Shown: piece by piece, positions 1-57,747 of the stretch | Position numbering within the stretch: the first letter of the stretch is position 1 | Layout: every line of letters begins with the position of its first letter | From: a virus | Lineage: Duplodnaviria > Heunggongvirae > Uroviricota > Caudoviricetes | DNA length: 57,747 nt | IMG/VR virus record: IMGVR_UViG_2917393062_000003 | Span: 1 to 57,747 of that record | Strand: one strand, 5' to 3' | The notes under the pieces: generated by a model | What the model was told of the DNA's origin: nothing | Seen by the model: the letters and a program-made list of their open reading frames with translations, nothing else | The model's database searches: none | Position numbers and translations under genes: made by a program

Positions 1-357
1 ATGAATGAGAGAATTGATCAGGTATACAATCACCTGTCTGATGTCAAAAATGACGCGTCTCTCGCATGCGCAGTTACTCGTATGGAAACAACGTTATCTG
101 GTATCGAGCAAAAAATGTCCTCACTGGACAGTATCAATAAGACACTTGCTGAGCATTCCCATAAATTGTCTGAGTTAGCTCAAATAGACAAAAAGCTCGA
201 AAAACTCGATGACATAGATGATACCATTAGAAAAGCAAAGGTTTATATCGGCGTGAGTCTGGCGGTGATTTCATTCTGTGCTGGTGTAACTTGGTGGCTT
301 TTTGGCAGTTATCTTGGAAAGGTGATCGAGGCGCTGAATGCGCTTGTCCTGAAATAA
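1..357 (+). CDS. hypothetical coiled-coil protein with C-terminal hydrophobic segment (left flank, phage-like)
   Basis: ORF track 118 aa; ends with a TM-like stretch VSLAVISFCAGVTWWLFG; followed by an intrinsic terminator. Confidence 0.4.
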   Translation: MNERIDQVYNHLSDVKNDASLACAVTRMETTLSGIEQKMSSLDSINKTLAEHSHKLSELAQIDKKLEKLDDIDDTIRKAKVYIGVSLAVISFCAGVTWWLFGSYLGKVIEALNALVLK

Positions 358-365
358 TTCCTAAC

Positions 366-390
366 CCCGGCTATGCCGGGGTTTTTGCAT
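366..390 (+). terminator. rho-independent terminator
   Basis: hairpin aaccccggc-tatg-ccggggtt followed by a T-run. Confidence 0.6.
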
Positions 391-393
391 TAG

Positions 394-951
394 CTAAAGC
401 GACATTAACCTTTCCAACAGTTGCTCCTTACGGGCAACTATCCAGCCTTGCTGTTCCAGATAAAACTTAAAACGCTCCAGGGTACACACCATTGCGTCGG
501 CTGGGACTTTTTCCGTGAACTCAACCTGACCGTGGCTATTGAAATGGATCAGCAATGCGCATCCATCATTTTCGATGGGGGAGTTTTGCGCTGCTGGTGG
601 TTGTTTCTGACTGAAATAACAATCTTCCAGTTTTTCGAACACTTCCCACGCCTGATCGGTTTCGAGCATTTTGGCATGGCGGGCAGCGCCTCGTTCCGTC
701 CAGAGGATGAGGGAGCGGGTTTTGGGGGAAATTTGCAGGTAACTAAAAGTTACTCGCAAATTTTTCAGATCATCGCCAACGACTTTGAAATAATGCTTCC
801 CTTCCAGAAAACGAGTTTGATTACGTGAATGATTCATTTTTATGTTGGCAACATCCGTTCCATAAAGATGCGCCAATAGCTCGGTGGTTATGACAGGGAT
901 CTGGTTGTGGGTAATCGGGGAAAGAGTTTCAACTGCGATTTTGGTGGCCAT
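394..951 (-). CDS. ORF6N/KilA-C-like antirepressor-type protein (paralog of 13676-14221)
   Basis: 185 aa; motif LILWTERGAARHAKMLETDQAWEVFEKLED shared with the second copy at 13676-14221. Confidence 0.6.
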   Translation of the reverse strand: MATKIAVETLSPITHNQIPVITTELLAHLYGTDVANIKMNHSRNQTRFLEGKHYFKVVGDDLKNLRVTFSYLQISPKTRSLILWTERGAARHAKMLETDQAWEVFEKLEDCYFSQKQPPAAQNSPIENDGCALLIHFNSHGQVEFTEKVPADAMVCTLERFKFYLEQQGWIVARKEQLLERLMSL

Positions 952-1104
952 AAGATGATCCTTTTTCTTTGTGAATCATCACCACCTGCGACGCCAATCG
1001 CTTGGTGGTGAACTGTGCAGGGTTGGCGTAACCGGGAAAAAGGAACCGGCGCGGATTGCTCCGCCCCCACACAGCCCACCATTGAGATGTGACTGTGCAA
1101 ACGA

Positions 1105-1130
1105 CAATAAAAAAGACGCTGGCGCGTCTG
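1105..1130 (-). terminator. putative intrinsic terminator downstream of int
   Basis: minus-strand hairpin agacgc-gcca-gcgtct followed by T-run. Confidence 0.4.
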
Positions 1131-1215
1131 TTGTCGCCTTTTTCATCCGGGACGCCAATCCCGATACCAGATTTTGCTGGCATGTGCAGACTATAATCCC
1201 GGATGGTTATTTTTG

Positions 1216-2334
1216 TCAAACAACCAACTTAACCCATTCCTGACCTCGAGTATCGTTATAGCGATCGGTGGTTGCCTGGACTTTATGTCCCAGTAATGTT
1301 TTTGTATCGATACCCTGCGCACGGTACAGCCGTTCTGACAGGGAGCGTTGTTCATGAAATGTTGGTGGTGTTTTTCCTGCTGGTGGAGTTATTCCTGCCA
1401 GATCCCGCGCTTTAGCAAAGTAGTCGCTCAGGTTATCTTTACTCATTGGTTTTGGTTGTTTCTGGTGCCGGCTATGAATCAGGTATGGACTCAATATTCT
1501 GTCCCTGCATCCATCAATCACTTCTTTTAGCGATATCCCAATGGCATCACAGCGTAGCGTCAGCGGTAACGCCAGACGCATTCCAGTTTTTCCCTGGGTA
1601 ATATGCAGGTGTTCGTTCCACACATCTGAAAAACACATGTGGCAAATGTCATCACGGCGCTGACCAGTAACAATCGCAAGAAGCATTGCGTTACGGATAA
1701 AGTGTTTTTCAGGCGTTGCGTTGTAAATTTTTTGCCAGTCTTCCAGAGTGAGCCTGGCTCTGGTTACTTTAGGGATCGGTTTACGGGTAGCCTCCGGAGG
1801 ATTCCATCCGGGAGGGACTTCCCCTGCATGCTGTGCTTCTTTATAAATATCAACCCATAATCCGCGATTTACTCTCGCTGTGCTCACCATGTCTTTATCC
1901 AGCCACTCGTCCAGTATCAATGCAAAGTCTCTTACTTCCAGCTCTTTCAGTGGGTGGTTTCCCAGGCGGGAAACCAGGTATGCAGCCATTCGCGATTTTT
2001 CTTTGTGGGTTGTAGCTGCAATATCTCCATTTTTCAGTCGTGTGTCCTGTATTTTCAGATATCGATCAACCCATGCTTTTAATCTGATACCCCGACGTTT
2101 TGTTGCTGACGGACTTTCGTCAATTTTGCGCATGAAATATTCTGCTTCTGCTGCAGCTATTCGCTGATTGGCTGTGGAAGCGATTTTTTCCGCCTTGCCT
2201 TTGTCTGTTCCGAGCCCGTGAAATTTTCCAGTCACAGGGTTTTTATACTGGTAGTAAACCCTGCCAGTTCTGCGATCAAACTTTTCGTAAAGACCGGCAA
2301 CGTCAGTGCTGTTTTTTCGTGGCCTCGGTGACAT
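1216..2334 (-). CDS. int: tyrosine integrase, lambda Int family
   Basis: 372 aa; motifs LAIVTGQRRDDI, PPTFHEQRSLSERLY, GQEW matching lambda Int catalytic region. Confidence 0.9.
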   Translation of the reverse strand: MSPRPRKNSTDVAGLYEKFDRRTGRVYYQYKNPVTGKFHGLGTDKGKAEKIASTANQRIAAAEAEYFMRKIDESPSATKRRGIRLKAWVDRYLKIQDTRLKNGDIAATTHKEKSRMAAYLVSRLGNHPLKELEVRDFALILDEWLDKDMVSTARVNRGLWVDIYKEAQHAGEVPPGWNPPEATRKPIPKVTRARLTLEDWQKIYNATPEKHFIRNAMLLAIVTGQRRDDICHMCFSDVWNEHLHITQGKTGMRLALPLTLRCDAIGISLKEVIDGCRDRILSPYLIHSRHQKQPKPMSKDNLSDYFAKARDLAGITPPAGKTPPTFHEQRSLSERLYRAQGIDTKTLLGHKVQATTDRYNDTRGQEWVKLVV

Positions 2335-2572
2335 GAGTTAAAATCTCCTTCAGTGCATCATCATCGCCAGTATGAATTTCCGGCGCAATTCCCGTTTCAC
2401 CAGGTCCAACAAATACTGCCCGGCGATCTATCAGCCAACGTCCACGAATTTTTTGTGGTCTTGGTACGATATATCCAAGTTTTCCGTATTTCACCAGGGT
2501 AGTGTTTGTTATTGGGAGACTGAACCGTTTAGGTTTCCACTCGTCGAGCGTTATCAGGTACTGTTCGCTCAT
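2303..2572 (-). CDS. xis: excisionase-like protein
   Basis: about 89 aa directly upstream of int and overlapping it; ATG at 2572 with SD GGAGTG. Confidence 0.6.
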   Translation of the reverse strand: MSEQYLITLDEWKPKRFSLPITNTTLVKYGKLGYIVPRPQKIRGRWLIDRRAVFVGPGETGIAPEIHTGDDDALKEILTHVTEATKKQH

Positions 2573-2633
2573 GGTTATCACTCCGGAACGCGCCAGTTGC
2601 AGAATACCAACGACAACTGGCGACGGTTGAACA

Positions 2634-5114
2634 TTAAAAATCAGCCTGACTCGGGATCAGTTTTTGCCAGATTACTGAAACGTATTTCGCCTGGTGACGG
2701 GCATCATCCAGCGCATTGTGGCGCACGCCTTCAAATGGAATAACTGTTCTGGCATCGAAACCGATAGTTTTTCCCAGTTCAACGATTGTACGTACATCGC
2801 GATCGTTGTAGTAACGCCACGGGCAGGGGATGTTCAGGCGTTCGTACGAGGTTCGTAAAATAGTGTTGTCGAAAGTTGCACCATTGCCCCATACCTGAAC
2901 GAATTTTTCATCCGAGTACTCATTGATGAATTCCCGAAATTGAATAAGAGCGTCAACCAGTTTTACCTGATCAACTAAAATTGCAGATCTGGCTTCGCTG
3001 GACTGAGCAAGCCACCATTCGATGGTGGAACCATCAGGAACAGCCCCCGTGTCCATAGCGTCAACCAGGCTGATAACGATATAAAATGTTGGCCCGATTT
3101 CCCCGGTCTGCGGATCGAAGAACACAGCACCAATAACCACGATGGGGGCATTACTTTTTTTACCCATCGTTTCAAGGTCGATCATCAGGTGGTACCACAC
3201 TCTGCTGGTGGATGTGATAACGTGATGACCGTTCACCGCAATTAAGGGATCTGCTGTCTCGCCAGTTTCGCTATCGCTGGCGTGGTCCTGATAGCTGCCA
3301 GCATTCTCTTTGTGTGGATGTTCAGCGCCTTCCATTTCCTCCGGATCGTCTTCCTGAACTTCAACCTGATTCTCGTCATCGAATGTTTCCTGGTATGTTG
3401 CGTCGCCCATCACCGCGCCACAATCAGGGCAGTTGCCGCCACCGCTCTGGCCGCAGGCGGTGCAGACTTTTTCCGGCTTCTGTTGCGCTACTGGTTCAGG
3501 CTGTTTCGTTTCTGGCTCGTTTTGTTGCGCATTTGGGCTGTTTTGTTCCGCTTTCTGGTCGTTCTGTTCCGTTTCTTGCTGGTTCTGGTACACAGAATCG
3601 CGGGTCTGGATCCCATTAACCCATTTCGGATCATTCGGGTCGCTAATCCCTGCAACAAATTCACCACGTGATACTGCAAGCAGTTCATCGGCGTCAGGCT
3701 GGCTGATATTGGCTGCCTGCATAATTTTGTTTACTTCGTCAGCGGTAACTTTTACCGACTCTGGTTGTGCGATCGTGTCAGATGCACCAGTATTTTGTTG
3801 TGAACCTGAGTATGTACCGTTTTTGCGGGCAAAATATTCTTCTTTCGTGATTTCAGTAGCTCCCAAGGCCAGCGCTTTTTCCAGACCAGAAAGTTTGTTT
3901 GCGCGACCGTATTTTTCGCCGTCCTTATCGGTGAAAAGGAAGTAGAACGGCCCCTCACGCTCTACAGATGGTTCAGTTTCCAGCGTGCTTTCATTTTTTT
4001 GGGTATCAGATACTTCAGTTTCCACTGCATCAGTTTGTGCTGCTGACGGCTGGAGAATATCAGCAGTGTTCTGGTCTGTTTCTTCATCCTCAAACACGCC
4101 CTTTGTCGCCAGGTATTCAGTGATGTATTTGTTCAGTGCCACGGGATCTTTGTGAATGTCGAGCGGACGCTCACGGACAAGACCAAAAATAGTCTGACGG
4201 TTATAGCGAATGGCATCAGGCTGTTTGCGCATTGATGCGGAAATGCGCTTCCAGTCTTCGCGGTCTTTGGCGATAACTTCATTTTCTGCCCAGCGAAGGA
4301 TGTTACCGTCAATGCTTCCGGGGTCCGTATCACCAGGCCAGAGATAGCAGGCCAGCTCCCTGTCCAGCGCTTTCCATGTCTGCTTATATTCGCGACGAAT
4401 GGCATCAGTGGCAGGGTTGATTTTTTCTGCTGAATTTTCGGTGTTCTGTCGGTTGGTTCTGGCGCGGGCGAGATCAACAACAGACGTGTATTTCCCGGTT
4501 TCTTTGCGTTCGGCTTCGCGACGTTTTTTCCAGATGCGCATCTCCGCCTGAATTTCGGGCCATTTGGCACCTGGATTACATTTATGTTTAACCCACCCGA
4601 TGGCGAGCAGCTTAAGCTCTGAATACATGACGTTAACTTCAGGCATTTTCATCAGTGCCTCAACGATATGCCCGTCGAATGTTGCCATGTCCTCCTGCAA
4701 CAATTCCTGTGCACTAATCACCATATCAACGGTGATGTTTTCACATGTACCGAACTTAACCAGGACCGCGTTCTGTACTTCAAGGGACAGCTTGTCAAAA
4801 TTGACGTTCATCGGATCGGATTCTGGTTCGACCGGAATAAAGGAAGCGGATTCCTCATCCCAGCGGTTTTCCTGCATATATTCGGTATCCCAGGAGTCGA
4901 TAGCAGGGCGGGGCATGCCGGGTTTATCCTCGCAGACAAGAAATTTATAAGCGCAGTCCTGAGCAGCCGGATATTGCTCCAGGAATTGCCAGGTAAATTT
5001 GGCACGGGCGCGGCGTTCGTCACCGGCTTCAATGGCAGTGGCTACAGCAACTGCACCTTCTTCCTTTATTGCCTGTTCGTCCGGAATGGCGGCGCAAATA
5101 AAGACTTTACTCAT
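2634..5114 (-). CDS. RecE-like (exonuclease VIII family) protein with C-terminal DEDDh 3'-5' exonuclease domain
   Basis: 826 aa; central region LLAVSRGEFVAGISDPNDPKWVNGIQTRD...CTACGQSGGGNCPDCGAVMGDATYQETFD recalled from Rac RecE; C-terminus carries DEDDh motifs (MIDLETMG, WGNGATFDNTILR, HNALDDARH). Confidence 0.7.
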   Translation of the reverse strand: MSKVFICAAIPDEQAIKEEGAVAVATAIEAGDERRARAKFTWQFLEQYPAAQDCAYKFLVCEDKPGMPRPAIDSWDTEYMQENRWDEESASFIPVEPESDPMNVNFDKLSLEVQNAVLVKFGTCENITVDMVISAQELLQEDMATFDGHIVEALMKMPEVNVMYSELKLLAIGWVKHKCNPGAKWPEIQAEMRIWKKRREAERKETGKYTSVVDLARARTNRQNTENSAEKINPATDAIRREYKQTWKALDRELACYLWPGDTDPGSIDGNILRWAENEVIAKDREDWKRISASMRKQPDAIRYNRQTIFGLVRERPLDIHKDPVALNKYITEYLATKGVFEDEETDQNTADILQPSAAQTDAVETEVSDTQKNESTLETEPSVEREGPFYFLFTDKDGEKYGRANKLSGLEKALALGATEITKEEYFARKNGTYSGSQQNTGASDTIAQPESVKVTADEVNKIMQAANISQPDADELLAVSRGEFVAGISDPNDPKWVNGIQTRDSVYQNQQETEQNDQKAEQNSPNAQQNEPETKQPEPVAQQKPEKVCTACGQSGGGNCPDCGAVMGDATYQETFDDENQVEVQEDDPEEMEGAEHPHKENAGSYQDHASDSETGETADPLIAVNGHHVITSTSRVWYHLMIDLETMGKKSNAPIVVIGAVFFDPQTGEIGPTFYIVISLVDAMDTGAVPDGSTIEWWLAQSSEARSAILVDQVKLVDALIQFREFINEYSDEKFVQVWGNGATFDNTILRTSYERLNIPCPWRYYNDRDVRTIVELGKTIGFDARTVIPFEGVRHNALDDARHQAKYVSVIWQKLIPSQADF

Positions 5115-5194
5115 TTTGTTTTAACCTCATTACAGATTTAAGGGTGAACAAATCCATGCCATTGCTGGCATATAAAAATGAAACTGGATATTAA

Positions 5195-5395
5195 TTACGG
5201 CGCTGTTTTAAGTCCTGCCGGGATTTCGTTATTATCCAGGGGAATAACTTTATCGACCGGATAGCAGTTGCCGGGAATTTTCTGTTCTGCTGCGGCAGCC
5301 GTGCATTCTTTCATTGAACCATATATACCAGTAACCACATCAACCGGTTCGCCCGTATTAAGAAAAACAGTCAGGACGAGTGCAAATACTGTATT
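5195..5395 (-). CDS. small secreted/exported protein (signal peptide-like N-terminus)
   Basis: start MNTVFALVLTVFL with SD AAGGA 8 nt upstream; ATGA overlap with upstream ORF. Confidence 0.45.
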   Translation of the reverse strand, partial: NTVFALVLTVFLNTGEPVDVVTGIYGSMKECTAAAAEQKIPGNCYPVDKVIPLDNNEIPAGLKTAP

Positions 5396-5583
5396 CATTG
5401 CCAGCATCCTTTTTGTATCGGACGTAAACGTGCCAGCATTGAAAGAATGCAAATTTTATTTAATAACTCCCGTTCGTGTTTTCTCTTATTAATGGCATCT
5501 TCAGTAAATACAGGGTTACTGATTCTGACTCCAATTTCAAAACAACCTTCAGACGTATTAACGTTTGGTAATAACGTTTCCAT
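5395..5583 (-). CDS. hypothetical early-left protein
   Basis: 62 aa ORF, SD GAGGA before ATG, translationally coupled to downstream ORF. Confidence 0.4.
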   Translation of the reverse strand: METLLPNVNTSEGCFEIGVRISNPVFTEDAINKRKHERELLNKICILSMLARLRPIQKGCWQ

Positions 5584-6139
5584 TATCGCGTCCTCAACAA
5601 TGAATTTTGTGATGCGGTGCCTGGTGCCTCCAGGTGACGTTAACCAGTTAACAATTAACGCCGGAGTATTTCACGTTACGCCAGTAAAGGACCGCTTTAC
5701 TGTTTTAACTGTTCCGCGTGCGCTGAGCCGCATTCACCGCGCCACAAAATTCACTTTAAAAAGGGCGGACATCAGCCAGCAATGAAACTGATGCCGCCAA
5801 AAGGTAATCAACATGGGTTGTTGCAGCGGGGTTGTCACTCAGGCGTATGGTCAACCTGACAACCCGGCGTCCTCAACGGGGAAGGAATAACCCCGCCATA
5901 CATACCGCCGCGCCATTTCGCGGAGTGCCACAACCGGAAGCGCACAGACGAAGATGTCAGTGGTACACAACAAAGGGAGGAATGACTTCGCTGTGCGCTT
6001 TCGCGTTATGCCCTGACTTTTCAGGGATATATCCTTTCAGTAAACTGTCAGTGCCGGATGCTCACCCGTGTCCGGCGCACGCACTCCACCTGACCCGTGG
6101 AGAACTCCTTAATTACCAACCCTCAGGAGGGTGAAATTT

Positions 6140-6331
6140 ATGACACAAGAAGAAAAAGTAATGTTTCTTATGCGCCTGGCTGTGGAAACCTTTAACGCCC
6201 ATTGCCAGGTGTCCATTTCACCATCTCACGCCATTTCTCTTGCTACCGAGCAAATGGGGGAGATTGACGTCATTTACGATAAATTTGAAGCATTCCTGGA
6301 TAAGAAGCTTATGGCAGAGAAGCGTCAATAA
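6140..6331 (+). CDS. hypothetical small protein
   Basis: ATG at 6140 with strong SD AGGAGG 9 nt upstream; convergent with and overlapping 6309-6914. Confidence 0.45.
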   Translation: MTQEEKVMFLMRLAVETFNAHCQVSISPSHAISLATEQMGEIDVIYDKFEAFLDKKLMAEKRQ

Positions 6332-6914
6332 TTCTCATTACCCATCGTAAATATACCGGAGTGGGCTTGATGTTGTGTATTTCAAGCTCGCTCTTCATTA
6401 CTTCCAGCAGGTTTGAACTGATAATAAATAAATCAGATTCATCGTTATTATTTTTATCTGCATCCTCTTTTTTTGTTTTCAGCTCTTGCGGTGAATGTTC
6501 GAAAGAAACTTGCAGGGTATTATTTTTAGCATCCACAGAGCCTAAAGTATGTGCGTATGGATGTGCTATTGTGCGCCCTCGCAGATTTGCGTCATTTTCT
6601 AAATTCACTGAACAAAACAGGGCATCAACAAGGCTCTGTACAATGCAAAGGCAATCGAGGGCCGTCGCTGTTTCTGTTTTGATTGATGAAAGAACATGGC
6701 CATTCAGGCAAACAGAAATCACCCGTTCATTAACATCGCTTTCCCGCTTTTGATTATCAGAACCATATAGCCCGGTAAACGCATCGCGCACATTACGAAC
6801 CATATTATCGATGGTTTCTTTTTTTGCGGATTCCGGTTTAATTTCCACCAGGCTATCGCTAAGTGTCGTTGCAGCAATTGTCTGGATTTCTTTTGGTAAA
6901 TCTTTAAATTCCAT
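6309..6914 (-). CDS. hypothetical protein, AT-rich moron-like gene
   Basis: 201 aa; SD GAGG; 3' part encoded by markedly AT-rich DNA unlike neighbours. Confidence 0.5.
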   Translation of the reverse strand: MEFKDLPKEIQTIAATTLSDSLVEIKPESAKKETIDNMVRNVRDAFTGLYGSDNQKRESDVNERVISVCLNGHVLSSIKTETATALDCLCIVQSLVDALFCSVNLENDANLRGRTIAHPYAHTLGSVDAKNNTLQVSFEHSPQELKTKKEDADKNNNDESDLFIISSNLLEVMKSELEIHNIKPTPVYLRWVMRIIDASLP

Positions 6915-6936
6915 TATTAGCCTCGTTGGTCAGCTA

Positions 6937-7155
6937 TTAACGTGGGTATGTAATCATTCTGGCAATGCTTAATGCCGCTGCTTTTTCCAGCCTGGTGATA
7001 TCCTGCTCCAGAGCGGACAGATTTTCAGCTTGCTTAGCCCTGGCTTCATTGGCCCACTTCAGGTCCTGCGCTGCCGTAATTTTCTGGCGCATCCACTCAT
7101 AAAGTTCATCATCGGTATAGTCTGGCGCGATGATGACGGGTTCTCGTTTCTGCAT
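6937..7155 (-). CDS. hypothetical small coiled-coil protein
   Basis: 72 aa; SD GAGGAA 6 nt upstream. Confidence 0.45.
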   Translation of the reverse strand: MQKREPVIIAPDYTDDELYEWMRQKITAAQDLKWANEARAKQAENLSALEQDITRLEKAAALSIARMITYPR

Positions 7156-7184
7156 ACTGATTCCTCGCGGTGCTGTTTCGCTTA

Positions 7185-7313
7185 TCAGCCGTTAGATTTT
7201 GCCGAACTGGAAAGCGCCTGTTTAAACTCACTGAAGCTGAGAGCTTCTTCGCCTTCGGCAAGGCCTTCGAAGTATTCTTCGTAAGCCTTTTCCATGATTG
7301 CGTCGAAATCCAT
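7185..7313 (-). CDS. hypothetical small acidic protein (42 aa)
   Basis: manual translation MDFDAIMEKAYEEYFEGLAEGEEALSFSEFKQALSSSAKSNG; SD AGGTGA; not in ORF track because under 60 aa. Confidence 0.3.
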   Translation of the reverse strand: MDFDAIMEKAYEEYFEGLAEGEEALSFSEFKQALSSSAKSNG

Positions 7314-7314
7314 A

Positions 7315-7470
7315 TCACTCACCTGAATTTCTTTCCAGCCAGCGACGTGCGCCAGTTTCGGTTTTAAACGTTTTGCTTTTGGTATACGTCATCGCGGTGA
7401 ATGTGCCGTCCTGGTTGGGAAACACGCCGTATACCAGAGATTCGTTGTTACCAAGATCGATAGTATCCAT
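7315..7470 (-). CDS. hypothetical small protein (first gene of leftward early operon)
   Basis: start MDTIDLG with SD GAGG; the longer track ORF start at 7563 lies inside the predicted promoter. Confidence 0.4.
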   Translation of the reverse strand: MDTIDLGNNESLVYGVFPNQDGTFTAMTYTKSKTFKTETGARRWLERNSGE

Positions 7471-7547
7471 GTTGACCTCATTTCCCCTTAACGCCAGGGT
7501 GGCGGAACTGTTTGCTGAGAACACCGTGCGGTGTCTTGATGGAAGAT

Positions 7548-7599
7548 AATTTAGTTTTCTCATGGTAATAGGTCAAGTGTTTTTGATGAGAAAACTCAA
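7548..7599 (-). promoter_or_regulatory. leftward early promoter (PL-like) with operator palindromes
   Basis: minus-strand -35 TTGACC (7571-7576), 17-nt spacer, -10 TAAATT (7548-7553); operator ATGAGAAAACTCAA at 7586-7599 and a related copy at 7550-7563. Confidence 0.45.
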
Positions 7600-7663
7600 T
7601 GTTTAATGCAAAACAAAGCCAATACATTGAAATGTAAGGCTTTAAAATTTGTGAAGGAGTGGG

Positions 7664-8071
7664 TTATTGATGTTTGTTACGTTTGCGAGCTTCTAGTAGC
7701 TCGGTAAATAGGCGATTAAAATTCTCAACACGGGCACGGAGTTCGCTGATTTGTGCTTGCTGCTCTGATTTTGGAAGTGCGCGATACAATCGCAACATCT
7801 CCAACTCATCTTCCGATAAGTCTAAGGAGCTGTTGAGTGCAACTGGGGGCTCTGGTGTTTTATCCTCGTCACCAAACAGTATCCAGGTTGGTGAACATTG
7901 CAATACCTCAGCCAGGCGATGCAAATTTTGCCCGCGCGGGGCTGTATGGTCGCTTTCCCATAGTGAAATTGATGAGCCAGATACGCCAGCAGCCTTGCTT
8001 AAATCGTTTTGACTTAAACCAACCTGTTTGCGTCTTTCTCTAATTCGTTGACCTAAAGTTTTCTCGTTCAT
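7664..8071 (-). CDS. DicA/RacR-like HTH_XRE prophage repressor
   Basis: 135 aa; N-terminal HTH; LQCSPTWILFGDEDK motif recalled from DicA. Confidence 0.75.
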   Translation of the reverse strand: MNEKTLGQRIRERRKQVGLSQNDLSKAAGVSGSSISLWESDHTAPRGQNLHRLAEVLQCSPTWILFGDEDKTPEPPVALNSSLDLSEDELEMLRLYRALPKSEQQAQISELRARVENFNRLFTELLEARKRNKHQ

Positions 8072-8092
8072 ATTTAGATATCTTAATAACCC

Positions 8093-8136
8093 TTGACTTG
8101 AGATTCCTTGAGTGATTACTATTGAGAAAACTCAAC
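8093..8136 (+). promoter_or_regulatory. rightward early promoter (PR-like) with operator palindrome
   Basis: -35 TTGACT (8093-8098), 17-nt spacer, -10 TTACTA; 14-bp palindrome TTGAGAAAACTCAA at 8123-8136. Confidence 0.5.
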
Positions 8137-8148
8137 TTTGGAGGGGCG

Positions 8149-8376
8149 ATGTTTAAATCGGACGTAATTAATTTTTATGGGACGAAAGCCAAAGTAGCGA
8201 AAGCTGCTGGTGTTGATCCATCTGCTGTTTCTCAATGGGGGGAACTGGTTCCTGAAGGCCGCGCGATGCGCCTGCAAGAGGCATCCGGCGGGGAACTTCA
8301 GTACGACCCCAAAGTTTATGACGAATATCGTAAGGCAAAGCGGGCGGGGCGGTTGAACAATGAAAATCACCCCTGA
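8149..8376 (+). CDS. DicC/YdaS-like Cro-type regulator
   Basis: divergent from repressor; ATG at 8149 with SD GGAGGGG; motif GRAMRLQEASGGELQYDP. Confidence 0.6.
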   Translation: MFKSDVINFYGTKAKVAKAAGVDPSAVSQWGELVPEGRAMRLQEASGGELQYDPKVYDEYRKAKRAGRLNNENHP

Positions 8377-8911
8377 ACAGGTTTGTGAAGCTCTGGATGC
8401 CTGGGTATGCCGACCAGGAATGACACAGGAGCAGGCGACGATATTAATCACAGAAGCCTTCTGGGCACTGAAAGAACGCCCGAACATCGATGTTCAACGT
8501 GTCACGTTTGATGATGGCGCGGTTGATCAACGGGCGCTTGGTGTTAACCGGGTGAAGATATTCGAACGCTGGAAAGCTATCGACACCAGGGATAAGCGTG
8601 AAAAATTCACGGCGCTGATTCCGGCAATTATGGAGGCTATCCGGATAAGTGATTTCTGGTTGTATCGTGAAATTACTGACGGAAAAAGCATTACGTACAT
8701 GATCGCCGGGTTAAACAAAGAATATGGCGATGTGGTTGAGTCCGGTCTGCTTTTGGCAGATCCCGCTGTTGTGGAACGTGAGACTGACGAGCTTATAGAA
8801 AAAGCTATTGCTTTCAAGCATGCGTATCGTCAGCAATACCAACATTACTTTGCAGATAAACAAATGTCTGCCTGGGGTTCGTATGAGTATCGATGCACTA
8901 CGATGGGCTAA
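8360..8911 (+). CDS. hypothetical protein at the YdaT position of Rac-like early regions
   Basis: 183 aa; call is by gene order only (repressor, Cro-like, this ORF, O-like). Confidence 0.4.
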   Translation: MKITPEQVCEALDAWVCRPGMTQEQATILITEAFWALKERPNIDVQRVTFDDGAVDQRALGVNRVKIFERWKAIDTRDKREKFTALIPAIMEAIRISDFWLYREITDGKSITYMIAGLNKEYGDVVESGLLLADPAVVERETDELIEKAIAFKHAYRQQYQHYFADKQMSAWGSYEYRCTTMG

Positions 8912-9923
8912 AAAGGTGAAAACCGGCAGTTCATCCAGTAAGTCAGTATTGACCTGGCTTGCTGATATGTGCGGTGCCGATTTGTGTGCATACCCGTCAG
9001 TATCTGCACTGGCAGAAGTAACAGAACTAAACAAAAAAACTGTGCAGGACAGCTTACGACACCTGATGGAGATTGGGTTAATAGTTGATACCGGTGAGAG
9101 AAAAGGCCGAACAAAGCAAATTGTGGTGTACCGACTTATCGGTGTTGAAGAAAGTGTTGCTGAGCCTGAATACACCCAAAAACGGGAGTCTTTAAAGGTG
9201 GGTAAAATTGGTACTGTTAATAAAAACAGTGCCGAAAACGGTTATGTTTCAGCACCAAACAGACCCAAAAACGGAACTCTTTGCCGCATAGAAAATAACC
9301 AAAGACACCCAATTTTTCCATCAAAGACACCCAAAAACGGATCACGGAACCCAAAGGAACCAAAAGATCTAAACCCCACACATAACGCACGCGAGAGTGC
9401 TCCGATCAGTGATCGGGAAGTTTTGTCGCTACAGGCAACACCACCTGCATTCCTGGATGGCCTGAGCGAACCCATCGGAAAATTTCCGATGGCCGATGAC
9501 TGGCATCCGTCACGGGATTTTCGACGACGGGCTGCGTTGTGGGGGATGGCTCTGCCAGAGCCGGAATTTACACCTGCTGAACTTGCCGCATTCAGGGATT
9601 ACTGGACTGAGGAGGGTAAAGTTTTCACGCAGGTTCAGTGGGAGCAGAAATTCGCCCGTCACGTAAATCACGTCAGGGCGCAGGCTAAACCAGTCAGCAA
9701 GGGGGTAAACCATGCAGCAGCACCAGGTGGCACCGCATCACGGGCAGTTCAGGAAATTCGGGCAGCACGTGAGCAGTGGGAACGTGAAAACGGATTTATC
9801 AGCGACGGAAACGGCGTGGAAGCTGTGGGAACTCATGGGGGAGGTTTATTCGAACCGCTGGACCCAGAAGAACGGGGCCGCACCTTCGAAGCTCTGGATT
9901 GCACAGATTGGCGCGATGACTGA
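8883..9923 (+). CDS. replication initiation protein (O-like; N-terminal HTH, C-terminal DnaT-like region)
   Basis: N-terminal HTH SVSALAEVTELNKKTVQDSLRHL and C-terminal PEPEFTPAELAAFRDYWTEEGK; start chosen at internal ATG 8883. Confidence 0.55.
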   Translation: MSIDALRWAKKVKTGSSSSKSVLTWLADMCGADLCAYPSVSALAEVTELNKKTVQDSLRHLMEIGLIVDTGERKGRTKQIVVYRLIGVEESVAEPEYTQKRESLKVGKIGTVNKNSAENGYVSAPNRPKNGTLCRIENNQRHPIFPSKTPKNGSRNPKEPKDLNPTHNARESAPISDREVLSLQATPPAFLDGLSEPIGKFPMADDWHPSRDFRRRAALWGMALPEPEFTPAELAAFRDYWTEEGKVFTQVQWEQKFARHVNHVRAQAKPVSKGVNHAAAPGGTASRAVQEIRAAREQWERENGFISDGNGVEAVGTHGGGLFEPLDPEERGRTFEALDCTDWRDD

Positions 9924-10377
9924 GCAGCAAATCCGGCAGGTCTGCCGACAGTGCATGGACCGCTGCCGGGCGGGTGAAACATGGCCTCCGGACCTGGCTG
10001 AGTTTGTGGCGCTGATTTCGGAGAGCGGGGCAAATCCATTTGGTCTGACGGTGGATAACGTGATGGAGGAATATCGCCGCTGGCGCAATGAGTCCTGGCG
10101 ATACGACGGAAGCGATAAATATCCGTGGCCTCAGCCCGTGCTGTATCACATTTGTCTCGAGATGCGTTCAAAGGGGATTGAGCGGCAGATGACCGAAGGG
10201 GAGTTAAAACGGCTTGCAGAACGGCAGCTGACGAAATGGGCAAAGCATGTTGGTAATGGCCTCAGCGTTCCGCCTGTCCGGCGGCAACTGGCAGCACCAG
10301 AACGCCCGTCGGGGCCAACACCAATTGAGTTGCTGAAACGGGAGTATGAACGCCGGAAGGCAGCTGGTTTTGTATGA
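9712..10377 (+). CDS. replication protein P-like (helicase loader family); start uncertain
   Basis: C-terminal pattern WPPDLAEFVALIS...YPWPQPVLYHICLEM...ELKRLAERQL parallels lambda P; alternative starts at 9835 or 9916. Confidence 0.5.
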   Translation: MQQHQVAPHHGQFRKFGQHVSSGNVKTDLSATETAWKLWELMGEVYSNRWTQKNGAAPSKLWIAQIGAMTEQQIRQVCRQCMDRCRAGETWPPDLAEFVALISESGANPFGLTVDNVMEEYRRWRNESWRYDGSDKYPWPQPVLYHICLEMRSKGIERQMTEGELKRLAERQLTKWAKHVGNGLSVPPVRRQLAAPERPSGPTPIELLKREYERRKAAGFV

Positions 10378-10407
10378 ATTGTGAAGGTGATTTTTTCAGG
10401 AGGATTT

Positions 10408-10803
10408 ATGGCGAAACCTTTTACACCCGAACAACGGGAGGAGCTGAAGACTCGAATCATCGTTCTGGTGCGCAAAAATGGACGCATGACGATGTCGCAA
10501 CTGGAGAGAGCGACGGGAGCTGGCTGGCATTCGGTCCGACGCTGCCTTGTGGATGTACTGGTTTGTGGTGATTTATACATGTCCGGGGAATACGGTGTTT
10601 TTGCATCAGAGCAGGCGTATCGCGAATGGCGTAAGACACCGGAGAAAACAACTGACCAGACACTGATTCGAAAGTTACCAGACGGAGAAATACGCCGCTA
10701 CGACAGACATCTGAACATAATCTGTCGCGAGTGCCGGAAGAGCGAAGCTATGCAGCGTGTGCTGGCGTTCTATCAGGGTAATTTTCAGGAGATGATGTTG
10801 TGA
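10408..10803 (+). CDS. hypothetical protein
   Basis: ATG at 10408 with SD AGGAGG. Confidence 0.45.
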   Translation: MAKPFTPEQREELKTRIIVLVRKNGRMTMSQLERATGAGWHSVRRCLVDVLVCGDLYMSGEYGVFASEQAYREWRKTPEKTTDQTLIRKLPDGEIRRYDRHLNIICRECRKSEAMQRVLAFYQGNFQEMML

Positions 10804-11288
10804 GTGAGTCGGCTACCATTCTCGACATGTGCTGTGGCAGTCGCATGTTCTGGTTTGATAAGAATGACGAACGGGCGATATTTAGCGATATCAGAAAAGA
10901 AGAGCACACATTGTGTGATGGACGACGGCTGATAATTAGCCCTGACCTGATAGCAGATTTTCGAGCATTACCATTTGCAGACGCATCGTTTCCGGTTGTT
11001 GTATTCGACCCTCCGCATCTTGAGCGTATTGGTGATAAAGCCTGGATGGGAAAGAAATATGGACGGCTGAATAAAGATACCTGGCGTGATGATTTGCGGC
11101 GGGGATTTAAAGAAGCCTTTCGTGTGTTGTGGCCACATGGCGTTCTGATTTTTAAATGGAATGAAACGCAAATATCTGTCCGCCAGATATTGGCACTAAC
11201 CGACGCGAAACCAATCATCAGCCAGCGCACCGGTAAGAACGATAAAACACATTGGATTATTTTTGTGAAGGAGGCGACCAGTGGGTAA
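10800..11288 (+). CDS. putative DNA methyltransferase (N6-adenine type)
   Basis: 162 aa; LDMCCGSR (SAM-binding-like) and VVFDPPH (DPPY-like) motifs; GTG start overlapping upstream stop. Confidence 0.55.
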   Translation: MSESATILDMCCGSRMFWFDKNDERAIFSDIRKEEHTLCDGRRLIISPDLIADFRALPFADASFPVVVFDPPHLERIGDKAWMGKKYGRLNKDTWRDDLRRGFKEAFRVLWPHGVLIFKWNETQISVRQILALTDAKPIISQRTGKNDKTHWIIFVKEATSG

Positions 11289-11538
11289 ATCAAAATGCCA
11301 GGTTAATGGCAATCAGATAGAACCGTGTGCGGCATTGGCAAAAGCACTCGAATATGGAAATCCAACATTTAAGAGCAAAGGCATATTTATCCCGGGGCGT
11401 GTGAACATAAACACTGGCGAGCCAGGCTTAGACATTGCTCAAATTCACTCTGGTCAATATGTCGGTCGTGGCGTTGCAATGTGTTTTTGCCCGTTCTGTG
11501 GTGAAAGTCTGAAAACGTGGGAGAACAGAAATGAATGA
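11281..11538 (+). CDS. hypothetical protein with C-terminal CxxC pair
   Basis: 85 aa ORF, GTG start overlapping upstream gene. Confidence 0.35.
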   Translation: MGKSKCQVNGNQIEPCAALAKALEYGNPTFKSKGIFIPGRVNINTGEPGLDIAQIHSGQYVGRGVAMCFCPFCGESLKTWENRNE

Positions 11539-11842
11539 AATTAAAGAAATACCAGTAATGCGTGATGAATATGGCTGCTGGACGCATCCTGAATATGAAA
11601 AATTCTGTGACGGTCGGGAGTATATTTCAACGGAAGAGTTTAACGCATGGATGGAGGAAAATAATCTTCAATGGACCATCAGAACTATGGATGAAGATGA
11701 TTTTAATCTGGACGCAGATGGTCCCGATATTGCCTCCTGGAAACCGGAGCGCCCGGAAGGTGAAGGCTGGTTCATTGGTTCCATTCATGACACTGAAGAT
11801 GGTCCTGTTTGTGTATGGCTGAGAAATAAGGCTGAAGCATAA
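11531..11842 (+). CDS. hypothetical acidic protein
   Basis: 103 aa; ATGA overlap with upstream gene. Confidence 0.4.
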   Translation: MNEIKEIPVMRDEYGCWTHPEYEKFCDGREYISTEEFNAWMEENNLQWTIRTMDEDDFNLDADGPDIASWKPERPEGEGWFIGSIHDTEDGPVCVWLRNKAEA

Positions 11843-11971
11843 AGGCGATAAACCACCTGACAACAAAATACTGAAAATTTAAATCAGAAGTGGTTTTTAT
11901 TAAATCCTTAACCGGAGGGATTCTTGCACCCTCAAAACATCAGGAGGCCGCCCGAAAGGGCGGTAATAAAA

Positions 11972-12031
11972 ATGGCAGAATTAACTAAAGAATGGTTGCA
12001 ACAAACAATTACTGATATTCAGGTCAATTGA
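11972..12031 (+). CDS. 19-aa ORF resembling the N-terminus of the 12617-13321 protein (possible remnant or leader)
   Basis: MAELTKEWLQQTITDIQVN versus MTELTKEQLIEEAKL at 12617. Confidence 0.15.
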   Translation: MAELTKEWLQQTITDIQVN

Positions 12032-12039
12032 GGTGAGAA

Positions 12040-12210
12040 ATGCGAATGGAAAATTGTTTATTGCCGTATCTGGTGCGGTTTGGGGCGTCATCATTAACAG
12101 TTATTCCACATGTCATGATGGCTGACAATATTATCCCGGCACCGAAACGTCGTACCGGTATTGCAGCGGCACGACGTGCAGCAAAGAAACGCAGGAGAGC
12201 AAAACGATGA
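12040..12210 (+). CDS. small basic protein (56 aa)
   Basis: SD GGTGAG before ATG 12040; ATGA-coupled to next ORF; not in track. Confidence 0.3.
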   Translation: MRMENCLLPYLVRFGASSLTVIPHVMMADNIIPAPKRRTGIAAARRAAKKRRRAKR

Positions 12211-12395
12211 AAAACCGTAAAGCAAAAATTCTATTAGTTCGCAGAAACGAGCCTGGTGTCTGGCAGTGGGTAAAAATCAGCAACAGGCAGCTAGGATTAT
12301 TCAATTATTGCGGGCTTATGGGGAGCGGTTTTAGCAGAAAACCAAGTGCAGCCCAAAACCGCTGGAAAAACCACTTGCGTACTAAAGGAGAGTGA
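12207..12395 (+). CDS. hypothetical small basic protein
   Basis: 62 aa ORF, translationally coupled. Confidence 0.35.
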   Translation: MKNRKAKILLVRRNEPGVWQWVKISNRQLGLFNYCGLMGSGFSRKPSAAQNRWKNHLRTKGE

Positions 12396-12396
12396 T

Positions 12397-12624
12397 GTGC
12401 CTACATTATTCAGAAAAAAATATCCGCGAAAGAACAGAGCAACAGAATTCCTGTTTCTCATTCTGTTTATCGTGTTGATGATGCCGATATCCCCGTTAAT
12501 TCTGGTATGGGGAATCGGGAAAATAATTGAGCCAGTTATTGAATTGTATAACGACGTGGTATGGGCGTCGTTCAACACACTACACAATAAAATTAATCCG
12601 TATAAGGAAGACTCAAATGACTGA
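12397..12624 (+). CDS. small membrane protein
   Basis: GTG start with SD AAGGAG; hydrophobic FLFLILFIVLMMPISPLILVWGIG. Confidence 0.35.
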   Translation: MPTLFRKKYPRKNRATEFLFLILFIVLMMPISPLILVWGIGKIIEPVIELYNDVVWASFNTLHNKINPYKEDSND

Positions 12625-13321
12625 ATTAACCAAAGAACAATTAATCGAAGAAGCTAAATTAAAAATAGCGATTGCGAAATGCCACCTAAATTCAGGGATG
12701 GCACAGGTAGAGGGTGAGTTATTCAAAATTGCGCTGGCATCGCTGGAAGCAGAGCCTGTGGCGTGGAAGGCAACCTTCACGCAAATTGACAATGAATATA
12801 ATACGTTCACTGCTCTGTATTCTGACAAAGCAGAAGTCGAACGGTGGGTGCGACTGCATGAAATAGGTGACTTTCGGGCAGAAATAACACCGCTTTACGC
12901 AGCGCCGCCAGCGATGGTAGTGCCTGATGAAATGGATTTGCTTACCTGTCATCTCGACGGTGTAACTGAAACATATGCTGATGGCTGGAACGCCTGCCGC
13001 GTCGCCATGCTTCAGGCCGGAAGCTTTCGGGAAAATAAGAATTCGTCAACCAACAATTTTCGGGAAATCTCGGAAACGTCAACCAGCTCTCCGGGAACTC
13101 CGGCTGGCTGGATAAGCTGTAGTGATGCAGTTCCTGCGGAATACTGCGATGTGATTCTTCGCGATGATCTCGGGAATGTATTCCCCGGTTCCTGGGATAA
13201 GGTTTTTTGCCCCATTCGTGGCGGGAATAAGATGGCTTTTGTGGACAAAGACGGCATCGAAGTAGAGAGCTCAACTCACTGGATGCTGCTACCGGAACCA
13301 CCGCAGGAGGTGAATCAATGA
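12617..13321 (+). CDS. hypothetical phage protein (possibly DUF551-like C-terminus)
   Basis: ATG 12617 with SD AAGGAAG; C-terminal WMLLPEPP. Confidence 0.5.
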   Translation: MTELTKEQLIEEAKLKIAIAKCHLNSGMAQVEGELFKIALASLEAEPVAWKATFTQIDNEYNTFTALYSDKAEVERWVRLHEIGDFRAEITPLYAAPPAMVVPDEMDLLTCHLDGVTETYADGWNACRVAMLQAGSFRENKNSSTNNFREISETSTSSPGTPAGWISCSDAVPAEYCDVILRDDLGNVFPGSWDKVFCPIRGGNKMAFVDKDGIEVESSTHWMLLPEPPQEVNQ

Positions 13322-13401
13322 GCTGGCCTGAAGCATTCACCACGGTAGGAATCGCAATGGCGGTGGCGCTGGTGGTGTATTCGATTTGCCGCTGGGGTTG
13401 A
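13318..13401 (+). CDS. 27-aa hydrophobic peptide
   Basis: MSWPEAFTTVGIAMAVALVVYSICRWG; ATGA overlap with upstream gene. Confidence 0.25.
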   Translation: MSWPEAFTTVGIAMAVALVVYSICRWG

Positions 13402-13488
13402 CGTAATTACTAGTCCGGGGCTATATTTTCGACGCGCCAGCAAAATCTGGCGTCGGGATTGAGACCCCGGATGTTTACGGAGCGATAT

Positions 13489-13512
13489 GAGACGCGCCCG
13501 CGTCTTTTTTTT
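13489..13512 (+). terminator. rho-independent terminator ending the rightward early operon
   Basis: gagacgc-gccc-gcgtc followed by 8 T. Confidence 0.6.
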
Positions 13513-13675
13513 CATATCGTTTGCACAGTCATATTCGCGATTTATGGCGGGCTGTGTGGGGGAGCCGAAAGGCTCGCCGGTTTCCGTACCCGGTAGTCTC
13601 AACCCTGCACAGGTCGCCACCAGATGATTGAGACCAGAAGGTGGCGATAATGTCCAAATGTACGGAGTTATCGTT

Positions 13676-14221
13676 ATGACCACTCAAATTTCTGTCGAAA
13701 CTCTTTCCCCGATTACACACAACCAAATTCCCGTTATCACCACCGAGTTGCTGGCACAACTTTACGGCACGGATTCAGATAACATCAAAAAGAATTATTC
13801 GCGTAACGCAGATCGCTTTTGTGAAGGTAAGCACTTTTACAAAGTGATTGGTGATGAACTAAAGAATTTGCGGGTGACTTTAAGTCACTCACAAAATCCC
13901 ATCTCCCCAAAAACCCGCTCGCTCATACTCTGGACAGAACGCGGAGCAGCCCGCCACGCCAAAATGCTCGAAACCGATCAGGCGTGGGAAGTATTCGAAA
14001 AACTCGAAGACAGTTACTTCAACCAGTACGAGAAAGAGCGGGCTATGGGCAAAATGAATATCGATTTTCACCTGGCGATCCGTGACGATAAAACTGCTTT
14101 CATCCGAAGTTATGCGCCAGGTCAGCTGGTGACGGTTGAAGAAGCACTGACCTTGCTTAAATCGCGCGGTTGGCTGGTAATGCCGCGCGATGAACTGGCC
14201 GGAAAATTAATGGAGCTTTAA
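13676..14221 (+). CDS. ORF6N/KilA-C-like antirepressor-type protein
   Basis: start MTTQISVETLSPITHNQIPVITTELLA; about 90 percent nt identity to parts of 394-951 by eye. Confidence 0.6.
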   Translation: MTTQISVETLSPITHNQIPVITTELLAQLYGTDSDNIKKNYSRNADRFCEGKHFYKVIGDELKNLRVTLSHSQNPISPKTRSLILWTERGAARHAKMLETDQAWEVFEKLEDSYFNQYEKERAMGKMNIDFHLAIRDDKTAFIRSYAPGQLVTVEEALTLLKSRGWLVMPRDELAGKLMEL

Positions 14222-14229
14222 AGCAGATA

Positions 14230-14265
14230 CAAAAAACCCCTGCTGGTAAGGTCAGGGGTTTTTTT
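14230..14265. terminator. bidirectional rho-independent terminator
   Basis: cccctgctgg-taag-gtcagggg flanked by A-run and T-run. Confidence 0.65.
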
Positions 14266-14346
14266 GATGGTTTTCGCGAAAAGTGGTGTGAATTCGCATA
14301 TAACCACTGTTTTGTTGCTTGTACGGGCAGGCAACACTCAACAGGG
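14232..14346 (-). ncRNA. candidate antisense antitoxin sRNA of the ShoB-like locus
   Basis: minus-strand -35 TTGAAA / -10 TAATCT (forward 14350-14377); RNA would carry the complement of an 18-nt repeat also present in the toxin 5' UTR (14517-14534); ends at the bidirectional terminator. Confidence 0.3.
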
Positions 14347-14583
14347 TTAAGATTACTTAATTCTCCGCAAATTTCAAGAAATTATTAGCTTTTCCTGATA
14401 TCGCGAGTTGTGTAAAATGCAACTTGTTGAGAACGTTACTGTTATCAGAACAGGTGCTGAAACGGATTTTCCCCGGTGAAACAGGTGGTGCTGTCAGGGC
14501 TCTAACCTGGAAGATGGCAAGCAACACTCAACAGAAGCACGAATTGACTTTGGGGAAATGTAAGAGCCAGTCAATTCTGCCAC

Positions 14584-14599
14584 TTCCTTACGTAAGGAA
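14584..14599 (+). promoter_or_regulatory. perfect 16-bp palindrome sequestering the toxin Shine-Dalgarno
   Basis: TTCCTTACGTAAGGAA contains the AAGGA SD 6 nt before ATG 14605. Confidence 0.5.
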
Positions 14600-14604
14600 A
14601 ACGG

Positions 14605-14685
14605 ATGATGGACGCCCGACACCTGATTAAACAGGTAATCGAGATCATCATTGCTGTTTTACAGCTGATCCTGTTGTTCTTGTAA
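14605..14685 (+). CDS. ShoB-like type I toxin (26-aa hydrophobic peptide)
   Basis: MMDARHLIKQVIEIIIAVLQLILLFL; closely resembles recalled ShoB; long 5' UTR; not in ORF track. Confidence 0.6.
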   Translation: MMDARHLIKQVIEIIIAVLQLILLFL

Positions 14686-14932
14686 TAGCGGGAAACGTAA
14701 CTAAGGCGCGTCCAGTTTACCGACTGGCGCGCCTTTAACATATCCGGAGATTATCCGCTCAGCATTTTTTGCTTTAACAGATCAAGTTTTAGCCGATTCA
14801 GCCATTAAACCGACCTTCGTTTGTTGATAAGCGGGTATACCTGACTAGAATCGATTCACTTAAGTAGCGCGCAGGGATAAGAGGGATGGACCCTGAGAAG
14901 GGGAGAGCTATTTATCTGGAAGGATTCTGAAG

Positions 14933-15193
14933 ATGAAAATCGAAGAATTGCGTGAAATTTTTAGTGAAAATGGCCTCTATGCTGTGCGCGTTGAGAATGG
15001 ATCTATTGTCAGTTACTGCCGCATTAAATGTTTACAGTCTCAACAAAGGAAGAGTGGAGCTGTGTTAATTCATTTTGTGGACGGACTTATGACGGACGGT
15101 TTTATTTTGCGTGAAGATGAATTTGTCACATCATTACGGGGGCTGAAAGAGGCCGGGCTTAAAGCTGGCTTTTCTGCTTTTGAGGATGTGTGA
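14933..15193 (+). CDS. hypothetical protein
   Basis: 86 aa ORF with weak SD. Confidence 0.45.
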   Translation: MKIEELREIFSENGLYAVRVENGSIVSYCRIKCLQSQQRKSGAVLIHFVDGLMTDGFILREDEFVTSLRGLKEAGLKAGFSAFEDV

Positions 15194-15260
15194 ATTCAGC
15201 TACAATTCAGCACAGGGCTGAACCCCCTGTTGAGTAACACTGTGCCACCGGAGAAAGCCG

Positions 15261-15539
15261 ATGGCGCAAAATTCCAGACCACACAATTCTGATAATCTCG
15301 CCGTCCTTGCCAGCAGGCACGGGCGGCGTTCTCACGCATTCAAATATGACTGGTATCAGCACGATCCCTGCACTGAAGAACAGGCCGAATGGCTGATTCA
15401 GAACTACCGCAGACGTGGATATGAGTTTAGGAAAGCCCTCAGCCTCGATTATCTTCACTGGATAATCTACGTCAAGCTGCCGTACTCCGAGCGCCCACCG
15501 CGTCCGTCCCGCACATTCCAGCAACGGATCTGGAGGTAA
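15261..15539 (+). CDS. hypothetical protein
   Basis: 92 aa ORF with SD. Confidence 0.45.
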   Translation: MAQNSRPHNSDNLAVLASRHGRRSHAFKYDWYQHDPCTEEQAEWLIQNYRRRGYEFRKALSLDYLHWIIYVKLPYSERPPRPSRTFQQRIWR

Positions 15540-15540
15540 T

Positions 15541-16530
15541 GTGAGAGCATTACTGACACCTGAAATTGCCCCGCGTATGGGGATCGTACTGTTCAGGCCA
15601 GGTTCAGAGCTGATGCCCTTGTTTATGCAGGGGCGTGTCTTGCTGGAGCCTGAGCCGGAACGTTATTCATCTTTTGCCAGTGGTGTCGTTCCAGCGGCAT
15701 TACAACCGTTAGCGGATGATCCCGCTGTTCGGGCCGTATTCCGTAATGAGGCTGTGATCCATCGTGCTGGTGGAGTGGGATGTCTTGAAAGCTGGTTACT
15801 TCGTGAAAAAGGTTGTCAGTGGCCTCATTCCGACTGGCACAGCGAGAACATGACCACAATGCGTCACGTGCCGGGAGCAATCCGTTTGTGCTGGCACTGC
15901 GATAATCAGCTGCGCGATCAGTTCACAGAACGGTTGGAATCAATGGCAACGGATAACTGTGTTCGTTGGGTGTTGTCTGTTGTCCGTCGGGATCTCGGTT
16001 TTGATGAAAGTCACGTTGTGACAATGCCGGAACTGTGCTGGTGGCTGGTTCGTAATGACCTGGCGGATGCCTTACCTGAAAGCGCAGCCCGTAAGGCTCT
16101 GAGATTACCGAAGCCTGCTGTGCAGTCTGTCACTCGGGAAAGTGACCTCGTACCTTCAGTTCCGGCCACCAGCATCATCCAGGATAAAGCGAAAAAGGTG
16201 CTGGCGCTGAAAGTGGATCCGGAATCGCCGGAGTCTTTTATGTTACGCCCCAAACGTCGCCGCTGGGTTAACGAAAAGTACACGCGCTGGGTTAAGACAC
16301 AGCCGTGTGCATGTTGTGGTAAGCCAGCCGACGATCCCCATCACCTGATTGGTCACGGTCAGGGAGGGATGGGGACAAAAGCCCACGATATTTTCACGCT
16401 ACCGCTGTGCCGGGAGCATCACAATGAACTTCATGCTGATCCGCTGGCATTTGAAGAAAAGCATGGTTCCCAGATTGATTTAATTTTTCGTTTTCTTGAT
16501 CACGCCTTTGCAACCGGCGTGCTTGGGTAA
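15541..16530 (+). CDS. nin-region protein with C-terminal DUF968-like Cys/His motif
   Basis: 329 aa; C-terminal CACCGKPADDPHHLIGHGQGG...CREHHNELH; GTG start with SD GGAGGT. Confidence 0.55.
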   Translation: MRALLTPEIAPRMGIVLFRPGSELMPLFMQGRVLLEPEPERYSSFASGVVPAALQPLADDPAVRAVFRNEAVIHRAGGVGCLESWLLREKGCQWPHSDWHSENMTTMRHVPGAIRLCWHCDNQLRDQFTERLESMATDNCVRWVLSVVRRDLGFDESHVVTMPELCWWLVRNDLADALPESAARKALRLPKPAVQSVTRESDLVPSVPATSIIQDKAKKVLALKVDPESPESFMLRPKRRRWVNEKYTRWVKTQPCACCGKPADDPHHLIGHGQGGMGTKAHDIFTLPLCREHHNELHADPLAFEEKHGSQIDLIFRFLDHAFATGVLG

Positions 16531-16542
16531 AAGAGGTTACTG

Positions 16543-16902
16543 ATGCGTATAGAGCTTGTTTTGCCTTACCCGCCGACGGTGAACACCTACTGGCGACGTC
16601 GTGGCAGCACATATTTTGTATCAAAAGCCGGTGAGCGTTATCGTCGGGATGTGGCGCTCATTGTTCGCCAGCAGCGACTGAAATTAAACCTGTCCGGAAG
16701 GCTGGCAATAAAAATTATTGCAGAGCCACCGGATAAGCGCCGCCGAGACCTGGACAATATCCTGAAAGCTCCACTGGATGCGCTGACGCATGCGGGACTA
16801 CTCATAGACGACGAGCAGTTTGATGAAATCAATATTGTGCGTGGTCAGCTCGTTCCTGGTGGGCGGCTGGGGATAAAAATCACAGAGCTGGAGTGCGCAT
16901 GA
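16543..16902 (+). CDS. rusA: Holliday junction resolvase RusA
   Basis: 119 aa; DKRRRDLDNILKAPLDALTHAG matches RusA catalytic region. Confidence 0.85.
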   Translation: MRIELVLPYPPTVNTYWRRRGSTYFVSKAGERYRRDVALIVRQQRLKLNLSGRLAIKIIAEPPDKRRRDLDNILKAPLDALTHAGLLIDDEQFDEINIVRGQLVPGGRLGIKITELECA

Positions 16903-17588
16903 ATTACCAGTATTTACAGTTTGTTCGTGAGCAACTCATGATTGCCACCGCCGATTTGAGTGGAGCAACAAAAGGACAGCTTGAGGCCTGGCAGGAGAAT
17001 GCCATGTTTGAAACAGGGCGTTACAGGCGTAAAAAAATCCGGTACCGCGATGAAGTGACCGGAAAAATGATAACGCGGGATAATCCACCAATCCCGGGAA
17101 AACAATCGCTGGCGAAAGGTTCGTCAATTCCTCTGGTAAGTCAGGTTGAGTTTTCGACATCATCATGGCGACGGGCAGTTCTGTCTCTTGAAGAACATCA
17201 TAAAGCCTGGTTGTTGTGGTGTTACAGCGGCAGCATTTGCTGGGAACACCAGATCGCGATAACGCAGTGGGTGTGGCATGAATTTAACGCACAATCCGGT
17301 ACCAGAAAAATTGCAGGGAAAACGCTGGAGCGCCTGAAAAAATTAATCTGGCTGGCGGCACAGGATGTGAAGAGTGAGCTGGCTGGGCGTGAAACTTATG
17401 AATATCAGGAACTGGCATTACTGGCGGGAGTAACAACAAAAAACTGGTCCAAAACATTTACTGGTCACTGGGTTGCAATGAAACATATTTTCCACCGTCT
17501 GGATAGTGAGGCTTTATTGTTTGTGATGAGAACGCGTTCAGAACAAAAGGCGGCATTTTCAAAGCAAAGTGTTGCAAAAGTAGATTAA
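16899..17588 (+). CDS. putative late-gene antiterminator (Q-like), assigned mainly by position
   Basis: about 230 aa immediately after rusA and before a terminator and the lysis genes; no Cys4 zinc finger seen. Confidence 0.45.
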   Translation: MNYQYLQFVREQLMIATADLSGATKGQLEAWQENAMFETGRYRRKKIRYRDEVTGKMITRDNPPIPGKQSLAKGSSIPLVSQVEFSTSSWRRAVLSLEEHHKAWLLWCYSGSICWEHQIAITQWVWHEFNAQSGTRKIAGKTLERLKKLIWLAAQDVKSELAGRETYEYQELALLAGVTTKNWSKTFTGHWVAMKHIFHRLDSEALLFVMRTRSEQKAAFSKQSVAKVD

Positions 17589-17653
17589 AAGGCATATATT
17601 TCGTGCAAATCTGATATTTTGCCGATTTTGTACGCGATGGCAAAGTAAGCAAG

Positions 17654-17677
17654 GCCCGCCGCTGAGCGGGTTTTTTT
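17654..17677 (+). terminator. rho-independent terminator (tR'-like) downstream of Q-like gene
   Basis: gcccgc-cgctga-gcgggt followed by 7 T. Confidence 0.6.
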
Positions 17678-17890
17678 ATGTCTGAAAAACGGCACAGGGC
17701 GTTAAACACGCTGGTGGTTGCGCAGTGAGCGGTTTGAGCAGGCGGTGAGTGAGATAAGAGAAGTTCTGACATGTAAAGCCGTTGGTTGATTAATGCTTAT
17801 TTTTTTATAAGTCTTATTGCAATATATAAGTGTGGGGTGTAAAGTTATTCTCGAAATAATCATGTTTTCTCACGAATCAGAGGGGGGATA

Positions 17891-18151
17891 ATGATTGAGG
17901 TTCGATGGACAAGGACAGCCCTGAAGCAGTTACTTCGTGTGGATACGCGGTATCGGCAGGCGATAAAGGATAAGGTCGGTGCGCTAAAGGATTTTCCTCT
18001 GGTAGCTATGGATTTTAAAAAGCTATCAGGGAGTGATAATCGATTCCGTTTGAGGGTCGGAGTGTACAGGGTTATTTTTGATGTTGAGGATGGTGATCCT
18101 GTTGTCCTGGATATTAAGGAAATTAAGCGCAGAAGCACAACCACATACTAA
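17891..18151 (+). CDS. RelE/ParE-superfamily type II toxin (HigB-like by gene order)
   Basis: 86 aa; RFRLRVGVYRVIF motif; toxin gene precedes antitoxin. Confidence 0.7.
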   Translation: MIEVRWTRTALKQLLRVDTRYRQAIKDKVGALKDFPLVAMDFKKLSGSDNRFRLRVGVYRVIFDVEDGDPVVLDIKEIKRRSTTTY

Positions 18152-18211
18152 GGGAGGCTGGCGGGAAACCGCCAGTTTGCTGAACGACATTCAATCGCGA
18201 AAGGCAATGAT

Positions 18212-18586
18212 ATGAAAAACAGTGTCCAGTTTATTACTGATAATGCCGGGATTAGAACCGGGGTCATTATGTCAGTTGCTGAATATGAACGGCTGTTAAG
18301 CCTGGCAGATCCTGATGATGATTTTGAAAGCATCAAATATGAAGCCGGAGAGCATGACAATGAGACAATACCTCATGAAGTAGTATCCATCATGATTGAT
18401 GATGATGTGTCATTGTTGGCAGCATGGCGGATTTACAGGCGAATGACTCAGCAGGAAGTAGCGGAGTGTCTGGGGGTTAAACAGTCAGCCGTATCTCAGT
18501 TTGAGAGAGCAGGAGCTCCGCGAAAATCAACACTGGAAAAACTGGCTGAGATTTACAACTGCCGACCAAATCAGTTGGCTGATTGA
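18212..18586 (+). CDS. HigA-like antitoxin with C-terminal HTH_XRE
   Basis: 124 aa; HTH MTQQEVAECLGVKQSAVSQFE. Confidence 0.65.
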   Translation: MKNSVQFITDNAGIRTGVIMSVAEYERLLSLADPDDDFESIKYEAGEHDNETIPHEVVSIMIDDDVSLLAAWRIYRRMTQQEVAECLGVKQSAVSQFERAGAPRKSTLEKLAEIYNCRPNQLAD

Positions 18587-18931
18587 TTCGGTTTTCGTAA
18601 CGATTGCATTTTTCTTATCTGCTTGCCGTTGTTTGTAGCGTGTTTTTGCATGTTGTTTTGTAGTTAACCTTATGGTTGGCTGGATTTTGTTCATCCATAA
18701 AAAAATATCCCTCTCTGATCTTTAAGGTTCGCTTTTGCGGGCCTTTTTTTTTATATCCGCGCCACGCCCGGCGCACATCAAAAACCACAGAGCCTTTCAG
18801 GGGTGAGCTTACGGGATGGTCAGTGTGACTTTCTCTGTGGGCTGGTCACCCCGGGGCCTTTACTGCGCAAATCTGAATAACACTACACAAAAGGCATCTG
18901 CGGGTGCCTTTGACGGGGTGTTGTTTTTTAC

Positions 18932-18953
18932 GGGCCGCTGGTGGCCCTTTTTT
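18932..18953 (+). terminator. intrinsic terminator-like hairpin just upstream of the holin RBS
   Basis: gggcc-gctggt-ggccc followed by 6 T. Confidence 0.45.
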
Positions 18954-18969
18954 ATTTACAGGAGATGTT

Positions 18970-19356
18970 ATGGCAGAACCAGTATCCGGCACGACACAGG
19001 CCGGGCTGGCTGTTGGCGGGGTAACCGTTGTCGGCCTGTTCGACTGGATTGAGCCAGGCGTATTAATCGGGGCTTTTGCAGGTTCCATTATTTTTGTTAT
19101 GTCGGCGCGCGAATACCCGGTCTGGGGAAAATTGCTGCTTTTTATCGCGTCGCTGATGGCGGGAATCGTCGCCGCACCGTTCTCGTCTTCGGTTATCACT
19201 TTGCTGACACCGGAAAGCATTTCAGCCAGTCGTTCGGTTGGTGCGCTGGTGGCGTCTGCGGTATCGGTCCGCTTGCTAATGCTGTTGGGGAATGAGCCGT
19301 CATCATTATTTGGTCGGTTCTGGCCTAAAGGGAGAGGAGGCGATGGGGGTAAGTAA
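18970..19356 (+). CDS. putative holin
   Basis: 128 aa multi-TM protein with SD AGGAG, directly upstream of the endolysin. Confidence 0.55.
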   Translation: MAEPVSGTTQAGLAVGGVTVVGLFDWIEPGVLIGAFAGSIIFVMSAREYPVWGKLLLFIASLMAGIVAAPFSSSVITLLTPESISASRSVGALVASAVSVRLLMLLGNEPSSLFGRFWPKGRGGDGGK

Positions 19357-19624
19357 TTTTATTCTTACGCTGAATGCGTTCACCTGCGCCCTGATTGTTC
19401 TCGTCCTTCTGGCTTATCAACGAAGTGGCGCAAATTACTGCTGGAAGTCCTCTTTTTGCGCCTGGTTGCTGATGGTTGCCTGCGGCTCGGTAACCATCTT
19501 GATTCTGACCGGGGTCTATCGTCATCCGAGCATACCCGAAACTGTTATCAATATCGCACTGCTGGTGACTGTATGGGGTGCCAGGGGAAATATATCTCGA
19601 CTGGTAAACAGCAGGAAAAATTAA
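19340..19624 (+). CDS. second small membrane protein of the lysis cassette (holin/antiholin-like)
   Basis: 94 aa; strong SD GGAGGAGG; hydrophobic segments. Confidence 0.5.
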   Translation, partial: AMGVSNFILTLNAFTCALIVLVLLAYQRSGANYCWKSSFCAWLLMVACGSVTILILTGVYRHPSIPETVINIALLVTVWGARGNISRLVNSRKN

Positions 19625-19636
19625 CAGGAAAATATC

Positions 19637-20179
19637 ATGACAAAAGACGAAATTTTTGATGCCGTTCTTGGTAAAGAGGGCGGTTACGTCAACCATCCGG
19701 ATGATAAAGGTGGGCCGACCAAATGGGGAATTACGGAAAAAGTCGCCCGTGCGCACGGATATCAGGGCGATATGCGTAACCTGACACGCGGGCAGGCGCT
19801 GGAAATACTCGAGGCGGATTACTGGTATGGCCCACGATTCGACCAGATTGCGAACCTGTCGCCGGATATTGCTGCAGAACTGTGCGACACGGGCGTGAAC
19901 ATGGGACCAACTGTGGCGTCCAGAATGCTTCAACGCTGGCTGAACGTTTTCAACCTGCGCGGGAAACTGTATCCGGATATGGATGCAGATGGACGCATCG
20001 GACCTCGTACCCTCAATGCGTTACGGGCATATCTGAAAAATCGTGGCAGGGATGGAGAGCTGGTAATGCTGACCGCGCTGAACTGTACGCAGGGTGACCG
20101 CTATCTGGAGCTGGCAGAGAAACGGGAGGCTAACGAGTCGTTTGTCTACGGCTGGATGAAAGAGCGTGTGGCTGTATGA
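19637..20179 (+). CDS. endolysin (GH108-type muramidase with C-terminal peptidoglycan-binding region)
   Basis: 180 aa; EGGYVNHPDDKGGPTKWGIT motif. Confidence 0.8.
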   Translation: MTKDEIFDAVLGKEGGYVNHPDDKGGPTKWGITEKVARAHGYQGDMRNLTRGQALEILEADYWYGPRFDQIANLSPDIAAELCDTGVNMGPTVASRMLQRWLNVFNLRGKLYPDMDADGRIGPRTLNALRAYLKNRGRDGELVMLTALNCTQGDRYLELAEKREANESFVYGWMKERVAV

Positions 20180-20358
20180 AGCGAAAACACTGGACACACA
20201 GAATGCCGAGAACGGCGGCGAAATGGGCACTGGTAGCGATATTAGCGCCTTTTTTATTGGTGGGATGCGTTAGCCTGGATAAGGCGCGCCAGCTTTTCGA
20301 TACAGCTTCTCAGGTCTGTGAAATTGTCGACGGTGTTCGGCAGTGTATGCAGAACTGA
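20176..20358 (+). CDS. small lipoprotein (possible o-spanin-like lysis accessory)
   Basis: signal peptide with lipobox LLVGC; ATGA overlap with endolysin stop. Confidence 0.4.
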   Translation: MKRKHWTHRMPRTAAKWALVAILAPFLLVGCVSLDKARQLFDTASQVCEIVDGVRQCMQN

Positions 20359-20529
20359 TCGCCTGTAATAGCAGAATATTTTGCTGAAAAATGAAGGGTG
20401 CGCCAGCGTCCGGAAAGCATGAAATTCTGTGTTTGTGGCTATTCAATAAAATAAATTCTTTCTGTCGCCGCGAATACTCAAATGTTGATCAGTGCCCGGT
20501 GCGGCGACGGGCTTCGATATCAGGAGACG

Positions 20530-20829
20530 ATGATGGAAAAAACAGAAAACAAACCGATTGTAATTGGTGCTGATGCTGCTCCGTTTAAGTTTGAGTTGTC
20601 TCAACTGGTGGAGATGCGCATCAGTGATGAATGGGGTGAGGTTAAAGCTCGCGCTCAGTATGCGGATGGCGAAAACCAGTACTTACTCCACTACAAAGCT
20701 GCTGATGGTCGCGCCACGACGGAGTGGTTTGGTGAGTCAATGCTGGAAGCAACAGAAGATGATCGCCATCCAGGTTGTCCGGTATTTGCCTGCATGAAAT
20801 TACCGGAAGGCGCAGTCGTTACTGAGTAA
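20530..20829 (+). CDS. hypothetical protein
   Basis: ATG 20530 with SD AGGAG. Confidence 0.45.
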   Translation: MMEKTENKPIVIGADAAPFKFELSQLVEMRISDEWGEVKARAQYADGENQYLLHYKAADGRATTEWFGESMLEATEDDRHPGCPVFACMKLPEGAVVTE

Positions 20830-20909
20830 CAGGCATTACAGCAGCCCTTCAGTGAGGGGCTGCGATAATGCTATCGGCCTGAATATCTCTATTGAAAACA
20901 GGAGGCGAA

Positions 20910-21197
20910 ATGTCTGAGCGAAACTATGAAGCGATTGGACGCTGCGTTGTTCTGAGAAAGCGCATTGAAGAAAATCTTTGCGCACTGCAGAAAATAAAAT
21001 CGGAAATTATTTCTGCTGAAGTTCCGTTTTTATTAGATTGGCGGTTGTGTGGTGGTTATTCACTGGTGTTGAGCGTAGAAGCGAATGCAAATCGCTGTCG
21101 TGAATTGCTTGATGAGACAATGCAACTGGTCAGTGAACATAATCAGCATGCAGTGGCGGCAGGACAGGATGCAATCTGTGTTATCCACAAGGGATAA
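20910..21197 (+). CDS. hypothetical protein
   Basis: ATG 20910 with SD AGGAGG. Confidence 0.45.
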   Translation: MSERNYEAIGRCVVLRKRIEENLCALQKIKSEIISAEVPFLLDWRLCGGYSLVLSVEANANRCRELLDETMQLVSEHNQHAVAAGQDAICVIHKG

Positions 21198-21205
21198 GCA
21201 CCTCC

Positions 21206-21556
21206 ATGCCATCACGAATCCCCCGCGCATGCCGTAAGCGAGGCTGTGCAGGCACAACGACGGACAGTTCTGGCTACTGCGATAAACATCGTGGTGAAGG
21301 ATGGACACAACACCAGCGCGGACTGAACCGCCACCAGCGCGGCTATGGCTCAAAATGGACGGTGATTCGTGCCCGTATTCTGAAGCGCGATAAAGGTCTG
21401 TGTCAGTTGTGTCTGCGTGTCGGTGTGGTGCGCGAGGCGAAAACTGTCGACCACATCATTCCGAAAGCGCATGGCGGAACAGACGCAGACAGCAACCTGC
21501 AGAGTCTGTGCTGGCCCTGCCACAAAGCGAAAACAGCGCGCGAACGAATCAGGTGA
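21206..21556 (+). CDS. HNH endonuclease (terminase-associated)
   Basis: 116 aa; Cys-rich CxxC pairs and HIIPKAHGG...N...CWPCH HNH motif; directly upstream of terS. Confidence 0.8.
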   Translation: MPSRIPRACRKRGCAGTTTDSSGYCDKHRGEGWTQHQRGLNRHQRGYGSKWTVIRARILKRDKGLCQLCLRVGVVREAKTVDHIIPKAHGGTDADSNLQSLCWPCHKAKTARERIR

Positions 21557-21702
21557 TAATTATTCTCACTTGTGGGGAGGGCGGGTCAAATCCCTGCAGC
21601 CCTGGCTGTCCGGGACCGCCCGCCAACCCTTCTTCGCATCGCCGCAGGTTCGAAAACTTTTTTTTGGGAATGCGATCAAACGATTGATAGGTAAAACCGA
21701 TT

Positions 21703-22185
21703 ATGTCAGGACCCCCGAAAACCCCGCCACGCCTGCATTTGATACGAGGCAACCCCTCAAAGCGCCCCGTTAAAGACCCAAAAAAAACCGCTAAAAAGGA
21801 TGAAAAAGGTCTCCCTAAAATTCCGCAACATTTAGGGTCGCAGGGGAAGTACTGGTTCAGGCGAATGGCGGAAGAACTGAATGCGGAAGGGATCATTTCT
21901 CAGCTTGATGCGCGTGCACTCGAGTTACTGGTGGAAGCCTACACCGAATACCGGCATCACTGCGAAACACTTGATGCTGAGGGTTATACCTACCGCACGG
22001 AAACGCAGAACGGTGATGTGCTGATTAAGGCACACCCGGCTGCTGCGATGAAAGCGGATGCCTGGAAGCGGATCCGGGCGATGCTTGCAGAGTTTGGTAT
22101 GTCACCGGCAAGCCGGGCGAAAGTAAATACCGCCGGATCGGATGATGTTGATCCGCTGGCGGAGCTTTTAAAAGCGAGAGACTGA
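21703..22185 (+). CDS. terminase small subunit
   Basis: 160 aa; paralogous to 36131-36487; directly upstream of terL. Confidence 0.7.
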   Translation: MSGPPKTPPRLHLIRGNPSKRPVKDPKKTAKKDEKGLPKIPQHLGSQGKYWFRRMAEELNAEGIISQLDARALELLVEAYTEYRHHCETLDAEGYTYRTETQNGDVLIKAHPAAAMKADAWKRIRAMLAEFGMSPASRAKVNTAGSDDVDPLAELLKARD

Positions 22186-23270
22186 TGGCAAAAGTGGCTG
22201 ACGGGATCCGCTACGCCGAACGTGTTGTTGCAGGAGAAATTGTCGCTGGCGAATTTGTCCGTCTGGCCTGCCAGCGTTTTCTTGATGATCTGAAGTACGG
22301 CGAAGAGCGGGGGATTTATTTCAGTGAACCCCGTGCGCAGCACATCCTGAATTTCTACAAATTTGTGCCCCATGTAAAAGGGGCGCTGGCAGGCCAGCCC
22401 ATTGAACTGATGGACTGGCATGTATTTATCCTCATTAATATTTTTGGTTTTGTCATTCCGCTGGTCAATGAAGAGACCGGGGAAGTTGTCATGCGCAGCG
22501 ATGGCAGCGGACGTCCGGTGATGGTGCGCCGGTTCCGGACGGCGTACAACGAAGTCGCCCGTAAAAACGCAAAATCAACCCTGTCATCGGGTATCGGCCT
22601 GTATATGACGGGGGCAGATGGTGAAGGCGGTGCTGAGGTGTATTCAGCCGCAACCACGCGTGACCAGGCCAGAATTGTGTTTGAAGACGCCAAAAATATG
22701 GTCAGAAAAGCCCGGTCGACACTCGGGCGGTTGTTTGATTTCAACAAGCTGGCGATTTACCAGGAGCAGAGCGCATCAAAATTTGAACCGCTTTCCTCGG
22801 ATGCAAACAACCTGGACGGTCTGAACATCCACTGCGCCATTATTGATGAGCTGCATGCTCATAAAACCCGTGACGTGTGGGACGTTCTGGAAACGGCAAC
22901 CGGTGCCCGTCTGCAGTCCCTTTTATTTGGCATCACCACGGCTGGCTTTAACAAGGAAGGGATTTGTTACGAGCAACGCGATTACGCCATCAAGGTATTG
23001 CGAGGCTATAACAGCGACGTGGAGGGCGCGGTAAAAGACGACTCCTACTTTGCAATTATTTACACGCTCGATGAGGGAGATGATCCGTTTGATGAAACGG
23101 TCTGGCAGAAAGCGAATCCCGGCCTGGGCATCTGTAAACGCTGGGATGATCTGCGTCGTCTGGCGAAAAAGGCGAAGGAGCAGGTCTCGGCACGGGTGAA
23201 TTTTTTCACGAAGAAAGTAACATCACGCCGTAACAGCAGTGCGGCCTGTCCTGATTTTTTTAGTAACTAA
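22185..23270 (+). pseudogene. terminase large subunit, N-terminal part, interrupted at about 23212 by the inserted element
   Basis: aligns with the first ~315 aa of the intact TerL at 36471-38132, then runs into 19 codons of element DNA and a stop. Confidence 0.8.
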
Positions 23271-23342
23271 ATGAAAGAAAAAGATTTTTTCTTTTTCGTC
23301 GTTTTTGTTTTTTCTGGATGGTTCTGGCTGTTTTCATCATTT

Positions 23343-23363
23343 GTGTATTGCACTGTGTATTGC
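23343..23363. repeat. 21-bp subterminal repeat (tandem TGTGTATTGC units), left copy; candidate integrase arm-type site
   Basis: GTGTATTGCACTGTGTATTGC here and GTGTATTGCGCTGTGTATTGC at 38553-38573, direct orientation. Confidence 0.5.
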
Positions 23364-23383
23364 AAAAACGGGTTATAAATCAC

Positions 23384-24607
23384 ATGGCGCTAAACAAACT
23401 GAGCGATAAAAAACTTCGTTCCCTGCTTGGGCGCAGGAGTGAGAGGCAGGAAACCATCGCTGATGGTAACGGGCTTTCGGTACGGGTCAGTAAATACGGA
23501 TGTGTTAGTTTTGTTTTCTTTTACAGACTGGCGGGAAGGGGAACCGCGCCCATCTGGCTGACACTTGGAAAATATCCTGATCTGAGTCTCAAATCAGCGA
23601 GAGAGATGCGCGATCAGTGTCGAACTTGGCTTGCGGAGGGCAGAGATCCACGGATTCAGATAAAAATTGAACGGGAAGCCACCTTGCAACCTGTTACCGT
23701 TCGTGAGGCACTTGAATACTGGCTTGATAATTATGCAATGGATAAGCGTAGGGGAGCAGAACATATCAGGCAGTGCTTTGGTAAACATATTTATCCGGTG
23801 ATTGGTCATGTACCACTTAGTGATTGCTCTATATCTATGTGGATCAAGTGTTTTGACAAAATAAAAAAAGTAGCACCTGTACAGGCCGGAGCTTTGTTGC
23901 GTATATCAAAACAGGCGCTTAAATTTTGTAGGGTAAGAAAATACGCGATTAGTCATGAAATTGATGATCTTGAGGTCTGTGATGTGGGAAAAAAGTCTGC
24001 GCGAAGAAGCAGGGTTTTAACAGATGATGAAATCAGAGATTTATGGCGAAGTATTAATACTGATTATGACAATCACGAATTATCATATGAAAACCGAATT
24101 ATTTTACGTTTCCTGGTAGTTTTTGGTTGTCGACTGTCAGAAGTATTACTGTCGTCCTGGGTAGAGTGGGATTTTGATAAGAAATTATGGCGCGTTCCCG
24201 CTGATCATAGCAAAAATGGCAGGGAAATAATCAGACCGATTCCTGATGGCATGTTTAACTGGTTAGTTACGTTAAAAAAAATAACAGGTAACAAAGAAAA
24301 TGTGATTGGGTTTGATATGCGTCAGTGTACGGCAAGCGTAACTATCGGTAAGACATGGAAAAGGATGAAACACTCGGAGAAATGGACGGCGCATGATATG
24401 CGAAGAGTGTTTGCCACAAAACTAAGTGATCATGGTTTTGAACATAATGTGGTTGAACAGTTGCTTGGGCACACATTAGGCGGTGTTGCCGGGGTTTATA
24501 ACAGAAGCCAGTATATGGACAGAAAAAAAGAAGCTATGAACTGGTGGTACGACTATCTGAATAAGCAAATTAGTGGTGACAGTAATGATTCAAATAGTTA
24601 CGCGTGA
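23384..24607 (+). CDS. P4-like tyrosine integrase (N-terminal arm-binding-type domain)
   Basis: about 408 aa from MALNKLSDKKLRSL; catalytic motifs RLSEV, HDMRRVFAT, GGVAGVYNRSQY. Confidence 0.85.
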   Translation: MALNKLSDKKLRSLLGRRSERQETIADGNGLSVRVSKYGCVSFVFFYRLAGRGTAPIWLTLGKYPDLSLKSAREMRDQCRTWLAEGRDPRIQIKIEREATLQPVTVREALEYWLDNYAMDKRRGAEHIRQCFGKHIYPVIGHVPLSDCSISMWIKCFDKIKKVAPVQAGALLRISKQALKFCRVRKYAISHEIDDLEVCDVGKKSARRSRVLTDDEIRDLWRSINTDYDNHELSYENRIILRFLVVFGCRLSEVLLSSWVEWDFDKKLWRVPADHSKNGREIIRPIPDGMFNWLVTLKKITGNKENVIGFDMRQCTASVTIGKTWKRMKHSEKWTAHDMRRVFATKLSDHGFEHNVVEQLLGHTLGGVAGVYNRSQYMDRKKEAMNWWYDYLNKQISGDSNDSNSYA

Positions 24608-24806
24608 AGAACTTGAAAATGATAAAACAATCGACAGGATGATTAAGGAAGATGAATGTGCATGGTTAACAGCTCTTGGCAGGAGACACAGAGCATTACT
24701 TGAAAAGGAAGGAAAATTTCCACGTAAAATATGTATTGGCCCACAAACAAAAGTCTGGCGCTTATCTGAGGTGCTGGAATGGGTAAAGGGTGAATGGAAA
24801 CCCTGA
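24585..24806 (+). CDS. AlpA-family regulator
   Basis: EGKFPRKICIGPQTKVWRLSEVLEWV pattern; start ambiguous (24573, 24585 or 24639). Confidence 0.6.
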   Translation: MIQIVTREELENDKTIDRMIKEDECAWLTALGRRHRALLEKEGKFPRKICIGPQTKVWRLSEVLEWVKGEWKP

Positions 24807-24830
24807 ACTAAATTAAATGAGATATAATCA

Positions 24831-24855
24831 ACCCGTCTTTTGGCGGGTTTTTTTA
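24831..24855 (+). terminator. intrinsic terminator-like hairpin abutting the second alpA-like gene
   Basis: acccgtc-tttt-ggcgggt followed by 7 T. Confidence 0.4.
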
Positions 24856-24869
24856 TAGGTGATATTTTT

Positions 24870-25148
24870 ATGCAAAAATTTATTTATCCTACACCCGAAG
24901 AACGCATTCAGATTCTGAAAGATCATGGCGAACCGTATGATCGCCGTATACGCGAACATGAGTGTGCCAATCGTACCGGGCTTTCAAGAAGCAGACGTTG
25001 GGTACTTGAACAGGAGGGAGCATTTCCTGCTCGTGCTCATTTAGGGAAAGTGTCTGTTTCCTGGTTGCTCTCTGATGTGCTCTGGTGGGTTATGCATCCG
25101 CCAGGAGTAAAGGAAGTAAACAGCCCATACAAAAACGCCAATAAGTAA
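24870..25148 (+). CDS. second AlpA-family regulator
   Basis: EQEGAFPARAHLGKVSVSWLLSDVLWWV pattern. Confidence 0.6.
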   Translation: MQKFIYPTPEERIQILKDHGEPYDRRIREHECANRTGLSRSRRWVLEQEGAFPARAHLGKVSVSWLLSDVLWWVMHPPGVKEVNSPYKNANK

Positions 25149-25158
25149 TTACCGACAA

Positions 25159-25186
25159 CCCCGCACCACGCAATGCGGGGTTTTTT
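25159..25186 (+). terminator. rho-independent terminator
   Basis: ccccgca-ccacgcaa-tgcgggg followed by 6 T. Confidence 0.65.
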
Positions 25187-25205
25187 GTATGTGAGGTAGA
25201 AAGTG

Positions 25206-25799
25206 ATGAATAAAAATATTGCCGCGACGGGCAAGGGTGACGCACGTCATATGAAAAAATTCTGTGATATTCGTGATCTGGTCGTTCTGCGCTTTGATAG
25301 TGTGAACGTTCGCGTGGTGTATCTGAACGGCGATCCGTGGTTTGTTGGCGCTGATGTGTGTGCGGCGCTGGAAATTAGCAACGTTACCGATGCTGTTTCA
25401 GTTCTGGATAGCGATGAGGTAATGACCCTAGCTTTAACCGAGGGTCATTCAGGTAAGCGTGGTGGTGCCAGAAGTTGGAATGTTGTATCAGAATCAGGTT
25501 TTTACAAGTTGATCGCCAGAAGTCGCAAAGCTGTTAATCCTAGCACGTTCGCCCATCGTTTCAGTAATTGGGTATTCAGAAATGTGATACCGGGTATCAG
25601 AAAAACGGGGGCTTATGGTATCCCGTGGGGCGCATTACAGGATTTTTCCCGCCGCAAAGAGCAATACCAGATAAGTGCCAGCGAGAAGGGGAGGGAGCTA
25701 CAGGCATGTAAGCGCAAAAAGCGTGAGCTGGAGGAAGAAGAAAAAAGGCTGATACGTGAATACCAGCCTGAGTTTTACTTTGGTGAGCGTATTCAGTAA
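25206..25799 (+). CDS. Bro-N domain protein (antirepressor-like)
   Basis: N-terminal Bro-N pattern FVGADVCAALEISNVTDAVS...FYKLIARS...FAHRFSNWV. Confidence 0.7.
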   Translation: MNKNIAATGKGDARHMKKFCDIRDLVVLRFDSVNVRVVYLNGDPWFVGADVCAALEISNVTDAVSVLDSDEVMTLALTEGHSGKRGGARSWNVVSESGFYKLIARSRKAVNPSTFAHRFSNWVFRNVIPGIRKTGAYGIPWGALQDFSRRKEQYQISASEKGRELQACKRKKRELEEEEKRLIREYQPEFYFGERIQ

Positions 25800-26449
25800 C
25801 CACACGCGGTGTTGATTATACGGTACATCGTGTTGACCGGGAAGCTACCCACCAGCAAGGCAAAATCTTCTGCTAAAAAATGACATATGACCAGTCGTCC
25901 GGAAAGCATGAAATTTTACAAAAATGGAAAATGAAGATTTTTATTGTGCTGGTGGGTAAAAACAAAAAGCGCCCCGTTACCGGAGCGCCATTGCGAACAA
26001 TTAACCTACTGCGCAAAAAATGAATCTGTGCGGGGGGATTATATCAACCGTGGTCGAAATGACCATAGTTGCAGGATAACAGGCAAAACAAAGGCCACCC
26101 GCTACGGTGGCCCCTCGACACAAGCTACACGTTATCCCCAACGCATGAGCATAACCAACAATGCCACATTTACGGCTGGTGGGCAAATCCTGAGCTGTTC
26201 TGTAATTACAGGAACTACGGCATTGTCGCGGTTAGGTTATGCTCAACTTTTTTTCAACTCTATATCGCAAGCACGCCGTAATATATCGCCTTCATTGCTT
26301 CCGCAAAGATTCTTTTTCTCGAAGCATGATTTTAAGATAAAGGCGGCGACAATTAGAACAATCGCACAGAGTGCACAATTTTTAAGTTTTGGCATCTTTT
26401 ACTCCTATGGTTGCCGCCGTGATTCCTCACACCACGGCGCTGATAGTAA

Positions 26450-26629
26450 TTATTCTGATTCTTTGGCCTTGCGGCGCTGGCGGCGTTTGATCTCGCCACG
26501 CATGGCTGTAACGATAAACTGCGCGTCTGTTTCGTTTTCCTCTTTGACCAAATTCATTTCGCTTAAAACTTCTAGAGGGATTCTAGCCGTTTTTTGTTGT
26601 GATTTGTTGTTGGTTGTACCCGTTGGCAT
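26450..26629 (-). CDS. small regulator, possibly ribbon-helix-helix type
   Basis: 59 aa from MPTGTTNNK; very strong SD AAGGAGG; divergent from the rightward operon. Confidence 0.45.
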   Translation of the reverse strand: MPTGTTNNKSQQKTARIPLEVLSEMNLVKEENETDAQFIVTAMRGEIKRRQRRKAKESE

Positions 26630-26691
26630 TACTAGCCTCCTTACTGTTAGGTGGCGTTCAGTATACGTAGAAAAAAAAAATAAAAAAAAGC

Positions 26692-26742
26692 TTGAAGTGC
26701 AAGTCACCTAAAAGTAGCATAATCCTCAAAGGTGACTTGCAC
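26692..26742 (+). promoter_or_regulatory. rightward promoter bracketed by a perfect 13-bp inverted repeat (operator)
   Basis: -35 TTGAAG, 17-nt spacer, -10 TAGCAT; inverted repeat GTGCAAGTCACCT (26697-26709) / AGGTGACTTGCAC (26730-26742); upstream A-tract. Confidence 0.5.
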
Positions 26743-26823
26743 CTTAAAGACAAAGCCCCGCAAGTGTCGTTACCACTCACAGGGCTTCTAACCACCAACG
26801 ATAACGAGAGTATCGAGGTAGCT

Positions 26824-27030
26824 ATGTTAAATCATACCACACACCCGCAAGGGCGGGACTCGCACAACCTGAATAAATATATCTGGCGTTTTATCGCTCT
26901 GAGCACGGCACAACCGCGCGTGATTACCATTGAGGCCACCAGTGAACAGGAAGCCTGTCAGCAATCACCGGCTGGCTGCGTGATGGTATTCGCCGCCCAT
27001 ATTCGTCAGGGGGTGCACCATGTGCAATAA
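26824..27030 (+). CDS. hypothetical small protein (satellite rightward operon gene 1)
   Basis: ATG 26824 with SD GAGG. Confidence 0.4.
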   Translation: MLNHTTHPQGRDSHNLNKYIWRFIALSTAQPRVITIEATSEQEACQQSPAGCVMVFAAHIRQGVHHVQ

Positions 27031-27256
27031 CACCCGTCCGGACTCAGCCGCCGAAGCTATCAGAACGCTAATGCACGCGCTGATTGATATTTCATGCACG
27101 GCAGCAACCGCAGAAAAACACATTACCAGAGAGACGGAATATGCAGGGGCGATAATCCCGCATTCGCTGGCATATGTGCAGCTTAGTGCCGACATGGCAC
27201 TGGATGAGGCAGGCAAAATTCTTACCGCAGATATCCAGGGGGGACGCCATGCATAA
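27020..27256 (+). CDS. hypothetical small protein
   Basis: overlapping, translationally coupled ORF. Confidence 0.4.
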   Translation: MCNNTRPDSAAEAIRTLMHALIDISCTAATAEKHITRETEYAGAIIPHSLAYVQLSADMALDEAGKILTADIQGGRHA

Positions 27257-27461
27257 TCATGAAGCGCACTTACCTGTAGTGCTGAATGTGCCATCAGATT
27301 ATACGGGGCGCGTACTGGTGTATCTGGAAAAAGGCCGGGTTAAATGCCAGTGCCGTTTAATGGAAAACGAATTTATCAGCACTCTTGCGGGATTTTCTGA
27401 AATGCTCACTAAATCTGGTGTTAGTGCAGACCAGTTACGCGGGGGCGATTATGCGAAATAA
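27249..27461 (+). CDS. hypothetical small protein
   Basis: ATG 27249 overlapping upstream stop. Confidence 0.4.
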   Translation: MHNHEAHLPVVLNVPSDYTGRVLVYLEKGRVKCQCRLMENEFISTLAGFSEMLTKSGVSADQLRGGDYAK

Positions 27462-27669
27462 ACGTGATATTGAAGACCTGGCATTTGAAGCCCTGCACTC
27501 TGCGAAAAAGATCAGGGAAGTCGTCAATATGTGGATGAACAGCCTTAGCACCGATGAATCCGATAGCAGAGAAGAAATTCTTATTTCTTTGTTGTTAGAC
27601 CTGGCAAATACACAGGTTTCTCTGACATCTGATATTGAGCTCGCCGCTAAAAAGCTGCCTCTGGAGTAA
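27451..27669 (+). CDS. hypothetical small protein
   Basis: ATG 27451 overlapping upstream stop. Confidence 0.4.
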   Translation: MRNKRDIEDLAFEALHSAKKIREVVNMWMNSLSTDESDSREEILISLLLDLANTQVSLTSDIELAAKKLPLE

Positions 27670-27799
27670 AAAAACATGAAAAAGAAAAAATTCTGGCTTT
27701 ACTGCCAGCGGTCACGCTCGGCCTGAAATCCGCCCCGGTGATATTTTCCGGGATAAATACGGCAGCACGATAACGATTAAAACTGTCGATGATTTTCGT

Positions 27800-27991
27800 G
27801 TGACCTATATCCGCGAAGGTTATGCGCATCCCTGCGTGTCGTCACATATGCGCTTTGACAGGGAGTTCACCTTGGTAAGCAAAGCACCACCAGCAGAATT
27901 AAGCGACATCGACAGAATCATGCGCGTTACAGGAATGGAACGCATTAAGGCAGTACGTGAAATTATTCGTGAACGGGGAAAGGCAAAATGA
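27800..27991 (+). CDS. hypothetical small protein (GTG start)
   Basis: 63-aa ORF ending in ATGA overlap with the replication gene; weak RBS. Confidence 0.25.
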   Translation: MTYIREGYAHPCVSSHMRFDREFTLVSKAPPAELSDIDRIMRVTGMERIKAVREIIRERGKAK

Positions 27992-30111
27992 AGCGCGCAC
28001 CAAACTTAAAGCACCAGCCAGCCGATAAAATGACGGAGGTTATCATCTTTGCGGGTAGTGATGCGTGGAGCCATGCGAAAGAGTGGCAGGAATGGGCAGG
28101 TAAGCATATTGCCGCCGACAATGTGCCGCCTGTCGTTCTGTCAGATGAACACCTGAAAGATATTACCGGTTATCAAATTATTGATGATAGTCGTCAGTGT
28201 GTGCGTGTTTACCGCGCAGGGCACATCACTGAACGTAGCCTTACACAGATCGTCACGTTGCTGGCTGTGGCTGGCGTGAAGACCGTATACGAATACGCGG
28301 GGATAACTGACACCAGCCCGGCGGATTTATCCGACCAGTTGCCTCGCCTCAAAGACGAATACGAGCGCGGGGAAAGTCTGGTGTTGCCCTTAAAGAAAAA
28401 AATCACAGAAAGCCCGGGTGATGATGAATTAAAGCCCCGCGTTGAAAGCCGCGCCGATGGTGTTTTCTGGGTAACGCCAAAAGTGGATAAGCAGTCAGGC
28501 GAAATTATCCGGCCTGAGACGTGGTTATGTTCCCCGCTTGAACTACTGGGAACGGGGACAATCGGTAAAGAGCATTACCGCGTGATGCGCTGGAAAAAAT
28601 TCGCAAATCATGAAGTCATCACAATGGCGGTTCCGTGCGGTGGCATTGGCGACCGTGACGGCTGGCGGCTGCTGAAAGACCACGGACTGAACGTAACAAC
28701 TAACGGCAAAAATAGGGCTATCCTGGCTGACTGGATGCAGTTAAGCGGAAGCCATGAGGAATGGCAGTTAAGCACAACAACGGGCTGGCATTTTGGCGCG
28801 TACATCATGCCGGACGGTTCGGTCATTGGTGATTGCGAAAAGCCAGTCCTGTTTACCGGAAAAACGGCTGCTGTTAATGGCTATTCCGTGGCAGGAACGG
28901 CGGAGGGTTGGCGCGATACCGTGGCGCGGCTGGCTGGTGGTAATCCGTCCATGATGCTGGGTGTGGCGGTATCGTTATCCGCACCATTAATCGGGCTGGT
29001 GGGTGCTGACGGCTTCGGGGTACATCTTTTCGAACAGTCATCGGCAGGGAAAACCACCACACAGAACATCGCATCCAGTTTATGGGGAGAGCCGGACGCA
29101 CAACGGCTGACCTGGTACGGCACGGCGTTAGGTATCGCCAACGAGGCCGAAGCACATAATGACGGGCTGTTACCCCTGGATGAAATAGGTCAGGCCGGAA
29201 ACGCGCGGGAGGTGTCCACGTCAGCCTATACGCTGTTTAACGGTTCCGGGAAATTACAGGGGGCAAAGGACGGCGGCAACAGGGAGATAAAACACTGGCG
29301 AACGGTGGCAATCAGTACCGGAGAAATGGACGTTGAAACATTCCTCAAAACGGAAGGGATAAAAGTCAAGGCGGGGCAGCTTGTCCGCCTGCTTAACGTG
29401 CCAATGGAAAAAGCCACACAATTTCACGAATACAGCACCGGAAAGGCACACGCAGACGCGTTAAAGGATGCCTGGACAGAAAATCACGGGGCGGCGGGGC
29501 GTGAATGGGTTAAATGGTTGGCAGACCATCAGCAGGAGGCAAAGGACACGGTAAGGGCATGCCGTGAACGGTGGCGCAACCTGATACCGGAGAGCTACGG
29601 CGAGCAGGTACACCGCGTGGGTGAGCGTTTCGCCATACTGGAGGCCGCGCTTGTGCTTTCCGGTCATGTTACTGGCTGGGATGTTCAGGCGTGCCGCGAT
29701 GCCATACAGCATAATTTTTATGCCTGGGTGAAGGAGTTCGGCACGGGTAACAGGGAGTTTAAACAGATGGTTGAACAGGCAGAGGCTTTTTTAGCGTCGT
29801 TCGGATTCAGCAGATACCTTCCGTGGCCCAACACCGACGAGCGTGATTTACCGATTAAAGAGCTTGCCGGATACAGAAAGGGGAGTATCAGAAACGAAGA
29901 TGACGAGTTCCGTTTTTACACGTTCCCGCATGTATTTGAGGGTGAGATAGCACAGGGATTTAATCCGTCTCACTTTGCCCGCGCGTTGAGTGCTGCCGGA
30001 ATGCTGGAAGCGGGTAACGATCGCCGTTACAAGAAAAAGGCGCTCGGCAAAATTGGGGGGAAGCAGCATGTTTTTTACGTGCTGATGTTCCAGCCTGAGG
30101 CAGAAGATTAA
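27988..30111 (+). CDS. satellite replication protein with P-loop NTPase (DUF927-like primase/helicase class)
   Basis: 707 aa; Walker A SSAGKTT; iterons immediately downstream; family name from memory. Confidence 0.6.
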   Translation: MKRAPNLKHQPADKMTEVIIFAGSDAWSHAKEWQEWAGKHIAADNVPPVVLSDEHLKDITGYQIIDDSRQCVRVYRAGHITERSLTQIVTLLAVAGVKTVYEYAGITDTSPADLSDQLPRLKDEYERGESLVLPLKKKITESPGDDELKPRVESRADGVFWVTPKVDKQSGEIIRPETWLCSPLELLGTGTIGKEHYRVMRWKKFANHEVITMAVPCGGIGDRDGWRLLKDHGLNVTTNGKNRAILADWMQLSGSHEEWQLSTTTGWHFGAYIMPDGSVIGDCEKPVLFTGKTAAVNGYSVAGTAEGWRDTVARLAGGNPSMMLGVAVSLSAPLIGLVGADGFGVHLFEQSSAGKTTTQNIASSLWGEPDAQRLTWYGTALGIANEAEAHNDGLLPLDEIGQAGNAREVSTSAYTLFNGSGKLQGAKDGGNREIKHWRTVAISTGEMDVETFLKTEGIKVKAGQLVRLLNVPMEKATQFHEYSTGKAHADALKDAWTENHGAAGREWVKWLADHQQEAKDTVRACRERWRNLIPESYGEQVHRVGERFAILEAALVLSGHVTGWDVQACRDAIQHNFYAWVKEFGTGNREFKQMVEQAEAFLASFGFSRYLPWPNTDERDLPIKELAGYRKGSIRNEDDEFRFYTFPHVFEGEIAQGFNPSHFARALSAAGMLEAGNDRRYKKKALGKIGGKQHVFYVLMFQPEAED

Positions 30112-30132
30112 CCCCTGTGTGAGGTGAAAAGT

Positions 30133-30257
30133 TGCGGGTTATGCGGGTTATCCTGTGTATAAGTGCATTAACTGTATGAATAAAAAGGAAATCAATAACC
30201 CGCACGTAACCCGCAAAACGGCAGTTATAACCCGCAAAAGTGCGATTATAACCCGCA
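30133..30257. repeat. iteron cluster (TAACCCGCA units in both orientations), candidate replication origin
   Basis: two inverted-orientation units at 30133-30150 and four direct units between 30196 and 30257. Confidence 0.6.
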
Positions 30258-30320
30258 GAATTTCACCGTAAGGGTGTAAACAAGCGTAACAATCAACGTT
30301 AAAACCGGAGAACAGACAGC

Positions 30321-30743
30321 ATGACAGCACAGATAGCAGCTTACGGGCGGCTGGTGGCTGACCCGCAGTTAAAGACCACCAGCAAAGGGACACAAATGGC
30401 GATGGCGAGTATGGCAGTTCCCCTGCCGTGCAGCCAGGCAGATGACGGAACGGCGACGATGTGGTTATCCGTCCTGGCGTTTGGCAGACAGGCCGACGCA
30501 CTGGCAAAACACCACAAAGGCGAACTGGTGAGCGTGGCGGGTAACATGCAGGTAAGCCAGTGGACAGGTCAGAACGGCGAAATGCGGCAGGGTTGGCAGG
30601 TCATCGCAGACAGCGTAATCAGTGCGCGAACGGCGCGACCGGGCGGCAAAAAAGGCCAGCAGGGCCAGGCTACTGACGCACTGAACAGGGCAAAACAACA
30701 GGCGGGGAATGATGATCCGTACGGGGACGGGATACCGTTTTAA
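30321..30743 (+). CDS. SSB-like OB-fold protein with acidic C-terminal DGIPF tip
   Basis: 140 aa; Gly/Gln-rich linker and C-terminal DDPYGDGIPF resembling the SSB DDDIPF tail. Confidence 0.55.
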   Translation: MTAQIAAYGRLVADPQLKTTSKGTQMAMASMAVPLPCSQADDGTATMWLSVLAFGRQADALAKHHKGELVSVAGNMQVSQWTGQNGEMRQGWQVIADSVISARTARPGGKKGQQGQATDALNRAKQQAGNDDPYGDGIPF

Positions 30744-30758
30744 GCAGTGAGGTACAGC

Positions 30759-31040
30759 ATGATTAAAGACAGCAAAGCGGAAGAACTGGAGGCTAAAGGG
30801 CTGTACCGGAGAGCGGCGGCGCGTTGGGCTGATGTTATGTGGCTGGTGAGCACTGACAAGGAGCGCGAACAGGTGGCAAAGCGTCGCGCGGAATGTATCC
30901 GTAAGGCAGCGCGCCAACCAGTCATACCGGATAATTTCGGAATACTGAAAGAGGCCATAAACCGCACACATACCGGGATGGGCTTACAGAAACCTGGCGG
31001 TGAGATGTTCAGGAACTACCCGAAAAAAAAGGATAATTGA
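30759..31040 (+). CDS. PerC-like regulator (tentative)
   Basis: MIKDSKAEELEAKGLYRRAAARWADVM; family assignment from memory. Confidence 0.4.
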   Translation: MIKDSKAEELEAKGLYRRAAARWADVMWLVSTDKEREQVAKRRAECIRKAARQPVIPDNFGILKEAINRTHTGMGLQKPGGEMFRNYPKKKDN

Positions 31041-31085
31041 TAACGGTTGTTAACTGTTTCTGGTATCGTGGCAGCAGGAGGAAAC

Positions 31086-31334
31086 ATGCCAGTGACATTT
31101 GAAGAAGTCCAGCAACATAAAAAGCTTCATGATTTTGATGATCTGGAAACCACGACAGTAAAAAAATATCGCCGGCTGCTTTCTTCCGATGCGTTATTTT
31201 TTGTGGATCATCATGATTTTCTGCGTAGCTCACTGACCGGGGAAATTTTCGCAACCAACCGTGAGCAGGTGGAAGCGATGATCGAATATCTGTGGAAAAT
31301 AAGGCGCAGAATGCGTGATCCCGTGAAACGGTAG
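31086..31334 (+). CDS. hypothetical protein
   Basis: ATG 31086 with SD AGGAGG. Confidence 0.45.
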   Translation: MPVTFEEVQQHKKLHDFDDLETTTVKKYRRLLSSDALFFVDHHDFLRSSLTGEIFATNREQVEAMIEYLWKIRRRMRDPVKR

Positions 31335-31343
31335 AATAATAAT

Positions 31344-31372
31344 GGCCTGGTATTTTCCAGGCCATTTTTTTT
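31344..31372. terminator. rho-independent terminator between convergent genes
   Basis: ggcctgg-tatttt-ccaggcc followed by 8 T. Confidence 0.65.
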
Positions 31373-31844
31373 AGAAGTCGATCTCTGTATCGCGATTAAA
31401 TTCATCGCTAAGGTAAAGTGCTTCGCTTGGGCATTTTCCGTTTTCCAGTAATGTTTCCCAGAAATCTTTATCGAAACACCCCTCAAGATACAGATAGCGG
31501 CAGATGTGAAGTAAATCACTTCGTGTCCATCCGTGCATGCTGCTACTTGTTACACCATATTCACTTTCTAGTTTATAGAATGTGAGCGCCTCCCGGTCGT
31601 GCCAGGCTTTGCACAGACGATCGTATATCTTTTTAGCTTTGTTTTTAGATGTGCCGAAAAACTCTTCGTAAATTTCATGTGGGCGAGCAGGAATACTTCC
31701 GTCGCCATCCTGCAAGAAAGGATAAACATCTGCCTCCCAGGCATACACGTAAGAATCGCTGAACTCATCATAGTGTTTACCAAGGTGGAGAATCTGCAAT
31801 CGTTGCTGAATGAACATTGCTTTTTTCAGTTCATTTTCTGACAT
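31371..31844 (-). CDS. opposite-strand cargo protein of unknown function (candidate accessory or defence gene)
   Basis: 157 aa; only minus-strand gene in the satellite core; noticeably lower GC than neighbours; own upstream region. Confidence 0.55.
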   Translation of the reverse strand: MSENELKKAMFIQQRLQILHLGKHYDEFSDSYVYAWEADVYPFLQDGDGSIPARPHEIYEEFFGTSKNKAKKIYDRLCKAWHDREALTFYKLESEYGVTSSSMHGWTRSDLLHICRYLYLEGCFDKDFWETLLENGKCPSEALYLSDEFNRDTEIDF

Positions 31845-32138
31845 AGTTCGTTCCTCCTGATTGACGAGCAGAAAATGTACGGAACAGCTTATTTATTTTT
31901 TCAGGTTTTGTAAATTATTTGTTCGTGGTTGTTCCAGGTTGTTCGGTGATTCTGGCTGATGTTTACATACTGATTTTTATGTATATGTTGGCGTGTGGCA
32001 CTCAGACGTGAGCCGCCACAATGCCGCCTGACCCCCTGCGCGATGCCGGGTTGATCTGCGAGATGCCGGGAGTGTCGGGCGGCGCTCCCTCCGTGTTGGT
32101 TTCACGTCCTGAATCTTAACCAATACGAGAAAACCTTC

Positions 32139-33284
32139 ATGAAGAAATTAATCGAACTCCGCCAGCAAAAAACCGCCCTGAAAAACCAGATGCGATCCCT
32201 GCTGGAAAAAGCCGACAGTGAAAACCGCAGCCTGAACGATGACGAGGGCAAACAGTTTGATGAACTGCGTGCAAAAGCCGATTCCCTCGACACAGAAATT
32301 TCCCGTCTTGAAGCTGTTGCGGATGAAGAACGTAACCAGCCAGGTGTTTCCGTCGAAGAGAAAATCACCAAAGACGAACTGCGCTCTTACATTCTGACCG
32401 GGGAAACCCGCAACCTGTCCGGCAGTGTCCCGGCTGATGGTGGTTATACGGTTATCCCGGAACTGAACAGAGAAATTATGCGTCAGCTTTCTGATGAATC
32501 GGTGATGCGTAAAATCTGTACCGTTAAAACCATTCACAGCAATGAATTTAAGCAACTGGTTTCTGCCGGGGGTGCGGTCGTTGAACACGGCGAAGAAGGT
32601 GCGGCACGTAACCAGACGGCAACACCAAAACTGAATGAAGTCAGTATCCGCCTGTATCCGATCTACGCTTACCCGAAAACCACTCAGGAAATTATCGATT
32701 TTTCCGAAGTCGATATTATGGGCTGGTTATCTTCTGAAATTGGCGACACTTTCGTTGATACCGAAGAAATGGATCTGGTTTCTGGTGATGGCGAGAAAAA
32801 AGCTAAAGGTTTCCTGGCTTTTCCGCGCACTGCGGATAACGACAAAACCCGTCCTTTCGGTACGCTCCAGACGAAAAAAGTTACTGGCAGTCTCAGCGCC
32901 GACATGCTGATTGACCTGAAATTTACGCTGCGCAATAAGTACCGCAAAAAAGCTGTATGGGTGATGAACTCAAATACAGCCGCCTCCGCACAAAAACTGA
33001 AAAATGCCACTGGTGATTACATCTGGCGCGATCGTTTACAGGCTGGTGATCCTGATTCTCTGCTGGGGCTTCCGGTTGAATATCTGGAATTTATGCCGGA
33101 CGGTGTGATTGCAGTAGGTGACTTTAAGCGCGGTTATTTCATCGTTGACCATGAAACCGGTACGCGTACCCGTCCGGATTTCAGCGAACCCGGATTCATT
33201 AACATCTATACCCAGAAATATCTGGGCGGTGGTGTGGTGGATTCGAACGCCATCAAGATTCTGGAAATTCAGGCTGGCAAGTAA
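32139..33284 (+). CDS. HK97-family major capsid protein (satellite)
   Basis: 381 aa; paralogous in architecture to prophage MCP at 41463-42686. Confidence 0.8.
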   Translation: MKKLIELRQQKTALKNQMRSLLEKADSENRSLNDDEGKQFDELRAKADSLDTEISRLEAVADEERNQPGVSVEEKITKDELRSYILTGETRNLSGSVPADGGYTVIPELNREIMRQLSDESVMRKICTVKTIHSNEFKQLVSAGGAVVEHGEEGAARNQTATPKLNEVSIRLYPIYAYPKTTQEIIDFSEVDIMGWLSSEIGDTFVDTEEMDLVSGDGEKKAKGFLAFPRTADNDKTRPFGTLQTKKVTGSLSADMLIDLKFTLRNKYRKKAVWVMNSNTAASAQKLKNATGDYIWRDRLQAGDPDSLLGLPVEYLEFMPDGVIAVGDFKRGYFIVDHETGTRTRPDFSEPGFINIYTQKYLGGGVVDSNAIKILEIQAGK

Positions 33285-33333
33285 TGAGCAAAGGGGGCTT
33301 CGGCCTCCTTTTTCAGCTTTATGGAGTACACCG

Positions 33334-33894
33334 ATGAAAAATACCGATTTTGAAATCCGTACATCTGAACTGACCGCCAGTGATAAAAAACTGGTGGGTT
33401 ATGCCGTTCGCTGGAACAGCCTTTCAGAAATTATCTGGGACGAATTCCGCGAACAGTTTACGCCGGGGGCTTTTGCTGACTATCTGGCGGCGGGTAATGA
33501 TGTGCGCTGCCTGTATGAGCATGACTATACCCGACTGCTGGGGCGCACCAAATCCGGAACACTGGTACTGACTGAGGACAACACCGGGCTACGTTTTGAA
33601 CTGACACCGCCTGATACCCAGCTTGGAAAAGATGTGCTTACGCTGGTGGAGCGTGGCGACATTACAGGAATGAGCTTTGGCTTTCGCGCATTATGCGAAG
33701 AATGGAATATCGCGCAAAAACCGTATCTGCGCACTGTTACCGCCGCAGAACTTCGTGAAATCACGATAACGTCAATGCCTGCTTATCCCGAATCTGGCGT
33801 GGAGATTGCCCGCCGTTCGTTGTTTGCACAGCACCCTGAATTACGCCCGACAGGAAATAATCGTCATCGCTGGGCTGAACTGGCGGGGTTGTGA
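33334..33894 (+). CDS. HK97-family prohead protease (satellite)
   Basis: about 186 aa from MKNTDFEIR with SD GGAG; paralog of 40798-41448. Confidence 0.75.
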   Translation: MKNTDFEIRTSELTASDKKLVGYAVRWNSLSEIIWDEFREQFTPGAFADYLAAGNDVRCLYEHDYTRLLGRTKSGTLVLTEDNTGLRFELTPPDTQLGKDVLTLVERGDITGMSFGFRALCEEWNIAQKPYLRTVTAAELREITITSMPAYPESGVEIARRSLFAQHPELRPTGNNRHRWAELAGL

Positions 33895-33895
33895 T

Positions 33896-35110
33896 ATGTG
33901 GTGGCCTTTTAGTCGTAAAAAAAGCGATCTGCGTAACCTGTCCATTGATGATTTTCTGGCGCTGTCCGGCGTACCGAATACCGGATCCGGAGAATATGTT
34001 TCTGCCGGGACGGCTGAATCATTGCCTGCTGTGATGAACGCGGTTTCTGTCATCGCTGAGGCGGTGGCCACGATGCCGTGTTATCTGTATCTGGTACGTA
34101 ATGACAAGGGCAGGGAGGCGCGGGAATGGCTGGACAGTCACCCGGTCGATATTCTGCTGAATGAGCAGCCTAATTCGTGCCAGACACCTTACCAGTTTAA
34201 ACGCACAATGATGCGTCACTGCCTGCTGAACGGTAACGCCTATGCGGTTATTGAGTGGGGGCGGGACGGTCAGCCAAAATCACTTCATCCTTATGCGCCG
34301 GGTTGTGTTGTACCGGAACGCACTGGCGCACACAAATACCGCTATACCATCACCGAACCCTATACAGGAACGGTGCGCACGTATTTACAGGAAGAAGTCC
34401 TGCATCTCCGCTATGCCTCGGATGATGGCTTTCTGGGACGTTCCCCCGTCACGATTTGCCGTGAGGCGCTGGGGCTTGGCCTTGCTCAACAGCGTCACGG
34501 AGCCAGCATTATGAAAGATGGCATGATGGCGGCAGGGGTTATTACGTCAGGCGAATGGCTGGACGGCGTGAAAGGTAAACAGGCATTAGACGCCCTGGAA
34601 CGCTACAAGGGGGCGAAAAATGCCGGAAAAACGCCAATCCTTGAAGGGGGCATGGATTACAAGCAACTGGGGATGAGTAACCAGGATGCGGAATGGCTGG
34701 CCTCCCGTCGCTTCTCCATTGAAGACATCGCCCGGATGTTCAACGTATCGCCTATTTTTCTGCAGGAATACAGCAACAGCACCTACAGCAATTTCAGCGA
34801 GGCAAGCCGCGCGTTTCTGACCATGACAATGCGCCCATGGCTGGCGAACTTCGAACAGCAAATTAAGGCCGCTTTGCTGGTGGCTTCTCCCGTACCTGGT
34901 ACCCGTTATCTGGTTGAGTTTGATTCAGCCGATTTATTACGCGCCACCCCTACCGAACGTTACGCCACGTATGAGAAAGGGATTAAGAACGGGATCATGA
35001 ATCCGAACGAAGCCCGCGAACGTGAGGGGATGCCGCCGCGTGAAGGTGGCGACGAATTCAGCCAGGCATGGAAGCAGACGGTGGAAATTAAAGGTGAAAA
35101 AGATGAGTGA
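33896..35110 (+). CDS. portal protein (satellite)
   Basis: about 404 aa from MWWPFSRKK; paralog of prophage portal 39579-40820. Confidence 0.75.
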   Translation: MWWPFSRKKSDLRNLSIDDFLALSGVPNTGSGEYVSAGTAESLPAVMNAVSVIAEAVATMPCYLYLVRNDKGREAREWLDSHPVDILLNEQPNSCQTPYQFKRTMMRHCLLNGNAYAVIEWGRDGQPKSLHPYAPGCVVPERTGAHKYRYTITEPYTGTVRTYLQEEVLHLRYASDDGFLGRSPVTICREALGLGLAQQRHGASIMKDGMMAAGVITSGEWLDGVKGKQALDALERYKGAKNAGKTPILEGGMDYKQLGMSNQDAEWLASRRFSIEDIARMFNVSPIFLQEYSNSTYSNFSEASRAFLTMTMRPWLANFEQQIKAALLVASPVPGTRYLVEFDSADLLRATPTERYATYEKGIKNGIMNPNEAREREGMPPREGGDEFSQAWKQTVEIKGEKDE

Positions 35111-35402
35111 AGAAAAAATTACACCTGATGAGGTCAGGGCACATCTTCGCCTTGATAACTTCTACGATGAAGGCGAACTTCTGAAAATGTATACCGATGC
35201 GGCGCTGGAAGCCTGCCAGAAGCATATCGGGAAACGTTTTGAAGACGGGCTGGAATTTACCCCGGCAATACGTGTTGGTTGCCTGATGTACATTGCTTTC
35301 CTGTACGAGAACAGGGAAGCGGTTTCACCTGTGGAGCAGTCTGAACTGCCTATGGCTATTTCTGCGCTCTGGTCGGTTTATCGTGATGTAGGGGTGTACT
35401 GA
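35103..35402 (+). CDS. head-tail connector (gp6-like) protein (satellite)
   Basis: 99 aa; HLRLDNFYDEGELLK pattern shared with prophage 42733-43056. Confidence 0.65.
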   Translation: MSEEKITPDEVRAHLRLDNFYDEGELLKMYTDAALEACQKHIGKRFEDGLEFTPAIRVGCLMYIAFLYENREAVSPVEQSELPMAISALWSVYRDVGVY

Positions 35403-35842
35403 TGCCGTGGCAACCATTAAGGCGATGCACTGAGCCGGGCTGTAATAAGCGCGTGAAGTCCGGCAAGTGCGAAGATCACAGGCGGGCTGCATGGCGTGCA
35501 GAGGATGCCAGACGGGGACACCGCCGCGCGCGCGGGTATTCCCGACAGTGGGACAAATACCGCGCCCTGTACCTGAGCAAAAACCCGTTATGCGTGCGTT
35601 GTCTGGCTAAGGGGATTTATACGCCAGCTCTTGTGGTGGATCACATCATTCCCATCAATGGCGGCGGTGATGTTCTCTTCTGGCCTGAGTGGAATCACCA
35701 GGCATTGTGCCAGACGTGCCACAACCGTAAGACGACACGGGAAGATCCAGCCACGAAAGCGAACCGTAAGGCGGGCATGTATCGCGAGCAGGAAGAACGG
35801 GCGGCACATCGTAACGACTGGATGTATGGCGATGATGACTGA
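35402..35842 (+). CDS. HNH endonuclease (satellite, terminase-associated)
   Basis: 146 aa; Cys-rich, VDHIIPINGGG...CQTCHNRKT motif. Confidence 0.8.
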   Translation: MPWQPLRRCTEPGCNKRVKSGKCEDHRRAAWRAEDARRGHRRARGYSRQWDKYRALYLSKNPLCVRCLAKGIYTPALVVDHIIPINGGGDVLFWPEWNHQALCQTCHNRKTTREDPATKANRKAGMYREQEERAAHRNDWMYGDDD

Positions 35843-36011
35843 ACAGGAGCAAAACAGGCTGATACGTGGACTGATAAGGCAGCGTGACACATGGAAGGCA
35901 CAGGAGACAGGGCACAAAGCCAACAGGACAGGGCGCACAGAACGCACCACAGCGAAGCGATTAACCGACCGTGACCGCGAGGTCATGGAATGTTTTCGCA
36001 ATCGCTGGTGA
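35826..36011 (+). CDS. hypothetical small basic protein
   Basis: 61-aa ORF overlapping HNH stop. Confidence 0.25.
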   Translation: MAMMTEQEQNRLIRGLIRQRDTWKAQETGHKANRTGRTERTTAKRLTDRDREVMECFRNRW

Positions 36012-36130
36012 GGCCGTCAGAGGGGGTGGGGGAGGTTTTCAGGACAAAACCGTCCCTGCCGGACACCGACCGCCTCCTCAAATTTTTGTGCACGGAAATT
36101 TTTTTGAAAATAATTGGGCGAAAAAAGAAC

Positions 36131-36487
36131 ATGGCAAGACCACCAAAAGCCCCCGCTTACCTGGATGAAATCGCGGTCAGGCAGTGGAAGGAAAAATCGC
36201 GCCAGCTTTCCGGGCGGGAAGACCTTACCCCCGCCGACTGGAGCAATCTGGAACTGTATTGCGTTAACTACTCCATATACCGCAAAGCCGTCGAAGACCT
36301 TGCGACGCGCGGCTTCAGCATTGTTAACAGTCAGGGCAGCGAGAGCAGAAACCCCGCCCTGAGCGCAAAGGCTGACGCGGAAAGAATAATGATCAAAATG
36401 GCTTCTTTGCTGGGTTTTGACCCGGTAAGCCGCCGCAGAAATCCACCGGAAACAGAGGAAGAGGACGAGCTTGACCGCCTGGCATGA
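36131..36487 (+). CDS. terminase small subunit (satellite)
   Basis: start MARPPKAPAYLDEIAVRQW; paralog of 21703-22185. Confidence 0.65.
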   Translation: MARPPKAPAYLDEIAVRQWKEKSRQLSGREDLTPADWSNLELYCVNYSIYRKAVEDLATRGFSIVNSQGSESRNPALSAKADAERIMIKMASLLGFDPVSRRRNPPETEEEDELDRLA

Positions 36488-38132
36488 GTACGCAGAAGGC
36501 GTAAAAAACGGCAAAATTACGGCCTGTAAACGACTGAAACAGGCCGTTAAACGGTATTTTTCTGACCTTGAAAACCCCCTTTACACGTTCGATCCGGAGG
36601 TCGTGGAGCGGTTTATTGCCTTTTCTAGGGTGTGTCCGCACGTAAAAGGCGCAATGCGCGGTAGCCCCATTGAGCTGGAGCCGTGGCAGCAGTTCGCCTT
36701 TGCCTGCATCCTGGGCTTTAAGGTTAAGGCCACCGGACGGCGCAAATACACCAGCGCATTCATTGAAGTACCGCGAAAAAATGCCAAATCCACGGTCGCC
36801 GCTATCCTGGCTAACTGGTTTCTGGTTATGGAACACGGGCAGCAGGATATTTACACCGCCGCCGTGAGTCGTGATCAGGCGCGGATCGTGTTTGATGATG
36901 CGCGTCAGATGTGCCTTTTATCCCGACCGTTACGAAAGCGGGTAAATATTCAGGCGCACAAGGTGATACACCCGAAAACCAACAGCCTGTTAAAGCCACT
37001 GGCAGCAAAAGCGGCAACCATTGAGGGGACAAACCCGAGTCTTGCCATTGTGGATGAATATCACCTGCACCCTGACAACGGGGTTTATTCCGCGCTTGAA
37101 CTGGGAATGGGGGCGCGTCCGGAGGGGTTATTATTTGCCATCACCACATCGGGGAGCAACGTTGTTTCAGCCTGTAAACAACACTACGACTATTGCTGCC
37201 AGATACTGGATGGTGAAGAGGTGAACGAATCCATGTTCGTGCTGATTTACGAGCTGGATGATGAAAGCGAGGTTGACGATCCGGCGATGTGGATAAAGGC
37301 GAATCCCAATATCGATGTTTCCGTCGATCGTGAAAAACTGGCCTCAACCATCCAGAAAGCGCGGGGTATTCCGTCGCAGTGGGTGGAAATGCTCACCAAG
37401 CGATTCAATATCTGGTGTCAGGGGGCTACGCCGTGGATGGGTAACGGTGCATGGGCGGAGTGCGCCGGAACGTTCGCGGAGGCGGATTTATACGGGCAGG
37501 AGTGCTACGCGGGGCTGGACTTATCATCAACCAGCGATATTTCCAGCGTGTGCTATGCCTTTCCGGTCGGTAAAAAGATTATGCTGGTTTCCCGTCACTA
37601 TCTGCCGGAATTTCAGCTACAGAACCCCGCCAATAAAAACCGCGCCATCTATCGCCAGTGGGTAAAGGCGGGCTGGATACGCACAACACCGGGTGACTGC
37701 ATTGATTATGACCGTATCCGTGATGACATCATGGCGGATGCAGAGAATTTCAATATCAGGCTGGTGGGCTTCGATACATGGAACGCCACGCACCTGAGGA
37801 CGCAGCTACAGGGGGCAGGATTTGAGGTGGAGCCGTTCCCGCAAACATACCTTCGTTTCAGTCCGGCGGCGAAATCGTTCGAAGTTTTTGTTAACCGGAA
37901 GGTGATTGTTCATCGTGGTGATCCGGTGCTGGCCTGGTCAATGAGTAATGTTGTGATGCAGAGTGACGCGAACGCCAATATCAAGCCGAACAAGAAAAAA
38001 TCATCCAACAAGATAGACCCGAGCGTTGCGGCGCTGATGGCGTTTGGCACATTCCAGGCAGAGCATGAGGAATTTGCATTCGATATGAGCGACAGCCACA
38101 AAGAGCGGCTTGCGGCGTTTGATGGTGTGTAA
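36471..38132 (+). CDS. terminase large subunit (satellite, intact)
   Basis: 553 aa; TTG start overlapping terS; PRKNAKST Walker A-like; homologous to both split prophage terL parts. Confidence 0.85.
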   Translation: MTAWHEYAEGVKNGKITACKRLKQAVKRYFSDLENPLYTFDPEVVERFIAFSRVCPHVKGAMRGSPIELEPWQQFAFACILGFKVKATGRRKYTSAFIEVPRKNAKSTVAAILANWFLVMEHGQQDIYTAAVSRDQARIVFDDARQMCLLSRPLRKRVNIQAHKVIHPKTNSLLKPLAAKAATIEGTNPSLAIVDEYHLHPDNGVYSALELGMGARPEGLLFAITTSGSNVVSACKQHYDYCCQILDGEEVNESMFVLIYELDDESEVDDPAMWIKANPNIDVSVDREKLASTIQKARGIPSQWVEMLTKRFNIWCQGATPWMGNGAWAECAGTFAEADLYGQECYAGLDLSSTSDISSVCYAFPVGKKIMLVSRHYLPEFQLQNPANKNRAIYRQWVKAGWIRTTPGDCIDYDRIRDDIMADAENFNIRLVGFDTWNATHLRTQLQGAGFEVEPFPQTYLRFSPAAKSFEVFVNRKVIVHRGDPVLAWSMSNVVMQSDANANIKPNKKKSSNKIDPSVAALMAFGTFQAEHEEFAFDMSDSHKERLAAFDGV

Positions 38133-38212
38133 CGGAATGGATGAGAGAGGACAATGCTCATTTAATGGAATAAATTTTCAGTATTACCGGTACCCACTTT
38201 CAGGGATGTTTT

Positions 38213-38370
38213 TGCGGGTTATTTGAGGGGGAGGTGCGGGTTATTTTGAATGTCTTGCGGGTTACATTCTGGCTGATATTTAAATACGTTGTTTTTTAAC
38301 GCATTGATATTAAAGAGTAAAAAATACTTAGCACGCGAAGATAACCCGCTAACCCGCATAACCCGCGCTG
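38213..38370. repeat. second iteron cluster (AACCCGC units), crr-like
   Basis: three rc units at 38213-38264 and three direct units at 38341-38370; same repeat unit as 30133-30257. Confidence 0.55.
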
Positions 38371-38552
38371 TTTTGTATATATATACGAAAAATTGCATTC
38401 AGGGGGGGATCGAAATTTCTACTGCCTCTTATCTCTTTGAGTGCTCACCTCGTCAGATTGTTACACACAAGAAATAAAAAATGCTTCGCGATGGTAGGTC
38501 GAATCACTGTATCAAAAAACGGTGTGTATCAGCATTAAAACAATACAGATAC

Positions 38553-38573
38553 GTGTATTGCGCTGTGTATTGC
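38553..38573. repeat. 21-bp subterminal repeat, right copy
   Basis: GTGTATTGCGCTGTGTATTGC; one mismatch to left copy at 23343-23363. Confidence 0.5.
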
Positions 38574-38659
38574 TTGATGATTTATAAAGACTGTTTTTTC
38601 ATGTTAAACGATTGATATACAGGTGATTTTAAAAAACTTGAAATATTCTCACGAAACAC

Positions 38660-39385
38660 ATGAATGTGTGGGTCACTGCCGAATCTGCCTGGATGGACAT
38701 GATTAAGTGGGAGAAGTGCGAATACATTGCTCCACAGCATGAGCTGAAAACATATCCCATGTGGGTCGGCGTCGACCTTGCTCATAAGATTGATATCTGT
38801 GCGGCGGCAAAACTCTGGCGAACCGATAACGGACATGTTCATGCCGATTTTAAATTCTGGCTTCCGGAAGGACGGCTGGAACGATGCTCGCGGCAGCAGG
38901 CAGAACTTTACCGGAAGTGGGCAGAGATGGGGAAGCTCATCCTGACGGATGGTGATGTTATCGATCATGCTCAGATAAAAAGTGACTTACTGGAATGGAT
39001 TGGCGGTGAAAACCTCAGGGAACTGGGATTTGACCCGTGGAGCGCAATGCAGTTCAGTCTGGCGCTGGCTGAAGAAGGGATACCGCTGGTGGAAGTTCCG
39101 CAGACGGTCCGCAATCTGTCAGAGGCTATGAAGGAAACGGAATCACTGGTTTATGCCGGACGTTTCCACCACAGTAATCATCCGGTTATGAACTGGATGA
39201 TGTCTAACGTTACGGTAAAACCGGACAAAAACGACAATATCTTCCCGAATAAATCCACGCCGGAAGCCAAAATCGACGGCCCTGTTGCGATGTTTACAGC
39301 AATGAGCCGGATGCTGGTCAATGGCGGTGAACCGGAGCCGGATCTGTCTGAACATCTGGTCAGCGTGGGTATCCGTTCGCTTTAA
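38660..39385 (+). pseudogene. terminase large subunit, C-terminal part (continues the frame from 38642; would fuse to 22185-23212 on precise excision)
   Basis: 241 aa aligning with the last ~240 aa of satellite TerL; in-frame upstream codons encode NILTKH before MNVWV. Confidence 0.8.
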
Positions 39386-39396
39386 CCGAGGGCATT

Positions 39397-39579
39397 ATGT
39401 TTCTGATAATTCTCACGCCACTGGTGGGCGTGCTGGGGGCGCTTTTGCTGTCGTATGGCGCATGGCTGATTTATCCCCCGGCAGGTTTTGTTGTTGCAGG
39501 GGCGCTGTGCCTGTTCTGGTCGTGGCTGGTTGCGCGTTATCTCGATCGCGGTCAGCGGGTCGCCTCCGGAGGTGAGTAA
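39397..39579 (+). CDS. small membrane protein
   Basis: 60 aa, hydrophobic, SD GAGGG; between terL and portal. Confidence 0.4.
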
Positions 39580-40820
39580 TGTTTTTCCAGGGGCTTTTTC
39601 AGCGCAAAAATAACACTCCCGTTACAACACCCGGGATGCTTGCGGAAGAGCTGGGATTGTCATACGACACCTATACCGGAAAGCGGATCAGTAGTCAGCG
39701 GGCCATGCGGCTGACGGCGGTGTATTCCTGCGTCAGGGTGCTGGCGGAGTCTGTTGGTATGCTGCCCTGCAGCCTCTACAAAATCACCGGCACCCTTAAA
39801 ACACGGGCGGTGGATGAACGACTGCATAAGCTGGTTTCAGCCAAACCCAATGGCTACATGACGCCGCAGGAATTCTGGGAGCTGGTTATCGTCTGCCTGT
39901 GTCTGCGGGGTAATTTTTACGCTTACAAGGTGAAGGCGCTGGGGGAAGTTGTGGAGCTTCTTCCGATAGATCCGGGTTGTGTGGAACCGAAGCTGAACAG
40001 CCAGTGGCAGCCGGTTTATCAGGTGACGTTTCCGGATGGTTCCGTGGATGTGTTGACTCAGGATGAAATCTGGCATGTGCGTACTCTGACGCTGGACGGA
40101 CTGGTCGGGCTGAATCCCATTGCGTATGCGCGTGAGGCCATTTCACTGGCAGCGGCAACTGAGGAGCACGGCGCCAGGTTGTTTGGTAACGGTGCTGTGA
40201 CATCCGGTGTGTTGCGTACGGAACAAAAGCTCACGCCGGATGCTTATGAGCGCATGAAGAGGGATTTTGAGGAGCGTCATCTTGGGCTGGGTAATGCGCA
40301 CCGTCCGATGATTCTGGAAATGGGGCTGGACTGGAAGCCGGTGGCACTGAATGCCGAGGACAGTCAGTTCCTGGAAACCCGCAAGTTTCAGCTGGAAGAA
40401 ATCTGTCGTCTTTTCCGCGTGCCACTGCATATGGTGCAGAACACTGACCGCGCCACCTTCAACAATATTGAAGAGCTGGGGCTTGGTTTTATTAACTATT
40501 CCCTTGTGCCGTATCTGACCCGTATTGAACAGCGGATCAATACAGGGCTGGTCAGGGAGAGTAAAAAGGGAAAATTTTACGCCAAATTTAATGCCGGAGC
40601 GTTGTTGCGTGGTGACATGAAATCCCGCTTTGAAGCGTATGCCACGGGGATTAACTGGGGGATTTATTCCCCTAATGACTGCCGTGATCTGGAAGATATG
40701 AACCCTCGCCCGGGCGGTGATGTGTATCTGACGCCGATGAACATGACCACCAGACCCTCTGCTGGCGATGACAACGGTAAGAAAAAGGAGAGTGGAGATG
40801 CAGACAAAACAGCGTCTTGA
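39579..40820 (+). CDS. portal protein (prophage)
   Basis: 413 aa; SD GGAGGTGAG; position and length typical of HK97-type portal. Confidence 0.8.
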   Translation: MFFQGLFQRKNNTPVTTPGMLAEELGLSYDTYTGKRISSQRAMRLTAVYSCVRVLAESVGMLPCSLYKITGTLKTRAVDERLHKLVSAKPNGYMTPQEFWELVIVCLCLRGNFYAYKVKALGEVVELLPIDPGCVEPKLNSQWQPVYQVTFPDGSVDVLTQDEIWHVRTLTLDGLVGLNPIAYAREAISLAAATEEHGARLFGNGAVTSGVLRTEQKLTPDAYERMKRDFEERHLGLGNAHRPMILEMGLDWKPVALNAEDSQFLETRKFQLEEICRLFRVPLHMVQNTDRATFNNIEELGLGFINYSLVPYLTRIEQRINTGLVRESKKGKFYAKFNAGALLRGDMKSRFEAYATGINWGIYSPNDCRDLEDMNPRPGGDVYLTPMNMTTRPSAGDDNGKKKESGDADKTAS

Positions 40821-41448
40821 TATACCGCTGAACCTGAAATCCGTCAGTGATTCCGGGGAGTTTGAAGGTTACGGCTCTGTTTTTGGTATTAAGGACAGCC
40901 ACGATGATGTGGTGGTCCCCGGTGCTTTTACCGAAACACTTCAGAAATGGAGTGAAAAAAAGGCGCTGCCTGCGTTGCTCTGGCAGCACCGCATGGATGA
41001 GCCCATCGGTGTGTACACCGAAATGAAAGAAGATGATGTCGGGCTTTATGTCAGGGGGCGATTACTCGTTGATGATGATCCCCTGGCAAAACGTGCACAT
41101 GCTCATATGAAGGCCGGTTCTTTAACCGGCCTTTCTATTGGCTACATCCTGAAAGACTGGGAGTACGACCGTGAAAAAGGGGTATTCCTGCTGAAAGAGA
41201 TCGACCTGTGGGAGGTCAGTCTGGTGACGTTTCCTTCCAATGATGAGGCTCGCATCAGCGATGTGAAAAATGCGCTGGCGCGTGGGGAGATCCCTGATCA
41301 GAAAATTATTGAGCGGGTCCTGCGCGATGTTGGACTTTCGCGAACCCAGGCCAAAGCATTCATGGCCGGGGGATATGGCGCTTTATCCCTGCGTGATGCT
41401 GAGGATGTGGATGCCGCACTGAATGCACTGAAAAATCTTAAATTTTAA
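40798..41448 (+). CDS. prohead protease (prophage)
   Basis: start MQTKQRLDIP with SD AAGGAG; HK97 protease-like. Confidence 0.75.
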   Translation: MQTKQRLDIPLNLKSVSDSGEFEGYGSVFGIKDSHDDVVVPGAFTETLQKWSEKKALPALLWQHRMDEPIGVYTEMKEDDVGLYVRGRLLVDDDPLAKRAHAHMKAGSLTGLSIGYILKDWEYDREKGVFLLKEIDLWEVSLVTFPSNDEARISDVKNALARGEIPDQKIIERVLRDVGLSRTQAKAFMAGGYGALSLRDAEDVDAALNALKNLKF

Positions 41449-41462
41449 CCAGGAGAAAAATA

Positions 41463-42686
41463 ATGGCTGATGTTAAAGATGTGGAACAGGTCGCGCAGGA
41501 GTTGCAGCGGAAGTTTGACGATTTTAAGGAAAAAAACGACAAACGTATCGACGCGATCGAGCAGGAAAAGGGAAAACTTGCTGGTGAAGTGGAAACCCTC
41601 AACGGAAAACTGGCTGAACTGGAAAATCTGAAAAGCGATCTTGAAGCTGAACTGGCTGAAGTCAAGCGTCCGGCAGGCGGCACGCAAAATAAAGTTGCCG
41701 GTGAACATAAAGAAGCGTTTATCGGATTTATGCGCAAGGGGCGTGAAGACGGGCTGCGTGAGCTTGAGCGTAAGGCGCTTCAGGTAGGTAATGATGAAGA
41801 TGGTGGTTATGCCATTCCGGAAGAACTGGATCGCACCATTCTGACGCTGCTGAAAGATGAGGTGGTGATGCGCCAGGAAGCCACTGTGATCACCCTCGGT
41901 GGCTCGGATTATAAAAAACTGGTGAATCTGGGCGGCACAACGTCCGGATGGGTGGGGGAAACGGATGCACGTCCGGAAACCGCCACCTCAAAACTGGGGC
42001 TGATTGAACCCTTTATGGGGGAAATCTACGGCAACCCGCAGGCTACCCAGAAAATGCTCGATGATGCTTTCTTCAATGTGGAAGACTGGATCAACAGTGA
42101 GCTGGCGCTGGAATTTGCCGAACAGGAAGAAATTGCCTTTACCAGTGGCGACGGCAGCAAAAAACCAAAAGGTTTTCTGGCTTATGAGTCCACCGATGAA
42201 GATGACAAGACCCGTGCGTTTGGCAAACTTCAGCACATTGCTTCCGGCGCGGCTTCTGGCGTGACCGCTGATGCGATCATTAAACTGATTTACACCCTGC
42301 GTAAGGCGCACCGCAGCGGCGCGAAGTTCATGATGAACAACAGCAGCCTGTTTGCCATTCGTCTGCTGAAGGATAACGACGGAAATTATCTGTGGCGTCC
42401 GGGTATTGAGCTGGGTCAGCCTTCTTCTCTGGCAGGGTATGGCATCGTTGAGAATGAACAGATGCCGGATATTGCTGCCGATGCAAAAGCCATTGCGTTT
42501 GGTAACTTCAAACGTGGCTATACCATCGTTGATCGCATCGGTACCCGTATCCTGCGCGATCCGTACACCAATAAACCGTTTGTGGGTTTTTATACCACCA
42601 AGCGAACCGGCGGTATGCTGGTGGATTCTCAGGCGATTAAGCTGATGAAAATTGGGGCTGCAACCCGCCAGAAAGCCGCTGCGTAA
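41463..42686 (+). CDS. HK97-family major capsid protein (prophage)
   Basis: 407 aa with N-terminal coiled-coil delta-domain-like region; weak terminator follows. Confidence 0.8.
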   Translation: MADVKDVEQVAQELQRKFDDFKEKNDKRIDAIEQEKGKLAGEVETLNGKLAELENLKSDLEAELAEVKRPAGGTQNKVAGEHKEAFIGFMRKGREDGLRELERKALQVGNDEDGGYAIPEELDRTILTLLKDEVVMRQEATVITLGGSDYKKLVNLGGTTSGWVGETDARPETATSKLGLIEPFMGEIYGNPQATQKMLDDAFFNVEDWINSELALEFAEQEEIAFTSGDGSKKPKGFLAYESTDEDDKTRAFGKLQHIASGAASGVTADAIIKLIYTLRKAHRSGAKFMMNNSSLFAIRLLKDNDGNYLWRPGIELGQPSSLAGYGIVENEQMPDIAADAKAIAFGNFKRGYTIVDRIGTRILRDPYTNKPFVGFYTTKRTGGMLVDSQAIKLMKIGAATRQKAAA

Positions 42687-42732
42687 TGCGGTTTTTTTTG
42701 TGCCCGCGTAATGGCGGGCACAGGAGGAAAAT

Positions 42733-43056
42733 ATGCTCCTGAAAGAAGAGGAGATTAAATCTCATCTCCGGCTCGATGATGGTTTGTACAGTGACGGCGA
42801 TTTTCTGAAACTGCTGGCACAGGCGGTACAGAAAAGAACAGAGACATACCTGAACAGGAAGTTGTATGCACCGGAAGAGACGATTCCGGAAGACGATCCT
42901 GACGGGATGCATCTGACTGATGATGTTCGTCTGGCAATGCTGATGCTGGTCAGTCATTTTTATGAAAATCGCTCAACGATCACCGATGTGGAGAAGCTGG
43001 AAACGCCAATGAGTTTCAGATGGCTTGCTGGCCCTTACAGGATTGTCCCGCTATGA
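42733..43056 (+). CDS. head-tail connector (gp6-like)
   Basis: 107 aa; SD AGGAGG. Confidence 0.65.
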   Translation: MLLKEEEIKSHLRLDDGLYSDGDFLKLLAQAVQKRTETYLNRKLYAPEETIPEDDPDGMHLTDDVRLAMLMLVSHFYENRSTITDVEKLETPMSFRWLAGPYRIVPL

Positions 43057-43469
43057 AAATCAGGCAAAGTCAGACCAGTGCCACTTACCTTTTACCGGAT
43101 CCCGGAGAGCTGAATCGCCGAATAAAGATCCGCCTTCGGGTGGATGAACCCACCGCTGATTTTGGTACGGAGCCGACATATACGGAGTCGTTTGATGTCT
43201 GGGCAAAGGTGGCTCAGCCAGGCGCTGCCGCTTATCAGGGCTCAGTGCAGACAGAAAATATCGTTACGCATTATTTTACGATCCGTTTCCGTCACGACAT
43301 CACGGCAGATCATGAGGTGGTTTATTACGGTCAGGAGTACCGGATCCGGCGAATACGCGACCTGAACGGTCAGCGGCGTTTTTTATTGCTGGAATGTGAA
43401 GAACTGCGTACAGCGCGACGACGGGGTGAATGCCATGAATCAGACAGCATTTTTACACGTCGACTTTAA
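43053..43469 (+). CDS. putative head closure/adaptor protein
   Basis: ATGA-coupled ORF in the neck module. Confidence 0.45.
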   Translation: MKIRQSQTSATYLLPDPGELNRRIKIRLRVDEPTADFGTEPTYTESFDVWAKVAQPGAAAYQGSVQTENIVTHYFTIRFRHDITADHEVVYYGQEYRIRRIRDLNGQRRFLLLECEELRTARRRGECHESDSIFTRRL

Positions 43470-43959
43470 ACAACCAAAGGAGCTGGAGTTTAATCGCGCC
43501 CGTCTGCGTCGGGCATTTGTGCAGATCGGGCGCGTCTATATGCGCGACGCAAGACGTCTGGTGATTAAACGCGGACGATCCGGTCCGGGAGAGAACCCGG
43601 GATATCAGACCGGGCGTCTGGCCCGCTCCATCGGTTATTACGTTCCCAAAAAAACGACGCGTCGCCCCGGACTGATGGTGAAAATTTCTCCTAACCAGAA
43701 AAACGGGCAGGGGAATCGCCGTTTCCCTGAAGGCGCACCCTATTATCCGGCATTTCTGTATTACGGCGTTCGCCATTCAGCTTATGGAATGGATAAAAAG
43801 GATAAGCGGCAGAAGAAGCACCATTCTTCGGCTTTCCGACTGGCCCCGCGTAATAACTTTATGGCTGACGTTATTGAGCGGCGGCGTCACTGGACGCAGG
43901 AACTGTTGTCCCGTGAGCTGCAGCGTTCGTTACGTCCGGTAAAAAGGAAGCATAAATGA
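43435..43959 (+). CDS. putative neck/tail completion protein
   Basis: start MNQTAFLHVDF with SD; position in neck module. Confidence 0.4.
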   Translation: MNQTAFLHVDFKQPKELEFNRARLRRAFVQIGRVYMRDARRLVIKRGRSGPGENPGYQTGRLARSIGYYVPKKTTRRPGLMVKISPNQKNGQGNRRFPEGAPYYPAFLYYGVRHSAYGMDKKDKRQKKHHSSAFRLAPRNNFMADVIERRRHWTQELLSRELQRSLRPVKRKHK

Positions 43960-44519
43960 AGTTGACAACGATAATTGCGGCGCTGCGTGAGCGATGCCCG
44001 CGTTTTGAGAATCGCGTTGGTGGCGCGGCGCAGTTTAAGGCGATCCCTGATGCCGGAAAACTGCGACTGCCTGCTGCCTATGTTGTCCCCTCTGACGATG
44101 CGCCGGGGGAACAAAAATCACAGACCGATTACTGGCAGGATTTGACAGAAGGCTTCTCCGTTATTGTTGTGCTCAGCAATGAGCGTGATGAAAAAGGGCA
44201 GTGGGCAGCCTATGACGCCGTTCATGATGTCCGGAGAGAACTCTGGAAAGCCCTGCTTGGATGGATGCCGGATCCGCAGGGGGGCGAGATTGTTTATGCC
44301 GGTGGCACCCTGCTGGATCTGAACCGTTACGAACTGTATTACCAGTTTGATTTTACGGCGAAGTATGAAATCGCGGAAGAAGACACGCGACAGGCAGAGG
44401 ACGTGAATGCCCTGCCGGATTTATCCCTGCTGAGTATTGATGTGGATTACATCGATCCTGGTACTGGCCCGGATGGTGACATTGAGCACCATCTGGAAAT
44501 GCGTTTCCCTCAGAAATAA
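43956..44519 (+). CDS. putative tail terminator/completion protein
   Basis: 187 aa ORF immediately upstream of the sheath region. Confidence 0.4.
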   Translation: MKLTTIIAALRERCPRFENRVGGAAQFKAIPDAGKLRLPAAYVVPSDDAPGEQKSQTDYWQDLTEGFSVIVVLSNERDEKGQWAAYDAVHDVRRELWKALLGWMPDPQGGEIVYAGGTLLDLNRYELYYQFDFTAKYEIAEEDTRQAEDVNALPDLSLLSIDVDYIDPGTGPDGDIEHHLEMRFPQK

Positions 44520-44528
44520 GAGTCCCTC

Positions 44529-44690
44529 ATGTTTGTGAAACCCCTGAAAGGGCGGTCAGTTCCTGACCCTGCCCGTGGAGACCTTTTGCCTTCTGACGGG
44601 CGAAATGTGGAAGAAAGCAGCTACTGGCTTCGCCGTATAGCGGCGGGTGATGTGGTACGTGTTAAACAGGATAAGGCTAAAGAATCATGA
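44529..44690 (+). CDS. small protein upstream of sheath (53 aa)
   Basis: manual translation MFVKPLKGRSVPDPARGDLLPSDGRNVEESSYWLRRIAAGDVVRVKQDKAKES; ATGA overlap with sheath start. Confidence 0.35.
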   Translation: MFVKPLKGRSVPDPARGDLLPSDGRNVEESSYWLRRIAAGDVVRVKQDKAKES

Positions 44691-46183
44691 CAATAAGTTT
44701 TAGTGCTGTTCCGTCGGATACGCTGGTGCCGTTGTTTTACGCCGAGATGGACAATTCTGCGGCAAATACAGCAGTGACCAGCGCGCCTGCATTATTGATC
44801 GGGCATGCCAGCAACGATGCCGCCATTGAGGTTAACAGCCTGGTGCTGATGCCGTCGGCAGATTATGCCCGCCAGATTTGTGGGGCCGGGAGCCAGCTGG
44901 CGCGTATGGTTGACGTCTACCGTCAGACAGATCCTTTCGGTGAACTGTATGTTATTGCAGTACCGGAAGCCAAAGGGGCGGCGGCGACGGTCAGGGTGAC
45001 AGTTACCGGAGAAGCAGAGGAAAGCGGCACCCTGAGTCTGTATCTCGGGCGCTCCCGTGTACAGGTGCCTGTGGTGAATGGCGATGATGCCACTGCGGTT
45101 GCCGCCGCGATTAAGGAAGCGGTAAATGGGGTTATCACCCTGCCGTTTGCGGCGTCATCTGATGCAGGTGTGGTGACACTGACTGCCCGCCATAAGGGGC
45201 TGTATGGTAACGAGTTGCCTGTCTGCCTGAATTATTATGGTTCTGGTGGTGGTGAGATTCTGCCTGCGGGGCTTCAGGTTGTGACGGAAGCCGGAACTGC
45301 GGGTAGTGGCGCGCCTGATCTTACTGCCGCTGTTGCTGCTATGGGCGATGAGGCATTCGACTTTATCGGTCTGCCGTTCAACGATGCCGCCTCCATCAAT
45401 ATGATGATGACCGAAATGAATGACAGCAGCGGTCGCTGGAGTTATGCGCGCCAGTTATACGGGCATGTCTATACCGCAAAACTGGGAACGCTGTCAGAGC
45501 TGGTTGATGCCGGAGATATGCATAATCAGCAACATATCACGCTTGCCGGTTACGAAAAAGAAACCCAGTCGCCTGTCGATGAACTGGTTGCCAGTCGCCT
45601 TGCCCGTGAAGCGGTATTTATCCGCAATGACCCGGCCCGTCCGACACAGACGGGGGAACTGGTGGGGATGCTTCCGGCACCGAAAGGTAAGCGATTCATC
45701 ATGACAGAGCAGCAGACCCTTTTATCTCACGGCGTGGCGACGGCTTATGTGGAAGGCGGCACGTTGCGGATCCAGCGTTCCGTAACCACCTACAAAAAGA
45801 ATGCATATGGCGTGGCAGATAACAGCTATCTGGACAGTGAAACACTGCATACCAGCGCATACGTTCTTCGCAAACTGAAATCGGTCATCACAGGCAAGTA
45901 CGGACGCCACAAGCTGGCAAATGATGGTACCCGTTTTGGTCCGGGGCAGGCGATTGTTACTCCTGCCGTTATCAAAGGGGAGCTTCTGGCGACATATCGT
46001 CAGATGGAGCGTGCCGGTATTGTGGAAAATTACGATCTGTTTAAACAGTATCTGATAGTTGAGCGTGATGCGGATAACCCGAACCGACTGAACACGCTGT
46101 TCCCGCCGGATTATGTTAACCAGTTACGTGTCTTTGCGGTGGTTAACCAGTTCCGTCTCCAGTATTCAGAGGAGTCAGCATAA
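44687..46183 (+). CDS. contractile tail sheath protein (Mu gpL-like)
   Basis: 498 aa, followed by tube and chaperone genes in Mu-like order. Confidence 0.8.
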   Translation: MTISFSAVPSDTLVPLFYAEMDNSAANTAVTSAPALLIGHASNDAAIEVNSLVLMPSADYARQICGAGSQLARMVDVYRQTDPFGELYVIAVPEAKGAAATVRVTVTGEAEESGTLSLYLGRSRVQVPVVNGDDATAVAAAIKEAVNGVITLPFAASSDAGVVTLTARHKGLYGNELPVCLNYYGSGGGEILPAGLQVVTEAGTAGSGAPDLTAAVAAMGDEAFDFIGLPFNDAASINMMMTEMNDSSGRWSYARQLYGHVYTAKLGTLSELVDAGDMHNQQHITLAGYEKETQSPVDELVASRLAREAVFIRNDPARPTQTGELVGMLPAPKGKRFIMTEQQTLLSHGVATAYVEGGTLRIQRSVTTYKKNAYGVADNSYLDSETLHTSAYVLRKLKSVITGKYGRHKLANDGTRFGPGQAIVTPAVIKGELLATYRQMERAGIVENYDLFKQYLIVERDADNPNRLNTLFPPDYVNQLRVFAVVNQFRLQYSEESA

Positions 46184-46539
46184 TGGCAAAGATCGCCGGA
46201 ACCTGTTTTTTTAAAGTGGATGGTCAGCAGTTATCGCTGACAGGTGGCATTGAAGTGCCGATGAACACCAATGTCCGGGATGATGTCGTCGGCATGGCAG
46301 GGGATGTGGATTACAAGGAGACCTGGCGGTCACCTTACGTTAAGGGCACGTTTAAAGTGCCCAAAAATTTTCCGGTCGACAAAATTACCACCTCAGACCA
46401 GATGACGATTACCGCTGAGCTGGCAAACGGCATGGTGTATGTGCTTTCGGCGGCATGGCTGCACGGAGAGGCTAACCATAATGCCGAAGAAGGCACGGCA
46501 GATCTTGAATTCCACGGCGAAGAGGGAGGATATCAGTAA
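46183..46539 (+). CDS. tail tube protein
   Basis: 118 aa immediately after sheath. Confidence 0.75.
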   Translation: MAKIAGTCFFKVDGQQLSLTGGIEVPMNTNVRDDVVGMAGDVDYKETWRSPYVKGTFKVPKNFPVDKITTSDQMTITAELANGMVYVLSAAWLHGEANHNAEEGTADLEFHGEEGGYQ

Positions 46540-46868
46540 TGAGCGTGACAGAAATTGTTTTAAAAAAACCGGTGACAGCGCATAACGAAACGCTGTATGT
46601 GCTGGAGTTGCGTGAACCCACGTATGACGAAATCGAGGCGCTGGGTTTTCCTTTCATTATTTCCGGTGAGGGCAGTATTAAACTGGACAGCCAGGTGGCA
46701 CTGAAATATATCCCGCTGCTGGCGGGGATCCCGCGTTCATCGGCGGCGCAGATGGCAAAACTGGATATTTTTAAGACCAGCATGCAGATCCTGCGTTTTT
46801 TTACCCAGTCGGAGACGGGAAGCACCTCCGGAAACGACTCTACAATGTTGCCTGGTTCTGGAAACTGA
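46539..46868 (+). CDS. tail assembly chaperone (frame-0 product)
   Basis: 109 aa before tape measure; contains slippery site. Confidence 0.65.
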   Translation: MSVTEIVLKKPVTAHNETLYVLELREPTYDEIEALGFPFIISGEGSIKLDSQVALKYIPLLAGIPRSSAAQMAKLDIFKTSMQILRFFTQSETGSTSGNDSTMLPGSGN

Positions 46869-46960
46869 ATCCACTGGAGCTGCGACGGGTGGCTATTTCG
46901 CAGTTTACAGAACTGGAAGCCGAGGCCGTCCGCATTAACGAGGAGATGAAGCATGGCTGA
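46796..46960 (+). other. -1 programmed ribosomal frameshift site (T_TTT_TTT at 46796-46802) and -1 frame extension of the chaperone ending at 46960
   Basis: heptamer in correct X_XXY_YYZ phase; hairpin 7 nt downstream (46810-14/46826-30); -1 frame open from 46775 to 46960, overlapping TMP start. Confidence 0.55.
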
Positions 46961-48902
46961 CAGTTTTCAGCTGAAGGCGATCATCACTGCCGTGGATAAG
47001 GTATCGGCACCGCTGAAGGGGATGCAGCGCCAGCTGAAAGGCTTTAAAAAGGAGTTTGCCAGCCTGTCTCTGGGCGCAGCGGGTGCCGGAACCGCAGTAC
47101 TGGGGGCGCTGGCGCTCCCGGTCAAATCTGCCATTGCCCTTGAATCCAAAATGGCGGATGTCCGGAAAGTGGTGGATGGTCTGGATACGCCGGAAGCGTT
47201 TAAGGCAATGACGGAACAGGTGCGCGACCTGTCAACAGAACTGCCCATGTCGGCGGAAGGTATCGCCGAAATCGTGGCGGCGGGTGGTCAGGCTGGCATA
47301 GCCCGTGACGAGCTGATGCAGTTTACTGACGACGCCGTGAAGATGGGGGTGGCCTTTGACACCACGGCGGAAGAATCCGGTCAGATGATGGCACAGTGGC
47401 GCACTGCCTTTAAACTGACACAGGGAGAGGTGGCAGGACTTGCGGACAAGATTAACTATCTTGGTAATACCGGTCCTGCAAGTGCGAAAAAGATTTCTGA
47501 TATCGTGACCCGTATTGGCCCTTTAGGCGGTGTTGCGGGTGTGGCCTCCGGAGAAATTGCCGCAATGGGAGCAACTATTGCCGGAATGGGGGTGGAATCA
47601 GAAATTGCGGCGACGGGGATAAAGAATTTTATGCTGTCGCTGACAGCGGGGAATTCTGCCACCAAATCGCAGAAAAAAGCGCTTCGCCTGTTGCGCATTG
47701 ACCCGAAAAAACTGGCGGCGGATATGCAGAAAGACGCCCGTGGGGCCATGCTGCACGTACTGGATTCTCTGGCGAAAGTGCCGAAAGAAAAACAGGCTGC
47801 AGTGCTGAATGCGCTGTTCGGGAAGGAATCTCTGGGAGCCATCGCGCCGTTGCTCACGAATCTGGATTTGTTGCGAACCAATTTTAATCGTGTGGCGGAT
47901 GCGCAGCAGTATGGCGGCTCAATGCAGAAAGAATATGCCGCCCGTGCCGCGACGACGGAAAACCAGTTGTTGCTGCTGCAAAACCAGACAAAAGCGATTT
48001 CTTCCACGCTGGGGGAAACCTTCCTGCCTTCACTCAATGAAGGCATAAAAGAGATGAAACCTTTTCTGGAAGAAGTGCGCACGTTTGTCAGAGAAAATCC
48101 TGAGGTCGTAAAAACCATTGCTAAAACGGGGCTGGCACTGCTGACATTTGGTGTTGCCATTGGCTCGCTGTCGCGGATGGGAAAAATCCTTAGTGGTGTG
48201 ATGAATATGACGCCGGCAAAGGGGCTCATTACGTTACTGGTGGCAGGCGCGTATCTCATTATTGATAACTGGGATACTGTCGGACCGATTGTGAAAAAGG
48301 TCTGGCGGGAAGTTGATCAGGTTGTCAGGGCGATGGGGGGATGGGAACAGGCTGTAAAAACAATTGCAACTGTTTCTGCCCTGTATATTGGTGTGAAGGC
48401 GGTGGCAAGCATTCGTGCAGCAATAGCCGCTCAGAATCAATGGACAGCGGCGGCAGGTAAAACATCCCTGAAATTAAAGGGCCTCGGAAAGATCAGCCTC
48501 ATTGGGGGATTGCTTGAGCTCGGCATGATGGCGCAGGAGTTTGAAAAAGAACATCCCTGGCTTGTTAAAAATTTTGTGGCTGATGCACTGAACAGTGGAT
48601 TTGGTCTGAATGATAAGTTCGACGAGTGGGGCAAACAGTTCCATGATTTTGTCTATGACATGACCGGATGGCAGATGCCACGTGGTGATGGGTATTTATC
48701 TCCAGATAAACGCTACACCCCAAATGTATCACTGGAAAGGAATCAACTGTTAAGCCTTTCATCGTCACCGGCAACCCGCAGCGAACTTAAGGTGACGTTT
48801 GACAACGCGCCGCCGGGAATGCGTGTCATCGATTTGCCGAAAACAGGCGATCCCTTTATGAAAATCACCCATGACGTTGGGTATTCACCTTTCAGGCGTT
48901 AA
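46953..48902 (+). CDS. tail tape measure protein
   Basis: 649 aa, Ala/Gly-rich with hydrophobic segments. Confidence 0.8.
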   Translation: MADSFQLKAIITAVDKVSAPLKGMQRQLKGFKKEFASLSLGAAGAGTAVLGALALPVKSAIALESKMADVRKVVDGLDTPEAFKAMTEQVRDLSTELPMSAEGIAEIVAAGGQAGIARDELMQFTDDAVKMGVAFDTTAEESGQMMAQWRTAFKLTQGEVAGLADKINYLGNTGPASAKKISDIVTRIGPLGGVAGVASGEIAAMGATIAGMGVESEIAATGIKNFMLSLTAGNSATKSQKKALRLLRIDPKKLAADMQKDARGAMLHVLDSLAKVPKEKQAAVLNALFGKESLGAIAPLLTNLDLLRTNFNRVADAQQYGGSMQKEYAARAATTENQLLLLQNQTKAISSTLGETFLPSLNEGIKEMKPFLEEVRTFVRENPEVVKTIAKTGLALLTFGVAIGSLSRMGKILSGVMNMTPAKGLITLLVAGAYLIIDNWDTVGPIVKKVWREVDQVVRAMGGWEQAVKTIATVSALYIGVKAVASIRAAIAAQNQWTAAAGKTSLKLKGLGKISLIGGLLELGMMAQEFEKEHPWLVKNFVADALNSGFGLNDKFDEWGKQFHDFVYDMTGWQMPRGDGYLSPDKRYTPNVSLERNQLLSLSSSPATRSELKVTFDNAPPGMRVIDLPKTGDPFMKITHDVGYSPFRR

Positions 48903-48917
48903 TAATGAGGTATCAGA

Positions 48918-50309
48918 ATGGATTTCCCTTCCTTACCTTCTTTGCCCTCTTTGTTTTCTTCATCTTCCGGAACGACCTGGCGCGATAATCTTTACGACGC
49001 GTCATTTCGTGGCGTTCCGTTTTCGGTGGAAAGCGACGAGGGTTCGTTCGGACGCCGCGTTCAGGTCCATGAATACCCAAACCGTGATAAACCGTACACG
49101 GAGGATCTCGGGCGTGCCACGCGACGGCTGACGATTAATGCGTATCTCGTTGGTGATGATTACGCAGAGCAGCGCGATCGGCTGATTACAGCGATTGAAA
49201 CCGCCGGGCCGGGGACGCTGATCCATCCGCAGTTCGGTGAAATGCAGGGCTGTATTGACGGACAGGTGACCGTTTCTCACTCCAACACTGAAGGCCGTAT
49301 GTGCCGGGTTTCATTTCAGTTTGTTGAAAGCGGGGAACTGTCATTTCCGGTCGCCGGAGCCGCAACCGCCAGAAAACTGGAAGAGTCGTCCGGCTTCCTG
49401 GATGAACTGATTGAAGACATGTTCGGCGATTTTGATCTCGCGGGAATACCGGACTTTATTCAGAACGATGTTATTGCCCGGGCAACCGATATGCTGGGAA
49501 CCGTTCAGACAGCTTTCAAAATGGTTAATTCGGCTGTTTCTGCCGGAATGAGGCTGATGCAGGGCGATTTATCCGTCATTCTGATGCCGCCGTCGGTTGC
49601 CAGTGATTTTGTGCATATGTTGCAGGATACCTGGCGGGCAGGAACCAGACTGGCGGATAACACACAGGATCTGGTGCAGTCCATAACAACAATGTCCGGT
49701 ATTACGCTGGATCCAGGATTGGCACCGCGTGCGGTGTGGCCCACAGATTCCGCATCGGTTGTCAGGCAAAAACAGCAGACAAATCTGGTGGCTGCAGTCA
49801 TCCGGACGACGGCAATCAGCGAGGCTGCAAGGGCGGTCACTGCGCTGCCGCAACCCGGAAGTCTGGTGAAAAATCAGCAGGCAGTTGTGGCTGTTGGCGG
49901 CTCTGCTGAGCGTCAGTCTGATATTATTCATGTTTCACATCCGGCACTTGATAGTGTGGCTGCCAGTACAGAGCAGAATGAGACAGCACAACCACCCACG
50001 CGGGAAAATCTCACCATCATACGCGAATCGCTGAACGCGGCGATTGAGCAGGAGCTCAGGCGCACGGCGGATGACAGGCTGTTTTTTCAGCTGACGTCAT
50101 TACGTACAGAACTGAACCGGGATATTCAGGCGCGACTGGTTCAGACGGAGGAAACCGCAGAGCGAACACCAGCGGAAGTTCTGCCTGCGCTTGTTCTGGC
50201 TGCGTCATGGTACGACGATGCGTCCCGTGAAACTGATATCCTGGATCGAAATGCCATCTCCCATCCGGGCTTTGTTCCGGTCAGGGCATTAAGGGTACCC
50301 GTCAGATGA
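48918..50309 (+). CDS. DNA circulation protein (Mu gpN-like)
   Basis: 463 aa following TMP. Confidence 0.65.
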   Translation: MDFPSLPSLPSLFSSSSGTTWRDNLYDASFRGVPFSVESDEGSFGRRVQVHEYPNRDKPYTEDLGRATRRLTINAYLVGDDYAEQRDRLITAIETAGPGTLIHPQFGEMQGCIDGQVTVSHSNTEGRMCRVSFQFVESGELSFPVAGAATARKLEESSGFLDELIEDMFGDFDLAGIPDFIQNDVIARATDMLGTVQTAFKMVNSAVSAGMRLMQGDLSVILMPPSVASDFVHMLQDTWRAGTRLADNTQDLVQSITTMSGITLDPGLAPRAVWPTDSASVVRQKQQTNLVAAVIRTTAISEAARAVTALPQPGSLVKNQQAVVAVGGSAERQSDIIHVSHPALDSVAASTEQNETAQPPTRENLTIIRESLNAAIEQELRRTADDRLFFQLTSLRTELNRDIQARLVQTEETAERTPAEVLPALVLAASWYDDASRETDILDRNAISHPGFVPVRALRVPVR

Positions 50310-51361
50310 ATAATACCGTTTTACTTCGGGTTTCCGGTCGCGAATGGGGCGGCTGGACATCCGTCCGTATCAGTGCGGGCATTAACCGTATTGCCCGGGA
50401 TTTTAATGTTGCCATCACCACCCGCTGGCCCGGCAGCCGGGATTATCAACCCCGGATAAAAAATGGTGACCTGGTTGAAGTGCTTATTGGTGATGATCCC
50501 GTGCTTAACGGATATGTGGAGGCGCTACCGCTTCGTTATGACGCCAGCAGTGTCAGCATGGGGATTGTCGGGCGAAGCAAAACAGCCGATCTGGTTGACT
50601 GTTCTGCTTTGCCACTCCAGCAGAGCGGAAAAAACCTGCTCAGAATAGTCAGTGAACTGGCTGCACCATTTGGCATCACCGTTGTTGATGCTGGCGTGCC
50701 GCAGACAGCGGTGATTGATGCCCAGCCGGAACACGGCGAAACCGTTGCTGATTGTCTTAACCGGTTGCTGGGGCAGGTTCAGACCCTGGCTTATGACGAT
50801 GAATGCGGGCGACTGGTCCTGGGGAAACCCGGAGCAGGCAAAGCGGCGACAGCACTGGTGCTGGGAGAGAATATTCTTTCCTGTGACACGGAAAGAAGCA
50901 TCAGAGAGCGGTTTTCTGAATATCAGGTCAGTGGGCAGCGCCCGGGCAACGACGATGATTTTGGTGAGGCCACCATTGCCGCAATACGTCAGACCATTCA
51001 GGACAGTGGCGTGACCCGTTATCGCCCTTTGTTGATTCAGCAGTCAGGTACAGCAACGACAGCAACCTGTAAGGCCCGTTGTGAATTTGAAGCGCGCCAA
51101 CGGGCTGCGCTTACCCGTGAGACAACATATACGGTTCAGGGCTGGCGACAGGGCAATGGCGCGTTATGGCGTCCGGGATTATCTGTCATCGTTTTCGATC
51201 CGCTGAATAATTTTGATAATGATGAACTGGTGATCGCAGAAGTTACCTATAACCATGACGACCGGGGCACAACGACTGAATTACGGGTTGGCCCGGCAGA
51301 TGCTTATCTCCCCGAGCCTGTTACCACCAGAAAGAAAAAAAATGTTGAGGAGGATTTCTGA
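50306..51361 (+). CDS. Mu gpP-like tail/baseplate hub protein
   Basis: 351 aa; Mu-like order. Confidence 0.6.
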   Translation: MNNTVLLRVSGREWGGWTSVRISAGINRIARDFNVAITTRWPGSRDYQPRIKNGDLVEVLIGDDPVLNGYVEALPLRYDASSVSMGIVGRSKTADLVDCSALPLQQSGKNLLRIVSELAAPFGITVVDAGVPQTAVIDAQPEHGETVADCLNRLLGQVQTLAYDDECGRLVLGKPGAGKAATALVLGENILSCDTERSIRERFSEYQVSGQRPGNDDDFGEATIAAIRQTIQDSGVTRYRPLLIQQSGTATTATCKARCEFEARQRAALTRETTYTVQGWRQGNGALWRPGLSVIVFDPLNNFDNDELVIAEVTYNHDDRGTTTELRVGPADAYLPEPVTTRKKKNVEEDF

Positions 51362-51894
51362 TGAACGGCTTTTCTCTTCGCAATCTGATTTCCCGGGCTG
51401 TCATCACGGCGGTGGATTCCGCCAGAAAGTGTCAGTCTGTAGGGTTGAAAATGATAGCCGGAGATCAGAAACAACACGTTGAGCATCTTGAACCTTATGG
51501 TTTTACATCTGCCGCACAGAACGGTGCTGAGGGCGTTGCTTTATTCCCGGCGGGCGATCGTTCTCATGGCGTAGTTGTGGTCGTGGCTGACAGGCGTTAC
51601 CGGTTGAAAGGACTGAAACGTGGGGAAGTGGCGCTTTATGACGATCAGGGGCAGTCGGTTATCCTGACCCGTTCCGGTATTGTGGTGAACGGGGGCGGGA
51701 AGCCTATTATTTTTAAAAACGCGCCTAAAGCACGCTTTGAAATGCCTGTCGAATCCACCGCCGATATTACTGACAATTGCGACAGTGGCGGACTCAGCAT
51801 GCAGCAAATGCGGCAGACCTACAATGCCCACAAACACACCGAAAATGGTGATGGTGGCGGGATCACTGACGCGCCGGATCAACCGATGGGCTGA
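51361..51894 (+). CDS. baseplate assembly protein V / spike (Mu gp45-like)
   Basis: 177 aa. Confidence 0.6.
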   Translation: MNGFSLRNLISRAVITAVDSARKCQSVGLKMIAGDQKQHVEHLEPYGFTSAAQNGAEGVALFPAGDRSHGVVVVVADRRYRLKGLKRGEVALYDDQGQSVILTRSGIVVNGGGKPIIFKNAPKARFEMPVESTADITDNCDSGGLSMQQMRQTYNAHKHTENGDGGGITDAPDQPMG

Positions 51895-51899
51895 AAATC

Positions 51900-52313
51900 A
51901 TGATGATTAATGTTAACGGGCGACACGTGTCGACCGGGGCTTCGATCGACCTTCTGACGCGTGCTGTGATTATTTCGCTTTTTACCTGGCGGCGTGCCGG
52001 GCGGGATGATGATGCACCGCAGATATTTGGCTGGTGGGGGGATACCTGGCCTGCGGTTCAGAATGATCGCACGGGGTCACGTCTGTATCTGTTGCGACGC
52101 AGCAAGCTGACAAATAAAACCCCGCAGCTTGCCAGAGATTATGCCCGTGAGGCGCTGGCGTGGATGGTGGAAGATGGGGTCGCCGCCCGTCTTGATATTA
52201 ACGCCGTCCGGACCGGGACAGACTCGCTGGCACTTGCCATTACCATTTACCAGCGTGACGGCAATATTCACAACATTATTTTTGATGATATCTGGAGTGA
52301 ACTGAATGGCTGA
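51900..52313 (+). CDS. GP46-family baseplate protein
   Basis: 137 aa; position in Mu-like baseplate module. Confidence 0.55.
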   Translation: MMINVNGRHVSTGASIDLLTRAVIISLFTWRRAGRDDDAPQIFGWWGDTWPAVQNDRTGSRLYLLRRSKLTNKTPQLARDYAREALAWMVEDGVAARLDINAVRTGTDSLALAITIYQRDGNIHNIIFDDIWSELNG

Positions 52314-53388
52314 CAGTCAGTTTTATCGCCCCGGCCTCCCGCAACTTATTTCTATGATCCGGAGCGATTTATTAACCCGCTTTGAACAGGATACGCTGCT
52401 TCGTCGTATGGATGCGGAAGTGTATGCCCGTGTGCAGGCCGCAGCCGTGCACACGTTGTACGGGTATATCGATTATCTTGCCAGAAATCTGTTGCCGGAC
52501 ATGTGTGATGAAGACTGGCTGTACCGGCACGCCAGAATCAAACGCTGCCCGCGAAAAGATGCCGTGGCAGCCCGGGGATTTGTGCGCTGGGATGGCGTTG
52601 AAGGGACACCGGTATTGCCAGCGGGAACGCAGATCCAGCGTGACGATCAGGTGACCTTCACCACGACGGCGACGGTGACCGCAGTCGATGGTCTTCTCCG
52701 GGTGCCTGTTGTGGCAGACGAACCGGGTTTGGCGGGGAATACAGATGACGGTATTGCCATGCAACTGGGGACCCCCGTCAGTGGTCTGCCGTCCACAGGG
52801 TACGCAGACACCATTACAGACGGTGAAGATATTGAAAATCTGGAAATATGGCGTGCCCGCGTTATGGAACGTTATTACTACATTCCACAGGGAGGCGCAG
52901 ATCCAGATTATGTTATCTGGGCGAAAGAAGTTCAGGGTATTAATCGTGCATGGACCTTCAGGCACTGGAAAGGTATTGGAACGGTTGGGGTGATGGTGGC
53001 GACGAACGATCCGGAACATCCGGCCCCGGATGAAAGCGTCATTAACGCAGTCAGGGAGCATATTCTTCCCCTGGCACCTGTTGCCGGAAGCGGATTGTAT
53101 GTATTCGGTGCAACAGAGAAAGTCATCCCGATGACGATTGCGTTATCGAAAGACACACCGCAGATCAGGACTGCAATAAAAGCAGAACTGAATGCGCTGA
53201 TGTTCCGGGATGGTGTACCGGAAGGGCGCATGTATCTGTCCAGAATCAGCGAGGCCATCAGTTTATCTGCAGGCGAGGTGGCCCACCGGTTAATCGCCCC
53301 TTCATCGGATATTGATCTTGGGGAAACCGAACTTCCGGTACTCGGGGAGATCACATGGCAGGCTTATGACCCGGTAAGGAGTAAATAA
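52306..53388 (+). CDS. baseplate J-like protein (Mu gp47-like)
   Basis: 360 aa. Confidence 0.65.
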   Translation: MADSQFYRPGLPQLISMIRSDLLTRFEQDTLLRRMDAEVYARVQAAAVHTLYGYIDYLARNLLPDMCDEDWLYRHARIKRCPRKDAVAARGFVRWDGVEGTPVLPAGTQIQRDDQVTFTTTATVTAVDGLLRVPVVADEPGLAGNTDDGIAMQLGTPVSGLPSTGYADTITDGEDIENLEIWRARVMERYYYIPQGGADPDYVIWAKEVQGINRAWTFRHWKGIGTVGVMVATNDPEHPAPDESVINAVREHILPLAPVAGSGLYVFGATEKVIPMTIALSKDTPQIRTAIKAELNALMFRDGVPEGRMYLSRISEAISLSAGEVAHRLIAPSSDIDLGETELPVLGEITWQAYDPVRSK

Positions 53389-53978
53389 TGGATTCGTTAC
53401 AGGATGATTATACAAAATTGTTGTATGGCCTGATGCCGCCGGGACCTGCATGGTCAGATACCGACGGTGTACTTGACGGTCTGGCGCCGTCGCTTGTGCG
53501 TGTACATCAGCGGGCTGATGAACTGGTGATTGAAATCGATCCCGGTCAGTCAACAGAGCTGATTGAGCGTTATGAAGAATTGTATGGTTTACCTGATTCC
53601 TGCTCCCCTGTCGGGACTCAGACATTACGCCAGCGCCAGCAACGGCTGGAAGCAAAAGCTAATGTGGCTGGTGGCATAAATGAGCAGTTCTTCCTGGATC
53701 AGCTTGAGGCACTGGGATATACCGACGTGAAGATCGAACAATTCCAGCACCTGGATGCAAGCCCCGATCCGGAATGGGGAGATCGCTGGCGTTATTTCTG
53801 GCGCGTGACGTTGCCGGTGGATGCCGGTGCTCAGTGGCAGACATGCACGGATGCCTGCAACACACCGATCCGGACGTGGGGCGATACGGTTGCGGAGTGC
53901 GTGATTAATAAATTATGTCCGTCGCATACCGTCGTTTTATTTTCCTATCCAGATGAGGATGAAGATGCACAGGATTGA
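53388..53978 (+). CDS. tail protein, Mu gp48/YmfQ-like (DUF2313-type)
   Basis: 196 aa; N-terminal MDSLQDDYTKLLYGLMPPGPAW. Confidence 0.55.
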   Translation: MDSLQDDYTKLLYGLMPPGPAWSDTDGVLDGLAPSLVRVHQRADELVIEIDPGQSTELIERYEELYGLPDSCSPVGTQTLRQRQQRLEAKANVAGGINEQFFLDQLEALGYTDVKIEQFQHLDASPDPEWGDRWRYFWRVTLPVDAGAQWQTCTDACNTPIRTWGDTVAECVINKLCPSHTVVLFSYPDEDEDAQD

Positions 53979-55086
53979 TACGCTGACAGCGGTAAAAGAT
54001 AAGTTTGGTCCGGGCAAGAACGGATTTACTGACGGAAATCTTCGCACAGGACGTCTTGCCACCTGGCTGAACAGTGCCATGTGGGATGCCATTCAGGAGG
54101 AAATCTGTGGTGTCATTGAGAAGGCAGGGATAGAACTGAATAAAGAAGAACACGATCAGCTCTATAAAGCCATATTATTACTGGTGGGCGGTGCAATTAA
54201 CGAAGAGGCATTGCTGATCAAAAATAATCTTTCGGATGTGAAAAACAAGAATAAGGCTGTTGAAAACCTCGGATTAAAACCCACGGTCGAAAAGGCAAAA
54301 AATGCCGTTCAGCGCGATGGTGACACCATGAGTGGTGATTTGACGTTTGAAAATGACGCAATACTTGCGTGGATTCGAAATACAGATTGGGCAAAGATTG
54401 GGTTTAAAAATGATTCGGATTCAGACACCGATTCATATCTGTGGTTTGAAGCGGGAGATAATGGAAACGAATATTTCAAGTGGCGGAGTAAGTATGGAAC
54501 TACAACCACGGACCTGATGAATCTCAAGTGGGATGCGCTGTATGTTCTTGTTAAAGCCCTTTTCAGTAGTGAAGTAAAAATATCTACACTCAATGCACTG
54601 AGGATATTTAATTCATCTTTTGGCGCCATTTTTCGCCGTTCTGAAGACAGCCTGCATATCATTCCCACACGAGAAAACGAAGGGGAAAATGGTGATATTG
54701 GGCCGCTACGACCATTTTCGATTGACCTCAGAACTGGTCGCATAACTATGGGGCATGGATTAAATGTTGGTGGACAAGTGGTTCCGACAGACTACAGCAA
54801 TTTCGATGCTCGTTATCAGCAGATAAGAAACACCGCATCAAAAGCAGCAAATGGCTGGTTTAAGGATGAGGCCACGGGCGTCATTATGCAATGGGGGTAT
54901 CTGTCAAACGCCTCATCCGGCCTGACTTTTCCGATAGCGTTTCCGTCAGCATGCGCCAGCATTACCATAACTAACGCACACACACGTGCAAATTACAGTA
55001 TTGCGTTGAACTCGCTGTCAAATACAGGTGCAACGTTTTACAGCGAAAACAACGGGCATATGTATTGGACAGCGGTGGGATATTAA
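53965..55086 (+). CDS. tail fiber protein (first fiber)
   Basis: about 373 aa from MHRIDTLTAV after baseplate genes. Confidence 0.65.
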   Translation: MHRIDTLTAVKDKFGPGKNGFTDGNLRTGRLATWLNSAMWDAIQEEICGVIEKAGIELNKEEHDQLYKAILLLVGGAINEEALLIKNNLSDVKNKNKAVENLGLKPTVEKAKNAVQRDGDTMSGDLTFENDAILAWIRNTDWAKIGFKNDSDSDTDSYLWFEAGDNGNEYFKWRSKYGTTTTDLMNLKWDALYVLVKALFSSEVKISTLNALRIFNSSFGAIFRRSEDSLHIIPTRENEGENGDIGPLRPFSIDLRTGRITMGHGLNVGGQVVPTDYSNFDARYQQIRNTASKAANGWFKDEATGVIMQWGYLSNASSGLTFPIAFPSACASITITNAHTRANYSIALNSLSNTGATFYSENNGHMYWTAVGY

Positions 55087-55088
55087 TA

Positions 55089-55520
55089 ATGGCGATTTAT
55101 TTCAGTCCATCAACAAACGGTTTTTATAATTCTGACCTTCAGGGCGATTATGAAAACGCTGGAGCGTGGCCGGATGATTTAAAAGAAATTGCTGATGCCG
55201 ATTATCTGAATTTGCTGGATGGTCAGGCCTCCGGGCTTATTATTCTGTCAGATGAAGACGGATATCCGGTATTAAAAGAACCCGTAATTAACTGGCAGCA
55301 GAAAGCAGAAATGCAACGCCAATGTCTGCTGGCTGAAGCAAAGGACGTCATCTCCGACTGGAAAACCGAGCTAGAGCTGGGAATCATCAGCGATGTAGAT
55401 AAAGCCCGTCTGACACAATGGATGGCATATATCAAATCACTGAAGGCACTGGATTTAAGCAAGGTCAGTGATGAGCCATCCTTTGATTTAATTCCGTGGA
55501 CGGAAAAACCAGTCATGTAA
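55089..55520 (+). CDS. tail fiber assembly protein (first)
   Basis: start MAIYFSPSTNGFYNS with SD GGTGGG. Confidence 0.65.
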   Translation: MAIYFSPSTNGFYNSDLQGDYENAGAWPDDLKEIADADYLNLLDGQASGLIILSDEDGYPVLKEPVINWQQKAEMQRQCLLAEAKDVISDWKTELELGIISDVDKARLTQWMAYIKSLKALDLSKVSDEPSFDLIPWTEKPVM

Positions 55521-55567
55521 AACAATAACGGTCGCTTCCAGGAGACCGTTTTCAGTTCAGAGGCTCT

Positions 55568-57747: not shown

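Follow-up and report, generated by a model that had tools for sequence, protein, structure and literature searches.

A widespread and seemingly undescribed 60-nt imperfect palindrome in non-coding DNA of Escherichia coli prophages and satellites

Why do a prophage and a satellite carry the same short sequence, the former behind its lysis genes and the latter behind a gene for a Bro-N domain protein? The window in which the two copies occur (the whole stretch of DNA analysed, 57,747 nt of the Caudoviricetes record IMGVR_UViG_2917393062_000003) contains exact matches to GTCCGGAAAGCATGAAATT at 20408-20426 and 25897-25915, both on the plus strand, as the sequence-only reading had stated; allowing up to 3 mismatches adds no further match in the window, and 100 dinucleotide shuffles gave none. 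The identity extends over 20 nt rather than 19 nt because the preceding C is common to both copies (20407-20426 and 25896-25915). The wider similarity around this core, initially described as a stretch of about 45 nt with about 80% identity, is real, but its extent and identity had to be revised: the two copies form a gap-free unit of 60 nt, 20371-20430 and 25860-25919, with 44 of the 60 positions identical (73%, counted by hand). The flanks of the copies resemble each other no more than shuffled sequence does (local alignment, p=0.38 upstream and p=0.14 downstream). The placement after the lysis genes and after the Bro-N gene also holds. Copy A starts 12 nt past the stop codon of an Rz1-like lipoprotein ORF, the last ORF of a phiP27-like lysis cassette that ends in 19637-20358, and copy B starts 60 nt past the stop codon of the Bro-N ORF. 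The features are the following (element types are described below).

19637-20179, plus strand: GH108/PG_binding_3 endolysin gene upstream of copy A, part of the 19637-20358 context
20176-20358, plus strand: Rz1-like lipoprotein ORF (60 aa) upstream of copy A
20371-20430, plus strand: copy A, type II element, 60 nt (nhmmer, 67 bits, E=1e-18); 5' to 3', GCAGAATATTTTGCT GAAAAATGA AGGGTGCGCCAGCGTCC GGAA AGCATGAAATTCTGT
20371-20385, plus strand: 5' arm of copy A (alignment columns 7-21), inverted repeat of 20416-20430
20395-20411, plus strand: hypervariable centre of copy A (alignment columns 31-47)
20407-20426, plus strand: 20-nt core of copy A, an exact match to that of copy B
20416-20430, plus strand: 3' arm of copy A (alignment columns 52-66)
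25203-25799, plus strand: satellite Bro-N domain gene upstream of copy B
25800-26080, no strand assigned: accessory stretch of the satellite, consisting of the 60-nt spacer, the element and a candidate minus-strand small transcription unit
25860-25919, plus strand: copy B, type III element, 60 nt (nhmmer, 49 bits, E=5e-13); 5' to 3', GCAAAATCTTCTGCT AAAAAATGA CATATGACCAGTCGTCC GGAA AGCATGAAATTTTAC
25860-25874, plus strand: 5' arm of copy B
25896-25915, plus strand: 20-nt core of copy B, an exact match to that of copy A
25905-25919, plus strand: 3' arm of copy B

The core of copy A takes in the GGAA loop together with the right margin of the variable centre and the greater part of the 3' arm. 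A profile scan of the window detected no half-sites beyond the two copies, and each cassette carries a single copy.

The two copies are members of one family of 59-60-nt imperfect palindromes that is found in temperate phages of Escherichia and in satellites, is confined to Escherichia phage and satellite DNA, and is matched in about 1,734 of 5,426 complete E. coli genomes (roughly a third). The motif search in related prophages and satellites that had been proposed at the outset yielded 127 pattern hits in viral contigs. These are not randomly placed: three contexts can be told apart, in which the element keeps a constant distance of 0, 12 or 60 nt to the preceding stop codon. Type I, the largest group, lies directly past the stop codon of the SAR lysozyme gene R in lambdoid and Stx phages (in the latter, between R and Rz), and was found at this position in all 79 usable loci that were picked by the R protein alone. 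Type II, which includes copy A, lies 12 nt past the phiP27-type gene for the Rz1-like lipoprotein, and type III, which includes copy B, 60 nt past the Bro-N gene of capsid-encoding PICI-like satellites. In all three contexts the element has the orientation of the upstream gene, at whose 3' edge it sits, and in hundreds of lambdoid, Stx and phiP27-like prophages it follows the lysis genes. This 60-nt imperfect palindrome is a widespread and apparently so far undescribed non-coding element of E. coli prophages and satellites.

The boundaries of the element are exact and it does not encode a protein. On the plus strand, the ATG is replaced by ATA or followed by other codons in relatives, or ATGA is changed to ATGC; the frame stops at codon 9 in type I copies, substitutions affect all codon positions, and the minus-strand frame is broken by a stop in copy B. 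The earlier observation that the surrounding codons are not conserved is confirmed, and the motif does not lie within conserved small protein genes. The interpretation of the sequence as a DNA or RNA site rather than a coding constraint is further upheld by the conservation of the arms, which far exceeds that of synonymous sites in the adjacent gene. The comparison of mean pairwise identity was made in an unbiased set of type I loci, chosen by the R protein (n=79 usable). In this set, the 5' arm reaches 0.978 and the 3' part 0.970, whereas the 51 fourfold sites of R give 0.809 and the stretch 80-100 nt downstream gives 0.806; identity in the centre is 0.704, below that at the fourfold sites. 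The ordering is the same in type II (3' part, 0.938; codon position 3, 0.870; centre, 0.809). Central regions that are unrelated in sequence are often GC-rich palindromes, in keeping with the hairpin discussed below. The length of the element is fixed, at 60 nt in 77 of 79 unique copies. In short, purifying selection acts on the arms, which are inverted repeats, while the centre between them is hypervariable.

The similarity between loci stops at the 3' edge of the element: the 40 nt downstream fall into 8 clusters, and the downstream genes into at least 18 clusters of unrelated genes. A short conserved sequence at the junction of unrelated modules is what the boundary ("linker") sequences described at lambdoid module junctions are (Susskind and Botstein, 1978; Clark et al., 2001; both as cited in PMC3029335), and the element could be a homology patch of this kind that joins the lysis module or the Bro-N gene to interchangeable modules and has no further function. 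Apart from the published precedent, this explanation draws on the exact location at module junctions with their diverse continuations, on the restriction of the family to the one recombining gene pool of Escherichia, and on two loci: one (L120) with a type I copy and a decayed type II copy on a spanin remnant, the other (L024) with a PerC moron between one full and one partial copy of the element. However, a neutral patch should evolve like synonymous sites, and the arms (0.97-0.98) and the centre (0.70) depart from the neutral level (0.81) in opposite directions, which rejects a pure homology patch evolving as neutral DNA; neither the split between arms and centre nor the constant length and the inverted-repeat symmetry is expected from homology alone. 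A boundary sequence without additional function is accordingly unlikely.

The best available explanation, which is favoured tentatively, is that the element is a cis-acting hairpin in the 3' region of the transcript that affects mRNA processing or stability. In the transcript of the upstream gene the element would form the tail, either 3' untranslated or intercistronic, and pairing of the arms GCAGAAUAUUUUGCU and AGCAUGAAAUUCUG would produce a long, irregular hairpin whose internal loop is asymmetric (GAAAAAUGA opposite GGAA) and whose tip evolves freely. Such a hairpin could serve as a signal for mRNA processing or for protection of the 3' end and would set the expression of the upstream gene regardless of the accessory DNA that is recombined in downstream; the satellite copy would do the same local job for Bro-N. 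Satellite and prophage would then have the element in common as members of a single recombining gene pool, and the element would not be a link between them. Three points of this reading are inferences: the element works as RNA and not as DNA, its arms are paired in vivo, and what it changes is processing or stability.

Several observations on folding are consistent with such a hairpin. Across the alignment, 89% of cells are paired in the arms, a share that drops to 33-47% once the partners are slid. On the plus strand, the helix is paired at 99% in type II and 94% in type III, and the type II plus strand folds into the arm-paired structure with a mean z of -2.7 (76% of sequences below -2). In the 5' arm of type III, the change G10A is compensated by C63T and the other two changes fall on the two unpaired positions. 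A U-G pair between columns 16 and 57 is kept in 60 of 61 sequences, and for this reason the plus-strand RNA is favoured. In copy A the centre can form a GGGUGC/GCGUCC stem with a GCCA loop; such a central hairpin is present in some variants only (mean z = -0.54). The covariation score itself was reached by none of 500 shuffles. The more robust measures of covariation are not significant (4 double-change pairs against 4.5 expected; 19 further pair types against 16.7), RNAalifold does not recover the arm helix, and pairing within types is no better than in column shuffles (p = 0.8-1.0). Because covariation is weak, the cis-acting RNA hairpin is unproven.

Type I, moreover, has two A-C mismatches in the helix (paired at 84% on the plus and 90% on the minus strand) and folds no better than shuffled sequence on either strand (z of about -0.3), and pair-breaking variants are common, such as GAAGAAT in Sakai Sp5. 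Since type I pairs poorly, the conservation of the arms looks, at least in part, sequence-specific, as would also be expected of a protein-binding or DNA site. Such a site would be double-stranded, with the arms bound at fixed spacing across a free spacer by a host or phage protein, for instance a nucleoid protein, a regulator or a recombinase. The constant total length with a hypervariable centre agrees with this arrangement, and so does the dyad symmetry, which scores about equally on the two strands when types are pooled. Yet the three contexts share no candidate gene for a binding protein, no promoter that could be regulated is nearby, only one copy is present per cassette with no extra half-sites in the window, and in none of the three contexts does the orientation relative to the upstream gene vary. 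A double-stranded DNA site is for these reasons rather doubtful.

The 3' location also brings to mind a small RNA released from the 3' UTR of the upstream gene, with the element as its conserved 5' (seed) part. Of 82 unique type I loci, 55 have a strong intrinsic terminator about 121 nt past the element's start (a type III variant has one at about +147), and, as read by eye, block 1 contains an AU-rich AUAUU of the kind cut by RNase E, a putative cleavage site. Against such an RNA, there is no plus-strand terminator after copies A and B in the window and none after most type II copies, there is no promoter within the 3' end of R, and uninduced Sakai has no listed orphan Hfq-bound RNA or peak at the copies in Sp5, Sp9, Sp10 and Sp12. 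Taken together, the small RNA is improbable. For the proposed cis-acting hairpin, the type I and type III terminators agree with a 3' UTR setting, while the missing terminators in the window and the missing Hfq-bound RNA and Rfam family count against it. Neither copy is itself a recognisable transcription signal: no intrinsic terminator (a GC-rich hairpin followed by a U tract) and no sigma-70 promoter (-35/-10 hexamers) overlaps copy A or B. In Rfam 15, no covariance model matches either copy at the gathering score. At E<=10, the only model to overlap the element is RalA, a weak chance match with 10.6 bits (gathering score, 170) that touches only the final 8 nt of copy B.

Even less probable is that the element is a docking hairpin for gene-cassette exchange, an attC-like analogue for temperate phages and satellites. 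A recombination enzyme would recognise the arms, possibly on single-stranded DNA, while the centre could vary freely and the 3' edge would be the point where new accessory genes are attached; this would explain the many unrelated genes right after the element as well as its sharing by satellite and prophage. The element is not an integron attC: its ends are GCAGAAT and ATTCTG(C), without core boxes, and the neighbouring gene clusters include no integron integrase. It is not an attachment site of the satellite either. The junctions of the island are near 23210 and 38650, inside terL, and away from both copies, with copy A about 2.8 kb outside the island and copy B about 2.6 kb inside. Near the island ends, another repeat, GTGTATTGC, occurs twice.

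A packaging site common to helper and satellite was rejected as well. Copy A is about 1.3 kb upstream of terS, with two genes between, copy B is about 10 kb from the satellite terS, and type I copies sit between R and Rz, not beside terS. The annotated cos of phiP27 lies between the HNH gene and terS in a region that is conserved in this prophage, and the HNH-terS spacer of the satellite does not align with it.

The sequence-only reading had suggested that the satellite senses activation of its helper through the element, as a shared regulatory site. Such a site, DNA or RNA, could for example bind a late factor of the helper. The 3' half of copy B is indeed nearer to type II than to type I (20 nt identical), and the satellite resides in a prophage with phiP27-type packaging genes, a pairing that recurs in another locus (L106). 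The element is, however, not specific to the helper-satellite pair, because hundreds of lambdoid, Stx and phiP27-like prophages carry it: it lies behind the lysis genes of several phage types in about one in three E. coli genomes. Among 80 loci with related Bro-N genes, 35 have the accessory stretch of about 280 nt that holds the element and 45 lack it. A satellite segment with 99.7% identity was found in a different prophage, in which a profile scan of a 16-kb stretch detected no second copy. Furthermore, the element is located 3' of genes and not at promoters, and it has no complementarity to the small RNAs of the window. Helper sensing is unsupported, scarcely credible, and not worth pursuing on present evidence.

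If the element acts in cis on RNA, it would be a common, so far unannotated signal that sets lysis-gene expression in E. coli prophages, Shiga-toxin prophages among them, whatever accessory genes are inserted behind these genes, and it might be usable as a portable insulator. If it is a recombination site, it would explain how lambdoid phages gain accessory genes at a well-known hot spot. Either way, the element is a precise marker of the end of the lysis module and of phage-satellite exchange.

The element can be compared with five known systems. Satellites such as P4 and the cos-type PICIs carry the cos site of the helper, and the element is likewise short, non-coding and common to prophage and satellite, but it is not adjacent to terS and in Stx phages is placed between R and Rz. 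The intergenic palindromic repeats of enterobacteria (REP/BIME, ERIC and BoxC) are also imperfect palindromes in transcribed intergenic regions past stop codons, with a proposed role in mRNA stability; the element has no sequence similarity to them and, unlike them, is limited to Escherichia phage and satellite DNA, once per cassette and at a fixed position. The attC sites of integrons (59-base elements) are delimited by the core boxes RYYYAAC and GTTRRRY (R'' and R') and are linked to the IntI integrase. They resemble the element in size, imperfect palindromy, conserved outer boxes, variable centre, location at the 3' ends of genes and a junction with variable DNA at the outer edge, whereas the element lacks core boxes (its ends are GCAGAAT and ATTCTGC) and a linked IntI-type integrase, is fixed in length, and occurs as a single copy per locus rather than in arrays. 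RNase III processing hairpins separate genes in polycistronic phage mRNAs, as in the R1.1-type signals of T7 and in lambda sib. They resemble the hairpin predicted here, which would be irregular, span about 60 nt and have its lower and upper stems separated by an asymmetric internal loop, and the element is also intergenic, co-oriented with transcription and on the 3' side of a cistron; it differs in that its helix is poorly kept in type I, its covariation is not significant and there is no sequence similarity. Finally, like the boundary sequences of lambdoid phages, the element is a short conserved patch with mosaic flanks, between a conserved module and interchangeable neighbours, that is common to otherwise unrelated genomes of one recombining pool; unlike them, it has constrained inverted arms around a hypervariable centre of fixed length.

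The 19-nt sequence described in the sequence-only reading as common to the prophage and the satellite was found on the plus strand at both positions, 20408-20426 and 25897-25915, with no further match at three or fewer mismatches in the window and none in shuffled sequence. The identical run extends to 20 nt (20407-20426 and 25896-25915) and belongs to a gap-free 60-nt unit with 44 of 60 positions identical between the copies. Because the flanks (120 nt per side) match only at the shuffled level (p=0.38 and 0.14), the similarity forms a sharply bounded island. The features concerned are the following (types as defined below).

Features of the window
20371-20430, plus strand: copy A of the element, type II, 12 nt after the stop of the Rz1-like lipoprotein ORF
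25860-25919, plus strand: copy B of the element, type III, 60 nt after the Bro-N stop
19637-20179: GH108 endolysin
20176-20358: 60-aa Rz1-like lipoprotein ORF, the last ORF of the lysis cassette
22185-23270 and 38651-39385: pieces of the interrupted terL, with the satellite island (about 23213-38650) between them

The prophage part of the window resembles phiP27, to which it is 96% identical in the region that follows the lysis genes, and includes, in this order, two candidate holin ORFs (assigned by position and the phiP27 annotation), the GH108 endolysin, the Rz1-like lipoprotein ORF, copy A, a small ORF, HNH, a P27-family TerS and TerL. The 60-aa lipoprotein (20176-20358) has the lipobox LVGC and its relatives are annotated as Rz1 family; no obvious Rz-like partner ORF was seen around it. 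TerL is split, residues 8-293 of phiP27 TerL aligning to 22209-23132 and residues 319-570 to 38651-39382, and the 15.4-kb satellite island lies inside this large terminase gene. The island codes for an integrase, two AlpA-family proteins, Bro-N (followed by copy B), a DUF927 primase-like protein, SSB and PerC, along with its own capsid, protease, portal, HNH, TerS and TerL, a gene content that matches the capsid-forming PICI type of satellite. A near-identical satellite resides within terL of another prophage (NZ_CP016546), and satellite excision might restore terL, tying helper packaging to excision. Just within each island end there is a 21-nt direct repeat of two GTGTATTGC units (23343-23363 and 38553-38573), which may represent integrase arm-type binding sites, and a short TTYTCACGAA motif is found at both terL junctions.

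Elsewhere in the window, two pairs of isrK and C4 antisense RNAs in opposite orientations (1001-1183, minus strand; 13434-13624, plus strand) are matched at the Rfam gathering level, which suggests two P1/Gifsy-type immunity or anti-Q regions within the first 14 kb. On the minus strand, a promoter-like TGGTCA-16-TATAAT with a TG extension (26065-26038) is followed by a strong terminator (25989-25968), an arrangement (25960-26065) that, judged from sequence, suggests a putative small RNA about 50-60 nt long. More than 200 E. coli genomes retain the stretch 25957-26100, frequently in the absence of Bro-N or of the element.

A degenerate pattern of the left block matches at least 120 viral contigs. 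The 127 copies in the window and the collected loci fall into three types, each with a fixed offset from, and the same orientation as, the upstream gene.

Types of the element
Type I: after the 177-aa SAR lysozyme R, 0 nt from the stop; lambdoid and Stx phages; no copy in the window
Type II: after the phiP27-type Rz1-like lipoprotein, 12 nt from the stop; phiP27-like prophages; copy A
Type III: after the satellite Bro-N, 60 nt from the stop; capsid-encoding PICI-like satellites; copy B

In a set of loci picked by the R protein only, the element was located immediately 3' of the stop in all 79 usable cases. Of 5,426 complete E. coli genomes, 1,734 gave BLAST matches to it, with ~2,300 copies in total, and so did 315 phage records, among them phiP27, H-19B and many Stx phages; in prophage Sp5 of E. 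coli Sakai, it follows ECs_1213. When each species was represented by one genome and scanned with a strict pattern that diverged copies may escape, only an Escherichia sp. and a single chance hit in an archaeal MAG came up, so that the family seems restricted to phages of Escherichia. The K-12 prophage Qin lacks the element because rzpQ overlaps rrrQ there, and K-12 transcriptome data are therefore uninformative on it. A record named Actinobacillus phage vB_Apl-pPE4 (PP818812.1) matches the stretch with copy A at 100% over 67 nt (window 20363-20429) and is 95% identical to this E. coli prophage region over 248 nt, which makes its host assignment unexpected. The element is apparently undescribed: no Rfam family matches it, a search by sequence string did not find it in the papers covered, and one by Sakai and EDL933 locus tags gave nothing relevant.

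Identity at and around the element (type I rows: mean pairwise, unbiased set, 62 unique sequences)
5' arm (type I): 0.978
3' part (type I): 0.970
Left loop (type I): 0.891
Centre, 17 nt (type I): 0.704
Fourfold sites of R, 51 sites: 0.809
80-100 nt downstream (type I): 0.806

Since the arms lie far above the fourfold sites of R and the centre below them, the arms are under purifying selection and the centre evolves at or above the neutral rate. The regions rank identically in type II, and the length is fixed, at 60 nt in 77 of 79 unique copies. The centre (alignment columns 31-47; 20395-20411 and 25884-25900), more variable than fourfold-degenerate sites, often contains GC-rich palindromes that differ in sequence from one variant to another (CGTTGGCCAACG, GCGTGGCCACGC, GGGCGC..GCGCCC, CATATG); quasi-palindrome template-switch mutation or diversifying selection could account for this variability. 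The initial proposal that the site is non-coding holds, given that variation among relatives breaks small ORFs on both strands: on the plus strand, relatives have ATA for ATG or ATGC for ATGA, type I stops at codon 9 and substitutions hit every codon position, and copy B interrupts the minus-strand frame. The element is real, selectively conserved and non-coding, and its role is likely to be an ordinary one.

Several known kinds of site were rejected. The phiP27 annotation puts cos between HNH and terS, a region kept in this prophage, and the HNH-terS spacer of the satellite is unrelated on alignment, which disposes of a shared cos; the island junctions lie within terL, near 23210 and 38650, and accordingly the element is not the satellite att site.

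The arms are inverted repeats that would form a long hairpin, with an internal loop GAAAAAUGA opposite GGAA and a small apical stem; pairing holds in 89% of cells vs 33-47% with the partners slid. For type II, this hairpin is the minimum-free-energy fold of the plus strand (mean z = -2.7), and the changes that set the type III arms apart are compensated or fall at unpaired positions. Robust covariation measures across the family are not significant, no covariation was found inside each type, and RNAalifold did not recover the helix. Type I folds at the shuffled level, with two A-C mismatches, so that conservation of its arms looks partly sequence-specific. A conserved central (apical) hairpin was rejected because only some variants have one.

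We tentatively favor, with less than even confidence, a hairpin that would act in cis, near the 3' end of the upstream gene's transcript, on the processing or stability of that transcript. This reading accounts for the co-orientation, the post-stop position, the combination of conserved arms and a free tip, and the presence of terminators after many type I copies; at copies A and B, no promoter or terminator was found.

The similarity stops at the 3' edge of the element, the following 40 nt forming 8 clusters and the downstream genes, among them Rz, Ant, HNH, ParB-like and methylase genes, at least 18 clusters unrelated to one another. That the element is a passive recombination boundary is an unlikely alternative. 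Recombination does happen at or around the element, which is compatible with all readings. In locus L024, a moron of the PerC family (2640-3420, minus strand), with a homologue in the satellite (window 30747-31040), has a full element on its left side and, on the right, a 65-nt spanin-gene fragment joined at a GCGCCAGC microhomology to the element's 3' half. The lambdoid phage locus L120 combines a type I copy after R (1511-1570) with a decayed type II copy 1.9 kb downstream (3402-3458), just upstream of terS, where what is left of the phiP27-type spanin gene still adjoins it. Somewhat less probable again is a DNA site recognised by a protein or recombinase, which would fit the partly sequence-specific type I arms.

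A small RNA derived from the 3'UTR is more doubtful still: no Hfq orphan peak was detected at the element in uninduced Sakai. Complementarity of the element to the satellite candidate small RNA or to the isrK/C4 RNAs of the window is not significant (|z|<2).

The proposal that the satellite senses its helper through this site is very improbable given the accessory status of the element in satellites, a different prophage with a 99.7%-identical satellite segment in terL where a profile scan of a 16-kb stretch detected no second copy, the wide spread in phages without a satellite, and the 3'-of-gene position. Among 80 loci picked by the Bro-N protein, 35 have the spacer with the element at +61 and 45 lack the ~280-nt stretch that holds it, hence the accessory status. 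Bro-N has no close phage homologue (the best is 55% identical at the amino acid level) and the flanks are unrelated; therefore, the element did not hitch-hike with a phage Bro gene. That prophage and satellite both have it reflects the gene pool common to them, not a demonstrated functional link.

Among known small RNAs of such phages, AsxR, AgvB and Pas are located upstream of the holin, not after R. EcOnc10-12, strong Hfq-bound orphan peaks (Tree et al., 2014) in Sakai Sp10, Sp9 and Sp12 (loci L289, L290 and L291), map after Rz, between it and a small hypothetical gene in convergent orientation (ECs_1967, ECs_1788 and ECs_2255), and hence are not the element; their location is another conserved non-coding site where the lysis region ends, separate from the one described here.

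Follow-up and report, generated by a model that had tools for sequence, protein, structure and literature searches.

A capsid-forming satellite embedded in terL of a lambdoid E. coli prophage, with probable restoration of the helper terminase upon its excision

Helper-embedded PICIs (HE-PICIs) were described by Tommasini, Mageeney & Williams in 2023 (NAR Genom Bioinform, PMC10111431), with a model in which the satellite must excise before the late gene that it interrupts can be turned on, a 'regulated gene integrity that serves the HE-PICI'. The founder, Eco567.11capE of E. coli NRG857c, is the only HE-PICI with experimental data: excision of the composite was followed by replication and then by late satellite excision, which restored attB, and virions of 11capE and of its helper were not recovered by the authors (PMC10111431). 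Supplementary Files 1, 3 and 4 of the same paper contain the A_Terminase_1_246 elements, which are 15-16 kb in size and have the identity block 'tcacgaa' (alternative 'ttaccaa'); the site group is numbered 245 in the main text and 246 in the supplements. The paper also places the doubled motif of the class, tgTGTATTGCantgTGTATTGCa, ~81 bp upstream and ~132 bp downstream of the attP centre in the same orientation, and reports that several members score near the integrase cutoff and that many HE-PICI helpers look truncated. Capsid-forming PICIs (cf-PICIs, such as EcCIEDL933) have been described in PMC10085698 (de Sousa et al. 2023) and in a preprint by He et al. (10.1101/2025.02.11.637232), neither of which mentions helper-embedded integration.

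The window, by which we mean the whole 57,747-nt stretch of DNA analysed, consists of a lambdoid E. coli prophage that harbours a 15.4-kb capsid-forming phage satellite, the two together forming a composite. Every feature located below lies on the + strand. The prophage combines a head module of HK97 type with a contractile tail, and its role as the helper is presumed from its position around the satellite. Its Q-like late antiterminator (16893..17588; phrog_304, 3.2e-108) is relevant to read-through over the insert, and terminator scans found no terminator-like site between the 5' part of helper terL and the satellite integrase gene. The helper HNH endonuclease, a packaging accessory (21206..21556), was recognized from the annotated HNH at the syntenic position in intact relatives, and is followed by terS, which encodes a P27-family small terminase (21703..22185; Pfam Terminase_4, 4.4e-26; phrog_83). 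The satellite is inserted within terL, between helper terS and portal. The rest of the late operon (39579..57747, PHROG matches) encodes the portal, protease, capsid, head closure, sheath (44687-46183), tube, tape measure, baseplate and tail fibres, with a tail module that is complete by PHROG matches.

A first-pass annotation of the sequence had proposed that helper terL is split in frame at a 7-bp direct repeat, TCACGAA. Both copies are present, at 23206..23212 (attL) and 38649..38655 (attR), and lie in the same terL codon phase, the T of TCACGAA being at codon position 2 in each (TTC ACG AAx and CTC ACG AAA). Supplementary File 1 of PMC10111431 gives this block for A_Terminase_1_246. The 5' part of terL (22185..23212) encodes the ATPase domain and the first 63 profile positions of the nuclease domain (Pfam TerL_ATPase and TerL_nuclease 2-63; BLAST to nt 1-1028 of intact terL, 98.4%), and the 3' part (38656..39385) encodes the remaining nuclease domain (TerL_nuclease 64-283; BLAST to nt 1015-1758, 97.3%). 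Profile coordinates are seamless over the split, both for TerL_nuclease and for phrog_9 (169-448 and 449-673). In the integrated state, the 5' ORF continues into satellite DNA for 19 unrelated codons to a stop at 23270, so that helper TerL is truncated after 342 residues with no replacement 3' end in attP, and stop codons interrupt the reading frame upstream of the 3' part.

Other 7- to 9-mers are also common to the two ~200-bp junction windows, and a shared 7-mer alone is unremarkable. The significance of TCACGAA rests on its position and not on the sharing itself: homology of the 5' part to intact terL stops at reference nt 1028 and that of the 3' part begins at nt 1015, and therefore the repeat lies exactly at the homology break, where the chance of a 7-nt overlap is ~6e-5. 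The flanks, which the first-pass annotation had considered related, match at 12 of 14 positions (AATTTTTTCACGAA and AATATTCTCACGAA). Joining 22185-23212 to 38656-39385 yields 1758 nt and 585 aa with one terminal stop, near the ~590 aa originally estimated, with no frameshift and with the length of the intact homologues. As anticipated, the joined protein aligns without gaps to the satellite's own TerL through VNFFTKHMNVWV / VEMLTKRFNIWC. Precise excision would produce the attB junction GAATTTTTTCACGAAACACATG and, on the excised satellite, the attP junction GAAATATTCTCACGAAGAAAGTAAC.

E. coli DCE7 and WAT each have an intact terL of 1758 nt, with 98.1% and 97.4% identity to the join, respectively, and with GAATTTTTTCACGAAACACATGAATG over the junction exactly as in the join; their TerL proteins each differ from the joined protein by 1 aa. 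Uninterrupted terL is also present in the isolated temperate phages phi467, Evi, PhiR49_2 and others. The exact 585-aa joined protein is encoded without interruption in hundreds of public assemblies (919 index blocks), and six intact genes for the identical protein, when compared with the join, each showed 25-42 nt differences, every change being synonymous. This synonymous-only divergence appears compatible with evolution of the split gene before or after the insertion. The split terL does not seem to be decaying, and the protein predicted from it is that of a widespread intact allele. Recombination of attL with attR by Int would leave a 585-aa terL encoding the protein of that common allele; at 100% identity, the earlier claim that precise excision would restore the helper terminase is upheld.

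The satellite extends over 23213..38655 (boundaries by empty-site comparison, gene content by profiles), which is 15,443 bp counted with one core copy, and its insertion point falls in the nuclease domain at codons F-T-K of prophage terL. Its tyrosine integrase gene (23384..24607; Pfam Phage_integrase and Arm-DNA-bind_3; start set by homology to the RefSeq annotation in L004) is followed by two AlpA-family regulators, the first a putative excisionase (24573..24806 and 24840..25148; Pfam Phage_AlpA, 2.5e-9 and 7.2e-10), a Bro-N or anti-repressor-like protein forming the Bro zone (25203..25799; Pfam Bro-N, 2e-16; phrog_2593), a replication zone (27800..30111) with DUF4222 (27800-27991) and a DUF927 primase (27988-30111), an SSB (30321-30743; Pfam SSB, 1.5e-15) and a PerC-family activator (30747-31040; Pfam PerC, 2.9e-35). 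The head genes, called by profiles and the RefSeq annotation of homologous satellites, span 32139..35402 and encode an HK97-type capsid (32139-33284), a prohead protease (within 33118-33894), a portal (within 33806-35110) and one gp6-like connector (within 35022-35402), with no second head-tail protein found in the satellite. The packaging genes span 35402..38132 and consist, by profile matches, of HNH (35402-35842), a P27-family TerS (within 35990-36487) and TerL (36471-38132). Tail and lysis genes are absent from the satellite. The satellite's int, alpA, primase, head and packaging genes all share the + strand with the helper late operon. Its ORFs for the integrase, the two AlpA proteins and every head and packaging function are intact in the window.

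The doubled TGTATTGC motif has exactly two matches in the 57.7-kb window, where 0 are expected by chance, one in each attP arm. The copy in the P' arm, TGTATTGCacTGTGTATTGC (23344..23363), starts +135 from the centre of the 7-bp block, and that in the P arm, TGTATTGCgcTGTGTATTGC (38554..38573), starts at -98 and ends at -79. Both are on the + strand, and the offsets are identical in 5 other composites; the gap of a few bp from the published values of 81 and 132 depends on the definition of the centre and of the motif edges.

The element is almost certainly an HE-PICI of site group A:Terminase_1:246, and the arrangement is not new, a satellite embedded in terL at the same position and with the same repeat having already been published in 2023. 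The insert lies inside a prophage late gene in the same orientation, has a short block and no replacement gene end in attP, and disrupts its target. Its zones are in the order of the class, with two Phage_AlpA genes beside int, then Bro-N, then DUF4222/DUF927/SSB, and then capsid through TerL. The integrase is 50% identical to that of 11capE over its full length at 404 bits, clade membership being judged by this score, which is near the TBLASTN cutoff of 400 bits in PMC10111431. The published attL and attR alignments (for example, for Eal51 and Eco11232; PMC10111431), with ...gggtgaatttttTCACGAAgaaagtaacatcacgccg... and ...aacttgaaatattcTCACGAAacacatgaatgtgtgggtcac..., match the window at 23190-23230 and 38635-38680. 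The first-pass reading, made from sequence alone, had thus identified the att core, the reading frame and the mechanism correctly, and its value is that of confirmation and not of discovery.

Genes for terL are frequent hosts of inteins and introns, and HNH genes lie nearby, as would suit an intein, a group I intron or a homing endonuclease cassette. Such elements are 0.3-2 kb long and have no integrase or att repeats, and they are ruled out by a 15.4-kb insert with ~20 genes; the tyrosine integrase beside attL, the arm-type motifs and the 7-bp direct repeat also speak against them. The same junctions occur in 36 complete genomes, which counts against self-splicing and against an assembly artefact alike, and we regard the chance that the interruption is any of these as negligible. 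The 36 occupied junctions were among 935 complete E. coli genomes with this terL, with inserts of 14.6-17.8 kb. In a sample of 120 empty sites from IMG/VR, the core alleles were TTACCAA (95), TCACGAA (14), TCACAAA (9) and TCACCAA (2), and Escherichia-type occupied sites carried TTACCAA and TCACGAA only (attL scan and core-string counts in IMG/VR and the stored table of PMC10111431).

A single integration into a now-defective prophage, inherited vertically without excision and leaving the split terL as a pseudogene, would be in keeping with the RefSeq flags, which mark both terL halves as pseudogenes, and with the truncated appearance of many HE-PICI helpers (PMC10111431). It would also accommodate the decayed or rearranged examples, namely the GF31 composite, which has lost most of the satellite and the 3' part of terL, and ETEC4090, in which attL and attR are 149 kb apart. 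A further point in its favour is that a contiguous attP, whether free, circular, tandem or packaged, was not found in IMG/VR or JGI metagenome contigs, nor in 5,426 E. coli genomes or 50,697 phage records. Nevertheless, such a fossil insertion is unlikely. The integrase, AlpA, head and packaging genes of this satellite are intact, as are both terL halves, and in 5 of the 6 complete composites examined the two parts of terL can be joined to give an uninterrupted 585-aa ORF. These clean joins, despite mosaic satellites of 14.6-17.8 kb, mosaic helpers and two different matched cores, argue for repeated independent integrations, and the sister element 11capE excises precisely on induction (PMC10111431).

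Taken as a blend of HE-PICI identity and excision switch, our preferred reading is very likely; the excision-switch mechanism by itself, with SOS induction, late satellite excision and helper TerL off until then, is probable. Excision at the terL site is predicted by analogy to 11capE, the one element, located in a capsid gene, for which excision and its timing have been measured. The satellite tyrosine integrase has inserted the satellite into prophage terL. On SOS induction the whole composite would excise and replicate, and Q-antiterminated late transcription would enter the satellite and drive int and alpA, with satellite excision coming late. Before that excision there would be no helper TerL and no packaging of helper DNA, while the downstream tail genes would still be transcribed. 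The satellite would package itself using its own capsids and its own terminase and would take helper tails; its gene content suggests that these capsids are small. The first-pass annotation had called this a reversible switch on helper packaging. The functional reading agrees with the published HE-PICI model, but 'reversible' applies at the level of the lineage only: in the induced cell the switch would be one-way, and reversal would come only via re-integration in a new lysogen with a matching attB core.

No switch would be needed if the satellite TerL, TerS and HNH replaced the broken helper terminase while the satellite is integrated. The satellite does have a full HNH-TerS-TerL set of the same family, and a captured copy as a possible 'backup' for the interrupted gene is an idea raised in PMC10111431. 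However, the head and packaging copies of satellite and helper are only 20-39% identical (TerL 32%, TerS 27%, HNH 39%, portal 32%), and the two sets of modules appear to be orthogonal. At such divergence, cos/TerS recognition and portal docking are usually specific. The ~57.7-kb composite would also exceed the capacity of a head built for a ~42-kb genome, and we consider replacement by the satellite terminase highly improbable.

Beyond the excision switch, two linked ideas are undiscussed in PMC10111431 and compatible with its supplementary data; we offer them jointly as a tentative proposal that may well not hold. First, breakage of terL may be the interference mechanism itself, and more than a timing delay: the satellite would be a complete cf-PICI with a packaging machine orthogonal to that of the helper, and when integrated would reduce the helper in cis to a tail-and-lysis factory, with Q-antiterminated transcription still crossing the insert to the tail genes. 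Second, the attB core alleles may be a lock-and-key or escape polymorphism, in which synonymous core alleles in helper terL would face satellites needing a matching attP core.

If the excision switch operates as proposed, the arrangement amounts to control of a helper in cis by its satellite, which interrupts the packaging motor gene and restores it only by leaving. Annotation pipelines treat such a prophage as defective and label the two parts of its terL as pseudogenes, perhaps wrongly. Carrier strains include E. coli 042 and 2014C-3075; in at least the latter, the interrupted helper is an Stx1d-converting prophage, and satellite excision may therefore gate toxin-phage production.

Among known systems, A:Terminase_1:246 shows no substantive difference from the element in the window. 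The target codons and the terL family are the same, the attL and attR flanks are near-identical, and both have the 15-16 kb size class, the Int/AlpA-Bro-Replication-Late order and the doubled TGTATTGC motifs. No copy among the 36 from complete E. coli genomes is identical to the 15,443-bp satellite; at the junctions the closest match at 98.5% and 99.5%, with a different insert length. The helper in the window has a contractile tail and lacks the potB prophage att block CACCTTCTTATTCA that PMC10111431 gives for some hosts of this site group. Eco567.11capE likewise lies inside a helper late gene, in the same orientation, and has an attP without replacement sequence, and its relatedness to the window element includes the integrase and AlpA 1 (51% identical). 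It differs in its size of 11 kb, its location in a lambda-E-type capsid gene and its 10-bp block. It encodes a capsid but lacks terS, terL and portal genes, and presumably relies on the cos packaging of the helper. The window element, unlike 11capE, has a complete head-and-packaging set and breaks the helper packaging motor rather than the capsid. With cf-PICIs it shares the core gene set, bar the second head-tail protein (integrase, AlpA, primase, capsid, protease, portal, connector, HNH, TerS and TerL), a size within 10-18 kb and the absence of tail and lysis genes, only helper tails being expected to be needed; cf-PICIs differ in being treated as chromosomally integrated and as acting on the helper in trans. 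In 'active lysogeny', or regulated gene integrity (skin in sigK, phi10403S in comK; surveyed in PMC7192596), an integrative element without a replacement end also inactivates a gene that precise excision rebuilds, an analogy drawn by the HE-PICI paper itself (PMC10111431). The difference is that the interrupted gene here belongs to another mobile element, the prophage, and the presumed beneficiary is the satellite and not the host cell.

The helper terL gene is interrupted by a 15,443-bp satellite (23213-38655), and the core sequence TCACGAA is found in two copies, at 23206-23212 and 38649-38655. The T of TCACGAA occupies codon position 2 of the terL frame in both copies (left junction codons GTG AAT TTT TTC ACG AAG; right junction codons AAT ATT CTC ACG AAA CAC ATG). 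The join of 22185-23212 with 38656-39385 is 1758 nt long and encodes 585 aa, its sole stop being the terminal one. A 7-mer common to two windows of approximately 200 bp is not significant alone, and several other 7- to 9-mers were also common to these windows. The repeat lies exactly at the homology break, since BLAST against intact terL showed the 5' part stopping at reference nucleotide 1028 and the 3' part beginning at nucleotide 1015; the chance of a 7-nt overlap at this break is about 6e-5. The BLAST overlap itself is 14 nt because the flanks are also similar (12/14). Profile coordinates abut across the split with nothing lost, both for Pfam TerL_nuclease (2-63 and 64-283) and for PHROG phrog_9 (169-448 and 449-673), and the join aligned with the satellite's own TerL through the junction without a gap. 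The first-pass annotation had described the in-frame direct repeat, the related flanks and the residue-for-residue alignment with the satellite TerL, and each of these was borne out. This confirms the sequence observation, and its interpretation, that excision would restore TerL and act as a switch on packaging, is supported. The junctions predicted after satellite excision are ...GAATTTTTTCACGAAACACATG... for the empty terL site (attB) and ...GAAATATTCTCACGAAGAAAGTAAC... for the excised satellite (attP).

Intact relatives were available for comparison with the joined ORF, as the first-pass annotation had proposed. The 5' part of terL matched at 95% or more in 932 of 936 matching E. coli records, which came from 935 of 5,426 complete genomes. 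The terL genes of E. coli DCE7 and WAT are unbroken and exactly 1758 nt long, with 98.1% and 97.4% identity to the join, respectively, and a single amino acid difference; their junction reads ...GGGTGAATTTTTTCACGAAACACATGAATGTGTGGG..., exactly as in the join. The exact 585-aa join protein is encoded without interruption in many public assemblies (919 index blocks), and the six intact genes inspected lie 25 to 42 nt from the join, every change being synonymous; these changes could predate or postdate the insertion. An uninterrupted terL, at about 96-97% identity, is also found in temperate phage isolates, among them phi467, Evi and PhiR49_2. Judged from these sequences, precise recombination of attL with attR, the two satellite junctions, would restore a full-length TerL whose protein is a common intact allele.

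The 7-bp core varies as synonymous alleles of the F-T-K codons, with the attL core equal to the attR core in every case: the window shares TCACGAA with 2014C-3075 and KFu019, and 042, 181.1 and UMNF18 have TTACCAA. A sample of 120 empty sites in IMG/VR comprised TTACCAA (95), TCACGAA (14), TCACAAA (9) and TCACCAA (2), and the occupied sites there were TTACCAA (13) and TCACGAA (4). The rarer alleles TCACAAA and TCACCAA were absent from the occupied sites (Fisher p=0.36 within IMG/VR); pooling in the published set of PMC10111431, which has a different sampling frame, gave p=0.007-0.018. The core alleles, which are not discussed in PMC10111431, may be escape or lock-and-key alleles. A short megablast of E. 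coli genomes with the TCACGAA 37-mer matched 60 genomes. The corresponding 'no match' for the TTACCAA 37-mer was rejected as a null and treated as a low-complexity-filter artefact of its T7 run, given that this core predominates in IMG/VR and is present in E. coli 042.

All but two ORFs of the insert are on the plus strand, the exceptions being 26450-26707 and 31371-31844 on the minus strand. The gene order begins with a tyrosine integrase with an arm-binding domain, two Phage_AlpA genes and Bro-N, and continues with DUF4222, a DUF927 primase, SSB and PerC; an HK97-type capsid, protease, portal and gp6-like connector follow, and then HNH, a P27-family TerS and TerL. Pfam and PHROG profiles found no tail or lysis genes in the 15,443-bp insert. 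On these profile matches, the gene set is that of a capsid-forming PICI (cf-PICI). Satellite proteins are 20-39% identical to their helper homologues (TerL 32%, TerS 27%, HNH 39%, portal 32% and capsid 34%). The PerC-family transcriptional activator (30747-31040, Pfam 2.9e-35) is kept in the satellites of 042, 181.1, UMNF18 and KFu019; PerC/Pch proteins are regulators of virulence loci in pathogenic E. coli. The TerL family phrog_9 also has a match at the C-terminal end of the satellite integrase (residues 297-428 of ORF 23318-24607, 2.9e-25), covering profile positions 690-811 of 812, which suggests that TerL::integrase chimeras, called as single ORFs in phage records with such insertions, are part of the phrog_9 alignment.

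Between Bro-N and the replication genes, a stretch at approximately 25800-27400 is without a convincing ORF: a 255-aa ORF with a TTG start (25944-26711) is of odd composition and had no Pfam or PHROG match. Related satellites have small YlcI/YnfO and Icd-like genes in this segment. An Rfam scan found no C4/isrK immunity RNAs anywhere in the satellite, its Bro zone included, and no match in the 25800-27400 stretch; such RNAs are present in some helper-embedded PICIs (HE-PICIs; PMC10111431). Strong terminator-like hairpins lie 3' of each alpA gene on the plus strand (24830-24849 and 25157-25182) and recall the regulated termination of P4 and PICI Bro zones (PMC10111431). At the codons of the satellite terL homologous to the helper attB (37393-37399), the sequence reads GAAATGC-TCACCAA-GCGATTC. 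This core-like TCACCAA has one mismatch to each active core and different flanks, which probably prevents self-integration, the same argument having been made for 11capE, the founder HE-PICI (PMC10111431).

The early genes of the helper are lambdoid (integrase, exonuclease, O-like initiator, Q-like antiterminator and endolysin), its head module is ordered HNH-TerS-TerL-portal-protease-capsid, and its contractile tail is complete. All four isrK/C4 matches of the Rfam scan fall in the helper, where two diverged inverted copies of a module of isrK sRNA, C4 antisense RNA and an anti-repressor (ORF6N/Ant) are found at 394-1183 (minus strand) and 13434-14221 (plus strand), with Rfam scores of 71-74 bits and PHROG 2379. 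Inverted repeats of the two modules are 72-87% complementary, and one of the modules is outside the integrase gene of the prophage (1216-2334, minus strand). The potB prophage att block of PMC10111431, CACCTTCTTATTCA, is absent from the 57,747-nt window. The vB_EcoM-606R7 record was considered as a functional reference collinear with the helper and rejected, since this contig, which comes from a lysate, is flanked by chromosomal DNA and its tail module is of the siphovirus type.

Among the 935 complete E. coli genomes that carry this terL, 36 showed the occupied attL junction and 34 of these also had attR; from paired coordinates the inserts measure 14.6-17.8 kb and fall into at least 15 size classes. 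Joining restored an intact 585-aa ORF in five of the six complete composites (prophages with the embedded satellite) inspected, the exception being UMNF18, an assembly annotated with many frameshifts. Satellite identity among the six composites is 94-98%, and a search for near-identical satellites in different helpers, as a sign of recent satellite mobility, showed both satellites and helpers to be mosaic. In GF31 most of the satellite is missing and terL lacks its 3' end as well as its 5' end; what remains of the satellite stops after the Icd-like gene, where it is joined to a tail-fibre fragment beside potB. The attL-attR distance in ETEC4090 (NZ_CP122620.1) is 149 kb. Both are examples of composite decay. 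In 2014C-3075, the helper interrupted by this kind of satellite carries stxA1d and stxB1d (13823-15049) upstream of the split terL (19173-20201 and 35268-36011), and production of the Stx1d-converting phage in this strain may depend on satellite excision.

The excised form was sought in several collections. The attP junction was not found in IMG/VR using a degenerate 36-mer or in JGI metagenome contigs using a 28-mer. The reconstructed 407-nt attP was likewise not found among 50,697 phage records and had no contiguous match in 5,426 E. coli genomes, where its arms occur only in 36 occupied genomes and are always split. Absence from assemblies is compatible with transient excision.

For 11capE, the composite was excised at 1 h and replicated, and the satellite was out at 2 h, with attB restored in 42-98% of copies; virions were not recovered even for this model (PMC10111431). 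By analogy, the composite studied here would excise and replicate, late transcription would enter the satellite, and Int and AlpA would excise it, so that helper TerL could be made only afterwards. A scan found no terminator-like sites between the terL 5' part and int, nor between the satellite terL and attR. Expression of the tail genes past the 15-kb insert is plausible because the helper has a Q-like antiterminator, and the satellite should need only helper tails because it encodes a divergent head and packaging set of its own. Drawing on this parallel, we consider an excision switch the probable mechanism. As it stands, the split gene (22185-23270) codes for 361 aa, which include the complete TerL ATPase domain and 19 satellite-derived residues; if the late operon drives its expression, the product could behave as a truncated terminase fragment, possibly an interfering one.

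HE-PICIs were defined by Tommasini, Mageeney and Williams (NAR Genom Bioinform 2023, PMC10111431), who mapped 491 of them to 14 sites, all in prophage late genes. Their site group A_Terminase_1_246 (Supplementary File 1; A:Terminase_1:245 in the main text) has E. coli, E. albertii and Arsenophonus as hosts and about 61 entries of 15-16 kb, with the identity block 'ttaccaa' in 44 and 'tcacgaa' in 12, and some entries sit in 57-kb composites. The same class, site and core were therefore already known. The cf-PICI literature covered here (including PMC10085698 and 10.1101/2025.02.11.637232) does not link the capsid-forming nature of this terL site group to embedding; the capsid-forming site group, the synonymous core alleles and the Stx1d helper of 2014C-3075 retain modest interest. 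The published attL and attR alignments of the group equal the window almost base for base, and the satellite's integrase and AlpA are 50% (404 bits) and 51% identical, respectively, to those of 11capE. The window has exactly two copies of the doubled TGTATTGC motif, one per attP arm, and five other composites show identical offsets. Two HE-PICI hallmarks are also present, a satellite attP without a replacement gene end and four zones ordered Integration-Bro-Replication-Late, and the insert is almost certainly an HE-PICI.

Follow-up and report, generated by a model that had tools for sequence, protein, structure and literature searches.

A probable helper-embedded PICI with capsid-forming cargo in the terL gene of a contractile-tailed prophage

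We analyzed a 57,747-nucleotide viral record (IMGVR_UViG_2917393062_000003), hereafter the window, in which a prophage terL gene is interrupted at codon 342 by a discrete element of 15,443 bp (positions 23206 to 38648, counting a single copy of a 7-bp core, TCACGAA). [quoted passage not shown] A first-pass annotation had described the block as a cf-PICI-like satellite with its own capsid and packaging genes and a P4-type integrase, inserted site specifically in the terL of a possible helper prophage, and the Pfam content, the split terL, and the duplicated core support that reading. It had also taken the arrangement to be undescribed. This we reject on the literature, as PMC10111431 (2023) describes the same configuration as a "helper-embedded PICI" and includes the site A:Terminase_1:246.

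RESULTS

Boundaries and attachment sites

Direct comparison of both junctions showed that the core is duplicated at the two ends of the element (Table 1). The boundaries proposed earlier, 23213 to 38648, were nearly right and become slightly sharper with the core placed on each side. In the prophage terL, the core-matching 7 bp correspond to codons 340 to 342. The flanking open reading frames (ORFs) are halves of one terL: along the TerL_nuclease profile, the left ORF (22185 to 23270) extends to position 63 and the right ORF (38660 to 39385) begins at position 64. Beyond the left junction, the 5′ fragment runs into 19 unrelated codons of the element and then a stop codon (23268 to 23270); the 3′ fragment, too, has a stop codon in front of it. 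When 22185 to 23212 was joined to 38656 to 39385, a 585-codon terL with no internal stops was obtained. As in HE-PICIs, the attL/attR identity block is short and attP brings no replacement sequence for terL; thus, the nuclease domain of the helper terminase is split while the element is integrated.

The doubled TGTATTGC pattern occurs twice in the window, compared to 0.00 expected occurrences. The motif edges lie ~79 bp upstream (P arm) and ~133 bp downstream (P′ arm) of the core center, near the spacing given in PMC10111431 for the HE-PICI-specific doubled motif tgTGTATTGCantgTGTATTGCa, whose copies flank the attP center at ~81 bp upstream and ~132 bp downstream (the measuring convention may differ). 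In the window, the copies of tgTGTATTGCantgTGTATTGCa span 38554 to 38573 and 23344 to 23363. Also as in HE-PICIs, the insertion lies inside a prophage late gene, on the same strand as the late operon. The junctions indicate that an HE-PICI-clade tyrosine integrase recombined an element attP, composed of TCACGAA and the doubled arms, with the terL codons named above. Excision would be expected to yield an attP of …CTTGAAATATTC-TCACGAA-GAAAGTAACATC… and a restored attB of …GTGAATTTTT-TCACGAA-ACACATGAATG…. IMG/VR contained no match to the excised attP junction, and the GTDB species-representative genomes contained none to the attL junction.

Table 1. Positions of the features of the element and the resident prophage in the window
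Feature	Coordinates	Strand	Basis or remarks
Helper late operon upstream of terL	16893–22185	+	Pfam; Q antiterminator 16893–17588, GH108 endolysin 19637–20179, HNH 21206–21556, TerS 21703–22185
Helper terL 5′ part: ATPase domain and first ~60 nuclease residues	22185–23212	+	Pfam TerL_ATPase, E = 6.7e-28; TerL_nuclease profile positions 2–63
attL core TCACGAA, crossover identity block	23206–23212	+	Junction comparison; same core listed for Ese18 and Eco8512 (PMC10111431 Supplementary File 1)
Satellite tyrosine integrase, P4/PICI type	23318–24607	+	Pfam Arm-DNA-bind_3 and Phage_integrase; true start probably 23385
Doubled TGTATTGC motif, P′ arm	23342–23363	+	Just 5′ of likely int ATG at 23385
Two AlpA-family genes	24573–24806, 24840–25148	+	Pfam Phage_AlpA, E = 2.5e-9, 7.2e-10
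Bro-N domain protein, Bro zone	25203–25799	+	Pfam Bro-N, E = 2e-16
Small divergent YlcI/YnfO-family gene, candidate repressor	~26453–26629	-	tblastn with YlcI/YnfO proteins of related elements, 38–53% identity, E down to 9e-14
Icd-like protein (host cell-division inhibitor family; PHROG "transcriptional repressor")	26692–27030	+	NCBIfam NF033153, E = 1e-15; phrog_6196, E = 3e-52
DUF4222 protein and DUF927 replication protein (primase/helicase type)	27800–30111	+	DUF927 at 27988–30111, Pfam E = 5.8e-46
Putative origin: six TAACCCGC iterons (2 inverted, 4 direct) around AT-rich spacer	30134–30256	.
SSB	30321–30743	+	Pfam, E = 1.5e-15
PerC-family regulator	30747–31040	+	Pfam PerC, E = 2.9e-35
Accessory gene, variable slot between replication and packaging modules	31371–31844	-	99% identical to same-position protein in E. 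coli KFu019
Capsid module: HK97-type major capsid protein, S78 protease, portal, single gp6-like head-tail adaptor	32139–35402	+	Pfam
Major capsid protein (Phage_capsid)	32139–33284	+	Pfam
gp6-like head-tail adaptor	35103–35402	+	Pfam; phrog_40 "head-tail adaptor Ad1"
Packaging module: HNH, small ORF, TerS, TerL	35402–38132	+	Pfam HNH, Terminase_4, TerL_ATPase, TerL_nuclease
HNH endonuclease	35402–35842	+	Pfam HNH
Small ORF in packaging module	35826–36008	+	
TerS, P27 family (ORF)	35990–36487	+	Pfam Terminase_4
Intact satellite TerL	36471–38132	+	Pfam TerL_ATPase and TerL_nuclease
Second cluster: six TAACCCGC iterons (3 inverted, 3 direct), between satellite terL and attR	38214–38366	.
Doubled TGTATTGC motif, P arm	38554–38573	+	Upstream of attR core
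attR core TCACGAA	38649–38655	+	Junction comparison
Helper terL 3′ part, remaining nuclease domain	38656–39385	+	Pfam TerL_nuclease profile positions 64–283, E = 1.4e-37
Helper head and tail genes downstream of terL	39579–57184	+	Pfam; portal, protease, major capsid protein, gp6-like connector, head-completion protein, tail genes
Helper head-completion protein	43020–43469	+	Pfam
Helper tail sheath	44687–46183	+	Pfam
Further helper tail genes: tail terminator, tail tube, tape measure, Mu gpP-like baseplate, baseplate J, tail fibre	within 39579–57184	+	Pfam

Gene content of the element and the resident prophage

Pfam matches bore out most of the gene content previously proposed: the P4-like integrase at the left junction, two AlpA proteins, Bro-N, SSB, the capsid protein, protease, portal, connector, HNH, TerS, and intact TerL. 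The replication protein with iterons was likewise recovered, since DUF927 is present and 12 of the 13 copies of TAACCCGC in the window, compared to 1.6 expected by chance, fall in two clusters within the element. The right-end cluster is also found in the element of CP027447, whose replication gene differs (RepA type). The zones follow the HE-PICI order of Integration (Int and two AlpA), Bro, Replication (DUF927, SSB, and iterons), and Late (capsid and terminase), and the int, alpA, and rep backbone, together with the size of the element, fits a cf-PICI (~10 to 18 kb).

A terminator scan placed a terminator-like hairpin after each AlpA gene (24830 to 24849 and 25157 to 25182) and detected no plus-strand terminator-like site from the terL 5′ part to int. 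The small divergent repressor of the first-pass annotation held up in part: a minus-strand homologue of the YlcI/YnfO family is present, without a Pfam match in the window, and is a repressor candidate only. A strong minus-strand promoter-like site with hairpins is located at 25968 to 26115. Neither the ORF at 25944 to 26711 nor the accessory gene matched any family in Pfam, PHROGs, NCBIfam, or PADLOC, and P4-type immunity RNAs (CI/seqA type; Rfam C4 and isrK) were not detected at an E value of ≤0.1.

As in cf-PICIs, the element carries its own capsid set (E values of 3.6e-60, 2.7e-45, and 8.4e-93 for capsid, protease, and portal) and its own HNH, TerS, and TerL, and, as the first-pass annotation had noted, no tail or lysis family was detected among the scanned ORFs of 23213 to 38648 (Pfam, PHROGs, and NCBIfam). 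The element also contains no cI/Q-type genes. One cf-PICI trait is missing: a cf-PICI has both an adaptor and a connector as head-tail genes, whereas the gp6-like adaptor is the only one present here, and tblastn with the EcCIEDL933 head-closure protein returned no match in the window at an E value of <2. E. coli 042, KFu019, CP027447, and the chromosomal element of strain 2824 likewise have this layout with a single head-tail gene. Every satellite gene examined is full length with a strong family match, and the identified ones, two small ones excepted, share the orientation of the helper late genes. The helper integrase, Q, lysis, head, and tail genes are also full-length family matches, and Pfam identifies the tail of the resident prophage as contractile.

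The head and packaging genes of the satellite form a complete second set drawn from the same Pfam families as those of the host prophage, as would be the case if homologous or illegitimate recombination among prophages had brought a fragment of a second HK97-like prophage, or a duplicated head module, into terL. However, the two sets share only 27 to 35% amino acid identity (29 to 33% for TerL), which is too low for homologous recombination, and the boundaries consist of the 7-bp core accompanied by integrase arm motifs. The left half is moreover arranged like a PICI (int, AlpA, Bro, DUF927 rep, and SSB), and the element lacks lysis, tail, and cI/Q-type genes. In E. coli strain 2824, a replication and packaging body ~95% identical to that of the element is found with another integrase at a classic PICI site in the chromosome. 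We therefore consider such a prophage-derived origin highly improbable. A cos site common to helper and satellite was also considered and rejected, as their HNH-terS intergenic regions, the expected cos location, have no meaningful similarity.

Occurrence in other genomes

The first-pass annotation had proposed searching related prophages for an uninterrupted terL, and the outcome was strongly positive: intact terL, that is, the empty site, was found in 905 of 5,426 complete E. coli genomes, in 12 phage records, and in at least 120 IMG/VR contigs. The occupied site was recovered through the same left junction (terL to integrase) in 36 and the same right junction in 34 of the 5,426 genomes, as well as in 14 IMG/VR contigs. 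Integrases with 98.8 to 99.8% nucleotide identity were present in only 36 of these genomes, a number equal to the left-junction count. The possibility that the junctions are an assembly chimera of a prophage and an unlinked island, which had been raised earlier, found no supporting points, and its probability is negligible because the same junctions recur in 34 to 36 independently closed E. coli genomes, in the 14 contigs, and in published att alignments.

Near-identical elements are found in many unrelated strains with matched attL/attR core alleles (TTACCAA or TCACGAA), which indicates recent, repeated integration. Among the 120 intact IMG/VR sites listed, a sample of at least 120 such sites, the core was TTACCAA in 94, TCACGAA in 14, TCACAAA in 8, and TCACCAA in 2; in 2 further TTACCAA sites, the next base was G, not A (TTACCAAG). 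These 120 sites gave no support to an arms race in which terL escapes integration through synonymous core changes, as the variable core positions are third-codon positions and no more variable than neighboring third positions.

The element and the contractile tail module of the resident prophage occurred together in only 2 of the 5,426 E. coli genomes. Lambda-like siphovirus tails accompany the element in E. coli 042 and 2014C-3075, and contractile tails do so in this window, UMNF18, and ETEC4090.

DISCUSSION

Comparison with known systems

[quoted passage not shown] Their Supplementary File 1 lists Ese18.15.A_Terminase_1_246 (PDHZ01000026.1/199942-215384; Escherichia sp005843885; helper Ese18.59.potB), whose attL (163 nt), attR (154 nt), and 15,443-bp span are identical to those in the window. 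We found no structural difference between the two, and the window locus appears, by sequence, to be Ese18.15.A_Terminase_1_246 itself or an identical copy. With the HE-PICIs of its site group, the element has in common terL integration co-oriented with the late operon, the core TCACGAA, the doubled TGTATTGC arms, and the four zones. Its integrase is 99.8% identical at the DNA level to that of Eco8512.15.A_Terminase_1_246, a listed HE-PICI, and by its sequence falls in the HE-PICI clade and a site-specific subclade. PMC10111431 views the late genes as "captured" clusters, and the text consulted does not treat the group as capsid-forming satellites with their own terminase.

The cargo closely resembles that of the prototype cf-PICI EcCIEDL933 (Alqurainy et al. 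2023; He et al. 2025 preprint), which has a similar size (~15.4 kb) and the same order of DUF4222, DUF927 rep, SSB, PerC, major capsid protein (MCP), protease, portal, adaptor, HNH, TerS, and TerL. Amino acid identities range from 58 to 93% overall (TerL, 93%; TerS, 88%; HNH, 84%; Rep, 83%; portal, 81%; MCP, 75%) and from 58 to 81% in the capsid module (63 to 81% for capsid, protease, and portal). Both have TAACCCGC iterons downstream of rep, and both lack tail and lysis genes. On the other hand, the EcCIEDL933 integrase is only 42% identical to that of the element, and EcCIEDL933 is located chromosomally between roxA and phoQ. It has one AlpA, no Bro-N, and two head-tail genes (head closure and connector), whereas the element has two AlpA, a Bro-N, only the gp6-like head-tail gene, and a second iteron cluster at its right end. 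EcCIEDL933 undergoes alpA-dependent induction and joins self-made small capsids to helper tails (bioRxiv 10.1101/2022.09.08.507074, 10.1101/2025.02.11.637232). cf-PICIs have so far been reported with noncontractile siphovirus tails only, and their tail specificity is set by two head-tail genes, of which the element has one.

Eco567.11capE, described in PMC10111431 as an HE-PICI in the capsid E gene of a lambda-like prophage, shares with the element the integrase clade, the arm motif, and the nesting, and each satellite carries a homologue of the gene that it interrupts. The target is terL in the element, and the 11-kb Eco567.11capE has neither terS nor terL and presumably relies on helper cos packaging, while the element has a full capsid and terminase set. 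Satellite phage P4 has a related integrase family (Arm-DNA-bind_3 with a tyrosine recombinase), an AlpA-like regulator, and Bro-network and Icd-like genes, and it depends on its helper for virion parts, a dependence predicted for the element as well. Unlike the element, P4 has its integration site in a tRNA gene and relies on P2 for capsid proteins and terminase. The core P4 set (Psu, Delta, Sid, Ash/Eps, and alpha primase) was absent from Pfam, PHROG, and NCBIfam scans of the element, which shares only the integrase, AlpA, and Icd-like genes with the P4 set. The HE-PICI authors themselves draw an analogy to excisable, for example prophage-like, elements that split sporulation or competence genes, which are likewise restored only upon excision; here, in contrast, the gene being split is part of another mobile element, and it is presumably the satellite, not the cell, that the switch serves.

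Proposed life cycle

Following the published HE-PICI and cf-PICI models, SOS induction would cause the entire composite to excise and replicate, so that the satellite would be passively copied along with it. Transcription of the late genes from the Q-antiterminated helper promoter would then cross the terL 5′ part into int and alpA, probably passing the terminators after these genes, and would switch the satellite on late. Its excision would restore the helper terL, on which helper packaging would depend, and free a 15.4-kb circle expected to replicate from its own DUF927/iteron origin. The satellite would make its own small HK97-type capsids, filled by its own HNH-TerS-TerL (~30% identical to that of the helper), and take tails from a helper; the head-closure protein is probably borrowed from the helper too, since the satellite lacks the gene. 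The resident prophage may not be a competent tail donor, because its tail is contractile and cf-PICIs have been reported with siphovirus tails. For 11capE, PMC10111431 reports measured composite excision, composite replication, and later satellite excision.

The same study states that neither helper nor satellite virions were recovered from the model strain and that many helpers look truncated. Together with the missing attP junction in IMG/VR, the contractile resident tail set against the siphovirus tails of cf-PICIs, the pairing with that tail module in so few E. coli genomes, and the absent head-closure gene, this would suit a stranded or domesticated insertion: an HE-PICI by descent that is no longer mobilizable here, that keeps the prophage terminase broken and the prophage disarmed, and whose resident prophage is no working helper. 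We judge such an outcome improbable, given that the satellite genes examined are full length with strong family matches, the att cores and arm motifs at both ends are intact, terL would be whole once restored, the helper genes from integrase to tail are full-length matches, and near-identical elements with matching core alleles are spread over many unrelated strains.

An extension of the HE-PICI reading with cf-PICI cargo is that the terL-embedded group consists of functional capsid-forming satellites that hold the helper packaging motor hostage in cis, package through an orthogonal HNH-TerS-TerL into self-made capsids, and, having lost the tail-proximal head-closure gene, borrow its product from any resident prophage, so that one body docks to lambda-like siphovirus or contractile tails. 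We regard this combination as rather doubtful.

Significance

The arrangement is already known, having been catalogued in 2023, apparently with this locus among the entries. Our analysis goes slightly beyond the catalogue of PMC10111431 in showing that the site group comprises cf-PICI-type elements, that there is no second head-tail gene, and that the resident prophage is contractile tailed. The wider points of significance were recognized when HE-PICIs were described in 2023, and the window adds an instance, not a concept. The location would make helper DNA packaging dependent on excision of the parasite and places the satellite within cis reach of helper replication and late transcription. 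Moreover, medically relevant prophages can host such satellites, as the nearest E. coli relative sits in the terL of an Stx1d-encoding prophage.

A cf-PICI-type satellite interrupts the helper terL gene

The TerL nuclease profile of the resident (helper) prophage is divided between two reading frames flanking the satellite. In the left ORF (22185-23270), Pfam finds the TerL ATPase domain followed by the nuclease profile to position 63, and the right ORF (38660-39385) picks up the profile at position 64. Each junction carries a copy of the 7-bp core TCACGAA (left, 23206-23212; right, 38649-38655), and in silico removal of the element with one core copy gave a 585-codon terL with no internal stops. 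The insertion is site-specific, splits the terminase nuclease domain and has the same orientation as the late operon. The window contains two copies of the doubled motif tgTGTATTGCantgTGTATTGCa and no more: one at 38554-38573, which by our count is about 79 bp from the core centre, and one at 23344-23363, about 133 bp from it. The genes of the element and its predicted att sequences are listed in the table; scans with Pfam, PHROGs and NCBIfam detected no tail or lysis families in the block at 23213-38648.

Features of the embedded satellite and predicted attachment sequences
Feature	Position	Strand	Basis or remark
P4/PICI-type tyrosine integrase	23318-24607	+	ORF listing and Pfam
Two AlpA-family genes, Bro-N gene	within 23213-38648	+	ORF listing and Pfam
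YlcI/YnfO-family homologue, small	about 26453-26629	-	
DUF4222 gene; DUF927 replication protein, 707 aa	within 23213-38648	+	ORF listing and Pfam
TAACCCGC iteron cluster 1	30134-30256		directly after rep gene; putative origin
SSB	within 23213-38648	+	ORF listing and Pfam
PerC-family regulator	30747-31040	+	Pfam E=2.9e-35; 60% identity to EcCIEDL933 PerC
157-aa gene	31371-31844	-	no family match
HK97-type major capsid protein, S78 prohead protease, portal	within 23213-38648	+	ORF listing and Pfam
gp6-like head-tail adaptor, single	35103-35402	+	ORF listing and Pfam
HNH endonuclease, P27-family small terminase, intact 553-aa large terminase	within 23213-38648	+	ORF listing and Pfam
TAACCCGC iteron cluster 2, six copies	38214-38366		between satellite terL and attR; three inverted then three direct, AT-rich spacer
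Satellite attP junction (predicted)			CTTGAAATATTC-TCACGAA-GAAAGTAACATCACGCC
Restored terL attB (predicted)			GTGAATTTTT-TCACGAA-ACACATGAATGTGTGG

E. coli O157:H7 EDL933 carries a 15.4-kb island between roxA and phoQ, which encodes int, alpA, a DUF927 rep, SSB, PerC, capsid, protease, portal, two head-tail genes, HNH, TerS and TerL and agrees with what has been described for EcCIEDL933, the prototype of the capsid-forming PICIs (cf-PICIs). The window element is syntenic with EcCIEDL933 from DUF4222 through TerL (amino acid identity: TerL, 93%; TerS, 88%; HNH, 84%; Rep, 83%; portal, 81%; MCP, 75%; SSB, 71%; protease, 63%; adaptor, 58%), whereas the integrases are only 42% identical. E. coli strain 2824 has a replication-plus-packaging body of about 95% identity at cspD/clpS, a chromosomal PICI site, where it follows another integrase. 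The element is thus most readily viewed as a cf-PICI body with a different integration module attached. Pfam content, the split TerL profile and the duplicated core uphold the first-pass annotation, which had placed a satellite with its own capsid and packaging genes inside the prophage terL; its reading of the element as cf-PICI-like is likewise sound, given the EcCIEDL933 synteny and the lack of tail and lysis families in those scans.

The head and packaging proteins of the satellite share only 27 to 35% identity with those of the resident prophage. Together with the tgTGTATTGCantgTGTATTGCa arm motifs and the 7-bp core, this divergence effectively excludes a recombinational origin. In HK97-like systems, cos sites are expected in the HNH-terS intergenic region, which would put the satellite cos ends at about 35.85-36.13 kb; comparison of the satellite and helper HNH-terS intergenic regions revealed no similarity. 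The satellite's own terL reads CTCACCAAG where it corresponds to the helper attB (37470-37510), and its flanks there are diverged. This stretch includes TCACCAA, which differs at a single position from either of the satellites' cores, TCACGAA or TTACCAA.

Of 13 copies of the TAACCCGC iteron in the window (chance expectation, 1.6), 12 lie inside the element in two clusters. These iterons are common to EcCIEDL933 and the window element; however, all of them lie 3' of rep in EcCIEDL933, while the window element has an extra cluster adjoining attR. The architecture of this second cluster mirrors the putative origin 3' of rep, and its role may be that of a further origin or a regulatory site, or it may be a relic. 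The element in CP027447 (E. coli strain 2014C-3075) keeps the right-end cluster although its replication gene is of the RepA type, not DUF927.

In pathogenic E. coli, PerC/Pch proteins are known to activate virulence loci. The slot between the replication and packaging modules commonly holds accessory or defence genes in satellites. Here it holds the 157-aa minus-strand gene, in a low-GC stretch (0.42) next to a bidirectional hairpin (31341-31366); its product had no matches in Pfam, PHROGs, NCBIfam or PADLOC, and a 99% identical counterpart occupies the equivalent position in E. coli KFu019. The Bro zone is the place of immunity RNAs in P4-like elements. On its minus strand (25968-26115), two terminator-like hairpins of the same strand flank a strong promoter-like site (10/12 matches, extended TG); an Rfam search gave no C4 or isrK match.

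terL is a recurrent attachment site in E. coli

A 993-nt query spanning the reconstructed terL junction was searched in 5,426 complete E. coli genomes. The first-pass annotation had proposed looking for uninterrupted terL in relatives, and the intact site was found at 95 to 99% identity in 905 of these genomes and in 12 phage records. Of the occupied junctions, the left (terL-int) was present in 36 genomes and the right in 34; the element's integrase type occurred in the same number of genomes as the terL-int junction (36) and nowhere else among the 5,426. A further 14 IMG/VR contigs carried the occupied terL-int junction. Recurrence of the junctions and confinement of the integrase to them show, by genome comparison, that terL serves as the element's dedicated attachment site; an assembly artefact or chimera is ruled out.

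Among the matches listed (at least 120), the cores of intact IMG/VR attB sites were TTACCAA in 94, TCACGAA in 14, TCACAAA in 8 and TCACCAA in 2, and 2 further TTACCAA sites had G instead of A after the core. The terL core thus has at least four alleles at intact IMG/VR sites, all synonymous. The 14 occupied IMG/VR sites had TTACCAA in 10 and TCACGAA in 4, with no other allele among them, and attL and attR alleles agreed in every genome examined.

In E. coli ETEC4090 (NZ_CP122620.1), the left junction lies at ~3,033,469, the integrase at ~2,897,688 and the right junction at ~2,884,641. The two terL junctions are thus ~149 kb apart, with two integrase-matching places, a layout that suggests rearrangement between prophages or two copies. 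In strain 2014C-3075, the closest complete E. coli relative, the prophage whose packaging gene is split by a satellite of this kind is Stx-converting and encodes Stx1d (NZ_CP027447.1 1397796-1399022); the corresponding place in the window has no stx-sized ORF.

The locus belongs to the published helper-embedded PICIs

The first-pass annotation had regarded this arrangement as undescribed, a view the literature overturns. A remark in de Sousa and Rocha 2023 points (their reference 47) to Tommasini, Mageeney and Williams 2023 (PMC10111431) on helper-embedded PICIs (HE-PICIs). The latter study assigns 491 HE-PICIs to 14 sites, A:Terminase_1:246 among them, that lie in cognates of lambda late genes; their integrases form one clade, and the doubled motif tgTGTATTGCantgTGTATTGCa lies on both sides of their attP centre, about 81 bp upstream of it and 132 bp downstream. 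Supplementary File 1 (PMC10111431) lists Eco8512.15.A_Terminase_1_246 in CP027447, the best E. coli match to the window, with att identity 'tcacgaa', as well as Eco33 in E. coli 042 and Eco146 in UMNF18. It also lists Ese18.15.A_Terminase_1_246 (PDHZ01000026.1/199942-215384; Escherichia sp005843885; helper Ese18.59.potB). Both published Ese18 att sequences, attL (163 nt) and attR (154 nt), occur in the window without a mismatch, and the Ese18 coordinate span, 15,443 bp, is identical to the core-to-core length of the element here. The attL of Eco8512 has 5 positions that differ from the window. By these sequence matches, the window is therefore the catalogued Ese18 locus or an identical copy, which explains why E. 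coli matches stop at 97 to 99%.

Predicted induction and mobility

The terminator scan detected no plus-strand terminator-like site between the 5' part of terL and int; near the satellite start, hairpin terminators occur only after each alpA gene. A helper Q antiterminator (16893-17588) is encoded upstream, and the satellite has its own putative replication origin and its own packaging set. In PMC10111431, induction of 11capE, an HE-PICI in a lambda-like capsid E gene, led the composite of helper and satellite to excise and replicate, after which the satellite excised. EcCIEDL933 shows alpA-dependent induction, self-made small capsids and use of helper tails (bioRxiv 10.1101/2022.09.08.507074, 10.1101/2025.02.11.637232). 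By analogy with these 11capE data and EcCIEDL933 genetics, helper induction would send late Q-modified transcription into satellite int and alpA. The satellite would next excise, repairing helper terL, then replicate, build its own capsids and fill them via its own terminase; helper packaging would start only once it had excised.

Alternatively, the insertion could be stranded and no longer mobile: the excised attP junction was absent in the IMG/VR search, and the published HE-PICI model yielded no virions (PMC10111431). However, neither the satellite genes nor its att sites are disrupted, and unrelated strains harbour near-identical elements whose core alleles match, so we consider loss of mobility improbable.

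Helper tails and head closure

The resident prophage has a contractile tail, with sheath (44687-46183), tube, Mu gpP-like baseplate/hub and baseplate J genes (42707-57184), whereas cf-PICIs have been reported with non-contractile tails (bioRxiv 10.1101/2022.09.08.507074, 10.1101/2025.02.11.637232). In CP027447 and 042, the terL, portal and head module of this prophage (97.7% identity as far as the MCP gene end, 42707) is combined with lambda-like siphovirus tails, and the mosaic breakpoint of the prophage is exactly the MCP gene end. Among the 5,426 genomes, only UMNF18 and ETEC4090 carry the element and the contractile-tail module together. Near the prophage integrase end, an ORF6N-domain protein (394-951, minus strand) weakly matches PDC-S05, a candidate defence family, in PADLOC (E=6e-7).

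EcCIEDL933 has a head-closure gene beside the adaptor (12654-12992 of its locus), whereas the window satellite has the gp6-like adaptor alone, and no homologue of that head-closure protein is encoded in the window. The single-gene layout is also found in E. coli 042, KFu019, CP027447 and the chromosomal element of strain 2824. In cf-PICIs, the adaptor and connector pair sets which tails join (bioRxiv 10.1101/2022.09.08.507074, 10.1101/2025.02.11.637232). We therefore speculate that the satellite lineage with one head-tail gene may rely on the helper head-completion protein (43020-43469). The residual value of the locus lies in its combination of cf-PICI cargo with a helper-embedded lifestyle and in the questions of contractile-tail use and head closure that it raises.

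Follow-up and report, generated by a model that had tools for sequence, protein, structure and literature searches.

Helper-embedded satellites (HE-PICIs) and their doubled TGTATTGC motif were described by Tommasini, Mageeney & Williams (2023, NAR Genom Bioinform 5:lqad036, PMC10111431). The motif, tgTGTATTGCantgTGTATTGCa, occurs twice in the same orientation, one copy lying about 81 bp upstream of the attP centre and the other about 132 bp downstream of it, and is stated to be absent from other PICIs; the authors considered the integrase arm domain, AlpA or some unknown protein as its binder without choosing among them. That publication thus already contains the motif, where it lies and the hypothesis of arm sites. 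The locus studied here, in a 57,747-nt stretch of Caudoviricetes DNA (hereafter the window), is one more instance without essential differences, sharing the sequence, the copy layout, the site group A:Terminase_1:246, the identity block tcacgaa, the host species and the proposed role, as sites for the arm domains of an integrase tetramer. We add comparative evidence pointing to the integrase arm domain, not AlpA, as the reader of the motif, and find the same architecture with other half-sites in EcCICFT073 and P4.

The attP arm repeats of P4, which integrates in a tRNA-Leu gene and not in a phage gene, were reportedly described by Pierson and Kahn in 1987. In the P4 record NC_001609, tandem 12-mer doublets (TTGGGGGCATAA / TTGGGGGCATCT and GTGGGGGCACAA / AAGGGGGCATAT) are annotated as ‘attP arm sequence repeat’. 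As in the window, they are co-oriented on either side of the attP core; one of them lies 15 nt before the int ATG. The integrase is of the same family (Arm-DNA-bind_3 / P4-like), P4 being the type member of the clade. P4 differs in its half-sites (TTGGGGGCAT versus TGTGTATTGCA), in a doublet gap of 185 nt versus 209 nt, in having extra single copies, one inverted over the int start codon, and in an arm domain only 28% identical to that of the window integrase.

The prototype Gram-negative PICI, EcCICFT073 (Fillol-Salom et al. 2018, PMC6092414), resembles the window element in its int-alpA module and its primase, SSB and capsid genes. We identified a 12-bp-period doublet 22 nt before its int and a second doublet on the other arm; no report of this doublet was found in the literature searched. 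Its half-site is different (GGTGTAGTTAAT, twice on both arms), its arm domain is 49% identical to that of the window integrase, and it is chromosomal, between roxA and phoQ, rather than inside a prophage gene. Lambda (P1, P2, P'1-P'3) and the P' sites of KplE1 IntS follow the same principle of a heterobivalent integrase with arm sites apart from its core sites, on both arms and with an IHF bend, and KplE1, like P4, has arm sites beside the int start through which the integrase represses its own gene. Both have arm sites in other numbers and orientations, the lambda arm domain belongs to Arm-DNA-bind_1, and lambda integrates and excises with different subsets of its five sites, whereas only four half-sites, two per arm, are present in the window.

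The satellite sits in a lambdoid prophage, inserted in frame and co-oriented in the large terminase gene, a late gene and a catalogued site (Table 1). The split falls between TerL_nuclease profile positions 63 and 64, in-silico excision rejoins one open frame, and the uninterrupted terminase gene was found in 905 E. coli genomes. The gene order is int, two alpA, Bro-N, a repressor-like gene, a DUF927 primase/helicase and SSB, followed by capsid, protease, portal, adaptor, HNH, TerS and TerL. The element has its own capsid, protease, portal, head-tail adaptor, TerS and TerL genes (Pfam and PHROG matches, 32139-38132), and Pfam and PHROG identified no tail genes within 23213-38655. Own head and packaging genes without tail genes define a capsid-forming PICI (cf-PICI), and by its gene content this element would count as one.

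Table 1. Features of the satellite, its attachment sites and the interrupted helper gene (window coordinates).
Feature	Position	Strand	Remarks
Helper large terminase, 5' part	22185..23212	+	Pfam TerL_ATPase and TerL_nuclease (profile positions 2-63)
attL imperfect identity block	23199-23212		AATTTTTTCACGAA
attL copy of 7-bp crossover core	23206..23212	+	TCACGAA; attL/attR compared with the intact attB in L001
Helper-embedded satellite	23213..38655	+	HE-PICI, group A:Terminase_1:246; 15,443 bp
Left doublet (P'-arm, attL)	23342..23365	+	TGTGTATTGCAC, TGTGTATTGCAA; two half-sites, 12-bp period; fits the PMC10111431 consensus
Tyrosine integrase	23384..24607	+	407 aa; Pfam Arm-DNA-bind_3 and Phage_integrase
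Integrase N-terminal arm-type DNA-binding domain	23384-23668		About aa 1-95; proposed reader of the doublets
First AlpA-family helix-turn-helix protein	24585..24806	+	PHROG 2790; PGAP annotation of near-identical copies
Second AlpA-family helix-turn-helix protein	24870..25148	+	PHROG 2790, E 1.5e-34; PGAP annotation of near-identical copies
Right doublet (P-arm, attR)	38552..38575	+	CGTGTATTGCGC, TGTGTATTGCTT; co-oriented with left doublet
IHF-consensus site	38605..38617	-	TATCAATCGTTTA (WATCAANNNNTTR); between right doublet and core; candidate
attR imperfect identity block	38642-38655		AATATTCTCACGAA
attR copy of 7-bp crossover core	38649..38655	+	TCACGAA; attL/attR compared with the intact attB in L001
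Helper large terminase, 3' part	38656..39385	+	Pfam TerL_nuclease (profile positions 64-283)

The sequence-only reading had described a 21-bp repeat 20 bp before the integrase ATG, a one-mismatch copy 75 bp inside the right junction and a tandem structure in both, and each description proved accurate. The exact 21-mer GTGTATTGCACTGTGTATTGC occupies 23343-23363 (+), 20 nt from the ATG at 23384; the co-oriented second copy, at 38553-38573 (+), carries one mismatch (A to G at position 10) and ends 75 nt before the attR core. No further copies with up to three mismatches were detected on either strand of the whole window, and 100 dinucleotide-preserving shuffles gave no matches. Each 21-mer consists of two 10-nt units spaced 12 nt apart: TGTGTATTGC at 23342 and 23354 on the left, and CGTGTATTGC at 38552 and TGTGTATTGC at 38564 on the right. 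Over the published motif length the copies read TGTGTATTGCACTGTGTATTGCA (23342-23364) and CGTGTATTGCGCTGTGTATTGCT (38552-38574), with all four TGTATTGC cores exact and in tandem at a 12-bp period, and the lone mismatch of the right copy falls at a lower-case position of the published consensus. The DNA around the left copy is unrelated to that around the right copy, which sets the pair apart from the att duplication.

The doublets occupy the two arms of the satellite. In the reconstructed attP there is one co-oriented doublet per arm, unrelated to the core sequence and at fixed distances from it: the 24-bp left doublet starts 129 nt past the crossover block (start minus block end, 130) and leaves 18 nt to the int ATG, and 80 nt separate the end of the 24-bp right doublet from the end of the crossover block. 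Counted with the published 23-nt motif, 81 nt lie between the right copy and the end of the identity block at 38655; counted from the centre of TCACGAA, the two distances are 78 and 133 nt. PMC10111431 gives no exact reference point for its distances, which leaves an ambiguity of 2-3 nt. Our doublet-to-doublet gap of 209 nt is in agreement with the published 213±4 (81±2 plus 132±2). The gap is 210-211 nt in HE-PICIs of the capsid site and 209 nt in EcCICFT073, and the doublet position relative to the crossover core is constant within about 2 nt. The pattern was detected nowhere else in the window or in three 40-kb loci of capsid-gene HE-PICIs. The supplement of PMC10111431 gives the identity block ‘tcacgaa’ for group A_Terminase_1_246, and both attL and attR of the window fit its alignments.

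The IHF-consensus site between the right doublet and the core is one of only four matches to that consensus in the window. Its natural variants, within its own group and in a second group, change at N positions only, and the strict consensus is present in some HE-PICI groups only. We regard it as a candidate for the place where the DNA is bent in the intasome.

Relatives were sampled by integrase, blind to the motif, giving 79 loci with 48-100% integrase identity. The sequence-only reading had named absence of the repeats from otherwise homologous elements as one result that would refute it, and the comparison did not refute it: a doublet lies 16-28 nt before int in 78 of the 79 loci, and in 34 of them a second, co-oriented doublet follows 8.6-11.2 kb downstream. 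The doublet is kept even though the surrounding DNA and the insertion sites vary, and in the right arms of three relatives (L003, L004 and L005) it is the sole common sequence. Relatives from Xenorhabdus, with 66% integrase identity, retain it about 20 nt ahead of int. One relative, L165, has a different doublet just upstream of int (GTGGGGTACTCG, twice, with a 12-bp period), and its integrase is 52% identical to that of the window in the arm domain and 51% in the rest. No alpA was detected in L165, so that this locus is unable to separate the integrase from AlpA as the reader.

The window integrase matches Arm-DNA-bind_3 over aa 6-92 (Pfam, 64 bits against a cut-off of 27), and the PDB homologues of its arm domain, 3JU0, 3JTZ and 3RMP, are P4-like integrase arm domains (E 4e-6 to 2e-5). 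The integrase is 49% identical to the integrases of capsid-site (E:Phage_cap_E:80 type) HE-PICIs; this figure, the 66% to the Xenorhabdus relatives and the att match to the published group would place it in the HE-PICI clade. Between the window and capsid-site integrases the arm domain is 71% identical, compared with 44% for the core-binding and 42% for the catalytic domain. Across 30 distinct motif-linked integrases the arm domain is 61-100% identical to that of the window and only 44-52% identical to that of EcCICFT073. Outside the arm the same proteins show 39-68% identity to the window (99% in one near-identical copy) and 37-46% to EcCICFT073, the two figures often being equal. All 31 motif-linked integrases compared have the same residues at six positions (Q22, S42, F43, V44, W58 and T60), which differ in both EcCICFT073 and P4; L165 departs at Q22, F43, V44 and W58.

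Non-embedded relatives with diverged arm domains (EcCICFT073, P4 and L165) carry other 12-bp-period doublets in the same places, and four doublet types pair with four arm-domain types, a covariation partly confounded by the co-inheritance of integrase and AlpA in one ‘integration zone’. These comparisons favour a motif that tracks the integrase arm domain rather than AlpA. We propose that the doublets most likely serve the P4-family tyrosine integrase encoded by the satellite itself as arm-type binding sites. The earlier suggestion of arm-type integrase sites thereby gains comparative support from the arm domain, the layout on both arms, conservation, covariation and the P4 parallel.

Alternatively, the doublets may be sites for an AlpA-family protein of the satellite, which would then prepare attL and attR for excision in the role of a recombination directionality factor or a transcription activator. 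Two alpA-family genes follow int, the first of them likely encoding an excision or activation factor, and tandem direct repeats in att arms are a frequent target of AlpA- and Xis-type factors, lambda Xis and KplE1 TorI among them. AlpA is also listed as an alternative binder in PMC10111431. We nevertheless consider this reading unlikely, as directionality factors usually bind one arm beside the core, whereas the doublets are symmetric on both arms. By overall identity, AlpA proteins of motif bearers resemble each other (30-67%) no more than they resemble the AlpA of EcCICFT073 (38-61%), which has a different doublet; the AlpA of L003, for example, is 58% identical to the latter and 53% and 47% identical to those of other motif-bearing elements. 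The presumed recognition helix, as read by eye, varies among motif bearers (GRRHRALLEK, ANSTRWKLEK, DSQYIRKLEK), while that of the second window AlpA (SRSRRWVLEQ) is like that of EcCICFT073 (SRSCRYRLEK). The number of alpA genes in HE-PICIs is one or two with the motif unchanged, and EcCICFT073 AlpA activates its own promoter but does not act on Pint (PMC6092414). The doublets also fit poorly into the class of directionality-factor (AlpA/Xis) sites, whose sequence should track the factor and which usually occupy a single arm: AlpA identity does not track the motif, and both arms carry the doublets equally.

All motif bearers lie within prophage late operons in the same orientation, and PMC10111431 leaves room for ‘some unknown DNA binding protein’, so a helper-phage or host protein, such as a late regulator, could bind the doublets and couple excision to helper late expression. 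This is very improbable, given that the motif is constant over helpers as diverse as lambda-like phages carrying capsid E and phages with a P27-type terminase, and that the non-embedded EcCICFT073, P4 and L165 have the same architecture with sequences that follow the integrase arm domain. The position of the left copy, 18-20 nt from the int ATG, would also suit a promoter or operator serving int only, and the repeats could be non-functional remnants of common ancestry. Neither is easily reconciled with the data, and we give them hardly any weight: no satellite gene lies downstream of the right copy, a promoter consensus was not found upstream of int, and the 8-bp core is invariant over integrases of 48-100% identity with unrelated flanks, at a distance from the crossover core that is fixed within about 2 nt.

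For the integrase as reader, we infer a mechanism of physical binding in which each doublet would offer two half-sites (core TGTATTGC) one helical turn (12 bp) apart. In the excised circle the doublets would flank the 7-bp core TCACGAA. An integrase tetramer would use its four N-terminal arm domains to grip one half-site each and its C-terminal domains to grip the core sites, both that of attP and that of the prophage terminase gene. Bending of the DNA, for which the IHF-consensus site is the probable place, would bring the arms back onto the core. As attL and attR retain one doublet each after integration, the same sites would serve excision, which would restore the helper terminase gene. Self-repression through comparably placed sites has been shown for P4 Int and KplE1 IntS (Panis et al. 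2010, PMC2951348). With the end of the left doublet so near the start codon of int, an integrase occupying it probably damps its own expression in the same manner. The search upstream of int gave no sigma-70 consensus promoter and hence no support for autoregulation at a dedicated promoter; int may instead be transcribed by read-through from the late operon of the helper.

Satellites inside the packaging or head genes of helper prophages must leave before the helper can make virions, and it is their attachment sites that the motif marks. The identity of the reader is needed for understanding and engineering the timing of excision, and would help precise annotation of nested elements. Beyond HE-PICIs, EcCICFT073 and L165 carry equivalent doublets of different sequence. 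We tentatively suggest, while regarding it as somewhat doubtful, a general 2+2 ‘arm code’ for the whole P4/PICI clade: two 12-bp-period half-sites per arm, a gap of about 209-211 nt in PICIs, a distance of 13-28 nt from one doublet to int, and a half-site set by a few beta-sheet residues of the arm domain, here perhaps Q22, S42-F43-V44, W58 and T60. If this is true, arm specificity would be readable from sequence and swappable independently of core specificity.

The right arm of the satellite recurs in eight IMG/VR loci. It is identical in two of them (L066 and L111), and in the other six (L016, L020, L021, L054, L095 and L100) a single base differs, just outside the motif.

The repeats are two 21-mers on the same strand, GTGTATTGCACTGTGTATTGC and, with one mismatch, GTGTATTGCGCTGTGTATTGC, each made of two 10-nt units whose starts are spaced 12 nt apart. 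We confirmed the placement given in the sequence-only reading: the left copy lies 20 nt 5' of the integrase ATG and the right copy 75 nt inside the right junction, measured from the end of the copy to the crossover core, and the tandem make-up described for both copies also holds. No further copy with up to 3 mismatches was detected on either strand of the whole 57.7-kb window, and no match occurred in 100 dinucleotide-preserving shuffles. Each 21-mer is contained in a 24-bp doublet of two half-sites with a 12-bp period.

Between the repeats lies a mobile element, inserted in the large terminase gene (TerL) of a lambdoid helper prophage, in the orientation of the helper late operon. Comparison of the intact site (attB) with the junctions (attL and attR) identified a perfect 7-bp identity block, TCACGAA, set inside an imperfect 14-bp block. 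In silico joining of 22185-23212 to 38656-39385 yields a single unbroken reading frame, and the joined sequence is the intact terminase gene found in 905 complete E. coli genomes (for example at locus L001). At least 80% of the element is present in 32 complete E. coli genomes, and its integrase occurs at ≥95% identity in 36. The satellite TerS and TerL belong to Pfam families shared with the disrupted helper TerL, and a 38-nt stretch of the latter (22902-22939) is 74% identical to 37110-37147. The gene content is cf-PICI-like: the helper terminase is disabled and the element encodes its own. The helper of a near-identical satellite in E. coli 2014C-3075, whose terminase gene is likewise interrupted, carries Shiga toxin stx1d genes; that satellite is thus embedded in an Stx phage.

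Features of the satellite, its attachment sites and its helper prophage (window coordinates; satellite genes in rightward order)
Feature	Position	Strand	Detail
Helper integrase	1216-2334	minus	lambda-type
Helper Q antiterminator	16893-17588		
Helper lysis genes and HNH gene			
Helper TerS	21703-22185		P27 family
Helper TerL, 5' part	22185-23270		ORF; TerL ATPase domain and nuclease profile positions 2-63
Identity block, left	23206-23212		TCACGAA
Satellite element	23213-38655		15,443 bp
Left doublet	23342-23365	plus	21-mer at 23343-23363
Satellite integrase	ATG at 23384		first gene; tyrosine integrase, N-terminal Arm-DNA-bind_3 domain
Two AlpA-family proteins			
Bro-N protein and repressor-like protein			
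DUF927 primase/helicase and SSB			
Iteron cluster	30123-30270		inverted-pair member at 30134-30150
Head/packaging module	32139-38132		complete: capsid, prohead protease, portal, adaptor, HNH, TerS, TerL (Pfam/PHROG)
Iteron cluster	38210-38370		inverted-pair member at 38350-38366
CAATACA	38541-38547		
Right doublet	38552-38575	plus	21-mer at 38553-38573
Candidate IHF site	38605-38617	minus	
Identity block, right	38649-38655		TCACGAA
Helper TerL, 3' part	38660-39385		nuclease profile positions 64-283
Helper portal and head genes			3' of split TerL

Satellites of this type, the helper-embedded PICIs (HE-PICIs), have integrases of a single clade, with 14 target sites spread over nine prophage late genes (Tommasini, Mageeney & Williams 2023, PMC10111431). 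Under 'Attachment sites', that study describes a doubled motif, tgTGTATTGCantgTGTATTGCa, as present in two co-oriented copies per HE-PICI, 81±2 bp upstream and 132±2 bp downstream of the centre of attP (the site of the excised circle), and as absent from other PICIs. Its supplement lists the E. coli group A_Terminase_1_246 with the identity block 'tcacgaa'; the window junctions match the attL and attR of this group, although the segments given there are too short to reach the doublets. Measured from the end of the identity block, the right 24-bp doublet in the window stops 80 nt short of it and the left doublet starts 129 nt past it. Both distances fall within the published tolerance, and the doublets are therefore a further example of an already described motif in an already described type of element. 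Our analysis confirms the observation and supports its interpretation, both of which the 2023 study had reported for this very element group. Only the comparative case for the integrase over AlpA, and the doublets of other sequence in two relatives, are mildly new. Of the six papers that mention HE-PICIs, none describes a binding experiment.

Among E. coli sequences, the integrase gene is closest (~65% DNA identity) to those of ~11-kb satellites inserted into the major capsid gene of lambda-like prophages (L003-L005). In these satellites CTGTATTGCAGCTTGTATTGC is found 13 nt 5' of int on the left arm, and TTGTATTGCACAATGTATTGC, TGTGTATTGCATGATGTATTGC or CATGTATTGCAGCATGTATTGC on the right arm, with right-arm flanks that are mutually unrelated. 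In the reconstructed attP the gap between doublets is 210-211 nt in these capsid-site elements versus 209 nt in the window. A slightly degenerate third half-site, TGTGTTGCA, is clear in them 8 nt upstream of the left doublet (~20003-20011). The match in the window (TGTTTTCA, 23329-23336) and that in Xenorhabdus were unconvincing, and we dropped the claim for both. Searching genome contigs with the integrase returned only two loci, both from Xenorhabdus (66% protein identity), with TGTGTATTGCAATGTGTATTGCAAA ~20 nt 5' of int; since their right ends fall outside the 10-kb flank, the comparison concerns the left doublets. The Xenorhabdus relatives adjoin different upstream genes in the two species (L007, 9701-9825; L006, 9337-9861).

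The pattern TGTATTGC-N4-TGTATTGC occurs at least 135 times in IMG/VR. A same-strand integrase homologue starts 15-68 nt downstream of at least 45 of these occurrences, and at least 7 loci contain two co-oriented copies 9.8-11.6 kb apart. Among the matches listed, many further occurrences are recognisable right arms and the remainder are coding tandem repeats or chance. The reverse search was seeded on integrase similarity, blind to the motif, and gave 79 testable loci with integrase identities of 48-100%. In 78 of them the doublet (≤1 mismatch per half-site) precedes the first integrase residue by 16-28 nt, and 34 loci have a second exact copy 8.6-11.2 kb downstream. The repeats are thus clearly retained in homologous elements; their absence had been named as one finding that would refute arm-type sites. 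In one HE-PICI subgroup from IMG/VR (L018, L019, L037, L043, L050 and L078) the predicted integrase start is 50-68 nt from the left doublet instead of 13-28 nt, which points to a miscalled start codon or to a spacing between doublet and int that is unconstrained.

At its N-terminus the integrase shares homology with arm-type binding domains of known structure from P4-like integrases (3JU0, 3JTZ/3RMP). Window and capsid-site integrases are 71% identical in this arm domain, 44% in the core-binding domain and 42% in the catalytic domain. Across 30 distinct motif-linked integrases, the arm domain is 61-100% identical to that of the window Int and 44-52% to that of EcCICFT073 Int, while the rest of the protein is 39-68% (99% in a near-identical copy) and 37-46% identical, respectively, and often equally close to both. 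The arm domain has stayed nearly constant across integrases of divergent core specificity, the pattern expected for a reader of a constant motif. Six of its columns (Q22, S42, F43, V44, W58 and T60) are invariant in 31 of 31 motif-linked integrases; all six differ in EcCICFT073 and P4, and four in L165, a non-embedded relative. By analogy with other arm domains, these columns may lie in predicted DNA-contacting beta-strands. The AlpA proteins of the element are the other candidates to read the doublets. AlpA does not follow the pattern of the arm domain: motif-bearing elements have AlpAs with 30-67% identity to the two in the window versus 38-61% to that of EcCICFT073, and the EcCICFT073 doublet differs from the HE-PICI motif. 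[quoted passage not shown] Further experimental hints come from P4 Int, which represses its own gene by binding DNA near the int start, and from KplE1 IntS, which does so via arm-type sites (PMC2951348). We found no useful binding studies of P4-like integrase arm domains (HAI7/HPI) in the literature.

Doublets with other half-sites occupy the same positions in three related systems. EcCICFT073 has its own doublet, GGTGTAGTTAATGGTGTAGTTAAT, 22 nt 5' of int and GGTGTAGTTAATGGTGTAGTCAAT on the other arm, with the same 209-nt gap as the window. In the P4 GenBank record, 12-mers labelled 'attP arm sequence repeats' form tandem doublets that flank the core on both sides: TTGGGGGCATAA and TTGGGGGCATCT 15 nt 5' of int, GTGGGGGCACAA and AAGGGGGCATAT across the core. 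L165, the sole exception in the integrase-seeded sample, adjoins a GGDEF-domain gene rather than lying in a phage gene and has the doublet GTGGGGTACTCGGTGGGGTACTCG upstream of int (1779-1802, two copies of GTGGGGTACTCG), unlike the HE-PICI motif. Its integrase is 51% identical to that of the window (arm 52%, rest 51%), a rest-of-protein identity equal to or above that of most HE-PICI integrases. Both the half-site of L165 and the arm-domain strand of its integrase (SWMFKYR) have similar counterparts in P4, the G-rich repeat and YWRMKYR, respectively. These cases amount to covariation of half-site sequence with the arm domain, and they identify the HE-PICI motif as the local form of the arm repeats classically known from P4. 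The equivalent doublets in EcCICFT073 and L165 also qualify the claim in PMC10111431 that other PICIs lack the doubled motif. Conservation and covariation support the arm-type interpretation, and we think it likely that the integrase arm domain reads the doublets. Recognition by AlpA seems improbable, and we consider it similarly doubtful that the doublets are read by other proteins or have no function, these options being taken together.

We suggest that an integrase tetramer would bridge the four arm half-sites (two plus two) and the core sites, with a DNA bend bringing the arms back over the core. Integration would place the satellite within the helper terminase gene. Excision would use the doublet kept in each of attL and attR, probably with assistance from AlpA elsewhere, and restore the terminase gene. 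When bound at the left doublet, which ends 18 nt from the int start, the integrase probably restrains int expression as well. A promoter and terminator scan of 23100-23500 gave nothing, including no sigma-70 consensus promoter 5' of int, in keeping with the published suggestion that transcription of the helper late genes reaches int. We thus dropped a dedicated int promoter overlapping the left doublet, and autoregulation at such a promoter is unsupported.

The window contains only four IHF-consensus matches, one of them halfway from the right doublet to the core. Where this site varies naturally, in this group and a second terminase-site group, the changes affect unspecified positions only, suggesting selection on the consensus. 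The strict consensus is present in the terminase-site groups and EcCICFT073 but was not found in capsid-site HE-PICIs, and we therefore retain the site as a candidate. The region 38300-38498 is common to hundreds of other E. coli PICI-like elements, whatever their integrase. The last ~160 nt of the element (38499-38660, with right doublet, IHF-like site and core) occur only alongside this integrase (34 genomes), whereas the adjoining 200 nt are widespread. Right arm and int thus move as one module, although the two are 15 kb apart when integrated.

Other repeats were also identified. An inverted partial copy, CAATACA (reverse complement TGTATTG), precedes the right doublet by 5 nt and is conserved in this site group only. 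On both arms, EcCICFT073 (L009, 15720-15760 and 26945-26975) has another doubled motif, TTGTTCCA / TTGTTTCA, whose units repeat every 10 bp and which is found ~25-35 nt 5' of the GGTGTAGTTAAT doublet. A second protein, for instance AlpA, could bind this motif; in the window element we saw no counterpart common to both arms. The element also contains two clusters of TAACCCGC / GCGGGTTA iterons, one directly 3' of the DUF927 primase gene and the other 3' of the satellite TerL, which include a perfect 17-nt inverted pair (GCGGGTTATGCGGGTTA and TAACCCGCATAACCCGC). These clusters are probably origin and/or packaging sites.

Follow-up and report, generated by a model that had tools for sequence, protein, structure and literature searches.

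How can the regulator of a satellite be expressed when a transcription terminator stands directly before its start codon? The question is raised by the junction of two alpA genes in a stretch of viral DNA (hereafter the window, i.e. all 57,747 nucleotides of the IMG/VR record IMGVR_UViG_2917393062_000003). AlpA of Gram-negative PICIs is a master activator that activates its own gene and is itself turned on by the helper phage; the inducer had not been identified by 2018 (PMC6092414). In the portions of the literature available to us, no answer was found as to how a helper switches on this regulator in Gram-negative satellites. The second of the two genes in the window, alpA2, is free-standing and is separated from alpA1 by a hairpin and T-run, here called T1. 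T1 is very probably a real terminator maintained by selection. The main route to alpA2 would be read-through by helper RNA polymerase modified by the antiterminator Q, a reading to which we assign a probability of roughly 0.4.

The island and its helper prophage

Together with the integrase gene, alpA1, T1 and alpA2 make up the left end of a capsid-forming PICI of ~15.4 kb (23212-38654) that interrupts the terL gene of a helper prophage (Table 1). Joining the two terL fragments at TCACGAA gives an uninterrupted ORF of 585 aa. The left copy of a doubled motif begins 134 bp past the centre of the attL core, and the right copy ends ~77 bp before that of attR. Next after bro is ylcI, which is encoded on the minus strand, and then come an icd-like gene and the genes for a DUF927 primase, SSB and ProQ. 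These are followed by genes for capsid, protease, portal, connector, HNH, TerS and TerL proteins; the island has no tail or lysis genes. A strong bidirectional terminator (31341-31366; 10-bp stem, T-run on the plus strand) lies ahead of the capsid operon of the island, which starts at ~32139, and represents a third barrier for co-oriented transcription.

The embedded configuration is already known, since HE-PICIs have been published (Tommasini, Mageeney and Williams 2023, PMC10111431). Judged from its sequence, the island is a member of this class: it is inserted in a late gene with which it is co-oriented, its predicted excision restores that gene, and it carries the doubled motif. The predicted domain architecture of its integrase is likewise consistent with the HE-PICI integrase clade. 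The co-oriented terL 5' fragment is present in all 20 further copies that were fetched. The Salmonella lineage described below is inserted in a gpA-type terL. A relative from E. coli O157:H7 strain 3-5-1 (L002; NZ_CP038416, 1877987-1886048) lies in a truncated prophage terL of the lambda A / DUF1441-Nu1 type. Complete E. coli genomes lack the island type found on the E. coli contig L005, where only ~20 nt of its target remain.

The second terminator of the region, T2, stands before bro. T2 and the first ~25 nt of bro (window 25157-25230, where the query ends) recur at ~90% identity in over 140 E. coli genomes, O157:H7 included; the counterpart in L002 occupies positions 3992-4062. T2 has the appearance of a mosaic junction where exchangeable modules meet.

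Table 1. Features of the helper late region and of the ends of the island (window coordinates)
Feature	Position	Strand	Basis or remark
Helper antiterminator Q gene	16893-17588	+	PF06323 Phage_antiter_Q, E 4.4e-94
pR'-like promoter TTGCAA-17-TATATT (17572-17600), then tR'-like terminator (17651-17674 + T7)	17572-17680	+	Consensus-level match
Helper prophage terL, 5' fragment	22185-23211	+	TerL_ATPase and start of TerL_nuclease; RefSeq pseudogene
attL identity block TCACGAA, 7 bp	23205-23211	.	Matching attR copy 38648-38654
Doubled arm motif TGTGTATTGC x2	23342-23364	+	Second doubled copy 38552-38574
Island tyrosine integrase gene (int)	23384-24607	+	Arm-DNA-bind_3 and Phage_integrase
alpA1, AlpA family	24585-24806	+	PF05930, E 2e-9; overlaps int 3' end by 23 nt
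Perfect TATAAT, candidate -10	24823-24828	+	1 nt 5' of the hairpin; without -35 and without TG extension
T1, predicted intrinsic terminator: hairpin 24830-24849 and U-tract	24830-24856	+	Fold, consensus scan, conservation
Shine-Dalgarno (SD) AGGTGA of alpA2	24857-24862	+	Sequence; 7 nt before ATG; GGAG at the equivalent place in relatives
alpA2, free-standing AlpA paralog, 92 aa	24870-25148	+	PF05930, E 5.6e-10
T2, second terminator: hairpin 25157-25182 and T-run	25157-25188	+	-17.3 kcal/mol, z -3.2; ~15 nt before bro start
BRO-N domain gene (bro)	25206-25799	+	PF02498, E 1.9e-16
attR identity block and helper terL 3' fragment	38648-39385	+	Annotation; terL joining

T1, its conservation and the genes that it separates

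The T1 hairpin (AACCCGTCTTTTGGCGGGTT, 24830-24849) consists of the arms AACCCGTC and GGCGGGTT around a TTTT loop. Positions 24830-24837 pair with 24842-24849 to form 8 pairs (5 G-C, 1 G.U and 2 A-U). The T-run extends from 24848 to 24854 and comprises 7 T, two of them inside the stem; an A and a T come next. The calculated RNA fold has a free energy of -12.7 kcal/mol versus -3.5 +/- 1.8 in 200 dinucleotide shuffles, none of which was as stable (0/200; z -5.19). A consensus terminator scan of positions 23500-26000 retrieved 7 sites, T1 being listed on the plus strand, versus 2.1 +/- 1.7 expected. Indeed, T1 displays the features by which intrinsic terminators are recognised: a G+C-rich stem of 5-14 bp, a loop of 3-8 nt, a stable fold and a U-tract. 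It sits on the sense strand, 23 nt past the alpA1 stop codon, and is unidirectional, as the minus-strand version of the hairpin is not followed by a T-run. The ATG of alpA2 (24870-24872) is separated by 15 nt from the end of the T-run. A preliminary description of this DNA had reported the hairpin and T-run with a gap of 14 nt, and had remarked that a promoter could not fit after the hairpin. Apart from the one nucleotide both points hold, since a PWM scan for sigma-70 promoters disclosed nothing usable between T-run and SD in any lineage, nor any promoter at a conserved upstream position.

The junction was compared in seven independent lineages, namely the window, Salmonella (L003/L004), the metagenomic or SRA contigs L029, L031, L032 and L034, and E. 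coli (L005). All seven share the same order: alpA1 stop codon, A+T-rich spacer, ACCCG(C/T)-loop-GCGGGT, 6-7 T, SD and ATG. The spacer between the alpA1 stop and the hairpin measures 22-38 nt and cannot be aligned among lineages. The loop varies in sequence and in length (4-7 nt; in L005, 11 nt separate the core arms and two extra pairs form). The SD of the relatives is usually ATGGAG, and their ATG lies 14-20 nt past the T-run. Eleven of the 12 stem bases are invariant and so is the T-run, amid neutral sites that are saturated: third positions are invariant in only 2 of the 43 codons whose amino acid is invariant in the seven lineages. This argues strongly for purifying selection on the RNA hairpin and its U-tract. 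The sole stem change is found in the window, where T replaces C and a G-C pair becomes a G.U pair, which is a mismatch at the DNA level; that pairing is kept in this way argues for a role of the stem at the RNA level. Double compensatory changes do not occur in the T1 stem among the seven lineages, and the support is one of conservation, not covariation. Stem pairs were tabulated by hand, since MAFFT misregistered two of the rows.

The same holds at close range. T1 is invariant in 20 near-identical copies, where polymorphisms are confined to the spacer, and identity over the module is at least 98% across 36 E. coli genomes. A scan of genome contigs for further lineages yielded one locus, in Erwinia, with an inserted IS; metagenome and viral scans returned near-identical copies only. 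On the strength of this conservation, T1 is very probably a real terminator under selection, termination as such being predicted.

IS elements have been inserted in this short interval more than once. In the E. coli lineage, an IS200/IS605-family element encoding a Y1 transposase lies exactly between the T-run of T1 and the SD of alpA2 (L005 ~1660-2370; also L006-L008). In Erwinia tracheiphila, another element of this family directly precedes the SD of alpA2 (L009 ~3450-3990). The T-run that follows a terminator may be a hot spot for IS insertion.

By itself, T1 is an ordinary intrinsic terminator, and placement of a terminator against an SD is a generic arrangement in phages. The pattern ACCCGC-N4-8-GCGGGTTTTTT-N0-3-ATGGAG has at least 120 matches in unrelated viral contigs of IMG/VR (loci L035-L154), before many different genes. 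The 120 that were listed, with each of the ~40 distinct variants inspected, stand just 5' of an ATG (GTG in two variants), and none of these listed matches adjoins an AlpA, Bro or Int homolog. Because the layout is so common in phage DNA, the finding of T1 is a modest one. What is new here is the conserved position of a terminator between the tandem AlpA paralogs of a known satellite class, the HE-PICIs.

Both paralogs match PF05930 over the whole 51-residue domain (37.5 bits for AlpA1 and 39.4 for AlpA2; gathering cutoff 21), while neither has a match in NCBIfam. AlpA1 has 73 aa and is 44% identical to AlpA2 over 57 aa. In a PDB sequence search (E <= 1), the sole match other than hemagglutinins was 8c3t, an AlpA family phage regulatory protein (E 0.026). 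E. coli PICIs typically carry one alpA (PMC11773190). The presence of tandem paralogs suggests split roles, with AlpA1, linked to the integrase, as a likely excisionase and AlpA2 as a regulator. Owing to its tight linkage to the integrase, AlpA1 is probably a recombination directionality factor. The int and alpA1 genes are separate yet overlapping in the window (23384-24806) and in L032. One uninterrupted ORF of ~475 aa spans Int and AlpA1 in L003 (2949-4382, Salmonella) and L005 (184-1608, E. coli). This ORF may represent a naturally occurring fusion of integrase and excisionase; AlpA1 could still be made separately from an internal Met at the joint.

The AlpA protein of Pseudomonas, an antiterminator that works on a promoter-proximal terminator (PMC7969949, PMC9371919), was considered as a precedent and rejected. 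It is a 21Q-like protein of ~150 aa and eight helices, in which an N-terminal segment forms a ring and an HTH lies at the C-terminus (PMC9371919), and it is unrelated to the PF05930 proteins of 73 and 92 aa encoded in the window. The common name is a coincidence.

Possible routes to alpA2

The abutment of terminator and gene would be an annotation artefact if the start of alpA2 were mis-set or the gene unreal. An in-frame TTG at 24840, within the hairpin, would indeed lengthen the ORF to 102 aa, but the extension, which runs through the hairpin and T-run, is unconserved. The same initiator Met and the N-terminus M-x-K-F-I-Y-P-T-P are found in 8 of 8 clusters of AlpA2 homologs (66-99% identity), and a properly spaced SD precedes the start in each of the seven lineages. 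AlpA2 aligns with phrog_2790 at full length, from residue 2 to residue 92 (E 2e-34), and RefSeq PGAP has chosen the same ATG. The start at 24870 is thus almost certainly correct, and the chance of an artefact is negligible. Attenuator-type control would require an alternative RNA fold, a leader peptide or a ligand that governs formation of the hairpin. Apart from a chance-level match to Trp_leader (E 0.97; 21 bits versus a gathering score of 41), all that speaks for it is the placement of a terminator directly before a regulator gene. However, the stem has a pair probability of at least 0.98 in every context, be it with 31-357 nt of upstream RNA in the window or with 76-186 nt in five diverged relatives (L029 being limited by its contig). 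A leader peptide or leader ORF was not found ahead of T1, the sequence of the spacer is unconserved, and Rfam returned two chance-level matches only for positions 22000-28500 (E <= 1), with no leader, riboswitch, C4 or isrK (P4 CI-type) RNA. Nor can a terminating ribosome reach the hairpin, since the alpA1 stop lies 22-38 nt away, at a distance that varies. As no alternative RNA fold is seen, we hold with good confidence that T1 is not an attenuator; a structure of this kind appears very improbable. Both suggestions, a mis-set start and an attenuator, had been made in the preliminary description and are contradicted by these observations. It is also highly improbable that the inverted repeat ACCCG(C/T)...GCGGGT is a protein-binding DNA palindrome, for instance for AlpA or for the arm domain of Int, in place of an RNA terminator. 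The sequence of the stem itself is invariant over the lineages, beyond what pairing demands, as expected of a binding site. However, the spacing of the half-sites is not (4 to 7 nt, and 11 nt in L005), the T-run is invariant and present on one strand only, and the T.G mismatch in the DNA of the window is a legal G.U pair in RNA. Moreover, the arm motif of the island (Table 1) differs in sequence from the repeat.

Lambda-type Q makes RNA polymerase resistant to intrinsic terminators over many kilobases, and in the Q-pR'-tR' layout only polymerase that Q has made terminator-resistant expresses the late genes. The helper prophage has this layout: Q, a pR'-like promoter and a tR'-like terminator, the latter two recognised at the consensus level only, lie ~7 kb upstream of T1, on the same strand and in one direction with it. 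Two more strong plus-strand terminators (18724-18745 and 18932-18947) are located ahead of the lysis genes. In an annotated relative (L001), four tRNA genes are found between Q and the holin gene. T1 and the helper tR' have the 3' arm and T-run GCGGGTTTTTTTAT in common. Save for these 14 nt, the island contains no copy of the helper pR'/Q-binding region, so that any effect of Q on the island would be exerted in cis only.

We propose that T1 would close the int-alpA1 recombination unit and insulate alpA2 from it. In the resting lysogen, it would stop the int/alpA1 transcripts as well as stray transcription from upstream, thereby keeping alpA2 silent and, past T2, bro as well. In the late phase, Q-modified helper polymerase coming from pR' would cross terL', int, alpA1, T1, alpA2 and T2, and this read-through would couple activation of the satellite to late transcription of the helper. 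Read-through had already been invoked for alpA2 in the preliminary description. That part of the claim is plausible in view of the co-oriented embedding in a late operon, while the attenuator and the mis-set start that accompanied it are not sustained. HE-PICIs are co-oriented with the late genes of their helpers, and it has been proposed that late transcription enters the satellite, which excises late, after composite replication (PMC10111431). Q read-through agrees with both this proposal and the late excision. On the other hand, EcCIEDL933, a related cf-PICI, is reported to be induced in trans, also by plasmid-borne AlpA alone (10.1101/2022.09.08.507074; 10.1101/2025.02.11.637232). Read-through in cis is therefore not the sole route in the cf-PICI family. 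Another observation that speaks against Q read-through is an enrichment of -10-like hexamers 5' of the hairpin, which favours a promoter at this place.

Such a promoter is the main rival to Q read-through. It would be activator-dependent and would overlap T1, with the TATAAT of Table 1 as its -10 and a start ~7 nt later, in the 5' arm. Its transcripts would escape T1, because a start inside the 5' arm leaves the hairpin incomplete, and T1 would still stop transcription arriving from upstream. Activation could come from an AlpA protein, as AlpA of EcCICFT073 autoactivates, or from a helper factor. Both autoactivation of alpA and helper-dependent activation of alpA promoters have been published (PMC6092414, PMC11773190), and induction in trans would be explained. 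CATAAT (L005) and TACACT (L031) occupy the same place as TATAAT in the window. Hexamers with at least 5 of 6 matches, including A2 and T6, occur in the spacer (window 24807-24829 and its equivalents) in 5 of the 7 lineages versus 1.39 expected (P 0.0014), in a test that was post hoc, used mononucleotide shuffles and drew on related lineages. However, neither a -35 nor an extended -10 is present, and the highest composite scores are low and fall at unconserved positions. The distance from hexamer to hairpin is also inconsistent. It is 1-2 nt in three lineages, of which two pass the 5-of-6 test (TACACT of L031 matches 4/6), and 10-13 nt in the other four, of which three pass (GTAAAT of L003 matches 4/6). 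In these four, the transcript would carry the whole hairpin and so terminate. An overlapping promoter is a tentative possibility.

With a -10-like element 10-13 nt upstream, transcripts of those four lineages would begin just 5' of T1 and end there. By analogy with pR'-tR', spacer, hairpin and T-run might then be a promoter-proximal terminator cassette, which transcripts would pass only if a factor loaded at that promoter rendered the polymerase terminator-resistant. One of the small AlpA proteins of PF05930, or else a protein of the helper, would be a candidate for this factor. If this were true, the AlpA-family 'activators' of Gram-negative satellites would be antiterminators, which would account for the switching on of alpA by the helper; we regard it as quite unlikely. 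As the second rival to Q read-through, T1 might be a passive, partial terminator inside a single int-alpA1-alpA2 operon, where it would set a fixed high-to-low ratio and stabilise 3' ends, regulated antitermination playing no part. Intrinsic terminators seldom reach 100% efficiency. A GC hairpin and T-run followed by the SD and ATG of the next gene recur very frequently in phages, as noted above (at least 120 matches in IMG/VR), and the T1-like matches listed there do not lie beside AlpA, Bro or Int homologs. However, T1 bears the marks of a strong terminator (-12.7 kcal/mol, a tetraloop and a G-C-rich stem base by 7 U), constitutive leak would ill suit a master activator that is subject to positive feedback (PMC6092414), and the embedded, co-oriented site makes an encounter with Q-modified polymerase unavoidable. 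The passive role seems rather unlikely.

Q read-through remains the leading reading for the expression of alpA2, and a plausible one. The locus offers a testable idea for the helper-embedded subclass, in which a strong terminator would silence the free-standing AlpA until late read-through. Its interest is modest and lies chiefly in the fact that a model of Q-gated induction becomes directly testable.

Comparison with known satellites and late control systems

The closest likeness is to the HE-PICIs (PMC10111431). As in that class, the island lies in a lambdoid late gene, terL, with which it is co-oriented and which excision restores. The int-AlpA zone is followed by Bro, replication and late zones, and a doubled arm motif flanks att. 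Fourteen late-gene sites have been described for HE-PICIs, including the class A:Terminase_1 (PMC10111431). In their attP, the doubled motif is located ~81 bp upstream and ~132 bp downstream of the centre (PMC10111431). The distances in the island, 134 and ~77 bp from the core centres, match these values, although the reference point used in that paper may differ. The integration zone of HE-PICIs is described as an integrase and AlpA (PMC10111431), whereas the window has two tandem AlpA paralogs with a conserved terminator between them. In a term search of PMC10111431, antitermination did not come up, and a terminator came up twice, neither time in connection with the int/alpA zone. A literature search combining PICI, alpA and antitermination retrieved nothing.

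EcCIEDL933, the prototype of the cf-PICIs (10.1101/2022.09.08.507074), resembles the island in its genes: int, alpA, a primase and the gene set from capsid to TerL, with tail and lysis genes lacking. In the parts of the cf-PICI papers available, attachment sites are described as chromosomal. The O157:H7 relative L002 has T2 and the 5' end of bro in common with the window. It differs in having a single alpA, unrelated to the paralogs of the window (E 0.03; no match), and a terminator of the T2 type only.

As summarised for satellite P4, its late leftward operon contains vis (an AlpA homolog), eta (of the Bro network) and a cI immunity that acts by premature termination (PMC10111431). The CI RNA pairs with seqA, and translational coupling links eta to the alpA homolog upstream of it (PMC10111431). 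To that extent P4 and the window are alike: a gene of the AlpA family precedes one of the Bro network, and termination is a control point of the satellite. They appear to differ in that Rfam finds no C4 or isrK RNA in the window, where hairpin terminators separate the genes and coupling is not seen.

In lambda-type late control by pR', tR' and Q, a terminator stands before the genes that are reached by Q-modified polymerase. The helper in the window likewise has Q together with pR'-like and tR'-like elements. Unlike tR', T1 is located 7 kb further downstream, inside another mobile element. The pair of AlpA genes, for its part, recalls EcCIMP1, which has two AlpA-family genes, the second and distant copy acting as an excisionase (PMC11773190). 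A division between a master regulator and an excisionase-like protein is presumed for the two paralogs of the window too. Unlike those of EcCIMP1, they form a co-oriented tandem, and the 63 nt that separate them contain a terminator.
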